A stretch of DNA of 63,048 bases, the filler included, from Bipalium vagum (Eukaryota), in NCBI GenBank assembly GCA_037834085.1. It is 3 parts of 3 records of this genome, joined end to end, with 100 filler letters (N's around TTAATTAATTAA, not from the genome) between each part and the next. Parts side by side here need not be neighbours in the genome. Positions count along the whole stretch, not along the records: positions 1 to 27,651 come from JBBMKC010083877.1; positions 27,752 to 46,839 come from JBBMKC010011027.1; positions 46,940 to 63,048 come from JBBMKC010126718.1. One strand, given 5' to 3'. The first letter of the stretch is position 1. Every line of letters starts with the position of its first letter. The position numbers and the translations under genes were made by a program. Below the pieces are notes generated by a model. That model ran no database searches. It worked only from the letters and a program-made list of their open reading frames with translations, and was not told the origin of the DNA. Positions 1 through 63,048 of the stretch are shown here, in pieces.

Positions 1-1474
1 TTGGTGAGCCCAGTTCTAACCTATATTAATAGAGTTAGCATTTTTATATTTTCGAGATTAGATCTCGCAGTAAGCGTTGAACCAAAACACTTACAACTCT
101 TTAAAATCCTTCTGATATTAATACGAGCTACGTTACGTTTTTGAAAGAACATTAAAGTAAACCCCGCTTTTAAAAACTTAACATATACAAGATAGAAAAA
201 AAAGAAATACCTAAAAGGAAATAACCGGTGTTTTACATACCAAATTAACAGCAGTTTATGCTTTAATAAAGGTAATTTTTAAAAATTACATAATTAAAGG
301 TATATTTAAAGTAGATAATAAACTAAAAGGTGAGGTCCGAAAAAAACCATTGACAAATGAATATTTTCAGTTCTTACAAAGGACTATTGATGAAGACGTT
401 TGTGTGTGATGTGCATCACAATGACAGATATTATTAGGTATCAAATTCAATCAATACCTTTTAATAACGAAACATTTGTTGTTTATATCATTTCATTGAT
501 TTAAGATATTGATATTCGTGGGCGTTCTGTCATCATAATGGATGTTTCATTTCAAAAGGTGTAAAAAATAAAAGAAATTATTGAAACTAGAAGTCATTTA
601 TTATTCTTACTTCTACCGTTTCTTAATCTGTGAAGAAATATGTTTGCAAAGTGGAAAAATAGCATCAGATAATCGTGTCCATTAGATAAAGAAACTTTAA
701 TTAAGCTTATAAATAATGTTGGTATAATAATATCGCCAAGTAATTGTGCACCATATTATCGTTATATGACAGGTTTCATATTAAGGTGCAGTAATAAGGA
801 ATTCATTAGTGATGAATTAAATTTTGTAATCTTTTATGAATAAAATTTGTACTTTAACCTTTTTCAAAATATGGGTAAATATTTTAAACTGAAGGTACCC
901 TGTAATTAACTTGTTCATTTTGATCTTTTGATCTATTAGTGTCATTTAGAAACCTTTGTAAAACGTAACATATTCAATAAAAGTTTTAAAAAGAGTTTTC
1001 TTTTTTATTTTGTGATTGATTCATTATCTTTACATTCAAATAGGAGTCAGATAAGAAAATTAAACAACCACACGTGTAAAAACTTAATATTAATGTGTCG
1101 TCAACACTATTTTATGGAGAATAAATAAAATTTCGTAAACTGAGGTTTACTGAAAAATATTTTTTTATATCTTGTTACTTTCTTACAGAAGTTAAAAAAC
1201 ATCCACAATAAAATTACTTTATTACCATTAGGCCGCCAAGAAGGCACCAGGTTGGATTCCGAATTTTTCCCCCGTTTAAGGATCAGTTCGGTTTTAAAAG
1301 ATTTGGATCGATGATTTTCCAGTCATCCCGTTCGCACCTAGTGATGATTTTGAGAAGCTTTTTATCACGTCAATCTTATTTTCAGCTATTAATATTTTTT
1401 CTCCTTTTCATGAAATACCTGCACTAGGGCTTCTTTCGCAGAATTTATAACTTAATCAAATAATAAATAAATCA

Positions 1475-1842
1475 TCTTTCAGATGGGGATGAAGTTCAAA
1501 AACTCTTACGCTTCCCTGGCCGTAAAGTATGTCGTCTAAGAAACGACATAATGCTAAAACGCAACAGATAAAATTAATTTAAATATCCACAATATTCTCA
1601 GAACGAGATTCGAGTTCAAATATATAGATATATGGGTAAGCCACATTCAACGATAATAATGTGACAGTGATCAGAATCTATGGTTCCCCTAGTACTAGAA
1701 AGAATTTATATAGTAGACACTTTATATGTTATGGTACCTGTCTCAGGAAGGTCTAAACCCAGCCCATGCTCGCTATTAGTAGGTGGACAATGCAATACTT
1801 TGCGAATTCTGCTTCTCTATGATAGGAAGAACCGTCTTCGAA
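1475..1842 (-). pseudogene. Degenerate 3' fragment of 28S (LSU) rRNA
   Basis: Reverse complement reads TTCGAAGACGGTTCTTCCTATCATAGAGAAGCAGAATTC...CTAATAGCGAGCATGGGCTGGGTTTAGACCTTCCTGAGACAGGT, a mutated copy of the conserved LSU domain V/VI sequence. It is followed by a degenerate sarcin-ricin loop (AGTACTAGGGGAACC vs AGTACGAGAGGAACC) and an LSU-3'-end-like TAGACGAC...GGCCAGGG. Conserved positions are substituted and there are internal deletions. Confidence 0.8.
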
Positions 1843-2484
1843 CTCTAGTGCAGTAGAGAGTGTGGCCTTTATGACCTTTCAGAATATAGATTCGTCCACC
1901 AGAAACCAAGGTATAGCACCGCAGAACATTATTACCAAACCCCATGTTTGACATCTAGAAAGCCCGTTTCTTAAACATCCAACCTTATCGTCCACATCTA
2001 AATCTTTCACAGATTTATAAAATTTTCTATTTCCTTTTGTTACGATTTGCCCACAGTTCACCTTTTTTTTACTAAATTTACCGAAAAATTCTGGTATTCT
2101 GAACTTAACAAACTAAACATGTAACAAACTAAATAATATCATGTATGAAACCAAGTATCTTATAAAAACGATAAATGGTTCAATTCTTAAGAGAATTTCG
2201 GATTCTTCATCATTCAATTGTCAACTTATCCAATTCTAGATAAAGAATCATCCAAATTCAACCGAAATCAAAAAAATAATTGAAAAATTCATATTTTTTT
2301 TGAAAAAAATTGTAAAATCTCATATATTATTTTATTAATTAGTAAAGTAAAATGATTAAAAACAATATTTGTATATTTTTAATTAAAAAAAACAATAACA
2401 ATAAAAAAAATACATAGATATAACAATCTCAAATAAATCTCAGAAAAACATACAAATTCAAAGTCCAAAATATATTTTATAAAA

Positions 2485-3248
2485 TTAAGCTGTCATACTC
2501 TCTCTGATTGAGTGAGATCTTGATCGCTTTCTATCACGAGCCTCGCGAGATCTTTGGGAAAGCAATTTGTTGTATTCTTCCTTGTCAGCGATCTTCTTTT
2601 CTTTTCGTTGAGATTTAAGGGCAGCAATTCTCCTTCTTCTTTGTAAAGTGATTGGTGTGACTAAGTTTTGGATCTTGGGAGCTTTGCTTCTTACTTTCTT
2701 GCCATCTTTTTCTGGCAATTCTCGTCTTATCACATATTTACGAACGTCGTCACTGGTTGATAAGTTAAAGAGTTTTCTGATCTTTGAGGCTCTTTTTGGA
2801 CCCAGTCTTTTTGGAACTTCAGTATCTGTAAGGCCGGGAATTTCGTTCTCTCCTTTTTGTTCAATGCTTAAGCTCAGAACGCTCAAGTTACTATCAACAA
2901 TACAACCACGAACACTCTTTCTTTTGCGTTCACCTGCTCTTCTTTCTCTATAGCATTTAGATCCTTTCTTCAAAAGGAGTCTAACTCTCAAATTTGTCAA
3001 AACACCTTTCATCATAGGGAAACCTTGTTTGTCATTGCCTCCAGTAATTTTAAATAAATATCCTTTCCATTCTTCTCCTAAAGAATCAGCTGGAACAATG
3101 TTTGATACATGCTTTTCCATGAAAGGCTTTAATTTATGGATGTCATCAACTTCAATGCATTTTTGAGATCCCAAAGCAGGGTATGATATATTTAGCTAGA
3201 AAAATTTAATATAATTTAATTTGTAAATAAAAACTTTTTTACTTTCAT
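2485..3248 (-). CDS. RPS6: 40S ribosomal protein S6 (eS6), 238 aa, 2 exons (3248-3243, 3195-2485)
   Basis: ATG AAA, a 47-nt GT-AG intron (3242-3196), then [18 protein letters not shown]...[10 protein letters not shown]...RKSVRGCIV...[18 protein letters not shown]...KAPKIQ. An intron after MK is the usual RPS6 arrangement. Confidence 0.97.
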
Positions 3249-5662
3249 TGCTACTTCAAATTTTTTTTATATTATAAATCCTAATTATTTAAACAATTTT
3301 TTTATAAAATTCTTAACCAATAAAAAATTTTAAAAATTATTTTCCATAAAATTTAAGTAAAATAATTCATTAAAAAATACATTATCACTTATATCATTTA
3401 TGAAGTGAATTTTAATTCAAAAATTTGTATTTTCATTTTATTCAATATAATTAGTGAAAGTGATCAAATCGCCTTATTATATGATTTTTAACATGTTATC
3501 CATATAAAACTAGCGGTTATATGAATTAACACAATCTACTAATAGTTAAAAAAATTTTAAATATTTTGTCATTTTTAAAATGTTAAAATTGTTGAAAAAT
3601 AATAAACATTTTAATTTTTTAAAAAATATATGCATTGGAAAAATCCACATTATCAGCTGTAATCAAATTAATTTCTTAATGAAAATTTTAGCTTAATAAT
3701 GGACAAATAATTAAGACTTTAAAATTTTCGAATAAATAAAAAGGATATTCAAATAGTAGAAATAAACAGATATAAAACACAAATCAAAAACGAGTACTAA
3801 AAAAGATCATTAAGCACTTAATCTATTGAAAAATAAACTTATGGCTACTATTAATATTTTCAAAATGTTTAACTGTTTTAATAATAATAAGATTGAAGAC
3901 ATGAAACGTCTAATTATATTAGTAGACAGATATTTAACTAACTTATTTAAAAAACTTAAAGTAATGATAAGAGTGAAAAATTGTAATCCTAAAATTAATA
4001 CTAATTAATTAATCCATTAAAGATCAAAGACCCTGAGATCTTACCAACTTTTGCTGTCAATAAAACCATAAATTCCGTGATGTCAATTGAGTAATTTATT
4101 CAGAACAACACCGTCTTTCATAAACATCTGTGTTAGTCAGAAAACTGTAGGTATATACTGTTCTTCGATTGCTTCAGAAAGTTAAGTATTACGGGGTTGG
4201 TTAGAAGACAAACCTGAGATGATTCTTTACGGCTCTCATTATCCATTCCATTAAAGTTCATGTGTTTAAAAATTCACAAGTTTAATGTAGAACCGTAGAT
4301 GTCTTGGTAAATTATACTATCAGCTCTTATGGTCGGAGCTAAACAATGTCAGACCATCTGCTATTTACTCTTCACACTTTACTGACTTTTATTTCGTTAA
4401 ATATAAGATGATTAGTGATATGAACCTGAGGTTCAGGAGTTAGATATAAGCTGTAAAATTCTTGGAAGACTATTATCTGAAAATTAGTTTAATTTTATTT
4501 AAAACTGTATTATAATTTTATCACATTATAATACAAATCACTTTTAACTGTAAAATTATAACTTACTAGAATTTAAATTGCTAATTTTTGTACTACCTAC
4601 CAGTGTTTCCAATACTCAGATTTTCCCATAACTGTCCAATGAAATTATTTTTTTGTTTTTTATAAATTACATTATCATCAATCATTTTCCAAAGTTAAAA
4701 TAATAATTTAAAAAATCTCTTGAACACATTTTGATCTGATCTAACTTCGATTTTTAAACCAATATTAGTTTTTTTGGTTATGTGAGTAGGAATGAACTAA
4801 CGAATCAATGAAAGGAAAAATTTATTGTTTAGTCAAAATTTTTGTTTATTATTATTATTAATCATTATCATTATAACCCTTAAGTGGTTTTAATCTAAAA
4901 ATAAAACATTTTCATGGATTAGAGCAATACAGTAATAAATATTTAGAATTGAGACTCGTCCAATAGATTATAAGAAAATGAGCATAAATAACATTTAAGA
5001 GATCTACAGATTAGCAGATAGAACATTTTGTAGTTAATTAATTAAATTAGTTCGATTGTGGGAAATTGTCTTTCTATTATTTCTATATTCATTTGTGTTC
5101 TTAAATTTATTCAAGTAACGTTCCGGATCCATTGTCTGTTGTACTAAAAGTATTGTTTTAAAATTAGATTTACATAAAATCCTAATAATATTTTGACAGG
5201 CCCAAAACCCCTAACATTTTTCTTTCCGAATTCCACTTTTATTTTCTTCCATTTTTTATTTTGATTAAAATGTTTCATAAATGTCAGTATTTAGACATGC
5301 AAAAACTGACATATTTTAGTTCTATTAAATCTTTATTATTGTTCGTGGGGTCTAGTGCATCTGCGGAATATTTATTACCTTTGGAGACTTTCGGAAATCA
5401 TTTTTGGATTGTCCTTTCTTTTATCAAAAGTATATCATACAAAACTTATATGAAGAATCTTGATTTTCTTGTTTATTAGATTTATACATTTAAAGAAAAG
5501 ACCTGGTAAATTATTAGAATATTTTAATTACCTTAACAATATTTAGTAAAAAATCGAAATTGGTTGAACTATTCAAATTTATCTTGAACAAATAGAAATA
5601 ATGTAATCACTATTTTTTATTGAAAGTGATAATAATAAATAAATAAAGTATTCCAAATGCTC

Positions 5663-7000
5663 TCAAGATTCACAGGATGATGTTATACTATTAAGGTGAA
5701 CTCTCATATGTCGATTAAGGTTTCCAGACTGGGAGAATTTTAATAAACAAATTCTACATTTATAAGGTTTTTCACCTGAATGAACTCTTGTATGTTTAGT
5801 AAGGGTAGAGCTGTCGGAAAAGGCTTTACTGCACCGATGGCAACGGTACGGTCTTTCACCAGAATGAGTTCTCATATGAGTTGTTACTGATGAACTTTGT
5901 GAGAATGTTCTGAAACAAATATGACATGAAAATGGCTTTTCTCCAGAATGAATTCGTTTGTGAGCCGTCAAATTTGCAAGTTGAGAAAAGGTTTTAGAGC
6001 AAACAATACATTTGAAAGGTCTTTCTCCCGAATGAGTTCTCATATGAATTTTTAATGTACTAGGTCTAGCATAGGATCTACTACACAAGTGACATTGGTT
6101 AGGTTCATATAAATGAAAATGCGTAGATATTAATTTCAAGTCTTTATGGTTTCCTTCTTTACATAGATTTTCGGAATTTTGATATTTCAATATCGGAACT
6201 GTTGTATGGGGCAATGGATGAATTCTTATTTGATAATTATTGAATTGTCCATAATTATAAATTTGAGACATCACTCTTTCATCTATTACTGTTGCGCTAT
6301 TGGAATTTAATTGTGCATTTATTTCATTATCTGAATACTGATTATGAGAAAGAGAATATGGAAACGGATCAACCGCATTCCGTTTCTTAGGATGAGAAGC
6401 CTTATAAATATCGATTGGAGGTAAAGGGTAATTTTGACAAAATTGGGTTATATAGTTTCTTGAGGGATATCTGTTATGTCTTGTATATGCTGCTTCAAGA
6501 TCTACGTTCATTTTCATTGATAAATTGATGTTCATACATGGGGGAAACATGTTGCACGAGTTTGTTGAATCGATATCATTATTAACGAGATTAGCTGATG
6601 GATAGTATTCACTATCATTATAAGCGACATTCGAGTTTTCCATAAGGGGGATCTCTTGATTATAAAATTGCTTCATATCATTGAGTTTATAGGAAAAATA
6701 GTTAGATCTTTTGGTATTCCAATTACCCAAAATGTTTGATGAAAATGAAAAATGTTGATAATTGTTTTGATCATAATTAACATCTATTGAAGAATTAGCT
6801 TTATTACTAATATTATCAGTTGTGTCGTTATAGTGACTACCCAATAATTGAAAGTCAGCATTATATGACATATTAGGTCTTGGAAAGTTCAGACTGTTTG
6901 TATTCATGAAAGGTGTCTCATTACTCAAGATATCATCAGAAAGTTGAAAATTGGATGATGCTGAAAAATTACATGCAGCTGACAGTGATGTGAAAACCAT
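5663..7000 (-). CDS. gl: Glass-family C2H2 zinc-finger transcription factor (5 fingers), single-exon ORF, 445 aa
   Basis: Finger array [10 protein letters not shown] / [10 protein letters not shown] / [10 protein letters not shown] / [10 protein letters not shown] / [10 protein letters not shown] matches the recognition helices of Drosophila Glass. The N-terminus is N/S-rich low complexity. Confidence 0.93.
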
Positions 7001-7574
7001 TGATGATATTTTCTAGATTTTTTTTGTTTGAGCAAACAGAATAAAATTAAGAAATCTATTTACTTGTAAAACAAAATGATTGTGTTAAAAAAGTAACATG
7101 AATTTATCATTTTTGTGATTTTTATATTCGGTTTTTTATGAAACTCTTTTGCGGCTAAAGAAGTCAGATAATAATATGATTGGTTGATTGAATGAAGCTG
7201 TATCCATTATTGGGCATTTTACAATGAGAGGTTTCTCTCATAGTGCAGGGGATTTGCTGTGTTTCCTGGTAAAAAATACAATTTTTAATTAATTCTCGTT
7301 TCTCATCATTGTCCTTAGCGGGCTTCTTTATTTTGTCATTGATAAACTAATGAAGAAATCCGATCATCTGGTTGAATATTTTTTTAGTATCATTTTTTTG
7401 ATAAATATTGATTTAAAAATTTCTAAAAGTTAAATTAATCTCATAAAATTAATTAATTAAACTAATTAAATTAATAAAATGGAACTTTTGATAACTCAAC
7501 ATTTTTTTACTCATTAATGTAACAATCAGTCCAAAGACTGAAAGAAACCATGTTTTTATTATTGAACATTTATA

Positions 7575-8251
7575 CTGTGTTTTTCTTATTACAATATTTT
7601 TCATGTAATTTAATCCATGTTTCATATAAGCGACCGCTTATATTATTTTCTGATGAAAAAAAGGGGCTCCGCTTATATTTGGAGGACCGCCTATTTTTAC
7701 CGATTACTTGAAAAGTCATATAATCTTTTAATATTATAATATTTCTAATGTTTAAAGAAGATACGGGAATTTTAACGAGAGACAGTTAAAGCGTCCTCTT
7801 TTGCGATATCTTCAAAAAAATCAAGATTTTGAACACTTTCAATTAATTCCTGTGAATTATGTTTATCTTTGATCTAAGTTTATGTAATCTCTCGTTTTTT
7901 GCTACGAAGCTTTATTCGAATGAAGCCGACTTGCATAGGTTTGCATAAACAGAACACAGGTTCTTGTCTCTAGACTCTTCTACAATTGACTTCTTACTAG
8001 AATACTAGAATAATACGGTGTAACTTTTTCTGGATTTTGCTATTTATAATGGGAAAATTATATTCATTTAACAGTCTTTGAAAATTTGAAAGATTGATTT
8101 AATAATTTCTTTATGATATGTATGCATGCATAATAATTGCATATTTATAGTTTTTATTTATATAGTATTTATATTTATTACCGCTTTTATTTGGAGGGCC
8201 GTTTTTTTTTACAAGCAAAAAAAGCCATCGCATATAATAGGAAAAAAACGG
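7575..8251. mobile_element. Non-autonomous pogo/Tigger-like DNA transposon
   Basis: Imperfect TIRs (TA)CTGTGTTTTTCTTATTA and TAATAGGAAAAAAACGG(CA). The subterminal motif CCGCTT(A/T)TATTTGGAGG(A/G)CCG occurs near both ends (~7669 and ~8181). Confidence 0.6.
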
Positions 8252-8451
8252 CATATAAGCCAGTGCTTATAAGAATTTTTGAGAAAATCAAAACTTATCT
8301 TTTAATAATAATAATAGTAATATATGTACATTATTAACTCTGAAATTTAAGTTTTATTTATATTTATGTCAATAACAAGTGGCCGGCTGTTTTATAATCA
8401 CATTTTATTTTTTGTCGATATTCAAAAAAGTTTAAATTCAAATTGTGCCAG

Positions 8452-11400
8452 GACGGATATGATCAGCTGATGAAAGTGAGTCCGGATGACTTTAAGAAAA
8501 AAATCCGCGTACGATTTATAAACGAATTGGTGAGCTTTGGACTGCCTTTTTTGTAACACATTGCCAATAATTCTCTTTTCCAGGGTATGGACGAAGTGGG
8601 TATTGATTTGGACGGGGTTTTTAAAGAGTTTCTTGAAGAAACTTTGAAGACTTTACTTAACCCTAGTTTAAATTTATTTTGCGTCACTTCCGATAATCGA
8701 TTGTATCCATCGCCGTTGTCGGGCTTGTACGAGCAGAACCACTTGCTTCTCTTTCAATTCCTCGGCCGATTAATGGCTAAAGCTATTTACGAAGTTTATT
8801 TATTATCAATTTCTTCGGTTCTTTAAAATATTGATATTTAGGAAATTCTAATTGAGGCACCTTTTGCCAACTTTTTCCTCACGCAAATTTTACGAAAGGA
8901 ACAGTCAAACATGTATAGCTTTATTGATGAGTTAATTACTCTTGACAAGGATCTTTATAAGAGTTTAACATATGTCAAAGTAAGTAACAATTACTCAATA
9001 ACCTTATAATAATATTATCTAAATTAATCACGCGAGAATTTAATTTTATCAATATTTTAAAGTTTAAATAAGTCATTATGGAAAATAATATTTGACTAAA
9101 AACATGTTTTCTCGCAGAAAAATTTTACTGAAGATTTTGAAAAGTAATAAAATCGATATTAATAATTTTATTATTTTTTAAAATTCATTGTCAATAAAAC
9201 ATGGATGGACAAAATTGGTGCGGCTCTTATATTAGAGATAAAAAAAACTGAGGAAACTTACTTTAGATACAAATGCCAAAAATAAATTCAAATACAGGCG
9301 TCAATAAATCTTTGCTTTTCAACTTAAAATGAACCAGTGCAAATATCAACAATAAAACGAAGAATTTAGCTAAATATAGCTCATTGCTGTGTGCAGCACA
9401 TATCTAACTTTCGCAAAACAGGTTATGTGTCGAGTTAATTTCATTATTTTTTAGCTCTTATTTTCAAAGTGGGTCTCATATCAAAACCATTTTGAAAAAT
9501 TATTGGTAGATTTTACTTTCGACATAGATCTTATGTTTGAGGAAGCACCGGATACAAGTGGTTTTGGTTTCAGTAAACAATTATGAAAATTAATTGTAAC
9601 AAGGATTGTATTTAATAAGGTTTTTTGTTCAAAATTGAAATTTAATTTTTAAATCATATTATTAATAAATTAAATTATAATAACACGTTGGCAAGAAAGT
9701 AAAATACATGTGTCACATATATGATAATAATTAATCTTTATGCTATAATGAAAAAAATTCTTTTCTTTACATAGATAAGTATTCAATTTTTATCTCACAA
9801 TACATGCTTCACATTTTCCAAAAGGGTCAAAACAAAATTTTGTTAACTTTTAGTTTGTTTATAAATAGTAAAGTTCCACAATGTTTGGTTCGTTTTTGAG
9901 AAAGGAATTTTACGTTAAAAATAATCTAAGTATTGGTGTCCGTACTTGTGACACATAATTTTATGCATACAAGAAAAATTGCAAGAAAATGTCAAGTATT
10001 TTAATACTAATATTAAGAATCTCATCAGAATCTATGATAGATTAGGAATGTCTGTAAAATGAATTCCCATTAATATAAAATTACACTCTGGCCAGCTTGA
10101 AATTATAAAATGTACAATCAATTCAATAATTGAAATAATAACATCCATTTTAAATGCTATAATATCAGGTTATCGGATTAGAAATGTCGTTTTTCTTAAA
10201 AAGATTATTTAATATATAAACAACAATAAGATACTGATCCAATATACAGTTAAACCTCTTTATAACGACACCACTCGGGAACGTCCAAATTGTCGATATA
10301 TAGAGGTTCCACTGTATAATCTCCACAGAGATCAATGACCTGTCCCCAACGTTCATGTAAAGAATAAATGTCCTTAAATAAATCGATTGTCACGACTCGA
10401 ACAAGTTGGACACCCAAATTTCAAGCTCTTGTCGGTTTTTAAATTTCTTTCCAGGCAAAACATTTTGCATGCACCTGAATAAATAGCAGTCGGTGGCGCA
10501 ATTTCCAGGTTATATGGGTGATGAGGAAGAACTTACCACTTCAATTCCTCAATTTTCTTCTGATAGACTTTCGTAATTTGTGGCCTAGGGTGTACAATGG
10601 TGTACAAGTGATCATCAAAGATTGGATGATAACATCAGAACTTCTCCCAAAGTTCTCTTGTTGTTTACGTGGATCCATTTCGACGTAATCCTTAAGTGCC
10701 TCATTGTCAACAATTTCTGGAGGTTCCCATGCACTTCGTCTTCCAGGATTTCTTTACTATTTTTGAAGCTCTGAAACCAATGCTGGCATTGCCGTAATGA
10801 TGGAAATTGTCTTTGAAATGTAAAATACATTTCCAATCCAACAACCTAATATATAGAATTTTAATTAAATAATTTAATATTAATTAATTAGATTTTAATT
10901 CAGATTTATACAATAAAAATAAATAATCATTACAAAAAAATAGATATAGAGAAATAAATTTTTTTATTCAGCACTATGAAGGGGACGTGAGTGATTTAGA
11001 ATTAACTTTTTCGTATGATGAAGATCGATTGGGTAAAATTGAAACTCATGATTTACGCCCAGGTGGTGGATATATGACGGTTACCAATGACACCAAAATC
11101 AGCTATGTACACATGATTGCACGATTTCGTATGTTTCAGCAGATTCGCGATCAAACCAGAGCATTTATATCCGGATTTTATTCTATTATTCAAAGAGACT
11201 GGTTCAACATGTTCTCTGTTCCGGAAATGTTGACCTTGATCTGCGGGAGCAACACTAAAATTGATATCGATGATTTGAAGTCAGTGCGAATTAAATACCA
11301 GCCGGTACTCGTTGACTCTATTGATGAATCTTTGTTCCATTTAGGCAAAATGTTCGTTACTCTGGTGGCTTTCACGCAGGTCACAAAGTGATTGTTTGGT

Positions 11401-11804
11401 TGTGGGACATTCTGAAAAATGATTTTTCTGAGACCGAAAAGGGTTTGTTTCTTAAGGTTTACTTTCATTCTGCGTTTATTTAATTTTGTTACGTGTTATT
11501 ATTTTCTTTACAGTTTGTTACTAGTTGCTCTAAACCTCCGCTGTTGGGCTTTTCATATCTGGAGCCAACCTTCTCAATTCGTTGCGTTCATTCTTCCGAT
11601 GAGGACCAAGAGGCCGAGGACACAGTCGGATCCTTGTTGAAGAACATTTTCACAATGTCCAAGAAGAAAAACGACATCAAAAGACTACCATCAGCAGCCA
11701 CGTGCTTCAACCTTCTCAAGCTACCAAATTACGAATCGAAGTCCACCCTCAGAGAAAAGTTACAATATGTCATTTACTCAGGCGCTGGATTCGAGCTCTC
11801 GTAA
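8452..11804 (+). CDS. UBE3B: HECT E3 ubiquitin ligase UBE3B, C-terminal exons only (8452-8529, 8584-8793, 8842-8979, 10972-11279, 11345-11456, 11514-11804)
   Basis: Spliced translation DGYDQL...[28 protein letters not shown]...RLYPSP...[17 protein letters not shown]...[16 protein letters not shown]...[17 protein letters not shown]...GAGFELS*, with the catalytic Cys intact. All junctions are GT-AG with consistent phase. The N-terminal exons were not found in the window. Confidence 0.92.
10247..10314. mobile_element. 68-bp palindromic MITE (pogo/Tigger-type TIRs) in a UBE3B intron
   Basis: CAGTTAAACCTCTTTATAACGACA, a 20-nt spacer, then TGTCGATATATAGAGGTTCCACTG (24-nt imperfect inverted repeat). 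TA flanks both sides. Confidence 0.75.
10500..10836 (-). mobile_element. Mariner transposase N-terminal (HTH) remnant
   Basis: [26 protein letters not shown] resembles the mariner HTH consensus (RQCQRWF..F..G...LED..R.G). The frame is disrupted. Confidence 0.6.
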
Positions 11805-12178
11805 CATTGGGCTTTATGTGTTTTTTGATGTTTCTTCTTCGTTCCTACCATGTTTTTCTACCTTCTCACTTTATTTACTATTTTCATCTTGTCTTCTTTT
11901 CTGATGATAATTTGTTTTCCGAAATAAACTTCACTCGATCTTTCTATTACATTATTTCCGGTTTTTCTTTCACTGTTTATTTCTTCGTTCGTTGTCAAAT
12001 TCATCATGATTTTTATGTTCTTTATTTTATCTCTCTCTATGCTTGTCAAAACTATTCAAAACTTCTGTTTAAGTTTGAATGAAAACTTGAAAAAAAAATT
12101 CTAAATCATTATTATTATTTCTGTGAAATTTTTAAAAATCAGTTGATCGATTCTGTTAAAGTTTTGATGTTCCCAAAG

Positions 12179-12745
12179 TATTAGGAGTACCCATAAGTAA
12201 TCAATTATTTAAGTGGCAAAACAAAAAAGATTTTAAGCACATTTATTTCTATTTTTAATCGATTATATAATTTCCATCGTGTCTAAGACCTTTTGCCATC
12301 TTCTTGGTAGAGTTTCAATTCCCCGGTCATAAAGTTCTGTATCCTTTGAAGAAAAACATGATGCTAGGTGAGTTCGAATATCATCGGCATTTTTGAAATT
12401 TTGATTCTTCATAGAATGTTCCATAGTCCGGAATATATGAAAATCCGATGGCGCTATATCTGAAGAATATGGGGGATGTGGTAAAACTTCCAAGTCTAGC
12501 TGCCTTATTTTTTCTTGGGTTAATTTTGCTGCATGAGATCTTGCATTATCATGTTGCAATATTACCACTTCCTATAATACCTTTTTTAGAGTGAGGGATG
12601 GTTTCGGAATGGGTGCGGTTAGTTGATTTGGCGAAAGCCATTGCTTGGTGTGCTTGTTGTTATACTAGACCCATTTCTCGTCACCAGTAACAATCCTCAT
12701 TAAAAACGGATCATGTCTTTGTCTGCACAAAAGAGGTGTGCAAAT
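12179..12745 (-). mobile_element. Mariner (DD34D) transposon, 3' remnant
   Basis: IVTGDEKWV, ILQHDNARSH and HPPYSSDIAPSDFHIF motifs. A TIR-like TATTAGGAGTACCCATAAGTAAT lies at the left end. Confidence 0.85.
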
Positions 12746-12853
12746 CGTACGCACAACCAAGCTGTATCATAATTATCGAAGTATGTGAATGGAGACATCT
12801 TTAGCCACAATCAAGAAGTTCATCATTAATTTAATAATGGTCAATCATTCATA

Positions 12854-13304
12854 ATGAACCCTACGGAAAGTTTGGCAGATCATCATATCATGAGCATTAC
12901 CACAACTAAAGATGCAAAAACTAACACAACACACTTAGTCAGTGTAACGTTGATGCGTTATCCACCAAATGCTTATCAATTCAATTATCACTCCAAGAAA
13001 GAGAATTTTAAAAATCAATACTCCTCAAGTAGGACTGAATTTCAAAGATATTCTAAATCAAAATGATGAAATTCAATGTAAAAAAGAATTAAGGGAATTA
13101 TTAAGAGGAAAGGTCTTAATTGGATATATAGTTAACACTATGCTGCGGCAATTCAAGGTAATACCCGATTATTTCTTGAAGAGCGAAAAAGAAGCCCGTA
13201 TAGTAAGGGAAATATATAAAGCCGTATACGATAAGTGGAACCACAATTTCAAGAAGAAAATATCAAATGACAACAATGGAAAATCAAATCCCAACCACAC
13301 TTAA
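12854..13304 (+). pseudogene. Frameshifted ORF with a REX4/RNase T-like (DEDDh) exonuclease-fold pattern, catalytic acids apparently absent
   Basis: Joining two overlapping ORFs gives HLVSVTLMRY..MLINSIITPRKRILKINTPQVGLNFKDIL...KELRELLRGKVLIGY. This parallels the REX4 pattern LARVSIV..VYDEFVKPREKV..RT.VSGI....ADILEGRILVGH. By-eye similarity only. Confidence 0.4.
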
Positions 13305-14049
13305 AGAAGAATTTCAAATTGTAGCTGTGGTCTATAAGGAAAAATTTAACAAATATTTTATGGCCACAATACCTCGAGCCGAGAAGTCTTCAAAAGAGGG
13401 GAAAATGATGAAATCCAGCCAAAGCCTAACAAGACTTAACACCAATCTTACGAATACCAATGAAAATGTTTTTGTGCTTTAGTCGATTGCTATGAATTGA
13501 AAATGTTTCGAAATTAGGAAAAGAAAATTTAAAAATCGAAAAATTTAAGTTTCAAGAGAAAAATTATGAATCATTTTTTGCAATTTTAAAGAAATTATGA
13601 AATAACTTACTGTCAATCTGATCGGTATCAGGAATATCTATTTCCAGTTTATAAATATTAAGAATTAATTTATCAGTAAATGAAAGTTTAGACAGGTTTG
13701 GATTGTAAATGAGCACTACTAACAAATAAAGATCTTTTGAATTTTCAAATGTTCCTAGAGGAACACAATCTAAAAATCGAGATACTATTGCTTCAAAGTA
13801 ACTGTAAGTGGTTTTCGAAAAATAATTAAAATTTGTGATTTTTTTGAATTTTTAGATGTTTGTAATTCCTTTCATGTTATCTCTCTTTAATAAATTGATA
13901 CAGTTTCAACTTTTAAATGATTGTGTAATTCAGACGTTGAATATCCTTCAGACTGAATTATGGTAACGGTAAACCTAACCTGGTACACATTTTCAATCAG
14001 TGGATGCCACATGAAAATGACATTTTTGAAATGAATTTTTGGCTTCCAA

Positions 14050-15646
14050 AAACGGTAAAATATCTAAATTCATTTCAATTTGTTTGTCCTACATTTTGTA
14101 CCATCTTCTAATATCTATCTTTGGAGACACTGGAGTCTTTTCGGTACTCGACATTGTCTTGCTAAATGTCCGTTCTCTGATAGTTATAAAACTTCATTGC
14201 TACCTTTGCTTGATTATTACTCTTGTTTTCCATAGTTCTTGATCTGCTATTATCTCGTCGATTACCTCCAACTTTACAAATAGTCGGTTGGTTTCCTCTG
14301 ATATTTATCTCTGCTCTTCTCGCTTTTTGTAATAATTCATCCATATCTTTTTAATCAGGAAGTCCTAGTACTGTTCTCAGTTAATGCCATAATGGTATTA
14401 AAATTGATCTTCCTCAATTTTCTTTATTGTCTTTGTCCATTGACCCTTTCGTCCAAAAGCTCTCTGGGCTAAAAATTCAAATTTTTAAGCGTACTCCTAC
14501 CGATTTATCTGTCTTTTGTTTTCTTTGGTGAAACATTTATCTGTTCACTCTAATGATGTCTCTTGGTATCAACTTCTTAGTTATCCTGATGGAAAATGGA
14601 AGCGATGGGCCACACAGAGATGAAGAGGACATTGAGGGGAGCCGCGGAGTCAATTATTCACTTTAGGTAGGTTGAGCTGGATTATTGCGTATACAAAGTC
14701 AGAAGATGGAAGATTTCCCCTCTGCCATTAATGATTAACCGATGGAGGAAAACTGGAACTTTCAATCTTCCAGATTCTCCGCAGTCAGAACAAAAAATTT
14801 AAGTTAAGCTGAGAACAGGAATGAACGAATACAAAACAGTGAATCAAACGAGAAAAATTACAAAAACGTATAAAATCAAAGTGATATTATTGCGAAGTGA
14901 TTTTTTGTGATAAATAAATTGAAATTTGGAGTCAAGATAAAATTTAGTTTAGTTAACATTTATTTGAATAGTAACACTACCGTATTAACACTACTGGATT
15001 GAATCAAAATAGCATTAAAAAAACGTTATCTTGGTTCGCATCCAGTTAATCAAAACAATCATAGAAAACTTTATTACAATTATCAGAATTTACAATAACA
15101 AAATCAATAATTACAGGGATCTCAATAAATGTTTAAAATACACTAAAAATACTCATGCAAATCACTTAAATATCAATCGAATAATATATAAACAAAGTGC
15201 TAGTTTACTAAATCAAAATCTAAGATAACAAAAGAAAATAATAAAATACCCTTCTCACCTTGGGTGACAATGGGTTTCCGGGTTGTCCTCTAGATCCTGT
15301 AGGGATTCCTAAACTCGATTGACACTACTGTGAAATCCGGATGCAAATTGATCATTTTAACAATGTTTACCAGTCAAAATATAATCTTCAGAATCTTTCT
15401 TATCAAAAATAAAAATAACATTTTCTTCATCAAAAATAAATAATAATAATCTTTCAAACAAATCTTTTTGCAATATTTTTTACGAAATTCTGATTAGAAT
15501 CTTCGCTTTATATATAGTTGTAGAGATTGGTCTCCGACTACCAATCTCTACGTTTAGAAGCCTATTTTCTATTAATCAAAATTTATATCTAAACAGCAAG
15601 ATAAAATTACTTTTATTATAACATATAATAAATTAGTATCCCGACA
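14050..15646 (-). mobile_element. Gypsy-like LTR retrotransposon 5' remnant (LTR plus gag zinc knuckle)
   Basis: Minus strand starts TGTCGGGATAC at 15646 and has a TATA-like TATATAAAG near 15510. A frameshifted CCHC-knuckle-like (MKFYNYQR/NGHLARQCRVPKR) lies near 14150-14200. Confidence 0.5.
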
Positions 15647-15668
15647 GCAGGACAATTATTTTTATTAT

Positions 15669-16876
15669 TGTTGGGTTTACCCAAGACACCCCCTGGGAAA
15701 GATAACCAAGAAAAATTATAAAAAATGTATAGATGATAAGAATAATAATATTAATAATTAAAATTAATTAATACTTGAGAAGCAATTTAAAAATTCCTAG
15801 AAATTTTTATTTTGGAAATACTTAGGAAATAAAACAACCCTCCAAAAATAATTTTTATTTTTAAAGAAGTCTAAAAGAGGTATTTTATAAATATTAATGA
15901 TCATCATAAAATAATTTTTAGGGAATTTTAGAATTTTAAAAACTTTTTTAGGATTTTAAGTACGATTTTGAGAATATTTCCCAGACGAAGATCAGTTCTA
16001 AACAGTATATAAGCAGAGGGATTCTAGCATATTTTCACCCCTCAGAAATCGTGCTAAGCAGAAAAAGGTTTACAGAGAATTTATAAGAGAAGAAGAATTG
16101 ATACTATTCCACGGAGAAGATTTGATACTTCACGGACCTATTGGAAAAATATCGATAGAGCATTGAAATACTATTGTACAAAAGGAGATCAGTCCGGAAT
16201 TACGAAGACAGAACCAGTACCCAAAAGATACTTTCTTCAAACCAAGTATTATTATGAATTCAGTAATTGAAATATGCTTAAAATTCTCCACCAACGGGTT
16301 ATCGGTGAGCAACCGTCAGGGCTCAGACGATAACTCGGGAGTTTTAGTGAAAAATAAACAGTAAGATTTTTCCTTTTCTTTTTGGTTTATATTATTTTAA
16401 GTAAACATTAATATTGATTAATATAGTGTAATTTGTTTTAATTAGATTTTGAGTTTAACATTATATTTTAATTACTGTTGGATATTAAAGGTACTTATTA
16501 TTTTATTAATTCATTTGATTTTATTGTTGTTCGATTATATTATATTTTGAAGAGTGGCTTGATTGTGAAACATTTTAGACATTGATTGTGACCCCAGACT
16601 CTTGATTATCCTTCTGTATTTTTGTGATTGTGTTATAAATACAATTGTTGCTTTACTTATTTTTTTATTATTGGCACCAACTAAGAGTTGGAGTCAGGTA
16701 TAAATTTCATACACTAAATAATGAATATTATTATTTCGGCAGCGAGATAATATTATAATAAAACCCTCAAGTTTTCCTTAAAAGTATTATTTAAATTAGA
16801 ACTTAATTATATAATTATAATTATTAACTCATGGTAATCTCGAAGTCTAGGGTTCGTGCCTTTGGCGAACTCAACT
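15669..16876 (+). mobile_element. Probable solo LTR
   Basis: Begins TGTTGGGTTT and ends GAACTCAACT (imperfect inverted termini). Internal TATATAAG at 16006, ATTAT-like flanks on both sides, no coding capacity. Confidence 0.45.
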
Positions 16877-17550
16877 GAATTATACATAACTTATATAGTA
16901 GATAAAAATAACTTGAACATTTTAAAATTTCGAGCCTATTTTATTTGATTTATTAATTAACATTTTTTAAAAACCAATTATTCGCAAATTATCAAATTTG
17001 CGCTTACAAAACTCTAATTATACCAGCTGTTACATATAGAATATTTTAACTACAAATTCTCTTCCAAAGTTGCAACTATCTTTCGAATTCATAGATCAAT
17101 CAATATTTGAATTCAATAATTATGAAAATTTTTAAAATCCATACAGCAATTTTTTTAGTGATTAAAAAAAATATGCATTCACAATCAAGGAAAATTTAAT
17201 TTTTTTATTTTTCGAAAAATATTATTTTACCTAAAATTATTACTTAATAAAACGCTTAGAGTTAAATACTTAACCGAGTCAAGAAATTAACCCAAACTTA
17301 TCGAAGACAACTTTTTAATATCTTATTTTAACTAACTATTTCTAATAAGGAATACTGATTATCTAACTCATTGTTTTAAAATGCTACGAATTCCTCTCAC
17401 TAGAAATGATGCAGTAAATAATTAATTTTAGAATAAGACATCTGATACGATTATGAAAAAACAAACATGGAAAAATCGAATTAATTTTTATATGCACTCT
17501 TAATTTATTTTTAAATAGGAAAACTTTTCGGGTGTAAATATTTTTAAAAA

Positions 17551-18192
17551 TTAATCTTTATTAAAAAAGTAAGCAAAAGCAGTATCAAACCAATAAGATA
17601 CAAAATTATCGTATATAACTCGATATCGCGAAGGAATATACCTGACCAAAAAAAATAAAACTAAATAATTAATATAATCTCACTTGAAATTAGCCATCTG
17701 CAAAGGTGTACCTAGCGCCGTTTCTATAATCCAATAAGTAAATCCATGCTTATTGAATCCCAAGTCTGATTTTTGTCTTTCTCTCTTTGTCAAGGCCGAC
17801 TCAAGCAAGAAATAAGACGAAATATATATAGGTGAGAAGCTTAAACTATCAACCACACATTTCACACAAACGGTTTTTAGTTTAACTCCTGGAATAAACC
17901 GATCCAAATATTTGTACCAGTAATGTACAGAGGGACCAAGCAGCAAAGCAATACCACTAAACCTAAAATTTCTATTCCAATCAATCTTCTCTTTATTGTT
18001 TCCTAAAAATATTAAAAAAAATCTCAGATCAAAGAAATAAAGAATAATACCTTTTTCTAACCACATTTCACACTTTTGGGCAGAAATATCAGAAACAGAT
18101 CCAGATAAACAGCAAATTACTGTATTTGTACCAAGTAAGTATTTCTCAAACATTAATGACTTAAAAGTTTTGATACGTGTAAATATATTCAT
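17551..18192 (-). CDS. Mpv17/PMP22-family membrane protein (MPV17L2-like), 3 exons
   Basis: KYLLGTNTV...DISAQ...DWNRNFRF...GPSVHYWYKYLDRFIPG...KCVVD...SP...LQMANFK|YIPSRYRVIYDNFVSYWFD. GT-AG introns at 18050-18003 and 17683-17642. Confidence 0.88.
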
Positions 18193-19874
18193 TTTGATGT
18201 ACCTCTTTGATTGTAGCAAAGATTTTACAAACTTTTAAAGAGTAACATTTTCATTCTCCCTTAATTATTACACTTTAATATTTAAACAACTTAATTAACA
18301 AGATTAATTACCAAAGTCACTTTCATTGGTTATCAATTAATAATATTAATTTACTGAAAAATAATTATAATAATGCAGATTATATTAAAATCTGGAAAAT
18401 AAATAAGTAGTAAACAGAATAAATAAAATAAGAAAAATTTAAAAATTCTATTTTTAGTCACTGTGCATTACACTTTACTAAAAGCATTTTGATAATTAAT
18501 AAAGAAATTTAACTTTTGTATAACCTTCATTATTAGAAATTTTGAACGAATTAAATCTGACAACCTCGTTATACAACTAATTTAATCTCTAAACACTGAC
18601 AAATTAATTAAACCAAAGGTTTATTAAATTTTAAAAATAACAATATTTTATTAATTGAATTATCTTTGATGATTCCGTCCCTAGGATCACTTTTTTTATC
18701 TAGTCTAAATAGATAATTATGTAACTTATGTAAGGAGTAATTTTAAATAATTTACGAAAATTTCGTAAAATTAAGTAAATTTAGGATAAATAGGTAAAAT
18801 TACGATAAAATCTATGTTTGATAAAATCTATGAAATAAATAATTGTAAATTTTATTAATAAAATGCAGTAATTTTAAATAACTAAAATTAACATTAATTT
18901 GTTGTTCATAAAACGAATGATATCAGTCTCTTAGAAAATCAATTTTATGGATTAAATTAATATGAATGAAAATTTAATTAACTTTATTTAACCATTTATT
19001 TAATTCACAAATATCACAAAGTAGTTATATACTGTCATCTATTTAATGCAATTGTAGTTAGTTTTAACTAAAAATTGATTAAACACTAAATTAATTGTTC
19101 CAACAGTTAATGTTTTAGATTCTCTACTATTTATTATTTAATATAATGGTTTTGAAAATTGAAACGTTTTTCTGGGGATATGTTCTTCACTATTAACATC
19201 TTCAGTATCAGTCAATAATGAATTAACACACCGTTCCTTTTCTTTACTGTATTGTTAACAATTTCCTCACTACTTGGACTGAAATCGGTTTCCAAATTAA
19301 ATCTCGTGACCTTCATCACATATTATATTAACATCAAATATTTTAGTTCTCTATATATTTGGCAAGTAGATGTTTTGAATAAGAAACGTGGATAGACTTT
19401 TAAGTCGACTTTACCATCGTCTTCATCGCTAAACAAGAATAAGTTTCATTTTTCCATCAAGTGAAACAGCTCTGAGATATTTCACCAACGATTTGAGGTT
19501 ATCTAAAAGTTCTTTGGTAGTTTTTAGATTGACAGATGTAACATATTTTCTTAACACTCTTTCCGAATACGCCAAGTTGCAACAAAATTGTTGTGATCAC
19601 ACAGCTTTTCTTTGTTTTGGTTGAGCGTGTAAATTTAGGTCTTCCATACTGTGTTTTTATATTTTCTTTTTCATTGATACTGTGATACCGATCCCTCAAA
19701 TTCTCAAATATTTCCATTTTCCCCATTGAAAACGAAAATGATTTCGTATGCTTGGACTTCTGCATAATGATAATCATAAATTGTTTCCATGAAATTATAT
19801 CTTTTTATGGTTCATTTTAAAAAGATGTTTTTGAAAGTCGATCTGTTTATGTATAATAAATAAATTGTCAGGAT

Positions 19875-22413
19875 TTCCACAATGGTAAATTTTATGATTT
19901 ATTGAATTCTGAACCATAATATTATTTGGAATATCTAATGAGTATATATTGCATTAATTTTTTTATGAAGCTATAACTTGAATTTCATCTATAAAAGTTT
20001 TCATTATAATATTGTAACTAAATTAAAAAATTATAAAAATATTAAAATTTAAGAATTAAAAAGAAATCACTAAAAATGAGAACTAAAAACTGATTTAATA
20101 TTTATTTTAAATCATAATTTTTATAAAATTTTTAAAAATTTAATTTTGTACTTAGTTACAATTGATTTAATTAACAAATTAAAAAAACCTCACTTTGGGG
20201 GTACGAGAACGGTAAAAAATCTAAAAACATAAATTCATTGATAAAATCTCTTTTGCCTTTATCAATTCTTTGACGATTTTTTATTTTTCTTTTTAATATG
20301 TTATTATAGCTTTCTACAATTTTGATTTTAGCTTTGACATTGTAATTTATTTTTGTTTTATTACATTGTACAGTTTGACCAGGGTCACCTAATATTATAG
20401 GACTGGACATCAAATATTCTTTAACCTGTGCAATTAGAAATATTCTAAGTCTAATGCAAACTAGACTATAATTAAAATTTACATTTTCTTTCTTCTAATA
20501 GTTCAATAAGCATAAAATGTTCAATATGAATTGGTGATATTATTTTATATTCATTTTTACTGTTTTCTGATATTTCAAATACATTGACACTAATATTATT
20601 TTGATTATTAAATTTCTTTATATCTTCTATTTTCATTGGAAAATTTATATCATTTAAATTTAATTCATTCATATGTGGAACATAATTTTTTACTCTATCA
20701 CGATGAGTTTTTGCAGGATGTAGATAAGCAATAACAAAATAAAAAACATTTTAAATATTGATTTTTTAATTTAACAATATATCGTTATAAATTAAATGGT
20801 AATTTATATATAAAGACCCAACTAAACTTTGATATTTAAAGATATATAGTCTAAGTGATCTTATATTAAGAAAATTTCATCCTGATCCTGATTTTTTTAT
20901 TCTATCAACTTATTTAATTGATTTAAATTTAATAAGTGTATTTCTTATTTCTTCTTTCACATTTATTTTTTCTTGTTTAGAATAATATGAAATCCTCAAT
21001 TCGGCAATTCATCTTCAATTCGAAATGTTTCGCCTTTTCTTTTGGGTAGCTTTCTGGGAATAGCCGTCTCTTATATAATCGTAGAGATTGGTCTACGATC
21101 ACCAATCCATGTGGTTTGAAAAGGCTGTCTCAATTAATAGCCCAATAATTCTAACTTTATCTTCATTTCGAGATAAAATTAGAAAATTTGGTTAAAATTC
21201 CATTCTAATTATTATGTAACTATTTAAATAATCTACCAAATTTACGACTTAATTTACATTTTGTATATATCTTTGATATAGTTAGATAGATTAGAATTTT
21301 TTCATTATAATAATTAAAAAATCCAGAATTGTCAACATCCATCAAGTGAAACTGTATGATAGAATTCTTTACAAAACTCAATTGGATGTCAATGGTCTCA
21401 ATAAACAGCTGAGATCCAAATGGTCGTTTTGAGGAAATTGAACATTTCCGTTTGTTGGCATCTCTGAACATAAATCCACAGCACCTGCTGAATAAATTGA
21501 TAAGGTGTATCGCTACTCATAAAGAAAAAAGACCACCAGAAGTGTTTAACAGTGAAACACTAGATTTGCTCAAAGACTGTCGGCATGGATAAATTTGTTC
21601 AGGATACCAGAGATTTTAGTTGTTGACGAGCCATTATCAGATGTTTTTGAATTTTCCAATCATCATCAACTGACCGTAACAACGATTCTGTTGTGCACTC
21701 GAGAATGTCATAAGCATGTTCTTTTTGTTTACAAGTTTAAAAAGCGACCGATGTTAAATTGAACAGAGTCGAACAAAGGTTGATTTCTCCACTTTGATCG
21801 GGATATTTTTGAGTGGGTGAAAGACATCTTAATTGTAATATTCCGCAGACATAAAGACAGTAATTTTAAATGATAAAGAATGATGGTTCTATTTAGATTT
21901 TAAAAAGTACTCCAAACGCTATACACGATTCAACGACTGCATTCACCAATGCTTCTCTACATCGGTCTGCAAACGATTATAGGCTGATTTGGAGAGAAAT
22001 CCTGCAACAACCTGATGATCGGCCATGCTGAAAACATCACTGATTTCAGATAAGACTGGAACTAAAAGGGTATAAACACGAATGCAAGATGTATATAACA
22101 AAGCTGATTGAGGCAACCCACAATTGCTGAACACTAAATTATTGGAAATTTAAATCGAATTGTTTTTCCAGTAAATCTATCATAAATAAGCAGTTAAAAT
22201 TGCCACAATGGTAAATTTTTACATTCCTGTCTGAATGGTTTATCGAATTCTGAATCATAATACTATTTGGAATATATAATGAGCATATATTGCAGATGTT
22301 TTTATTTGCAGAGGCTAAAACTTGAATTTCATCTATAAAAGTTTTAATTATAATATTGTAACTAAATTAAAAAATTATAAAGATATTAAAATTTAAGTAT
22401 AAAAAGAAATCAC
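19875..22413 (-). repeat. Two copies (~19875-20070 and ~22201-22413) of a ~200-bp repeat, each the 5' part of a decayed hAT-like element extending leftwards (to ~19300 and ~21230)
   Basis: Both copies share CCACAATGGTAAATTTT...ACTTGAATTTCATCTATAAAAGTTTT.ATTATAATATTGTAACTAAATTAAAAAATTATAA...AAAAAGAAATCAC. The hAT assignment rests on weak BED-like (KTSAIYAH) and RW.S-like fragments. Confidence 0.6.
20170..20960 (-). pseudogene. Second, truncated Polinton pPolB N-terminal fragment
   Basis: SGSG*..LVGS.Y..LP...KCF...AYLHPAKTHRDRVKNYVPHMNELNLNDINFPMKIEDIKKFNNQNNISVNVF is the typical Polinton pPolB N-terminal region. Confidence 0.8.
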
Positions 22414-22726
22414 TAGGGCCCCAAAAAAAAATGACCTCAAGATAATAAATATTAACCTAATATTTTGATCCATAAAATGACGGAAATTGACCTACAAAAA
22501 CTATTAAAATTGACTTTATTTATCAAGTATTTTTCAATTTTACATGGATCCTTATAAAAGTTAATCTTATTAAGATAATCCCATGTTTCAGTAATCGAGC
22601 AATGTCTATCTTCAAACTTTTGAATTAATAAAGATATTGAACTGTAGCATTCCTGAATCTCAATTAATGAATACATTAATTTCTTGCATTTTAGTGCCAT
22701 TGCTGCTTGCTTTACCAAAACACCAT
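22414..22726 (-). mobile_element. hAT (hAT19/CGGBP-like) 3' end fragment, inserted into the previous element and cut by the Polinton
   Basis: Starts TAGGGCCCCAAAAAAAAATGACC exactly where the 200-bp repeat similarity stops. ORF LIEIQECYSSISLLIQKFEDRHCSITETWDYLNKINFYKDPCKIEKYL resembles the C-terminal part of such transposases (from recall). Confidence 0.45.
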
Positions 22727-22859
22727 AGTAGTAGGGAAAACCATACTTTGAGGACAGGACCCAACTTTTATTTTTTTTTACTCTTTTTCGGTCGCAGAAG
22801 CTCCCTTAAAATAGAAAAAAAATATCTCCTTTCCTCGAAGTATGGCTTTCCCTACTACT
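22727..22859. repeat. Putative Polinton left terminus with internal 28-bp inverted repeat
   Basis: AGTAGTAGGGAAAACCATACTTTGAGGA (22727-22754) versus the reverse complement of 22832-22859, AGTAGTAGGGAAAGCCATACTTCGAGGA (26/28 identical). The 5'-AG(TAGT) start is typical of Polinton termini. It lies 144 nt upstream of the pPolB ATG. Confidence 0.75.
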
Positions 22860-23003
22860 TCTTTTTTTACTTTTTCAAATACTAAAAATACTAAAAAAGA
22901 AAAAAAATCAAAAAAGTAAATAAACTAAATAAAAAAAATAAAAAACAAATTACTAAAAAATTAAAAAATTTTTAACTGAAAAAATTAAATTTTTTCTTAA
23001 AAA

Positions 23004-26000
23004 ATGAATTCAACCTACTGTGACATTTGTGAAAAAGATCGTAGAACACTTGCAGGTTTAATTTCTCTTAAAAAATCTAAATCACATATAGATATTCTAA
23101 ATAATGTTCAACCACCAAATAAACAATGTAATTTTGTGGTGATATTTTAAGAGCAGTTGCTGCAAGAATTTCTCATGAAAAATATTGTGGGAATAATCCA
23201 AATAATTTAGATGTTCAAAATAATCAGCTCCAACAAATTTCTCAACAAAATTTAAATAATTATAATAATGAAAATAACATTACAGTTCAAGATAGATTTT
23301 ATAATTCTTCAAAAAACTATTTAATTTCCAAAGATGTTTTTGAAGGAAATGATCTAAGAAATTATTTAAGTGATTTTCTTCCTAAAATTAAAGAATCAAT
23401 GTTTTATCCTATCCAAGATGGAAGATTTTTTAAACCATTTAAAATTTCATTAAACTTAAATATTAAATTTTTTCATCCAACTGATTCTGAATATGTTACT
23501 TTAAAAACTTCATGTGCTGTTGGAACAATAATAACAATAAATAATATTAAATGAGAAACAGAAAATATTTTATAAAATTTAGAAGAGGAAATAGAAAACA
23601 CCTGGCAAAGATTAAAAGAAAGTTTGGATGGACAATCGATGATATAAAAATTTTAAGAGGAACAACATTTATTCCATTACCTTTTCAAACTCATTCAATA
23701 ATAAATATTTAAAACGAGGATAAGAAATGTTTTATTTGGAGTATAATTAGTTTTTTCATACATCATCAAATTCCTCATCATAAAGAAAAAGTAACATTGT
23801 ATAAGAAATATGAATATCAATTTAAATATATTGTAGAAGATATGCCAATGAAAATATGTAATATTAATAAATTTGAAAAAGAAAATGGATTAAGAATAAA
23901 TGTTTATATGATTGAATGTATTGATAAAAAAATTGAATGAAGAAAATCTTGGAGAGCATATCCATTACATATTTCTTCACATGATATTAATAATTATAAA
24001 ACAATATCTTTATTATTTTATGAAGATCATTATATTTTAATTAAAGATTTTAAAGCATGATTCAATGAAGAAATTGGATATAAACGTAATATAACTAACA
24101 ATAATGAAGAAATTTATATTTGAGAAATATGTTTATCAATAAATATTAATAAATCTGCTTATGAAAAAGATTATAATTTTTGTATTTTAAATAAACCAAC
24201 AAAATATATTTTTCTTGATCCAGGATCAAAAATATCTTTTACAAATTATAAATATAAAATATAAGTTCCTTTTGTAATTTATGCTGATATTGAATGTATT
24301 AATGAACCAATTAATGAAATAAAATTTAAAAGCAATTATCGAGAAATATTATTAAACGAACCAGGCTTTAATCCAAATGAAATAAATAATTATAATTACA
24401 TTATTATGTATATTAAAAATGTTAATAAAAATTTATATGAAAAAATATTTACAAACACGTTTATAAAATTTCAGCAAAAACCTTCATGTATTTTTTTAAA
24501 GTTTATTTCTTATTATCCAAATTTAATTGAAACTTCTAAAAAACTTTTCAAAGGAAAAAATTGTATAAAAGATTTTGTAAATGGCTTATAATTTTTCAAC
24601 CATTTTGTGAAAATATTTTAAAAATAAATATCCAATATAACTTAACAGAAGAAGAACAATAAGAATATAATAAAAAATAATATTTGTCATTTTTGTAAAG
24701 AAGAAATTGAATATGATCCAGAAGGTCTAAATTGTCAAGTAATTGATCATGATCATTATGGTAGAAGTTATAGAGGTCCTGCACATTATAATTATAATAT
24801 TCGAGCAAGTTTTTCAAAATCTATACCAATATTTTTTCATAATGGATCTGGTTATGATTTCTATTTAAAAATAAAAGAATTAGCAAATTAAATTAATTTA
24901 AATGCGAGTGATACTCTAGGAAGCAAAGCATCTGAAGAGACTTCAAATTTAAATTATGTATTTTATTTAATCCCAAAAACAGATGAAAAATATATTTGAT
25001 TGAATTATAAAAAAACATTTAAATTTGTAGATTCTTTAAGATTTCTTTTATGTTTTTTAGATTGGGCAGGAAAAGCATTAGATAAAAATGATAAAAAATA
25101 TTTAAAAGAATTTGCTGATAGGAATTTTAAGTTATTAGATAAAAAGGGAATTTATCCATATGAATATTTTACAGATTTTGAAAAATTTAATAGAACAGAA
25201 TTATTACCAAAAGAAGCATTTTATTCTATGTTAAATAAATCAAATATTTCTGATGAAGAATATGAAAGATATAAAACAGTTTATACAAAATTTTGTAAAA
25301 ATCATTGGGATTATACAATTTTATATCTTAAACAAGATGTGATGTTATTAACTGATATTTTTGAAAAATTTAGAAAACTATTTATTTTAGATCCCTGTCA
25401 TTTTGTCTCTACACATGGATTAAAATGGCAATTAGGATCCTTAAAAACTAAAATAGAATTAGATTTAATCTCTGATCAAAATATGTTTGAAAAATTTGAA
25501 AAAGGAATTAGAGGAAGAATTTCAACAATTCTAAGAACAAGATATATAAAAGCTCATAATAAATATACAGGAAAATCGAAGAATTATTTTGAATTACATA
25601 AATTAGAAAAAAATATTTAGAAACCTAAAACTCAAAAAAGAAATTAACAGAATTTTTTAAACCAAATTACTTATTTTATATTGATGCAAATAATCTTTAT
25701 GGAAATGCAATGTCTCAATCATTACCATATAAAGATTTTAAATATAAATATTTAGATTATAAAAATAAATCGACATTTACAGAAGAAGATTTTTCTTTAT
25801 TAATTGATCACTTTTTAAATCAATGTGAGATAAACCAAACAGAAGACGGAACAACATTAGGTTTTTATAGCAGAAGTTGATTTAGAATATAAAAATTATA
25901 AATTAAAAAAATATTGTAAATCATATCCTTTAGCTCCAATTTCAAGAATTGTTGAAGATGAAGAATTATCTGATTATCAAAAATATTTATTAGAAACAAA

Positions 26001-27009
26001 TAATCAACCTCATACAAAAGCTCCAAAATTAATTTTAGATATGAAACCAAAAAAGAATTATGTAGTCATTATAAAGTTTTAAAATTTTATTTGACATTTA
26101 TGAAGGTTACAAAAGTTCATCAAATAATATCTTATAAAAAAACTATGGTTGAAAGATACAAATTTAAGAAAAGAATCAACAACCGATTTTGAAAAAGATA
26201 ATTATAAATTAATGAATAATTCTTTCTTTGGAAAAACTATGGAAAACGTAAGAAAGAGAGTAAATGTAAGATTAGTTACACATGAAAAAGAAGCAGAGAA
26301 ACAAATAAGTAAACCAACATTTGTGAAAAGAGAAATATTTTCAGAAAATTTGATGGCAATTCATTAAAAAAATATCAAACAAAAATGGATAAACCAATTT
26401 ATTTAGGATTTTGTATTTTAGAATGATCTAAACTAATTATGTATGAATTTTATTATGTTGTTTTAAAAGTAAAATATAAAGATGATATTGAATTGATTTT
26501 TCAAGATACTGATAGTTTTGTAATGAATATAAAAACAAATGATCTTTATGAAGATTTTAATGATTTAAAAGATTGGATGGATTTTTCCGAATATAAAGAA
26601 AATGAATTTCCTACTAGTTTAAAATTAGAAAAAGATGATTATACTAAAAATAAAAAAGTATTAGGAAAGTTTACAGATGAAATAAAGGGTGAAATATTAA
26701 TAGAATTTGCAGCATTAAAATCAAAATCATATGGTTATAAAATGAAAAATGTTTATTCTAATAAGGAATCCGAAAAACTTAAAAATAAAGGAATTCAAAA
26801 ATGTGTTGTTAAAAATGAAATGAGGTTAGAAGATTTTAAAAATAAATTAATAAATCCAGTAATAACAGAAAAAGATTTTAGAATAAACAAATATAAAATC
26901 TGATAAACGTGATATATTTCTTTTACAACAAAATAAAAAAGCATTGGATCAGTTTGATGATAAGAGATTTTATTTAAATAATATTGAATCTACTTCATAT
27001 GGATATTAG
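23004..27009 (+). pseudogene. Polinton/Maverick protein-primed family B DNA polymerase (multiple stops and frameshifts)
   Basis: N-terminal zinc fingers (YCDICEK); NEDKKCFIWS; ExoI VPFVIYADIE; EndoVII-like DHDHYG..YRGPAH; ExoII FFHNGSGYD; FVDSLRF; KGIYPYEY; ExoIII YLKQDV; motif A YIDANNLYG; motif B KLMNNSFFGK; motif C QDTDS; LGKFTDE; KNKGI; ends FDDKRF..SYGY*. Confidence 0.95.
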
Positions 27010-27274
27010 AAAAACATTTTAAAAAATCTTCTGAATTTTAGGCAATAAAAACAAAAGTAAATCACTAATTAAATAATTAAAAAATAAAAATATTTCTTTA
27101 GTATCATCTCTCTCAAGATCTTTTACCAAACAAAATCAATTTCATAATTTAAATAGATGGGGGTATTCGTAATGGCCCAACCAAAACTAATGTGAAAGAT
27201 TAAATTCCACGGTATACTTTACATATACCTTTTAAAAATAAATTATAAATTAAAATTCCAGGGTATACACTACT

Positions 27275-27405
27275 TACCATTTTTAATTTTTAAATTAAAG
27301 TAATTGATGTGATAAAAAGTATACCTATTTTTAATTTTCAAATTAAAATAATTGATGCGACAAAAACAAAACTATACCTATTTTTAATTTTCAAATTAAA
27401 ATTAT
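27275..27405. repeat. Short tandem repeat (~47-54 bp unit, ~2.5 copies) downstream of pPolB
   Basis: TACC(T)ATTTTTAATTTT(C/T)AAATTAAA(A/G)TAATTGATG(T/C)GA repeated. It is flanked by two copies of ATCTCTCT(C/T)AAGATCTTTT (~27106 and ~27404). Confidence 0.7.
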
Positions 27406-27651
27406 CTCTCTTAAGATCTTTTTTAAAAAAAAATGAGAAAAAACAGTAAAAAAACGCAATAAAAAATGTTATAAAATTTAATAATTTTAACAATTATTTA
27501 AAACGGATAAGATAAAAGATTTTTAAGAATTTTCCCCCATTTTTGTTTTAGTTTCAAAATAAAACATTTTTCCTCCTTTAAGTTTTATTTCAATAAATTT
27601 CTCACTTAATAAAACACAATTCATAATTCCTTTAAAATCATTATCTTTTTC

Positions 27652-27751
27652 NNNNNNNNNNNNNNNNNNNNNNNNNNNNNNNNNNNNNNNNNNNNTTAAT
27701 TAATTAANNNNNNNNNNNNNNNNNNNNNNNNNNNNNNNNNNNNNNNNNNNN
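27652..27751. other. Artificial contig spacer
   Basis: 44 N + TTAATTAATTAA (stop codons in all six frames) + 44 N = 100 bp. Confidence 0.97.
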
Positions 27752-28081
27752 AGATTGAATTAAAAAGCACTGTAATGCTCTAGAATTTAAAAAATAAATT
27801 TCTTGATTTCTTATATTAAGTACATTTATTATGTAAAATAATTTAAATTACTTTTTAAAATAAACGAACACAGCAAAAAGGTGAGTATTTAAACTGAGTT
27901 TAAATTTTTATATTGTGCATAATTTAAACTTTTATTTAATTGTAAATTTAATTTTAATATTTATTTTAAAATAATTTTTATTTTAATTTGTAATGGCACA
28001 ATATAATTATTTTTAAAGAATGGAAAATTGGTTTAAGTTTTGTTTTTTTGAAAAGCATTAAAAAATATATGGTTCAAAAAT

Positions 28082-30500
28082 ATGACTGAATTTGTTGATA
28101 TTGCTGCTAACATGACGACCAACACCAGAGAATTGTTAGCCGAATTACTCAGGCCAGAATTATTTCGAAGATCAGATGATGTCGATACGTTTTTACACAA
28201 ATGTAAAGATTATTTCGACATGTTGGAATTACCTAAAAACGTTAGAGGTTTAGCCGTCATTAGATTGATGAAAAACAAACTTCGAAAGGATTATGAATTA
28301 ACTGATTCGAAGAACGAATGAGAAAAGCATTTTGGAAGGTAAAATCAAGGTGAAGGACCTTAAAGAGGAATTCAATTATAAGCGTGGAGAAGAAGACGTG
28401 GACGTTTATGTAAAGAAAATGTCGGAATTTGCTGACCGATTAATGGAATACACGTGGGACAAGGAAACGCTGAAAGTGAATTATTGCTACACTGTTGCAA
28501 TGATAAAGAAGTGTGGCAAAAATTCCAAAGGAAGGAAAAGAATTATTCAGAAGAAATTGTAGGTGAAATGAAGAGATTTAATGAAGGAAGATTATCTTAT
28601 AGAGATGCAAAATATAGAGGATCTACTGGATAGAATAGAAAGAGCGAAGTATTTTATAACGATTGACTTCAGTACCAGGTTGAATTGACAACGGATTCAC
28701 AGGAAAAACAGCTTTTTCAATAAAAGAAGAACAATTCAGCTTCAAAAGAATGCCTTTTGGTATAGCCGCTACTCATGGAACTTTTCAAGAGTTAATGACG
28801 AAGGTTTTAAGAAATTTTAAAAATTCGATGCTTTATTTAGATGATATTATGATTCACACAAAGGATTTATAACATCATTACACGTATTAAATAATGTGAT
28901 AAAGAGGATAAAAGAAGCAGGACTTAGAGTGAATCCAGAGAAATGCCATCTACTAAGAACAGAAGTCAAATTTCTAGGACATGTAATTGACAAACTAGGA
29001 ATCAAAACCGACCCAGCGAAAATTGAGGCAATTAGAACCTTCAAGAGGCCAAATTGCGTAAAACATTTTAAGAAGCTTTCTGGGAATTTGTAATTATTAT
29101 CGGAAATTTATTAATGGATATGCAAAAAAATCAAGAGTGTTAGAACAATTGCGTGGGAAGAACAATGAAAAATTAATATGGACCGAAGCATGCAATGTAG
29201 CCTTCCAAGAATTAGAAGAGTCACTAACAAAGACACTCCAAACATTAAAAGAACGTTTATATTAGACACTAACTCCAGTTTTGAAGCGATTGGAGCAGTG
29301 TTGTCACAAACAGACGATAATGGAAAAGAGGGAGTGATTGTGTACGGATCACATACAATGAACAGTCATGAAAAATAACTGCATCACAAGAAAAGAACTA
29401 TTAGCAATCTATTATATCAGAAGTATAGATATAGAGCTTAAATACAGAAAAAGAATTGAGCACACGAATACAGACATGTTATCGAGAAAAACTTGCGGTA
29501 CATGCTCTCAGTGTATGATGATTCACGAAGAGCCAAAGACAGAAAAAAGAAAGACCAGAGATATAAATACAGTAAACGAAGAGGCAGTATATAAATGGCA
29601 CAATAATGAAAATGAAATCGATCAGATTAGAGAAGATATTGAAAAGAGAACTACGTCTTATTTCCGCTTGGAAGATGGTCTGGTCAAAACGGTCGAAGAA
29701 AAAACCAAGAGCCAGATCTCTAACACATGCTTGGACCGAAAAAGTTATTAAGTATACAGCTGATTTGAACGATATGAAAAACCTGAGAGAGACGGCAACA
29801 GAAGTTATAAAACAATGCGAAATCTGTCAGAACCATAAAGTAGTCACAACAAAAACGAAATAAGATACGATAAAATTATCAGCAGATCAGTCATTTGAAA
29901 AGATATACATTGATATTTGTGGTCCGTTAAAAGAAACTTTTCGAAGGAAATGATACATACTAGTTATTAAAGATGTATGTACATTTCATTAACACCGATA
30001 ATGAAACAAGATGAGGAAACAATCATAAAAATAATAATGGAAAAATGGATCTATAAATATGGTGCACTAAAGTAAATCCATGTAGACTGTGTAAAGGTCT
30101 TTGAATTTACAGTTTTTAGGACACTGGTCACACAGAGTAACGCAAAACTCTGTTTTTCTAGTCCATATCATCATAACAACAACGGCATAATAGAACGGCA
30201 ATTCCGAACTATTGGTGACAACACGAGTACTACTATGGCTAAGAGAAAAAACAATGATTGGGAAAATTTGTTACCTGAAATTTAGTTTGTCTTAACACAT
30301 TTCAGAAAACGTTAAGATGCAGCCCAGCTGAACTCATATTTGCAAGAGAAATTTACAGAGAGGCTTGGGTCAGTAATAAAATATCAGAAGAATTGGAAAA
30401 AGAAAATGATCAAGATAGACCAAGAGAAGCAACAACAAAAAGAAAGCTCGACCTGGGCAACAAGTACTTGTGAAGGCCGAAGGTAGAACTAAGGATAAAG
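28082..30500 (+). mobile_element. Decayed, internally deleted Ty3/Gypsy retrotransposon (gag, RT, RNase H, integrase)
   Basis: FKRMPFG...YLDDI; GLRVNPEKC...VKFLGHVI..GIKTDPAKI; FILDT....IGAVLSQ; ITRKELLA; CEICQ; KIYIDICGP; SPYHH..NGIIERQFRT, in RT-RH-IN order. Many frameshifts. Confidence 0.9.
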
Positions 30501-30539
30501 AAATAAATAATAAATAATAAAGAAATAAATAATAAATAA

Positions 30540-30794
30540 ATTCTACATGGCTAACACTTTTGAGCATGAGTATAACAAAACATGGCGAATGTGTTCATTA
30601 TCAATCTGCATTTTGAAATTGTACCGATTATCAATATTTTTGAATCCATTAAAACAAAGCATAATTCTGAGATGTACAATGTTTCAGCTTTCGAAAGATA
30701 TATAAATTATATATTTCTGATTTGTTTAAGTGCCTCAAAATTAAGGCCAAAACGATTCATATAAAAAACGCACGAACTTTCCGGACAACCCAAT
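30540..30794 (-). mobile_element. Mariner 5' terminal fragment
   Basis: The right end reverse-complements to a mariner-type TIR, TATTGGGTTGTCCGGAAAGTTCGTGCG. Confidence 0.5.
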
Positions 30795-31249
30795 ACAATG
30801 TTGATTATAATTCATTGAATACTTCGATTTTTCCTTTAATACTACTACATAGTACTGTTTAGTTAGTGAATATTATTTAAGAAATAGAATAGTTTTGCTT
30901 ACTATCACAAACTTAACACAAAGACTCCAAAATAAATGTACCAAGGTTACGGTTTTATAAAATGTATTTGATATTACTATTGACAACTTTTACGGAAAAA
31001 CTTTAAAATCTATAGAATTAGATTTTTAGGATTTTAATTAAAGATTTTGATCGCGTGAATATTTGTGATCAACTGGACTATTCATTATTTAGACTCCATG
31101 AACAGCACTGTAATTCCTATAATCATCAATTGATTTATTAATATTTAGACCAAAAAGATAAGGTGGTTGTTAGTTCTCTAAAAGTAGATGTCAGTAATTC
31201 TATTTTTAAATTATTTTTCCTAATTTGTTCATCAAAGCGTGGTTGCTAT

Positions 31250-31620
31250 CCTCATTGTTTTTTGTTTAAGCTTTTTGATGATAGTGTCTGGATATTAATA
31301 ATAATTATATTTGAAAAATGAAAGCGTAGCCTAGGTTTTTTGGCAATTAATTATTTAACCTTTAGAGATCTGAGTTACCATATAATATATTACCATGTAA
31401 TATTGAAATTATTAAGAATTTCGTCAAGTATTTTATCAATATTGTGTTGTGGTTTGCCTAATGGAAATCCTAGATATAAATAAATATTATTTTTGTCAAA
31501 CTTTGGAATAATCTCATCATATAATTCTAAATCTAATCCGCTTTCTACTTTATTTGAGTAATATTCACACTTAGCTGCTCTGATTTTTAAATGAATTTTA
31601 TTTGTTAGTTCGATGATTAT
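31250..31620 (-). mobile_element. Non-LTR (R2/NeSL-like) reverse transcriptase remnant
   Basis: LKIRAAKCEY...IIPKFDKNNIYLYLGFPLG resembles RT subdomains 6-7 (GL.I...KC; YLG). Confidence 0.4.
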
Positions 31621-32335
31621 AGATATAGATTATCTATATTTAATGTATTTTGTCTGGAGCTGGCCTTAACGTAGGCAAGGATGATGAGTTCTGTGTTATT
31701 GACAGTCAGTGGGTTTTCTATAGAAGAGGTTGTTCGAAACAGTGGGTTTTTGTCTTAAACAAGTTCCAGCTTTCATAGGTTTTTTTGTACATTTATTCAT
31801 TTATATCATTCAGAAAGATTACAAAAGATAAGAAGAATTATTAGATCACTGAATAAATTAAGTCAGATTGTTCAAAATTACTGAAGGAAAGTGTTTACAA
31901 CATAAAACCAATCTCAATTGAGGATCTAAGTATAAAAAGTATTACTAATAAAAAATTATCCGCCATATTTCAAACAATTGATTTATTCGATACCTCGTCG
32001 AATTGAGACTGTAATATCCGCAAATGGCCTTTAAAACTACATATTAATTCTTTAAGTAATAACTGAAAAATTTCTTTATCTTTCATTAAAAATACAAAGA
32101 TAATTTTGAATCTAGTCATATTTTAGAATTAAAAAATAAAAATAAATTTTCATTTGATAAGTTTGAAAATAAAATTTTTGAAAGGAAATTGAATTTTATC
32201 AAAAAATAATTTGGTAAAGTTCTTGATAATCGATATTTAAATTAGTAATATTTTTATTATTTAATCAGAAAATAGTTTTGTTAAACAATTCTTTTAATAT
32301 AGTGACTCTAAACACGATTATTTCAAAAATCTTTA

Positions 32336-35300
32336 ATGAATATTGTTAATGAGTTGATATGGAATCCAAGATTTTGGCTCCCAGAAAATTATACTTGGGC
32401 TGATCTTAGGTCGAAAGATCCGAATCTTTATTATGGAGAACCAAAGGACTTATCATACTCCTTTTACACTGCAATTTTCATATTTTTTTTTCGTTATTTT
32501 GTTGAAAAGTAGACTTAATAGGAGTATTTTTTGAATAAAAACTGATAATAAAATTCAGGTGTATTTGGGAACCAGTAGGTTTACATTTTGGTCTTTCACA
32601 TAGAAGATATTGTAAAGCTGAACCCAACAAGAATCTGGAAAATGAATATAAATTAAAGAAAAGACCCAATAATTCACAGATTAAGGTAAAATTATCAAAT
32701 TTCGGTAGATTTTAGTCATCTTTTATTTTATCTCATTTCAATAAATCTATAACTTTTCAATATCAAGTATTTCTATTACAAAGTAGTCATTATTTATCAT
32801 TCATTATTGATCATTGATAATCAATTCCAATATTTATAAATTGATATTAAGATAATTTTTTAAACTATTTATCTCATCACTTATCATTTTTTACATTACT
32901 TTTCAATGTTTTTTTTTAATGAGAAGTGGATGAAAATCTTGATATGTTCGTCTTCTGATCGTTTCCTAATTTCCATTTTTCTTTACATTTAAGCAGAGCA
33001 TTAAAGCTACATTATCGATGTCATTATTTGATTTCAAAAGTGGGTCTAAAATGGAGAATTAAGATTAATTTTTCAAATTGACCACCAAAACGTTATTATT
33101 TATTAATAAATTATTTCATGATTTTATATGTAGATTTTAAGGAATTTGTTTGATTTTGTAATTAAATTAATTAAAAAAAGATTAATAATTTTATTTTAAG
33201 TTTTCTTCATTTTTATGATGCTACAAACACATTCACAGGGTAATCCTTTCTAGATTATTTTTAATATTAATATGCTCTAATGATTAATGACTGTTTGTTA
33301 TTGAAATTTTTTGCCATTTTATAATGAAAATGATTAAATTGATAATTTTTAATAGCTTAATACATTCATTAATTAATTGAAACGTGAGAAGAAAATATCA
33401 CAATGAGTTCACTCATTGATTATGTCTTTCAAAACTGAACTATTCTTAAAATACCAAAACGTCTAATTTTATTGAATTAAAATTATTTATAACATTTAAG
33501 TATTTGTTCGATGTCTTAAAATTAATCAGAAATAAATAATGTTTTGTTATATATTTTCCTTCCGGTCTACATTTATCACATGATTCTTCTGTTTTTTAAT
33601 ATCGACTGAAATAAAAATTAAAGAAAATTGAACTAATATTTAAAATTCATAAAACAATATTATTGATATTTACAAATAAAACAAAATATTTCTTGTTAAA
33701 TATTGTCTAACATCATTATTTCATCAATAATGGATGATTCTTTTTGTGAATATAAACAGATAGATACTATTTCTGTAATATAATAATTTACTTAGTATCA
33801 TTTATCAACAGCGGATATGAACCTTTTGCTTATTTCATTTCAAATAATCTTAGGTATTTATTGTTATCCACCTTATGATCAGTGAAAAGAGTTAAATTCC
33901 TTAAAAGGCTAAAAAATAAGAAATACGGAATTAATTTTCGTTAATATTTTAAGAAAATATTATTGGCGTGCGTTTTATTATTAAAAAAATCTAAATAATT
34001 CTTTTCAAAGAATACACAGCACTAAAAATTTGGCATTTATCGTTAAAATATGTTTAAAAACGAATTTTTTGTTAGATGACTCTTATGTAATCATTAAGAA
34101 AAAATACAATGAATAAATTATTATAAAATGTAAAAAATTAATCTCATCACAATTGTCGGCTCTAATATTTCGAATTTTATTTGTATAAACAAGGTCAAGT
34201 AGTGTGATGTATTATTATTTTATTGTATTATAGATTCTCCTAAATATATTGAACAATCATTATTTGTCTTTAATTTTTCAAATCGAAAAATAATGATTAC
34301 GATTTTTTACATTTTCAAACTTTCCATTTTTTCTAATCAATGAATTTTTTAGATTCCGTTTATGGCTTTAAAATTGTGCATTGAGTGTTGAAAGAATGTG
34401 CTCAATGTAATTGTTATTTTTTCGAGGTTTAATAAAATTATTCAGCAATTTTAACCAAAATTCTTTGAAAAATATTACGATATTTATTTTCTATTTTTGA
34501 AAATAATTTCTGCTTTTAATTGGTAAATTTACTGATTGGGATTTTAATGGATTTTTTTAATTTTTGATTGTTTTGTTTCATGTGTTTCGATTGATGTTTG
34601 AAATGATTTCAACTTATCAATTTTCTTTTCAATAGAAATTCTTAAGAATGACTTAGATATTTTCGTAGATTTTTCTGTTTCATCTTAATATGTCACAAAC
34701 AGTTTTCAAAAGCCACGATTTCAGATTATTATTATTATTATAGAATATAACATTGATGATGTACTTTAAACTTATCTTAAATTAGTATTCTTGTTCATAA
34801 TCATGAATTTGTAATACTGAATATTTTGTTTAAATGTGAAATCCGAAATCATTTAATATTTTTTACAGTCTGATACTTATTTTCTTCAGATTCATTTCAG
34901 AACAATACTTCATCATCTTCATAATCGAGATTTCACGTATCAGATTTTTTATAAGCCACTTTCAATTATAAAATAAGGTTCAAAATTTCCATCATATATA
35001 TGTACAGCTTTGAATCATTAACTCGTTGCTTTTGATCGATTACCAAAGTGCGTGGCATCCATTTTGTGACAAGATTTTTCATTTTAAATTCACCCTGAAT
35101 TATTTTCCAAACACTATTGACTGATATCTTTGCAAGGTTAGATAACTCGTTGATTTTGATTTTTCGATCATTCATAATTGCTTCATGAATTTCTTGAATG
35201 TTCTCTGGCACAACCACTTCGTTCAGCATAATCTGTGCTTATACGACCTCGTTTAAAGTCAGCGAACCATTTTTTTACCGTTGAATACGAAGGAGCAGAA

Positions 35301-38300
35301 TAACCATAATATTTATCAACTTTTTCTTTTGCTGTTTTCTTTCGTAAAAAAATAATGCTTAATTAATATGCGGAATTCTCCTTTTTCCATCTAAAAAATC
35401 AAATTGAGTATGTAATTTTAATGTTTGTGGATAATTTTAACATTAAAATTTGGAATTTCATAGTTTAAAAGAATGCGCTTTTCATTAGTTTTGGTAATTT
35501 TTTAGTATTAGTGTTTTTTCAGGCTAGGGACTTTTCGAACGACCTAGTATTTTTCTAAATGAACGAAAATTTCATAACACCTTTCTCTGTAATTTGAGAC
35601 TCATAAATTAATAGTCCTAAATATTTTGATAATTCTTTGTATAATTTCTTTTGCTAATTAATAAATGCATAAAAGGTCATGACTAAGTTATAATTATAAC
35701 CAAATATTTATATTTCATTATTTGCAAAAAACGCACTGTGTTATTTATTATATTAATTCGCTAATAGAATCCACTCAGTATTTTTAAAGAGACTTTTAAA
35801 ATGTCTTTCTAAATGTTTTTTATCGTTAATAATTTTCTAAAATGTTCCTTTTTAATTATCTTTTCTATAAATGTTTGCAATTATGTATTTTAAAAAAGTA
35901 GGAGACTTGAATTCTTTTTTATTTTCTATTATTTTTTCATAAATTTCTAAATCATCTAGATTAAAAATTATCTCATGATTCAAATAAAAACTTTCGATAA
36001 ATATGATTTCCCAAAACCCCTTTTTCAATTAATGATTAAAATTTTCAAAAGGTAAATAAATAATCGGAAACAACCTTTTCCTTAACGGCGAGGGTTTACA
36101 CTAAAATTCATATCAGAAAGAAAAATAGTCTTTTTTCATTTATTTATTTTATTAAAAGAAATGTAAGTTTCAGGAATTTGTATTTTATCATTGTGTTAAG
36201 GAGAAAAACTATTTTTCGAAAATTTATTATTCTAATTATTCAATATTATAAAATTATTGAAATTATTTTCACAATAATCATTAAATTTTTCATTATTATT
36301 GATTTTTATTGATAAAAGGTTTTGGACATCATTCAACTTCATTTATAAACCACTTAATAAATGAGATTGTGGCACCTCGAGGTTGATATGGTTTCCAAAT
36401 AAAATTTTAGTATTATCTAACAACAATGAATATCACATATTTGTTTATTGTTTGTCGTTTCAGTTGTGACAAGTTCACTTTCGATTTTTGTTTTAGACGT
36501 CATTTAGTTAAGAGGACTCAGTAAAATAATATTACTCGGCAGTTGGGTCTGTAAAATTGATTCAGTTATACCCTCTTTAAACCTGTCTGTACTTCTACGA
36601 AAGTGAAAAAATTTAATCCTAACAATAATGATTTTGTTTCTGAACATTATTTACTTTATAGGCTTGCAATTCAGTTCACAAACAATTGGGTTTATATGAT
36701 TTGTTTAAATAAAAATATTAGGAAGTTTTAGTTTTACGGAGAAAATTATTAAATAACATTAGGTTTGTCAAAAAACAGGATTTAGAAATATAATATGGCT
36801 CATACATATAATATTTTTAATATATAATGTAATGAATTAAGTTAAAATAGAAAGCGGAATATAAATGTAATAAAGAAATATGCGGATTTCCATCTTTGAC
36901 TCTGAATTTACATACAACTTAATAAATCTTAAATCTTATTTATCACACTATATATATATATATATACATACTAAATTGATTTGAAATATTTTATACATTC
37001 ACGGTAAACATTAAAAAGCACTCAACTTTATACTATATTTATATATTTTTTACAAAGATTAAAACTCAATAGTTGTACAATTCAATTAATTAACTATAGT
37101 AGATATGTCTCTTAACTTTGTTGTGAAAGTCAACGAAAAGTCAACTTTTGTAAAAACGTTTATGCGTAGTGTTTGAATAAAATTATAATCATTAAATATT
37201 TTCAATTATTATTTATTAATAATTTTTTCAATTTCATTAAAAATTACGTACCGTTGATTTTGTCTTAACTATTAATATTATATTTATATTTATATTTGAT
37301 ATTATATTTATATTAATATAATATTTCACCCAAAAAGTTTAAAAGTTCCACTTTTAAAAAAATGATATAAATAATAAACTCATTTTATTTATTTTTATTT
37401 ATTATTTATTAATCATTCAAATTTACATGGTTGGATCATTATTTCTGAACATTATCAAATTAAACAGTTTTATATATTTATTGAAAAAAGCAAGCTTCTA
37501 TAATTAGTTCTTAGCAAAAGTATAAGTTAGATCTTCCTTTATGGAAATCTCAATGTTGTATCATTTTATATTAACAAATGTCTCGACTTTTCTAAATACT
37601 TATGCTGTAGACATTCTCCATCACTCAAAATTTGAAACCTGAAATATTTTTTATTGATGATTGGTAGTCTTAATATGTTGTACACTTAAATTTACTAAAA
37701 TTATACATTTGCTTATCTTACATATATTTTAGCAAATGAGTAAAAAGTACAAATTGGAAGAAATTTATTTGCAAAGATGGTTTCGCAGAAGACGGAATCA
37801 AAACAAATCAGATATATTAACAAAATTTACGGAATCCGCGTGAGTTGTTATCATATGAGTTATTTTTCTGTTATATAAATAAATTTAGAAATATTTTTTA
37901 ACATTTTGAAATTATTTTCTTTAATAATTATTGGAGTATATATGGAGACATCCATATCCTTATAAAAAGTTTAGAACTAGAGACTTTAAAACTGATTAGC
38001 ACGAATAGTTTTTAATCCATGCTTGAAAAAAATTAATAATTTAAAGAGAAAATGTATTACGCTAATCGGAAATCCTCTGTATTTTTATATTTTGTACGAA
38101 GAATGTTTTATAAAAAATATTGATCATTTTATTTAACAATGATAATTTTAGTTAATGAGGTTGTTATAACTAAGGAGCGTGTTACAAAATTTTGATTCAC
38201 TGAGTTGAATTTCATTCAGTTTATGTGAAACCAAAATATCAAGCATTTTCTTCAAGTGATCATTAGTAGTTATTCTGGGTGAATTCAACTTCTTAGCAAT

Positions 38301-41300
38301 AGCATGACGGTAATGTGTCGGTCAGCTTCAATTAAAATCTTTATTCAGTCCTCGTTAAGTCTTTTTGGTCTATCAGAATGTGATGTATCCTGAAAGGAAA
38401 ATTTTTCATCTTCGATTTTTATCTTAGCTTCTATTTTTTTGAAAAAATAATATTAAATGTCTAAAATTCTCATTTATATTATCCGTTGTCAAAAGTGGGC
38501 ATGCATGAATTTGATGCAACATTAAAATTTTACAATATTAATATTATAAAAATAATTAATGTCCTAAATCCTTATCCAGTTCACATTACCGATTTTATAA
38601 TGACGAATTTTTTCATAAGAAACAACCTTTTGACGGAATAAAATTCAAACAGATGATTCTAACAGAACTGTTTGAGTTCCGTATCTTGCCTTCTTAGCCT
38701 ACTTCAATTTTGTCCATATGCTTTCGATGCGATTTGTGGTGGAATATGAAAAGAATGGCGAAATTGGATCGACGTACCCATTTTTAGTTCTCATGATTAA
38801 TTTCCCCAATCTAAAATTGTATTATTGTTTCCAATGTCGAGTTGAAATTTGCTTTCGATGATCCATAACGAAAAGGCACATCATTTTGTAATCGATGAGG
38901 CCAATTGCATAAGTGCCAATATGCCAAATGTTTTTTTTCACAAATAATTGGATTTTGTAATTTAAAATTCATTAAAACCATTTTCAATCTTGCAAAAATA
39001 AATGAACTTTTTTGAAAACATCAACATTTTCTGGAACACAGTGTATAGTAATCAAAAGATTGGTTTTATTTCTATTTTTTGAAAATATAAAATAACTTCA
39101 ATAACACAATTCCACAGGCACTAAACTGACGTGTAAAAAAGAGTCCTTTGTAGAGAAAACAAAAATAATATGAATAATGTGAATAAGCATCAGTGAGATT
39201 AAATTATTTTATTTTCAGATGGCGATTCACGTATTATCTAACAATATTCATTATCGGATGCTGGGTTCTGAGTGATGTAAATTTTACTAATTATTGTTGT
39301 TGAAATTTCTTTCTGTTTATTTTAACTAAGTTACCTTCTTTTAATTTTATGAACACAATTTATTTTTCATAACAGATTCCATCTTTCGTTAATTTGTTAT
39401 GTTGAACAGGAGGCTTTTTTCTTTCTCTTTTATTAAAGTTCAACTTTTTATTTTTGAGATTACATGGAACAGAAATGATTCCAGAAATTTCGAAATGGAA
39501 ATGAATCTGTTTAGGATGAAGAAAATTTTTTAAAATAAATAGTCCAGAAACACACAAAGCAAAGTATATCAGATAAGCAGTAAAGATGCATGTTTCCCAA
39601 GAAGCAATTCGAACATCTGAAGGCGATTGGAAAAGTCAAGAAAATGAATAAATGAGTACCACATGATCTTACGGAAATCCCTATGAAAAGAAGACTAGGA
39701 ATAGGAACATTTCTTCTCAGAAAACAATCCACTGACCTCTTCTTGAATCATATCATTACTTGTGATGAAAGTGGATTGTTTAATAAAACCTCAAACGTTC
39801 TGCACAATGGTTATCAGCTCATGAATCCCCAAAGAAGTTCCAAAAATGAATCTCCGTCCAAAGAAGTGCATGATTACTGTATGATAGTCTACTGCAAGAT
39901 TTATTCACTTTTCTTTCATGAAAACCTGATGAATAATCACTGGGGCATCATACTGTGAGAAGTTGGAGAAAATATACAAAATGGTACAAAAACAGTCGCC
40001 TTTAGTCAATCAAAATGGTCATATACTCATTCATGACAATGCACGTTCGTGAAAAAGGATAGAGCATTGGCGAAAATTCAAATATCAGGCTACGAACTGG
40101 GTAATTAAAGCAAAACAAGTAGAAAAACACTTAATTCTTATTTAGAAAAAATGTAATACTCAATTGCTTCATTGTTTTCGATTGCAAATTCTCTATTTTC
40201 TTTTTCAAGTCAAAAATACTTTTTTATCTTTCTTAGTCGTATCAGGATTGTTATCAAGGAAACGTCAACTTAATCTTTCTTATTCGGCTTGTCGATGGGT
40301 ATCACATTTTTAGGAAGACATTTAACGATATGATTATAAGGAGTGATTCGAAGAATTAGTATATTTGAATTTTTTTTAATGAAGACCTCACGCCATAATT
40401 AACAATTATTAAATTTTTTTAATTTAAGTTTTTAAAAATTATAATGTTATATTTTTTTAAATTTTTAAATAAATATTTTAAATAAATGTTGGTTAATTTT
40501 TAAAAAGTAAATAATTTAATTTTAATAAAAGTTGAGGTCCAAGTTTGAAAAGTTTGTTTAATTAATCTGATTTAATGAAATATATTATTATTATGGCTTC
40601 GACTTTAAATTCTGATTTACAAATTACTGCACAAGAATGTAACTATGATATTTTATGATATATTCAAGGTTTTATCCACACACTTATTTCATGTTTAAGA
40701 TATGGGATTATTGCCTTGTTTTTTAACAGAAGTCAAAAAAAATTTTTTAATTTATCAATATTTAGTTTTTTAATAAAAATTTTTATTATTTTGGGAAATT
40801 TTAAATATAATATTTTTAAATAAAATATTTTTTTTATTTTGTTATTTGTTAATTTTAGCAACAATTTATCTGGGATTCATCATTAATGTGGGACAGGATT
40901 CCATTTTTTGTAAGTATTTCATTTTGGTCGGAAATTAAAATTATTTGTTTATAATAAATGATGTAATAAGATAGAAATTGAAACAATTTCAATGGCTTTA
41001 TATAAAATTGTCAATCCTCTTTGGTCTTAATTTATTGGACAAAAAGTATTAAAAGGCTTGTGGAACTAAAAAACAAATAACAATCAAAATACAATTAACT
41101 TTATTGAACAGAAGTATTACCAATTACATCTATAAACTTTTACCATTTTTACCAAAGCAAGAATCAATCAAATTTTGTGCTTCATCTTTGTTTATGAAGT
41201 GATCAAATCAAAAATATCTTTCAATAATAGAGAATGATAAAAATCGTAAGTTAAAAACAATACTTCACATGTTGCTGCATTTCTGAAGTCTAGAGTAGTT

Positions 41301-44300
41301 GATTTATGTTGTCCTTCAACTTTCAATTTTCTTTATTTCGTTTACCAGGTTCATTAATTGTTCGCGGTAACATGCTTTTGTTTCCTCTATTTAACAAGCT
41401 AGGGATAAAGAATCTCTTTCGTATCTCACCGAGTAGTTAAAAAGCTTTTTGTAAATGGCTCTTTTAAAAATTGGTATGTATGAATATTCATCAATAAGTG
41501 ACTGTACAGTGTGGGTTCCGAGGACATTGCAGAAATGACAAAGTACTGAGAAGCTTAAAAGCTGAGTTTTCTTTGAGTGGCTTAACTGATATGAGATTCA
41601 TTGGAATATCGAAAATTTTCATTAAATTTAGCCCTATAGGATAAATTTGACTTTTTAAACTCACTGAATTTTTGCATTTATGTCACTCTTAGACTCGCAT
41701 CCCAACTGCTCTTTAGAATTCATATTGTTATGATATCTGGATAAATCAAAATCGATACTTGAAAGTTTCTAAACCAATTTTGTCATCGATTTTCCTTATA
41801 GATTACTTATTAGACAAATAATAATCATGATTAAGGTAAATGACGTTTATATTTTGAAATGTTATTCAATCAGGCTTGAAAATTATTTCTCGAACATCTT
41901 ATGATTTAAATCTAAATTCAACCTTGCCTTCTTTTGGTCTATTCTAATAAACGTGGATCTGTTGATTATAATTTATAGTTTATTTATTAGCTTCTTATGG
42001 TAGATAGCATATTATATATAAAGTGGAAAAATAATATTTAATAATGTAATATAATATAAAATTTAACTGAAATGTCTTATGCTTTATTTATATTTTGACC
42101 TTTATTTTGTATTAGAATATTACTCCGTATATGTTTTGGTATATAATGGTCGAATTGGGATATTATTGGGCTTCTCTGCTAACAATTTTCTTCGATGTTA
42201 AAAGAAAAGTATATTTTCTTATTTTTATTTTATGATGATATTTTATTTATTGTTTATGTTTTTTTCTTATAACTGTAAATGAAAAATCGATGCTTAGTAA
42301 TTTAATTTTGTTGATTGTTTATTTCAGGTTGATGAAAATGCAAAATAAAGTGATCTAATATATTTATTTATTATTAATGTATAAAAATTAATTATATATA
42401 TAAAGCTAAAAGTATTTTTCTTATTTTGTTATTTGTTAATTATATTATATTATATGTTACAATCTATTATATATTAAATTATATTTTATATTATATTATA
42501 TTTTTTATATTATAATTATATATTATGTTATATTATATATTATATCTTCTAATGTATAGATCGTAGTATATTTTTCTATTTATTTTTTATAATTTTTTGA
42601 AAAAATTAAACTGTGTTAATTTTGCGATGACATCATACAAGTTTTCTAATGAAAAATATGATATTAAATATTATTTTATTTTTGGTTAATTAATCTGATC
42701 CGTTTCTGGTGTTGTTATATTAATAATATTATTTAATTTCGAAACTAATTTTATTCAGAATAAATTTCAATAATGAAATGTCAAACTTCATTGAAATAAA
42801 TATTGCAATAGGTTTAATTCCGTTTACATAATTATATTTAGTATAACATCACAGAAAAAATTAGAGAATAAATAATTTTTCACTTGGAATTTCAAGCTCA
42901 TTTTTACCTTGTTACAATTTCTATTTCTTTCATTTAAAAATTTTTCTATTATTGACTTTACCTTTACTATTCTGAAAACTTTACTGGTCAACAAAAAAGA
43001 ACTTTTATTTCTCATCATAAATAAATTCATGTTTTTCTAAATCCGCTTTTAACTCTGATTTCAAAAATGTTTTGCTCTAGCACGCCAGAAATTTAATTTT
43101 GACTAATTTTAAATTTTAATGGTATTTCAATGGATTTATTTTAACGTGATTGTGTTACCTCCACAACATTTTACAAAATATTAAATTCTCATTAACATTG
43201 TACTCATAACGACTCTTAATAGTGTCGTGAATAAGACTTTAAAATATTTTCTCTCAGGATAATTTCTGTACAAATTTCAATAGAGGTCTACCAGCTTACT
43301 CTCATTCTAAAAACCTTTAAAAATGTATTTTTTTCAAATTAATATTTTTTATGAAGATAATCATAAATGTACATTTAGGATTTTTGGGAAATGCTCATCC
43401 ACCATTTAGTGACGATCTCCTTAATTTGTATGGCCTGGATTCAAAACTTTATTGCAGTTTCACTGTTTGTGTTGTGTCTACATGATGTTGTTGATTATAT
43501 TATGGAGGTATTAGTTGAATTGGTTCAAGATATTATTATCGGTTAAATTTTTTTAAGGCTGCAAAAATGATGAGATATATCAACAAAATTTTTATTTGTC
43601 ACATTCTTTTTATTATTTTTACCTTGACGTGGTTTGTTTCCAGACTTGCAATTTATCCTAGCAAGTAATAGTCGATTATTAATTTATTTTCTTTTAATTA
43701 AATATACTATTTACACAAATTAATGATTAATGATTTTCATTGAACTTAAATATCACAATAGAGTGAATATTTGAAAGGATGATTCACTTTAATTTTACTT
43801 AAAAATAAAATAAAATATTTATTTTATCATTAGCAAGCATAAATATTTATTTAATTGACAATGTGATAACCAATCTCAAATGAAGTTCATTTAAGACAAG
43901 TTCTTCATAAAAATAGAACATATCCAATAAACTACATTGTTTTATTATTTTACATGTCATATATTAGGTGACCTAAGAAGTTTCCTTCGCCATAAGTTGT
44001 CTCCACGAATTCAAATTTTTTAAAAATTCGATGTTTTATGAGATTTTATTTACTGAAATGTAAAAATTATGTGCCGATTAAGAAAGAAGAGCACTGAAGT
44101 GGTTCCCATGATTTTGCCAAAGTTGAATGACGAACCTCGTTTTTGCATTCCAATTGCAGATAAAGAAGAAATCGTGAAAATAACCAAGCAAAACCGTTAC
44201 ACAAGTAGTTATGATATTGCTAAAGATCTAGGCATTTATCAAAAAATTCAATCAAGAAGTTTGTGGTAAAATGAAGTTGAAGTGTTTAGAAGTTATAAAG

Positions 44301-44686
44301 GTAAAGTGATCTTGATGAAGAATCCTTAGAAAAATATAAAATAATAATAATTAATCAATAAGTTTACAGAGATGAAAATGAAAACAGTTTTATTTGCAAA
44401 GTCAGAAAATACATGACGTCATTAAATAATTTAAGTGGTGACTGTTAGAGCGAGAATTGGAGTTTTGTTTTTTTTCAGAAAACAAAATATACTAGATTTA
44501 TGGTAGTCCCAATATTTATTATTATTTTTTAATTTTAGGATTATTTATTCTGCATTTGCTTATGCCCCATTGCACTATCCAGGAGCAATAATGTGCCGGG
44601 TTCTGCTGCTGATCCTACAAATTCTACATATTATCTGGTTTGTCATGATCATCAGAATATTATTTCAGGCTTTTGATGATACTGGG
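32336..44686 (+). CDS. Ceramide synthase (CerS/LASS, homeodomain-like + TLC domain); exons 32336-32508, 32559-32685, 37733-37839, 39219-39276, 40859-40909, 42116-42208, 43379-43507, 43558-43664, 44539-44686; 3' end uncertain
   Basis: FWLPENYTWADL; RWFRRRRNQ...KFTESAWRFTYY; Lag1p motif RKDFWEMLIHHLVT...LHDVVDYIMEAAKM; SRLAIYP; LQILHIIW. All junctions are GT-AG and phase-consistent. The gene is absent from the ORF track because the exons are short. Confidence 0.92.
34900..35549 (-). mobile_element. Mariner 5' remnant in a CerS intron
   Basis: SAPSYSTVKKWFADFKRGR and KWMPRTL (WVPxxL motif). TIR-like TACTAGGTCGTTCGAAAAGTCCC on the minus strand. Confidence 0.8.
38600..38810 (-). mobile_element. 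Merlin/ISXO2-like transposase C-terminal remnant
   Basis: YVDPIS...TTNRIESIWTKLK*AKKARYGT matches the ISXO2-type FVDP..HTNxIExxW motif. Confidence 0.55.
39480..40060 (+). mobile_element. Mariner transposase remnant
   Basis: HLKAIGKVKKMNK*VPHDL, IITCDE and LIHDNARS motifs, with frameshifts. Confidence 0.8.
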
Positions 44687-46499
44687 GTAATAAGTTGTTT
44701 TGTAAAAAATTGAAAATTAAAGCATTATACTAATAAATAGGTTGTAACACAATTTTCTTGATTTTGAGTAATATATTTATAAATAATAAAACATTTTACT
44801 TATAAATAATAATTTTAAAAAATCAATCAAAAATGAATTACCACACTGGAACATCCCACATATTTTCTTGATTTTATTTCTTTTCCCGAAAATTTAATCT
44901 GTGTTAAAAGGAACTCGTTTTGAGTCTTTAGAAGCTGTTAAAAAGAAAAAAGAAAAGTTATTAAAACATTTGTCAAAAAATTGACATCAACACGCTTTCG
45001 ACAAGTGGAGAATAAAAATGCTTCGATGTCTGTCGGCCAAAGGAGAATATTTTGAAGTAGATAAATTATAAATGTTGTAAATATACTCATGACCAAGAAA
45101 ATAGTACACTTTTATTATGAAATCTGAAGAATTTCAAAATAATATTTTTGAGGATTCATATAGATATTACGCTGTGGTATTTTATTATATACATCACTTT
45201 TTATTCACTTGTTGCTGTAAATAATGGTACAATTATCAGAATTTCAAAAAGGCTTTCTATGTGGATCGAAATTGATGGCTGACCGGCATGTGGAATGACT
45301 TGAAAGTTGAATGTGCTATTTTCGTATTTCTGGTACCAATACTTTGGAGTAGTCCAAACCAAAATGTTTATCGAACAAATTTATTTGATCTAGATTAAAA
45401 TAAAATAGCAAAGCTAGCTGAAATGTTGCTTTTTTATTAAACTTGGCACTGCATTTCAAAGCTGTCAAATTTTAATAAAATAAGAAGATATAAAAGAAAC
45501 TTATCTGTATTTTTGTAGATCAAAAAACGATTTTTAAAATAAGTGTACTTGGTAGTAAACAGAGATGATATGATACAACAAAACCATAAAATAATAAAAT
45601 CACAACAAATTATGTTGCAACCTAATATAATAATTTTTTCAATTCCATTTTAAAAACTTCCGATTTTTCTTAATTAATTAAGCAAAAGTAATGCACAAAA
45701 GTATTATATATTAAGGCATAATTAAAAGTCAAAGAAATAGTTGAATAAATCTTATCAGTTAAGCCTATATTTATTGGCAATATTGGGTAAAATATTTTTG
45801 GAAAAATCAATATCAGACTTGAGAATTATCAAAAGCACTTGCTTGAATTAAGTAAATAAGTGTTGCTACCAGTCGTCTGGTTCTGATTTTGTCAGCAAAA
45901 TACGATTTTATGAGCGCTGGTTGTGGTGCCTATACTTCTGATGGAGTGATAGGCAGTTTTTGTTCATTGTAACTTAAAAGAACAATACGCCAATTGAAAT
46001 AGTTAAAAAGTTTTGTGCATATTTGTGGGTGGTTGAATTTAATTTAATTGGTCAAACAGATTTTTTGTAACAAAATTAAAATTTATGATTTAAATCTTAT
46101 ACTAATTTTCAAGATGATCCAAATTGATAATAAATGTACTAGTTTTATCTACGTGTAACCTTAGTAATTTCAATATCACCTTTTGACCTCTGATATAAAT
46201 TTTAATTATTATTATTATTATATTAATTCTTTCAACGGTATAACTATTTGTTAATGGGATGTAGGAAAGTCAAAGCTGCACGGTTGAGTACGCGTATTAC
46301 TCAACTAAACTATACTAGAATATACGTAGCTAAAGCTCAAGTATTGAGCACAAGTACACTTAATATTTATAACTCATCTAAGGTTCAAATTAAATTTACC
46401 AATATTTTTTAAGTGTATTTTTTGTTAAATATTTCAATTTTTCAGCTACAAACCCGAATGGTGCGAGTTATGTAATCATATAATGTAAAAAGAAAATTA

Positions 46500-46790
46500 T
46501 ACACTGTTTTCACCTCTATTTTGAGATTGTAAAGTTTAATTTGACAAAATTATCGGCTGTACAGCAAAATTTTATTAAAGAGTGGATTGATGAAGACTGT
46601 TCGATCTCTTTAACAAAAAATGCTGATAAATGTTTGGAAGAATTCAATGTGACGTTTCAAAGACTATAATCAACAATATTATATCAGATTTTAATTATAC
46701 CTTGAAACGAGTGCATAATATTCCAGCAAAAGGAAATGATGCACCCAATATACAGTTGCCGCTAAAAGTTTAGCATATTTTATTGAAAGG
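46500..46790 (+). mobile_element. IS630/Tc1-type transposase N-terminal remnant
   Basis: EWIDEDCSISL...KCLEEFNVT.SKTII...DFNYTLKRVHNIP is a typical HTH-linker region of DDE_3 transposases. Confidence 0.55.
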
Positions 46791-46839
46791 CAAAAAATAA
46801 GATATTATTAATATATTTCTATTCAATTTTTTCATTTTT

Positions 46840-46939
46840 NNNNNNNNNNNNNNNNNNNNNNNNNNNNNNNNNNNNNNNNNNNNTTAATTAATTAANNNNN
46901 NNNNNNNNNNNNNNNNNNNNNNNNNNNNNNNNNNNNNNN
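46840..46939. other. Artificial contig spacer
   Basis: 44 N + TTAATTAATTAA + 44 N, identical to the first spacer. Confidence 0.97.
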
Positions 46940-47188
46940 AATCACTAATACAATATTTAATGACAAATTAAAATGTTCGCTATCACAAATAAATAAAATC
47001 AGCTTTAAATGTTTGAAGAAAAACTTCCCAATAGCTCCTCATCTTTTCTTCTTCTTAGTTGATGATTCCCACAAAAACATTACTATTCTGAAAAATCGAT
47101 TGATAACTTGGAGAGCTATCTTGATTCATTTTTTGTAAACTTTTCAAATTAGAACAAATTAATGCAAATTAAAATAAATTTTGATTGT

Positions 47189-48400
47189 TTAAAAACTAGT
47201 TTTCTGTAATTCGTTTTCATAAAACCTTCCAATTATTTCTTTTCTATTTTTATCCATAATTCCATATACAACTGGAGTTTTATTTATTTATTATAAAAAT
47301 TTCATCTATCCATTTTGCAATATATCCTTTTTCAAATTTATGTTTATATTTAAAAATTCTATCTTTATCTCCGATATGGAATTTAGTTTTAGATTTTAAA
47401 ATTTCATTACTTTCAATAGTTTCACTCTCTTCTTTTATAACTTTTAATTTTTCTGGATTAGTCGTCGGCTTAGCCAACTTTGTTGGACTTTCGCTTAACC
47501 GCTTCCAGTGGTCATTCCAATTGAGCTATGAATTTTATTGTTGTAAAAATTAATTAAGTTTGGTAATAAATGAATCCATTTTCAATTTCCTTGTTCTGTA
47601 AATTTTTTAGAGTTCTATTAAATCTTTCTATTACTTCTCCTTTGCCTTCATTTTCAGTTGAGTAAATTTCTATTTCGTTATCATCAGAAAAATCTTCAAA
47701 AGTTTTATTGTAAAATTCTGTTCCTTTATCCACCCAAAGTTTTTCTGGAACTCTATAAGAATTTTCAAATATTTTATCAAAAGCATCTGTAATTGATTGT
47801 CCTGTTTTATTTTTTAAAAGAACAGCAAAAGCAAAGCGAGTATATAAATAAATAACTGTTAGAATTATTTTATAATCTTTTTCTCCTGGAACAAATGTAA
47901 GGTCTGTAGACCAAATATCATCTTTATTATTAACTTTAACTTTTAGAAAATTTTTAGTTTTTCTAAATTCTTTATGAAGTTTTTTTGCTAATTGCTTACT
48001 TTTCTCAGGAGGTAAAATTTTAGAATTTTCAAATATTTTTTCAGTTGCTAATTTTTTTGATTCTCTTGATAAACCTAAACCTAAAGCTATCTTTCCTTTC
48101 ATTATTAATTTTACTATTGCTCTTTCAAGTTTTTCTCTTGGTTTTTGAATATGGATTTTGAATATTTTTTCATTTCTACATTTTCAACATGTCTATCTTT
48201 TAAATCTGTTGACATATTTTACATCATGTTTCATTACTGCTTGATTAACTCGATTTATTGGAATTGAATCAGGTTTTGGAATTGAGAGAATTGATAAATC
48301 TTGATTGTCTTCAAAATTTTCTAATATTTCATTATAGTTTTCTAAACGTTTATCAACATGAGTTCTAGGTCCTGTAAAATTTGATCGAGGATCATATAAT
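47189..48400 (-). pseudogene. Polinton retroviral-like (rve) integrase preceded by a parvovirus-type PLA2 domain
   Basis: NFTGPRTHVDKRL...PINRVNQAVMKHDVKY...REKLERAIVKLIMKGKIALGLG runs into LAKKLHK...DIWSTDL...LWVDKGTEF...IERFNRTLK (33 residues between the second D and E). The C-terminus is KFHIGD..RI...FEKGY..KW..E...GRFYENELQ. Frameshifted. Confidence 0.9.
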
Positions 48401-48419
48401 TTTTTCCTTTCCCGTTTTC

Positions 48420-50450
48420 GTTTTTGTTCTTAACTCACACGCTAAGTAGGGTGGTGAGTTAAATTGTTTTTCTTAATCGAAGACTTCTGAGCATAAGAGC
48501 GAGAGTGCTTTTTAACCCCAAAATAAAAAGTAACCCTAAAATAAATAACTCTATTGAAATCCATCAAGGACGATTCTCCGCATTTGTAAAGTTCCCTCTT
48601 TATTTTTGATTTAATTTTGAAAATTTTGAGTTCGATTTAGTCATTTGTTTTCGATTGTTTAAACGTTTTAACAATAATAAAAGTAACCTTCGCTGTTAAG
48701 TCCTACTAACCATTATGTTAAGTTCCACCTCTCATAAATTAGGATCTTAACATAAAGATTAATTAAATATGATGAAATAATTATTTGATTTGACTAATTT
48801 ACTTTGATATTCAATTATGGGATTACTAATTATTGGTTTTCTATTTATTTATTATTAATTTAATTGTGAAAAATTATTAATATAATAAATAAAATTATTA
48901 TTGAAATAAAATATGACGAAATTACTATATTTATTAAAAAATTGTTATAAAACAGCTTTATAACTTCAAATTCAAAAAGCCGAAAAATTGAGCTAACTTG
49001 TTGCTTTTGGTTTATTGTATTTTTAAAATTGTTTTTATAATAACTTTTGTTTTTATAATTCATAAATATCTTTTCTAAATTCTGGCACCAGTGTTAATTT
49101 TTTCTATTTCTACAATCCTGGGTCTGCAAACATTAAATTTAAAATACTACTTAAATTATCTGTTAATATTCTAAAAGTTGGGTGGATGTTAAAATTGGAG
49201 CTTATTATGCTTAGGTCTTAACGTATGAAGGTTGCTTACTTTGGTGTTCGATAAAAATTATTTAAATTAACTGAGAAAACGAGTCGATTTTAATACTTAT
49301 TTTGTTCAAAATAAATTTTAAATTACTAATGTGTGATATCGGTTCTGACTGATTAAAATTGATTTTATTAATTGTAATTATTATTTAAGAAAAATCCTCT
49401 CACTCTTAGGCTCAGAGGTCCTCGAATAAGAAGAAAAATATACTTCACCACCCAACTTAGTGTGTGAAGTATGAACAGTAAAAAGAAAAAGTGATAAGAA
49501 ATAGAAGTTTAAAAAATTAGATAATCCTCAGGTCCTGACCTGAGTATTTATTTATTTATTTAGGACAAATTGTGTCTTGTCTAACAAGACACGCCTGTTT
49601 AATAAAAGGAACTGAATATCAAAGCGATTATATTATTTTTTTATTAAAAATCGACACCAGTCTTGAGAACCTTTGGTTCCAAGCTAGTTTTTATTATTTA
49701 AGGTTATTATTGAAATTATAGCTACTTTATAATAATAAGAACTTTGTTACAGTGATGTAAAAAGTTATAAATATATATTTTTATAAAATTGTAGCAAAAT
49801 ACTTATATAATTATGAAATCAAATGTTACGTTAGGAATACAAACACTAAGATTATAAAGGTAAATTTTGTTACTTAAATATCACCAAGCAATACTAGTAA
49901 AAATGAAGTATTACTATTCAAAACATTTTATTTTTAAATAATAAAACTTTGTTACATAAATGTAACAAGTTACAATATAAATAAATTTAATTTTTCAAAA
50001 TATAAGCATATAATTATTCTTCCGCTTGTTGTAGTCTATTGTCACTTTCTTTGGCTATCGGTCTTCTTCTAGTTGGCTTACGATGTTCTTCTTTTCTTTT
50101 TCCTTTTGTAGTGGTTTTGTTATTCTTCAACCGGTTGGTCCTGATGCTTTATATAATAGAACTGCGTAGTAACGATTTGATGTAGGCTCAGGTATGATTA
50201 TCGGCCCTTGATTCAAAACTGATGTTATGGTCTGCTGTAGGTTGGAATGACTGTAAGCTTTGCTTTTGCTGTTTTTTGTAGTGGCTTGACGTCACAATCT
50301 GTAGGTTTAGATGTTCTGTCTTGCTTGAACTGTACTTGTCCGATCTATAATATTTTTTGTTTCTGTTTCTTTTGTAATTTTTGTTTTCTTTTATACTGTT
50401 CTTTTTACCTTCTTTTCTATAATCAATAACTTTTTCCCCCTAATATAATT
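48420..50450. mobile_element. LTR-retroelement debris inserted in the Polinton: two related LTR-like segments in opposite orientation plus a probable Gypsy 3' coding remnant
   Basis: 48436-48505 CACACGCTAAGTAGGGTGGTGAG...GACTTCTGAGCATAAGAGCGAGAG matches the reverse complement of ~49397-49465. Both segments end AA(G)(T/C)AACCTTC..GTTAAG.CCTA...TTAACA. Confidence 0.5.
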
Positions 50451-52839
50451 CTGCTATCTTTCTTTTTTCTATTTTTACCATTTTTCTTATTTTCTAATAT
50501 AAAAATTCTTACCTATTTTCTATTATTAGTAAATTGATGTTACATTATTATAAATTTTCATAAAAATATAAATAAATACAATCACCAATAATGCTAATAA
50601 TAATTCATACATGTTATTCCACAAGATATTATTATATTATACATTATCTTATTTATTATGATATTTCATTTTCTTTTTATTTATTATTTATTATTGCTTA
50701 ATTATCGTTTTTTTGTTATTTATTATTTTGTACAAATCAGTCAAAAGCGATTTTACAATACATATATTTTTAAATTGGGATTATATTATAGAAAATCACC
50801 GAAAAATACCAAGGTACCGCAGGAGCCAATGAAGAGTGATGACATCCCTCCAAAATTGGTAATTGACAATGGAAATATTGAACATACAGAAATATTGAAT
50901 TTTACATTTAATTTAATTTTGTGCATGAAAAAGCCTTGTTATGCTTACTTTCAAAAAATAATATTTAAATTATAAATTTGTTTTTACTTAAAATAAATAA
51001 ATAAAATAATATTTTCATAAATAAAATTTTAATATAATCATAAAATTTTCAATTAATAGAGTAATATGTGAGTTTTTACTATTTAAAGAAAGTTCTTATA
51101 TTATAGAAATTACTAAATATATCAACCCACATATTAATATTCACTCATATTAATGTATTTATAGAATTTTCTTATTTTTCAGTTAATTTAATAATTAGAT
51201 TATTCATCTTAATATTTTTATTAATTTTGTGGATTAAATTTTAATTAACTTCAACCCACAATTTATATTATTATTATTATATTTGTGTATATTAATTAAA
51301 AAGGAATTTATAATTTAAATATTATTTTTTATAAAATATAAAATAACACATAGCAAAAATAAGTTTTTGGAACAGATTTAATAAATTAAAGTTAAATATA
51401 GTATAATGATAAAATCTTATTCTTATTATAATTCTGAAATAAAATTGAAAACTATTTGTGAACAAAATAATTCTACTAACAAACATGATTTTCAATTTAA
51501 TGCAAAAAATATAAAAATTTATGAAATCATTATTTTTAACAGATTTTTAGAAATAAATGAAATAAAAGAAAATTAATTTTTTATGAAAAATTTTATTATA
51601 TTTTGTATGAAGTAAACCTTCAAAATTAATTTTTAAAAAAATGGAAATTGAAAAAATTGAAAAATTAACTTATCTAATCCATTAATTGATCAATTGGATA
51701 AAATAAAAATAGAAAATTTCATTTTGAGAAAAAGTTGTAGAAGATTTATTAATTTATTATAAAAAGTTAAAAATGAATGTACTTCTATTGATTCATACTT
51801 AAAATTTGGATGTATTTTTATTGGAGGTATTTTAGGAATTGGAACTGCTATTATGACAACTGGAACTAGTTTATTAATTTTTGTTTCTGTTACAACATAG
51901 AGAAATTTGTGAATCAATATAATTTTCAATCAATAAACTTAATGTTTTTAATTAAAAACATTAGAAGATAAAATATTATTTAATAAAGAAATTGAACAAG
52001 CTAAAATAATAATTGTAGAATGTAAAAAGAATGTTAAAAATATAAAAGAAAGATAAGCGAACTTCGTTCTTGGAAGCAAAGCTTCCTTTTTAAAAAAATA
52101 AATAAAGAATCTAAAAATGTGTTAAAAAATGAAATTAAAAAAGAGTATAGAGAAAAGTTGCGAAGCATTACTTTTAAAGACAAAGTCTAGAAAAAATATA
52201 AAAATACTTTTTTTAAAAGCTTTAAGTTTTAAGAACTTCGTATTTTTCAAAAAAGATGAGTAAATTGTATAATAACAAATATTATGAGGGTTACACCCTT
52301 ATGAAGTAAAATTTCATGGAATTAAGCCAAGTAATATATTTATTAGAAACTTTTCCTATCTTAAAATATATAGAAGCTACTTGCTTACAAGATACTGATT
52401 ATTATTTAGAAACAGAAAATTATGAGTTTCCTTGGGAAAATCAGAAGCAACACTTTTAGTGTTAAGATCTTCGCTCGCATATTTATTTGTTGTATTTTTA
52501 TTATGAAAAATACAAACTAAGTTAACAGAAACAATATTTTTAAATGCACACCTTTGGTGTCTATTATGTTTTTTAGAAAAAAAGAGTTCTCAAAACCTTA
52601 AGTTTTAAATGGATGCGAATGAAAATTTTAATGATATTTTAAAAAAAATTAAACAAATAAAAAAATAATAACTAAAATTAAATTTGAAAATAGTCACTTA
52701 AATCAATGGAAAGAAGAAATAGGATTTTACAAAATTAATCAATTTATCATAAGTCAGTTAATGATAAAATAAGTGGAATAAAACCTAAAGAAAATAGTAA
52801 TGATGAAGCAAGCGAAACTCTTAAAACCAAAGCTTTATG

Positions 52840-53201
52840 TGATAAAGCAAATGAAATTCAACCATCTGATAAACTTGACAAATGTCTTAAAAAAATATAA
52901 CTATATTTGATGATGTATTAAATGAAAAAAATCGACATATAATGGAAATGTATTTTACTAGAAGACATAATAAATGTTCAGTAATATATTTATCACAATC
53001 TTTAAAGATGTATTAGGATGTATAAGAAATAATAAAAATGTTTTAATTTTATTTAACATTTCTTATTCAGATAAATCTCAAATTTATTTTAAATTGCTAG
53101 CAACTTTCATGGAAAAAGATGAGTTTCATTATTTGTATAATTTTCATATGAGAGAAAACTACAAATATCTTTTTATAAATTTAGAAGATGAAGAAATATA
53201 A
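52840..53201 (+). pseudogene. Polinton A32/FtsK-like genome-packaging ATPase (C-terminal part; Walker A not seen)
   Basis: ITIFDDVLNE (Walker B)...YFTR-RHNKCSVIYLSQS...CIRNNKNVLILF...YKYLFIN. Confidence 0.8.
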
Positions 53202-53262
53202 CCTTCAGTTTTTTGAATAATTTTTGTAATTTTTTATTTTTTTTCAAATTTTCTTTTTAAAA

Positions 53263-54334
53263 TTGAGTGTTTTAAATTTAGATAAGAGTTATTATCATCA
53301 AAATTTAAAAAATAAGAAGAGTGATTTTTTAGAAATTAAAAATGGAAATTTAACTTGTACTTTATTGCAAACAGCAAATGATTTAAATCTTTCAGAAGCA
53401 TATATAGTTTTTGAAAAAGAAATAACTGGTATAAATGCAAATGAAGATATAACTTAAGAAAATAACCTTTTTCCTTATTTATTTGATAATGCAACTTAGG
53501 ATCAACAGAAGTAGAACAAACTCAGTATTTAAGAATTACTAATTCTATAAAAAAAATTGTAATAAAAATCTTGATAAAAATAAATGCAGAAAAGTTTGGA
53601 TGGGTACCAGATAAAGCGACCACTGGTCGATAATATAGGATATAAAACTAGAAAAATAATTATATGAAAATAAAAAGTTCACTGGAATGTTTCCTTTAAA
53701 ATTAATGTTTGAATTTTTACAATGTTATAATAGAGTGATTTATAATATGCACGGAGAATTAAATTTTATAAGAATAAGAATTGAAAAAGAAATATTTTTT
53801 GGAACTGGTAATTCAGAAATTAAATTGAATAACATGATTTTATTCATTTCAGAATTAATTTTAGATCTTTCATCAGAATTCTCTTATAAGTAGAATAGAT
53901 AATGGAAAAAATATAAATGTTAATTTTTATCTCGGTGTTGTGAAAAAAAGAAATTTAACAGATGGTGGTACACAAACATTGCAATTATATAATATACTTA
54001 ATAAACCTATTTATTTATTTATTGCTTTTAGAAATAATGGTTTTGACTTAATAGTTTACTTATTTAAGTTAAAATAAAATCATTATGAGTTCAAGTGAAT
54101 AATTCATATTATCCTTTGAATTCTATAAAATTTGAGAAAGGCAAAAATCATTTATCTTATTTCAATTTTATAAAAGGTTGTGAATATTTCAATAAGGATC
54201 CTCGACTATCTTTATTAGAATTTCAAAATTTATATTCTATATTTTGTTTTGATTTACAAGATCAACCTGAAAATTTATTTATAAGTGACGCAGTTGTAAC
54301 TATTCATATCTATGATGAGGCTAATCAGACCTGA
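53263..54334 (+). pseudogene. Polinton double-jelly-roll major capsid protein
   Basis: LSEAYIVFE; NNLFPYLFDN; FPLKLMFEFLQCYNRVIYN; KPIYLFIAF; VQVNNSYYP; EFQNLYSIFCFDLQDQPE. Motif order and spacing match Polinton/adintovirus MCPs (from recall), and the gene directly follows the ATPase. Confidence 0.78.
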
Positions 54335-55820
54335 GGAATTTTTTAATTATTTTAAAAGTATTCATTCATCTATTGGAATTTTTCTTAATGAAACTTTTAA
54401 GAATCCTGAAAAATTAAAAATGTTTTACAATTAACCTCTTCACCAAAAATTCACATTCGAGATCATGTAAGAATTGAATAAGCTTATATCACTTCTCATC
54501 CTATGAGCTTTTATTACTACTTTTAGTTCCCAAATAGCAGCTAATTAATTTACTATAACCCTAATCAATGTTAATTTCAGTATTTTAACATTTCGCTTTA
54601 TTCTTTTTATTCACTGTCATAATATTATCGGTAATTAATAAAAACTATTTATTTCAATTTAGTGCTTTTTGACATAGTTAGTAGGAATTTAAAGGTTACC
54701 AAACAAAATTATAATTTCAAAATCTTGACAGTTTTGACGAAATATATTTGCGATTCATAATCTTCTTTCAATTATTTCGATCATCCAAACCTGCTGAGTT
54801 AATTTTAGATTGTACTCAGTTTTTATTATTTGATTTTAAAATACTTAAGTAATTCATCAGAAATAGGCAGAACATTGAAATTGCAAAGCATTTTTGAATG
54901 TTCTTCTAATGATTTTTCATAAATTACTAAAAAGTTCTGATTTTTCAGATGAAAGCAAAGATTAATTATCATAAAAAATTACCATTTATTATTAGAAAGC
55001 AGAATTAAGATTTTCAAGCTTCTATTATCAGTATTATTATTTAAAATTAACCTTAGAACAAAGTTCACCTTTAATCGAGTTTCAGTATTGTAACAAACAC
55101 GTACTAAGCTCAAACAAAAATACTTTAATAATATCATTTATTTCAAAAGCACCAAGTATAATATTATCTGGGAAAATACTTTAAAACCAACAAAAATAAA
55201 CGAAAAACTGATTAAAATCAAATCGAAATCGGAGTCTGACAATTTATTTCTATAAAGATTTCGTCTCACTCTTCCAATGTCATCTGATTCTCAAAAAGCT
55301 TTCAAGATCAAAAATATATATTATATTCGGACTTTTCACTGTAGCAATAGAAAAAACAATAATCAAACTAAGGTCGAAAATTACAAGGGTAAAGATTTTT
55401 TTTAGAAAAGAAATAAATTTTTACATTTTTAATAAACTAACTAAATGTATAATAATAATAACAATAATGATAATAATAATTACTTAAAACAATAGTTAAT
55501 GATAAGAATAAATAATAATATTAATAATAATGATAATTATATAATATTCAATAATAAAATCTGTTACAGTTACCAAAAAATTAACTTTATCCTCTCTCTC
55601 TCTATTCCCTCTTCCAAATATCGTCACAATAAAAAAATAAAAAACAAAATAACCGCGCGCTTTAATAAAAAAAAATAAAAAAAACTCCACAGACACTCAA
55701 TCAGACAACAAATTCTCAAATTTTAATATTGCCAAAACCCGAAAAAGTCCCCGGATGATCCCGAGGGAGAAAGATTAGAACGATCAATGTCTATTTTGAA
55801 AGAAGACCTCGTCGTTGTCG

Positions 55821-58800
55821 TTACAAACAACCACTGCCACCGCTACTAGGACCAGTGAGAGCTGATTTTTCGACCAGCGCTTTTCTCAAGCATAGCACGT
55901 TTCGCTGAATCGATAATTGAAAGCCTTTCGATACGGGAGCCAGTGGGAAGTCTGGAACTGTCAAACTTTTATTCGTTAAATTTTCTTCATTCAACCGAGA
56001 CCACAAATCGTGAATTTCCACCAGACTATACAAAGACCCAAACAATAGAAAACGTCGATAAATACGCATAAGAAGATCAATAAGAATTTTGGATAATTTC
56101 TACATATACCTTTTTAGATAATTTGATTACTTACAAAATCAATAAAGAATAAATAAAAATAATAATAAAAAATAAAATAATTATTTATTATTAATTTTAC
56201 CAATATTTTAAATTATATTGATTTTTATTTATTATTATTTTAATATTGACTTTTTTATAACTTAAATATTTATATTTTTAATATTAAATAATAAATCGAT
56301 AATAATGAAAATATAATTATTGATTACATACTATTGATTAATATTTTAAAAACGTTTTTCAAAGTTTAATAATGATATTTTATAATTTTATTATTATTAT
56401 AATAAGTGTATATAATACATACAAAATCATCCATTATTATTTATTACCAATTGTTATAGAACTTTTATTACTTATTTTATCAGAATTTCAATATTAAATA
56501 ATAAATAATAAATAATGAAAAGATTATAATTTATCAACAATAATAAATTTTTTGAAAGTTTAACATAAATAAGCGAATAATATTACAAATGTATATTCAA
56601 ATAATAAATCGATATTCAAGAATTTATCAATTATCATTTATTATAAAAAAATTACCAACGTTTACTTATTATATAAATATTTATATTTTATTTTTTATAA
56701 ATCCTTTTTTTAATATGATTTCATTATTAATGGATAAAATTAAAGTTTAACATGAGAAGATATTACCGATTCCCAAATTCCTGGAAATGGTCCCGAATTT
56801 CCTTATCGAAAACCGGTATTGGTTTATAAAGTAAATTGATCATTGATTGTGAAATGTTATTTATTGCATTTTCATTGTACCGTTGACTATTTTCTTTGCC
56901 TTCTTCACTGCCTTTTCTGATTTCAAATCCGGCTTCATTGTAGTACGGTTCAGACACGAGAATTAACCCTGTCGACAAAGAAATTATTCTATCAGCAAAA
57001 AACATTAGCGTACCCTGTAACGAAACAATCAGCTGCAACAAGCTGGACACCTTTGAGTCCCAATTTTCCGTTCCTTTGCCATTCCAAGTTCCCAAAAGTG
57101 ACAAGCATACTCGACCCTCCGTATACAGATTGGGATTGACTCGTTCTGATGCCAGAGAAATATAAAAGACAGACGGCGGTTCTGAGGGATATTGAGCACC
57201 TAATTGTATGTCAAAGAAAAATAAGGCATGCTGATACGGTGTTCCGGAAGGTCCGACGATCATCACAGAAAACAGGTCGATTCGATCATCAAAACTTTTG
57301 ACGATGACACCACGGGGAAGACTGGTCGAAAGTAAATTGATCTGCAAATTGAAAAAAGCAGAGTAAAGAAAAAATCAATAGCAATAGATAATAAACATGT
57401 CACACTCACATCTCTTTTCCAAGCTCGACTGAATTTAGCGTTGCTGAAACTCGGTCGATTGGAGTTGATGAATTTGTGCGAAGTCGGTGCCGAATCGATA
57501 ATCATGAATTGGCCTGAAAGAAATAAATAAAACGGAAATAATTTTATTAATATTATTATTACTGTAATTAATTTTTATAAATATTATTTGTTAATTTAAA
57601 TATAAAGTGGTGGTTAGGGCACCTTAAAATTATCATCATAAATTAAGTAATTATCATTTTGTATCAGTTACAAAATTCTACGATTTGTTTAATAGAAGTA
57701 ATTGATTTATTTATTAACTTAACATATCTGAAATTTCAGTTTGGCATTTTTGATACTAAAAACTAATAGTAAGTAGTAATGGTACTTCGACAATCAGATC
57801 CCAATTTGTATACTTTTATTCCGAGAAGGGTATAGTCAGATGGAAATTTCAAGAAGATTAAATGTCACGAGATGTGCAGTGGAGAAAACGTTACTCAAGT
57901 ATAATGAAACGTGCAGCTATCATGAACAGAAAGAAATGACCTGAAGAGGACAACATCCTATGGTGATGTGTAATTCACCGATCTATGGTTTTCAATCTGA
58001 TAAGTGCTTCATAAGCCTGTTTGGACAATATTCTCAATATGTTCGCAGACCAACTGGTGAAAGGTACACAAAACAGACAGAGAAGCATGCAGACCCCCTG
58101 ATGATATGGGGTTGCCAATGGTTCAGATGAAACTGAGAAAAAGTCAAGAATTAACTCAAAAGTGTACGTCGACATACTGGATAGAAAATTGGAAAAATCT
58201 TTGGAAAATCTAGACTGTAATATTTTCATGCAGGATTCCGTGTCTTGTCAAGTTTCAAAAATAAGTAAGAATTGGAGACATCATAACTTTGAAGTGGCTT
58301 GGAAATTCCCCAGACTTAAGTCCCTTAGAAAACCTATGGAAAAAATGAAGGAATTAGTAAAGTCCATTTTCCGTCCGTTTTTCACCCAACTCCGCTGACT
58401 TCAATCCCTTTGGAAATCTTTGGAAACTAATGAAAAATGAAGTACGAAAAAGACAACCAAAAGATGTGGAATATTTACAGATAGTTATACAAGAAATTTG
58501 AGATGGATTCTCTGTTGAAACTATCAAGTAATTAATTCGTAGCATGCCAACAAGAATTGAAAGCTGTCTTGAGAACAATGGGGGACAAATTAAATATTTA
58601 TTGTTTTGTTGAAATAAATGTATGTGAAATATTTATCAAATTTTACTTTTTATCACTTTTTATCGTGATAACTAATTATCGGAATTATTATCATTAATAT
58701 TTTTTATATTACTACTTTATTATTTATCTATAATATTTTATTGATATAATTATCGTTATTATTTTTATTTTTATTATTATTTATTTTTCATTCTTATTTC

Positions 58801-61800
58801 TATTAGGATTATTATTATTATTTACCCCTGTGTTCGACGGGAATCGGTTCGCATGTGGACAATGTACGTTCAGAAAAATCAGCCTTCACCAAATCCGCTC
58901 CAGACAAAACCTGATTGGTCTTATCATCAATGACAGCGGGAGACAAGGAGAGAAGTTGTTCCCGGTCCGAATCATTCTGGGCGATTGCAGTTTCATCAAA
59001 CACTTCGTTGTCAGTTCTTTCACCGATCAAATTATCGACCGGAGCTACTAAGGACGTGTCGTTCACGACTCCATTGGATGCGTGGTGTTTTTCTTCCTAA
59101 GAAATTTTTTTCAAAAAAGTACGCATATTCAAGAATTGTTACTTGTGCTGTTCCCGTATTTTCTTCGTTACGGGGTTGTTCATTGTAATAGCATGACTTT
59201 TCTGCTAACCACACTTCAATCGATTCTTGCAAATACTGAAGTTGCGAACAAATATTCTGATATTGGGTGACCAAATAATCTCCGATGACGGTGTTGGGAT
59301 TTTCCTCACTTAATTTTCGGAAAAATGAAAAACGATAAAAATGACAACATAATTACACAAATAAAATATTGATTTAATTGTTTATAATGGAAAAAAATAG
59401 AAAAATAATATTAATAAAAGTGATAATAAATATTATTATAAAAAATAAAGATAAATATATAATATAAATAAAAAAAATTATAATAATTATAAATAATATT
59501 AAAAATTATTATTATTACTGACCAATAACTCTTTAATTATTTATTGATTTTGAAAACAGTATTGTTGATTTTATTCGTTATAATAAATGATTAAAATATT
59601 TTTTAATCAATACTTTCAAGTGCAAAATCATAAAAGAAAAATGAAATTTAAGATTAAAAAAAACTCCAACTTGTTGCCATGTAGCAAAATTTCATTGGAA
59701 ATTGAAACACAACCATTTGGCACTTCCATATCGTCTGTAACGGCATTGTCCGTTTGAGAACTCGACAAAAAATCGATCTCATTTTGATCAGTCATTGCAC
59801 TTCCGATATCATTATTTTTCAAGTTGGTTTCGTATTTGAATTTGGCATTGGAAACGATGAAATTTTTTATGTTTCTAAACGACAGAAATTCTTTCGGACG
59901 GTAACATTCAAACTGGAATAAATATAAAATTTTAAAAATCTGTTGAATATATTACAAAAATAAATTTCGAAAATAAAAAAAATGTTATTATAATAATAAT
60001 TATAACTAGTAATAATAATAAAAGCAGACCAAAATCAAAACCACACATACCATTCTTTTGATACCGACGTCGTTGCACTGTTTGTAAATGTTACCGATGT
60101 TTTGGCGAATTTCGTAGAGCGTTCGAATGGCCATTTGCTGCTCGGGAAAGGATATATTAACATGATGAATGGGAGACTTGTTGTCTTCAGAGGTGCGGGC
60201 CATCTTGAAGATATCCTTTACACTCAGCATTTGGCTGACATGTAATGGTAATTTTGATTGCAAGATTTCTGTGAATTCTGTGACACTGTTTAAAATAGCT
60301 TTGACTTTATTGATTTTCTCCAGTAACTCGTAAAAATCTTTTCGAGCACATCTAAGCAAATATTTTTGAGAGACTATTATTAACCTTATAATAAAAGAAT
60401 TATTTTTCATTTCATTTCAACTTTTGTGAAATTAAAGCATAAAAAATTATCATTGAAATGTCTATTTCAATAATAATTATTTAATATTTAAAAATGAAGT
60501 TTACCAAATATATATAGAAAATCCATGTTACTTTAATTTTGATAATGTGCATAATTAGCATTTTTAATTTTAAATTTATTTGTTTATTTATGAATCTTAT
60601 AAAATCAATCAATATAAAAATTTTTAAATTAAATAAAATATTTATTTTGATTTTCAAATGAAAAAGTGACATTGATTTTACATTACAAAATATTAATACT
60701 AACTATTAGTACTAACAAAAGAATATTTTAAAATAAATCCATTTTTAATTATCGAATTTAAAATACTAATTGTCCAAAAAGTATTTTGAATTTCAAATAA
60801 TAATGAAAATAACTAGGCACTATTAAATAAAAATCTCTTTACACTAAGTAAATCAAATTATTGTTAAATTAATAAAATATTGATTTCACATAAACTGTAA
60901 ATTAATCATCAAGAATTAATGATTTTGATCGACTTCTTATCTAAACTTAAATAATAATTATTTTTCATTAAAACAAATAATCAATCTTAAAAAAATTTTT
61001 TTTAATGTTAATTTATTGAATAGAAGTTGTTTATAAAAACATTAATCTTCCCTCTATTAAAAGAAATCAATTTAACGAGCTTAAACTATTGAATATTAAT
61101 GATATTTTTGAATATTCTAATGTTAAATTATTTTCGAATCGAATGAATAAAAATTAACATAACGTATTGATTAAATCAATTTAATAAATTTTTATTATCT
61201 AATGCTTTTTAATAATCAGAATGTAAAATCAAGTAATTTTGTTCACATAAAAAGTTTTATTTTTATTGGAAATTTATATTTGAAATTTGTGTATTATAAA
61301 TATTGAAATATTTACAATATAAAAATGTATTGATTAGTCAATGTTTGAATTATTGATTTTGAAATATTGAATTATTTTAAATGTATTTAATAAATAATTA
61401 CTAAAAAATTAATTAATCAACTAATTATTCAATTTAAAAATTCGAATAGAATTCCATTATAAAAAATCAATAATTAAATAGTTCTAATTTAAATATTTTC
61501 AATATAAGAGATACAACTTTTCAAATTTGATTGTTTAAAATTAATTATTTTAATTATGAAACCCACCGGAGAAATGGAAATCAATATTGAAAAAATTGAG
61601 ATTTAAAAAAAATTGAGCAATAAAATGTTAACCAATATTGTAATTTCTTTTATCAATATAATCACAATTTAAATAGTAAACCAAAAATTAATAAGAATAA
61701 AAACTCAATATTTTAAAATAATCTAACATCAATTTCGACAAGTACGACTCATCTGACTGTGTGGTTTCGATTTCTTCCACAGTTTCCCAACCGCTGGAAT

Positions 61801-62923
61801 CGGAGTCCGACTGCAATTCCAGACTTAAGTCATCACTGAATTCCGAAGCGCCACTTTCATCGGACGATTCCGACCCACCACCAATGACCGATTCGACAGT
61901 CAACAGAAGATCTGTGGGAGAAATCGGAATTTCTTTGCCATCAGGCCACCGAATCACTAGAAGACCATCATTGGGTTCCAGGCGAGTTACGTAACCGGCC
62001 GGGTAGTTCTTGTAGGCCGCTTCCTGTTTAATGAGAACTTCCTGACCCAGCACGAAGTGGTGCTCGTTTAAAGCCGAAATATCGTATACACCGATCTCTT
62101 CGGCTTCCCCCGACTTGATGACACAGGCGACATGGTTGGCCGATTCCGAATTGTTGAGATAATCGAACCATTGAACTTTAGCAACCCGATCCTTGGAATT
62201 GGCACTGAGAACCGTTCCGAAATTGTGCATCTGTCCTTGCTGCTCCGCCAAATGGGGACTGAGTGGATCGAACTTCTGTTCAACAAAGTCACCTGGAAAG
62301 AATTCGTGCTCGTCAATGTTGTACAACTGCGGGTTGAGCTTGGAACTGGGAACGTTATAACTGACCGTGCCGTCTTGCCAGCTCACATCCACCATCGATT
62401 TGGTCAGCAATATTCCAACAGGAACAAAATTGTCCGGTCGAATCCGATTTAGACTCTGTCCGGAGAGAATGTTGAAATGGTTCGGCTGCTTGTCTTTGGC
62501 ACACGGATTTTCTTTTTCCGTACCCTGGTCCAAATTGTTATTATCGTCTCCCAATTCGGTGTCTGATGAAGACAAGTCAGTGGAACTGCTACTGTCACTT
62601 TTTGCCATGGACAAGGATAATATCTGTTTTCGTTTCGTTCGACTCTTGATGTTGCACAGAACCTTTTTTCTTGGCTTCACCACACAACCAGCACAAATCT
62701 GTAGAGAGAGAAACAAGAAAAAAAGCAATCATTAGGCTTATCAATTTTTTATGCTGCACTTTTTTCTCCACAAAAAATTAATACCTGATTGCTTGCCGGA
62801 TGGTTTACTGGAACAGGTTCTGTCACTTTTAGATCGCCTTCTCCAACGATCAATTCAGAGCAGTTATCGATTTCATTATTGATCATTTTATAAACAATAC
62901 TAAATAGCTCATCTTCAGAATCT
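55821..62923 (-). CDS. UBE2O: E2/E3 hybrid ubiquitin-conjugating enzyme UBE2O, 5'-partial; exons 62923-62785, 62698-61746, 60351-60051, 59912-59671, 59308-59143, 59096-58826, 57513-57410, 57341-57014, 56968-56767, 56025-55821
   Basis: CR2-like VDVSWQDGT...DEHEFFPGDFV; UBC domain LLSTSLPRGV...GTPYQHALFFFD...NPNLYTEGRVCLSLLGTW...EPYYNEAG; C-terminal PDFPLAPVSKGF. GT-AG junctions with consistent phases. Confidence 0.92.
57780..58600 (+). mobile_element. Tc1-like transposon remnant in a UBE2O intron
   Basis: GYSQMEISRRL; IFMQDS; SPDLSPLENLW; SADFNPFGNLW; LIRSMPTRIESCLENNGGQIKY. Confidence 0.82.
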
Positions 62924-62977
62924 CTAAAATAATAATGATAAAAATAAAAGTTAATAACTGTATGATTAATCAAAAAA

Positions 62978-62980
<3 letters not shown>

Positions 62981-63048
<68 letters not shown>
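62981..63048. repeat. (TAA)n microsatellite running off the window end
   Basis: Perfect TAA repeats within a UBE2O intron. Confidence 0.97.

Follow-up and report, generated by a model that had tools for sequence, protein, structure and literature searches.

Two blocks of decayed viral genes in Bipalium vagum (GCA_037834085.1) appear to be one integrated Polinton copy whose capsid gene has been cut between positions 54310 and 27651, likely by an inversion-type break. Judging from the sequence, we put the probability of this reading at roughly 85%. The window, meaning the whole 63,048-nt stretch analyzed, consists of contig 1 (1-27651), contig 2 (27752-46839) and contig 3 (46940-63048), and its features are collected in Table 1. 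The original prediction of one endogenous Polinton is supported by a capsid gene whose two parts meet at adjacent codons, which is stronger evidence than was first offered.

Table 1. Features of the Polinton and its surroundings, in window coordinates
Feature	Position	Strand	Remarks
Second, unrelated pPolB remnant, outside element	~20460-20980	-	82/120 homologs match in the 20500 bin
Polinton terminus	22727-22859		AGTAGTAGGG end plus inner inverted copy; CACCAT outside; single 133-nt hairpin fold
Protein-primed DNA polymerase B (pPolB) pseudogene, endonuclease-VII-bearing class	23004-27009	+	16 stops and 10 frameshifts relative to P0002
Short AAA-loop hairpin motif in pPolB	24904-24938	+	Similar: 52056-52085, 52797-52831, 49661-49683 (-)
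53-bp tandem repeat, 2.6 copies	27275-27402		Between the pPolB and capsid 3' ends, which converge
Capsid gene C-terminal piece, homolog residues 374-end	27523-27651	-	Begins on last base of contig 1, ends in stop
Linker 1 (synthetic, 100 nt, six-frame stops)	27652-27751		N44-TTAATTAATTAA-N44; marks one side of capsid break
Linker 2, identical to linker 1	46840-46939		N44-TTAATTAATTAA-N44
PLA2-rve integrase fusion pseudogene	47189-48390	-	PF00665; ~60 N-terminal residues of best homolog unmatched
111-bp inverted duplication, 79%	48403-48513 and 49390-49501		At start of PLA2-integrase gene
Decayed small ORF, hydrophobic Gly-rich segment	51640-52060	+	From sequence
A32-like packaging ATPase pseudogene	52700-53210	+	Profile positions 49-217 of 229; Walker A region undetected
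Major capsid pseudogene, homolog residues 1-373	53260-54310	+	PF21738; breaks off at 54310 inside contig 3

A capsid gene in two pieces

Capsid homologs align at 53266-54310 (+) up to residue 373 (46% identity and E 1.8e-46 for P0242), and their last ~37 residues match only 27651-27541 (-). The two pieces abut, with neither gap nor overlap between residues 373 and 374. Placement of the tail at exactly 27651 (-) ranked first for all three homologs, among 125,876, 125,876 and 125,900 six-frame positions. Best and runner-up scores were 82 versus 40 for P0242, 89 versus 28 for P0243, and 27 versus 24 for the 32%-distant P0244, for which the support is narrow; two of the three homologs are 75% alike. 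On contig 3 itself, homolog residues 337-373 finish at 54310, where the sequence switches abruptly from capsid to unrelated DNA, and the top tail score within 54305-55500 was only 18. A more distant capsid (from locus L049) gave no alignment to the tail piece, and the tail alone had no Pfam match. The predicted model of a capsid homolog, of low confidence (pLDDT 58, TM 0.3), matches the double-jelly-roll capsids of mavirus and Sputnik with E ~1e-10. The double-jelly-roll major capsid protein, a Polinton/Maverick hallmark, is present as PF21738.

These alignments overturn the earlier claim that the two blocks share no gene, since the capsid gene is common to both, its tail lying at 27651-27523 (-). 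They also revise the description of the left block as pPolB running up to the spacer: the polymerase was correctly located and oriented, but it is followed by ~510 bp of intergenic DNA and then by the capsid tail.

All four element genes are dead, with ~6.7 stops or frameshifts per kb. As had been proposed, the blocks are similarly decayed, break density being uniform over pPolB, integrase, ATPase and capsid (chi2 0.24, p 0.97). Their GC content is 21-25%, versus 33-46% in host genes. The common "30-nt hairpin" cited in the original prediction is really an 18-nt core with 16/18 identities (24915-24932 versus 52068-52085), which was equalled or beaten in 4/40 local shuffles and 2/6 host segments. 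Because the match is not significant, we rejected it as proof of a single element.

Two separate insertions, of the same or different families, might lie near each other by chance in a concatenated file. The concatenation-type linker, the nonsignificant hairpin and the presence of more than one Polinton family in this genome (see the second pPolB remnant below) are all consistent with such a case. Even so, we regard it as highly improbable. By a rough order-of-magnitude estimate, the contig of a second copy would end at the codon where the first is cut with a chance of 1 in 1,000 across 12 kb of element; copies so decayed would probably be too diverged to collapse in assembly; and the uniform decay also argues against it.

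The break and the order of the contigs

Both spacers that had been described are present and identical. The linker type, described in 10.1101/2023.02.08.527609, is one used for unordered concatenation, and contig order therefore need carry no meaning. Exact overlap between contig ends was zero in 5/5 pairings. When the middle contig was searched by tblastn with 120 pPolB, 120 integrase and 3 capsid homologs and 1805 ORFs from related loci, only a Gypsy remnant matched, in agreement with the claim that it has no recognizable Polinton gene; it carries this remnant and a TLC/CerS exon. It is probably not an interposed stray, as had been suggested, given that one inversion of 27652-54310 fits the order and orientation of all three contigs.

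Since the capsid halves abut, the native junction would run from 54310 to 27651 (reversed). We infer a native order of missing end, PLA2-integrase (-), small ORFs, ATPase (+), capsid (+), pPolB (-) and hairpin terminus at 22727, in which pPolB would converge on the capsid gene and would not be adjacent to integrase. A single inversion of 27652-54310 would convert this layout to the order seen; the middle contig would then be host flank of the missing end, and that end, with its terminus and possibly the protease and minor capsid genes, would lie past linker 2. It counts against this reconstruction that capsid converges on pPolB in 0/27 mapped loci. "Near-complete" is too strong a term for what is visible: 4,925 + 7,371 = 12,296 bp with one end missing (12.3 kb, against a Polinton/Maverick range of 13-25 kb), in which one terminus and four of the six core genes are represented.

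The break may be real or may have been made during amplification or assembly, and the sequence alone does not discriminate a genuine inversion from an inverted chimeric join at 54310. We tentatively consider it quite possible that a real inversion of at least ~26.7 kb (27652-54310) is present, either heterozygous or fixed, with the contig order true for at least one haplotype. A single event would then account for the order and orientation of the three contigs and for capsid halves two contigs apart, and a heterozygous breakpoint would explain why contig 1 ends exactly at a codon boundary with zero overlap; if the inversion were fixed, only chance would place a contig end at the breakpoint, and the breakpoints lack a repeat pair. 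It is possible, if somewhat doubtful, that the element runs uninterrupted in the genome and that contig 3 is chimeric at 54310/54311, through a mis-join or an inverted amplification chimera. Whole-genome amplification tends to make short-range inverted chimeras, and both the abrupt change from capsid to unrelated DNA without homology and the stop of contig 1 exactly at the break are consistent with this; against it, there is no sign that the sample was amplified, and the junction has no visible microhomology.

Neither of the breakpoint flanks showed a repeat or homology that might account for the break. Comparison of 54311-55500 with the Gypsy region, the start of contig 2 and contig 1 gave nothing clearly above shuffles (1/16 tests was marginal, 28.2 versus a null maximum of 27.6 in 6 shuffles). 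Insertion of a Gypsy element in the capsid gene is therefore unsupported.

Joining 27651 to 46940, as originally proposed with the middle contig foreign, fails as native architecture: it would strand the capsid tail in reverse between pPolB and integrase. For the two ends to be neighbors today, 46940-54310 would have to have inverted by itself and the element would have to continue from 54311. We consider the join very unlikely. Convergence of pPolB on integrase is indeed common in relatives (L003, L015, L026 and others among the 27 mapped loci), and a degenerate terminus-like match ends at 54521. The capsid tail nonetheless sits between pPolB and spacer 1, the contig ends do not overlap, Polinton genes were not found in 54311-56700, and the match at 54521 is weak. 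That candidate, a gapped alignment with 19/27 identities and one gap, ranked only 9th-10th of ~1,280 windows, scored 10.8 versus 40-49 for true copies and lacks a target duplication, and we rejected it as a terminus. To return to the single element cut in its capsid gene, its present order would be one inversion of 27652-54310 away from the native one, so that long reads confirming this order, which had been named as refuting a single element, would stay compatible with it.

Terminus and gene content

The terminal hairpin has an MFE of -30.9 kcal/mol (z -8.8, 0/200 shuffles as stable). The same layout occurs in L039, with an AGTAGT...ACTACT hairpin ~150 nt ahead of pPolB; we take the AGTAGT-type motif to be a Polinton end. 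Across loci, hairpins before pPolB are not clearly enriched (3/33 loci versus 2/21 downstream controls). The CCCTACTACT sequence that was to identify the missing right TIR already occurs 133 bp from the terminus, at 22850-22859, where TCTTTT and not CACCAT comes next; it is the inner arm of the 133-nt terminal hairpin. We rejected the reading of this 133-bp inverted pair as a mini-element in its own right, as a target duplication is absent and the pair has the same position in L039. A substitution-only search for a second terminus (<=7/27 mismatches) gave only the copies at 22727 and 22859, and no terminus similarity was seen on either side of linker 2. Where Polintons have TIRs at both ends (100-1500 bp), the window has one terminus, and the other would be expected in the spacer 2 gap. 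No pair of target site duplications (5-8 bp) was found in the window, the inner copy at 22859 lacking CACCAT.

Full-length pPolB is present, aligning with residues 3-1287 of the 1290 of P0002, and as a query it matches 612 proteins at E<=1e-10 (best 2.3e-95). PF03175 had 0 matches in window frames and matches 3/120 pPolB homologs. L004, L028 and L049 combine this pPolB class with a PF21738 capsid, an A32 ATPase and PLA2 beside integrase.

The integrase/PLA2 gene (48390-47189, minus strand) comes to within 249 bp of spacer 2, in accord with the ~250 bp first given. Its rve domain, a further hallmark, matches PF00665 at E 3e-12, and its best match (6.4e-59) has 47% identity over 90%. A PLA2 profile scored 25.9 bits versus 4.3 for a decoy, and PLA2 and integrase lie in one reading frame. 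The packaging ATPase scored 35.5 bits by profile versus 4.8 for a decoy, and matches the L004 ATPase, a PF04665 protein, at tblastn E 3.5e-8. Atlas searches with the ATPase piece and an ORF at 50.6 kb all scored <0.9, too low to be informative. The small ORF at 51640-52060 may resemble a small Polinton membrane protein; Pfam and locus searches of it gave no match.

The cysteine protease, minor capsid and right TIR, missing from the original annotation, were likewise not found here. A 12-sequence profile and three motifs for the adenovirus-like protease had no match in the window, the element's other end being missing. For the minor capsid, profiles F17, F52 and F54, which are probably penton profiles, were no better than or barely above decoys in the window, in a search of low sensitivity (a locus-derived capsid profile scored the true capsid at only 13.5 bits). 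Pfam scans and locus comparison of 48400-52300 gave no GasderminX- or cupiennin-like gene.

A separate observation, missed in the earlier annotation, is the second pPolB remnant outside the element. It has 30% identity over 50 aa to the main pPolB and 12-16 breaks/kb, a density that differs from that of the element genes (P 0.03). This remnant shows that more than one Polinton family is present in the genome.

Affinities and significance

When active, the element would have worked like other Polintons, in which the rve integrase inserts linear DNA, pPolB copies from the termini by protein priming, and the A32 ATPase packs DNA into double-jelly-roll capsids. By the Polinton/Maverick definition in 10.1101/2023.08.22.554363, it shares pPolB, rve integrase, A32 ATPase and double-jelly-roll capsid. 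The AGTAGT-type terminus is a further Polinton feature. It differs in that no protease, minor capsid, second TIR or target duplication was found in the window, all genes are dead, and the capsid gene is split by an inversion-type break.

Comparison with adintoviruses draws on PMC8502044. Beta adintoviruses are similar in having a PolB outside pfam03175, which there is divergent from that family and clusters with Terrapene PolB, and in having integrase and PolB at opposite ends (labels of Fig S2, panel B); the PLA2 domain is a difference, and adenain was not found here. Their PolB has an N-terminal OTU domain found by structure prediction, whereas Pfam scans of window pieces and of P0002 and P0003 gave no OTU match. 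PLA2 is typical of Alpha virion modules, there as a separate PLA2X gene; here PLA2 is in frame with integrase rather than standing alone, and the PolB is not of the pfam03175 type that marks Alpha adintoviruses. The closest named integrase match is that of the Trichoplax MELD virus (DAC81743.1, P0172; 45% over 58% of the query), which lacks the PLA2 fusion and whose virus has a superfamily 1 helicase in place of PolB.

Loci L004, L028, L049 and L039 are Polintons on contigs binned in bacterial or archaeal MAGs. The first three have the same pPolB class, PF21738 capsid and A32 ATPase, with PLA2 immediately upstream of integrase. Their gene order is different and their PLA2 and integrase occupy separate, overlapping frames; the protease is kept in L004 and L028, where PLA2 is possibly joined to integrase by a -1 ribosomal frameshift. 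A hard fusion of PLA2 and integrase is seen here and in roughly half of the integrase relatives. In the literature outside subscription papers, including PMC3671162 and the accessible parts of PMC8502044, we found no description of a PLA2-integrase fusion; for hairpin or panhandle Polinton termini, the same non-subscription literature gave none.

The element is a fossil of a known Polinton group in which the integrase carries a fused phospholipase domain. Animal genomes commonly contain degraded endogenous Polintons (PMC8502044), and the element itself is therefore ordinary; the fusion and the self-complementary terminus are minor extras beyond the known kind. One can envision a non-pfam03175 Polinton lineage in which the virion PLA2 protein and integrase form one polypeptide, so that integrase is packaged in the capsid like retroviral Gag-Pol, and ~130-nt fold-back termini rebuild a duplex origin, so that protein-primed replication would not require the two ends to pair. 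We consider this joint reading unlikely.

The practical use of the finding is local: the cut in the capsid gene places an inversion or mis-join at a single codon, and it connects contigs left unordered. The fusion and the terminus are of wider interest than the element itself: the terminus bears on origin regeneration, and the fusion, possibly achieved by frameshift in some relatives, would bring integrase into the virion and suggests how a Polinton integrase might enter it.

Split capsid gene and proposed native order

The original prediction joined 27651, the end of a terminus and pPolB block, to 46940, just before an integrase, ATPase and capsid block, as probably one Polinton, and held that the two share no gene. 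On the latter point it was wrong. Capsid homologs matched by tblastn at 53266-54325(+) and, unexpectedly, at 27648-27541(-): the capsid gene lies in both blocks, its main part running to 54310(+) and its tail starting at 27651(-), where contig 1 ends. An ungapped scan over every six-frame position (about 125,900 per homolog) ranked three homolog tails first at exactly 27651(-), with scores of 82 versus a next best of 40 for P0242 (residues 374-410), 89 versus 28 for P0243 (380-416) and 27 versus 24 for P0244 (400-432); P0242 and P0243 are 75% alike, and the P0244 margin is small. The tile of capsid residues 337-373 was placed at 54200-54310, and just past 54310 the best capsid-tail score was 18. 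The two pieces adjoin with zero gap and zero overlap, and the tail terminates in a stop at the same point where homologs end. Control tiles fell outside the capsid gene in 2 of 10 cases, owing to frameshifts, and the distant capsid of locus L049 gave no alignment to the tail at 27651(-). Judged from sequence, 54310 natively continued into 27651 in reverse orientation. That both blocks are one Polinton is upheld through this gene, cut at adjacent codons; we give a single decayed element, split at the capsid gene, a probability of about 0.85.

Although relatives commonly have pPolB converging on the integrase, and capsid-pPolB convergence was seen in 0 of the 27 loci mapped (among 62 related Polinton loci), the join of 27651 to 46940 originally proposed brings together ends without overlap and leaves the capsid tail stranded. 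We infer instead a native order that would run from the missing end through PLA2-integrase(-), a 3.9-kb stretch that includes decayed small ORFs, ATPase(+) and capsid(+), and then, across about 510 bp holding a 53-bp tandem repeat, to pPolB(-) and the terminus. The length seen is 7,371 + 4,925 = 12,296 bp. A single inversion of 27652-54310 would convert this layout to the order in the window, and therefore long reads with the present order are compatible with one element. Contig 2 would then be host flank of the missing end; as originally noted, no Polinton gene was seen there, and it has Gypsy and TLC matches. The break in what is probably a single copy appears to be of inversion type; a real inversion, heterozygous or fixed, would look just like a chimera with an inverted join at 54310/54311. 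The breakpoint flanks showed neither repeats nor homology. From the capsid break to the 3′ region of UBE2O lies 1.1 kb of unassigned DNA (54311-55400) that has no Pfam match and no repeat partner.

Both 100-nt linkers are identical (N44-TTAATTAATTAA-N44), presumably exactly the linker used by the Companion pipeline. Linker cores of this type are six-frame stops added at contig concatenation (10.1101/2023.02.08.527609), and Companion builds a bin sequence by joining input that is unordered (PMC4987884). A linker used for unordered concatenation is, alone, uninformative on adjacency.

Gene content and decay

Features of the window
Feature	Position	Strand	Evidence
Contig 1	1-27651		
Contig 2	27752-46839		
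Contig 3	46940-63048		
Eukaryotic LSU rRNA fragment, 108 nt	1735-1842	-	
RPS6	2485-3250		Pfam
C2H2 zinc finger	5663-7012		Pfam
HECT E3 ligase	8450-11800		Pfam
Second pPolB remnant, other family	about 20460-20980	-	homolog matches
pPolB pseudogene	23004-27009	+	612 proteins at E<=1e-10, best 2.3e-95
PLA2-rve integrase fusion pseudogene	48390-47189	-	Pfam and homolog alignment
A32 ATPase pseudogene	about 52700-53210	+	profile of 16 ORFs from related loci
UBE2O	56763-62735		Pfam

Four core Polinton genes (pPolB, integrase, ATPase and capsid) are present, all dead. The pPolB alignment spans residues 3-1287 of its homolog P0002. PF02945 occurs in about 79 of 120 pPolB homologs and PF03175 in 3 of 120 (hand counts, among matches listed); a Pfam scan of the window frames gave no PF03175 match. 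The ATPase profile scored 35.5 bits versus 4.8 for the best decoy and did not detect the Walker A part; the counterpart in locus L004 is PF04665. The capsid gene matches PF21738, with 46% identity to P0242, whose low-confidence structure model (pLDDT 58) resembles virophage and other double-jelly-roll capsids. Stops and frameshifts versus the best homolog number 26 in 4,021 nt for pPolB, 8 in 1,196 nt for the integrase, 9 in 1,153 nt for the capsid and 2 in 299 nt for the ATPase; the similar decay noted for the two blocks thus holds (pooled 6.7 breaks per kb over four genes, chi2 p 0.97).

As in the original prediction, neither cysteine protease (12-sequence profile and three motifs) nor minor capsid (candidate profiles) was identified, profile sensitivity being limited (a loci-derived capsid profile gives the true capsid no more than 13.5 bits). 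Region 48400-52300 had no Pfam match in six frames and none to related loci. Their absence may reflect loss or a location past spacer 2.

The second pPolB remnant has 7 breaks in 439 nt (P 0.03 versus the main element) and shares 30% identity with the main copy across 50 residues. The genome therefore holds more than one Polinton family, and complementarity of the blocks alone proved little. This remnant is bracketed by a 240-bp direct repeat, whose two copies (82%) lie at 19849-20072 and 22175-22415. Just outside the terminus, 21250-22200 is a higher-GC, decayed coding-looking stretch with no Pfam match on the minus strand and none to related loci.

This AT-rich genome belongs to an animal: the top-scoring PDB matches of RPS6 are ribosome entries from animals. 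Host-gene introns, from sequence, go down to about 45 nt. By eye and from known motifs, 12260-12830, 38190-38960, 39600-40090 and 57800-58600 are putative mariner/Tc1-like transposase remnants.

Terminus and hairpins

The terminus has AGTAGTAGGG at 22727 and an inverted copy ending at 22859. Folding of these 133 nt yields -30.9 kcal/mol (z -8.8, 0/200 shuffles as good). CACCAT, the expected target duplication, is absent after 22859, and the inner copy is thus not the right TIR; no second terminus was found in the window, as originally stated. Allowing gaps gave one candidate, with its end at 54521; it came only 9th-10th of about 1,280 windows and was rejected.

Locus L039 has the same terminus ends (AGTAGT...ACTACT) on a 129-nt hairpin (5614-5742, z -10.3), 150 nt upstream of the pPolB ATG versus 145 nt in the window. 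Strong inverted repeats lie upstream of pPolB in 3 of 33 testable loci versus 2 of 21 downstream controls, and thus conservation of the terminal hairpin depends mostly on L039; window tiles gave 0/102, a tile boundary having cut the terminus itself. Long palindromes also lie directly 5′ of pPolB in L026:9743-9901 and L060:2056-2215.

The hairpin repeat said to be shared stood as the top match between blocks, but its core is 18 nt (16/18 identical), not 30 nt, and was matched or beaten by 4/40 shuffles and 2/6 host segments. Look-alikes occur at 49661-49683 and 52797-52831 (the latter chosen by eye). A small hydrophobic ORF holds a perfect 24-nt palindrome (51940-51963).

PLA2-integrase fusion and known Polintons

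Among matches listed, 58 of 120 integrase relatives (P0122-P0241) carry PLA2 and rve in a single protein by profile, and 60 of 120 do so by a hand count of Pfam domains. At L004:7507-7570, L028:7510-7573 and L049:8095-8147 the PLA2 ORF overlaps an integrase ORF in a different frame, and the conserved integrase start lies upstream of the first integrase ATG. The overlap is -1 across a slippery-looking A-AAA-AAC run in the near-identical L004 and L028, a candidate programmed frameshift; in L049 the offset is +1. The openly accessible literature searched, including PMC3671162 on PLA2, yielded no description of hairpin Polinton termini or of a PLA2-integrase fusion.

The element is a decayed copy of a known kind, Polinton. 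The definition includes TIRs at each end, a target duplication, a protease and a minor capsid protein (10.1101/2023.08.22.554363); the element has the four core genes and would have worked like a Polinton, whereas second TIR, target duplication, protease and minor capsid were not found. By description only, its PolB fits the Beta adintovirus group of PMC8502044. There, PLA2X is a separate gene tied to Alpha virion modules, whereas here PLA2 is fused to the integrase. The related loci (L001-L062) are Polinton contigs in bacterial and archaeal MAG bins, where they most likely represent DNA of eukaryotic hosts or of viruses.

In the Polinton cycle, the rve integrase integrates the element, replication is protein-primed from the termini and the A32 ATPase packages. 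We infer that here the PLA2 fusion would carry the integrase in the virion and that the terminal fold-back could rebuild a duplex origin; the two combined, a virion-packaged PLA2-integrase plus a fold-back terminus, make a less likely, more novel reading.
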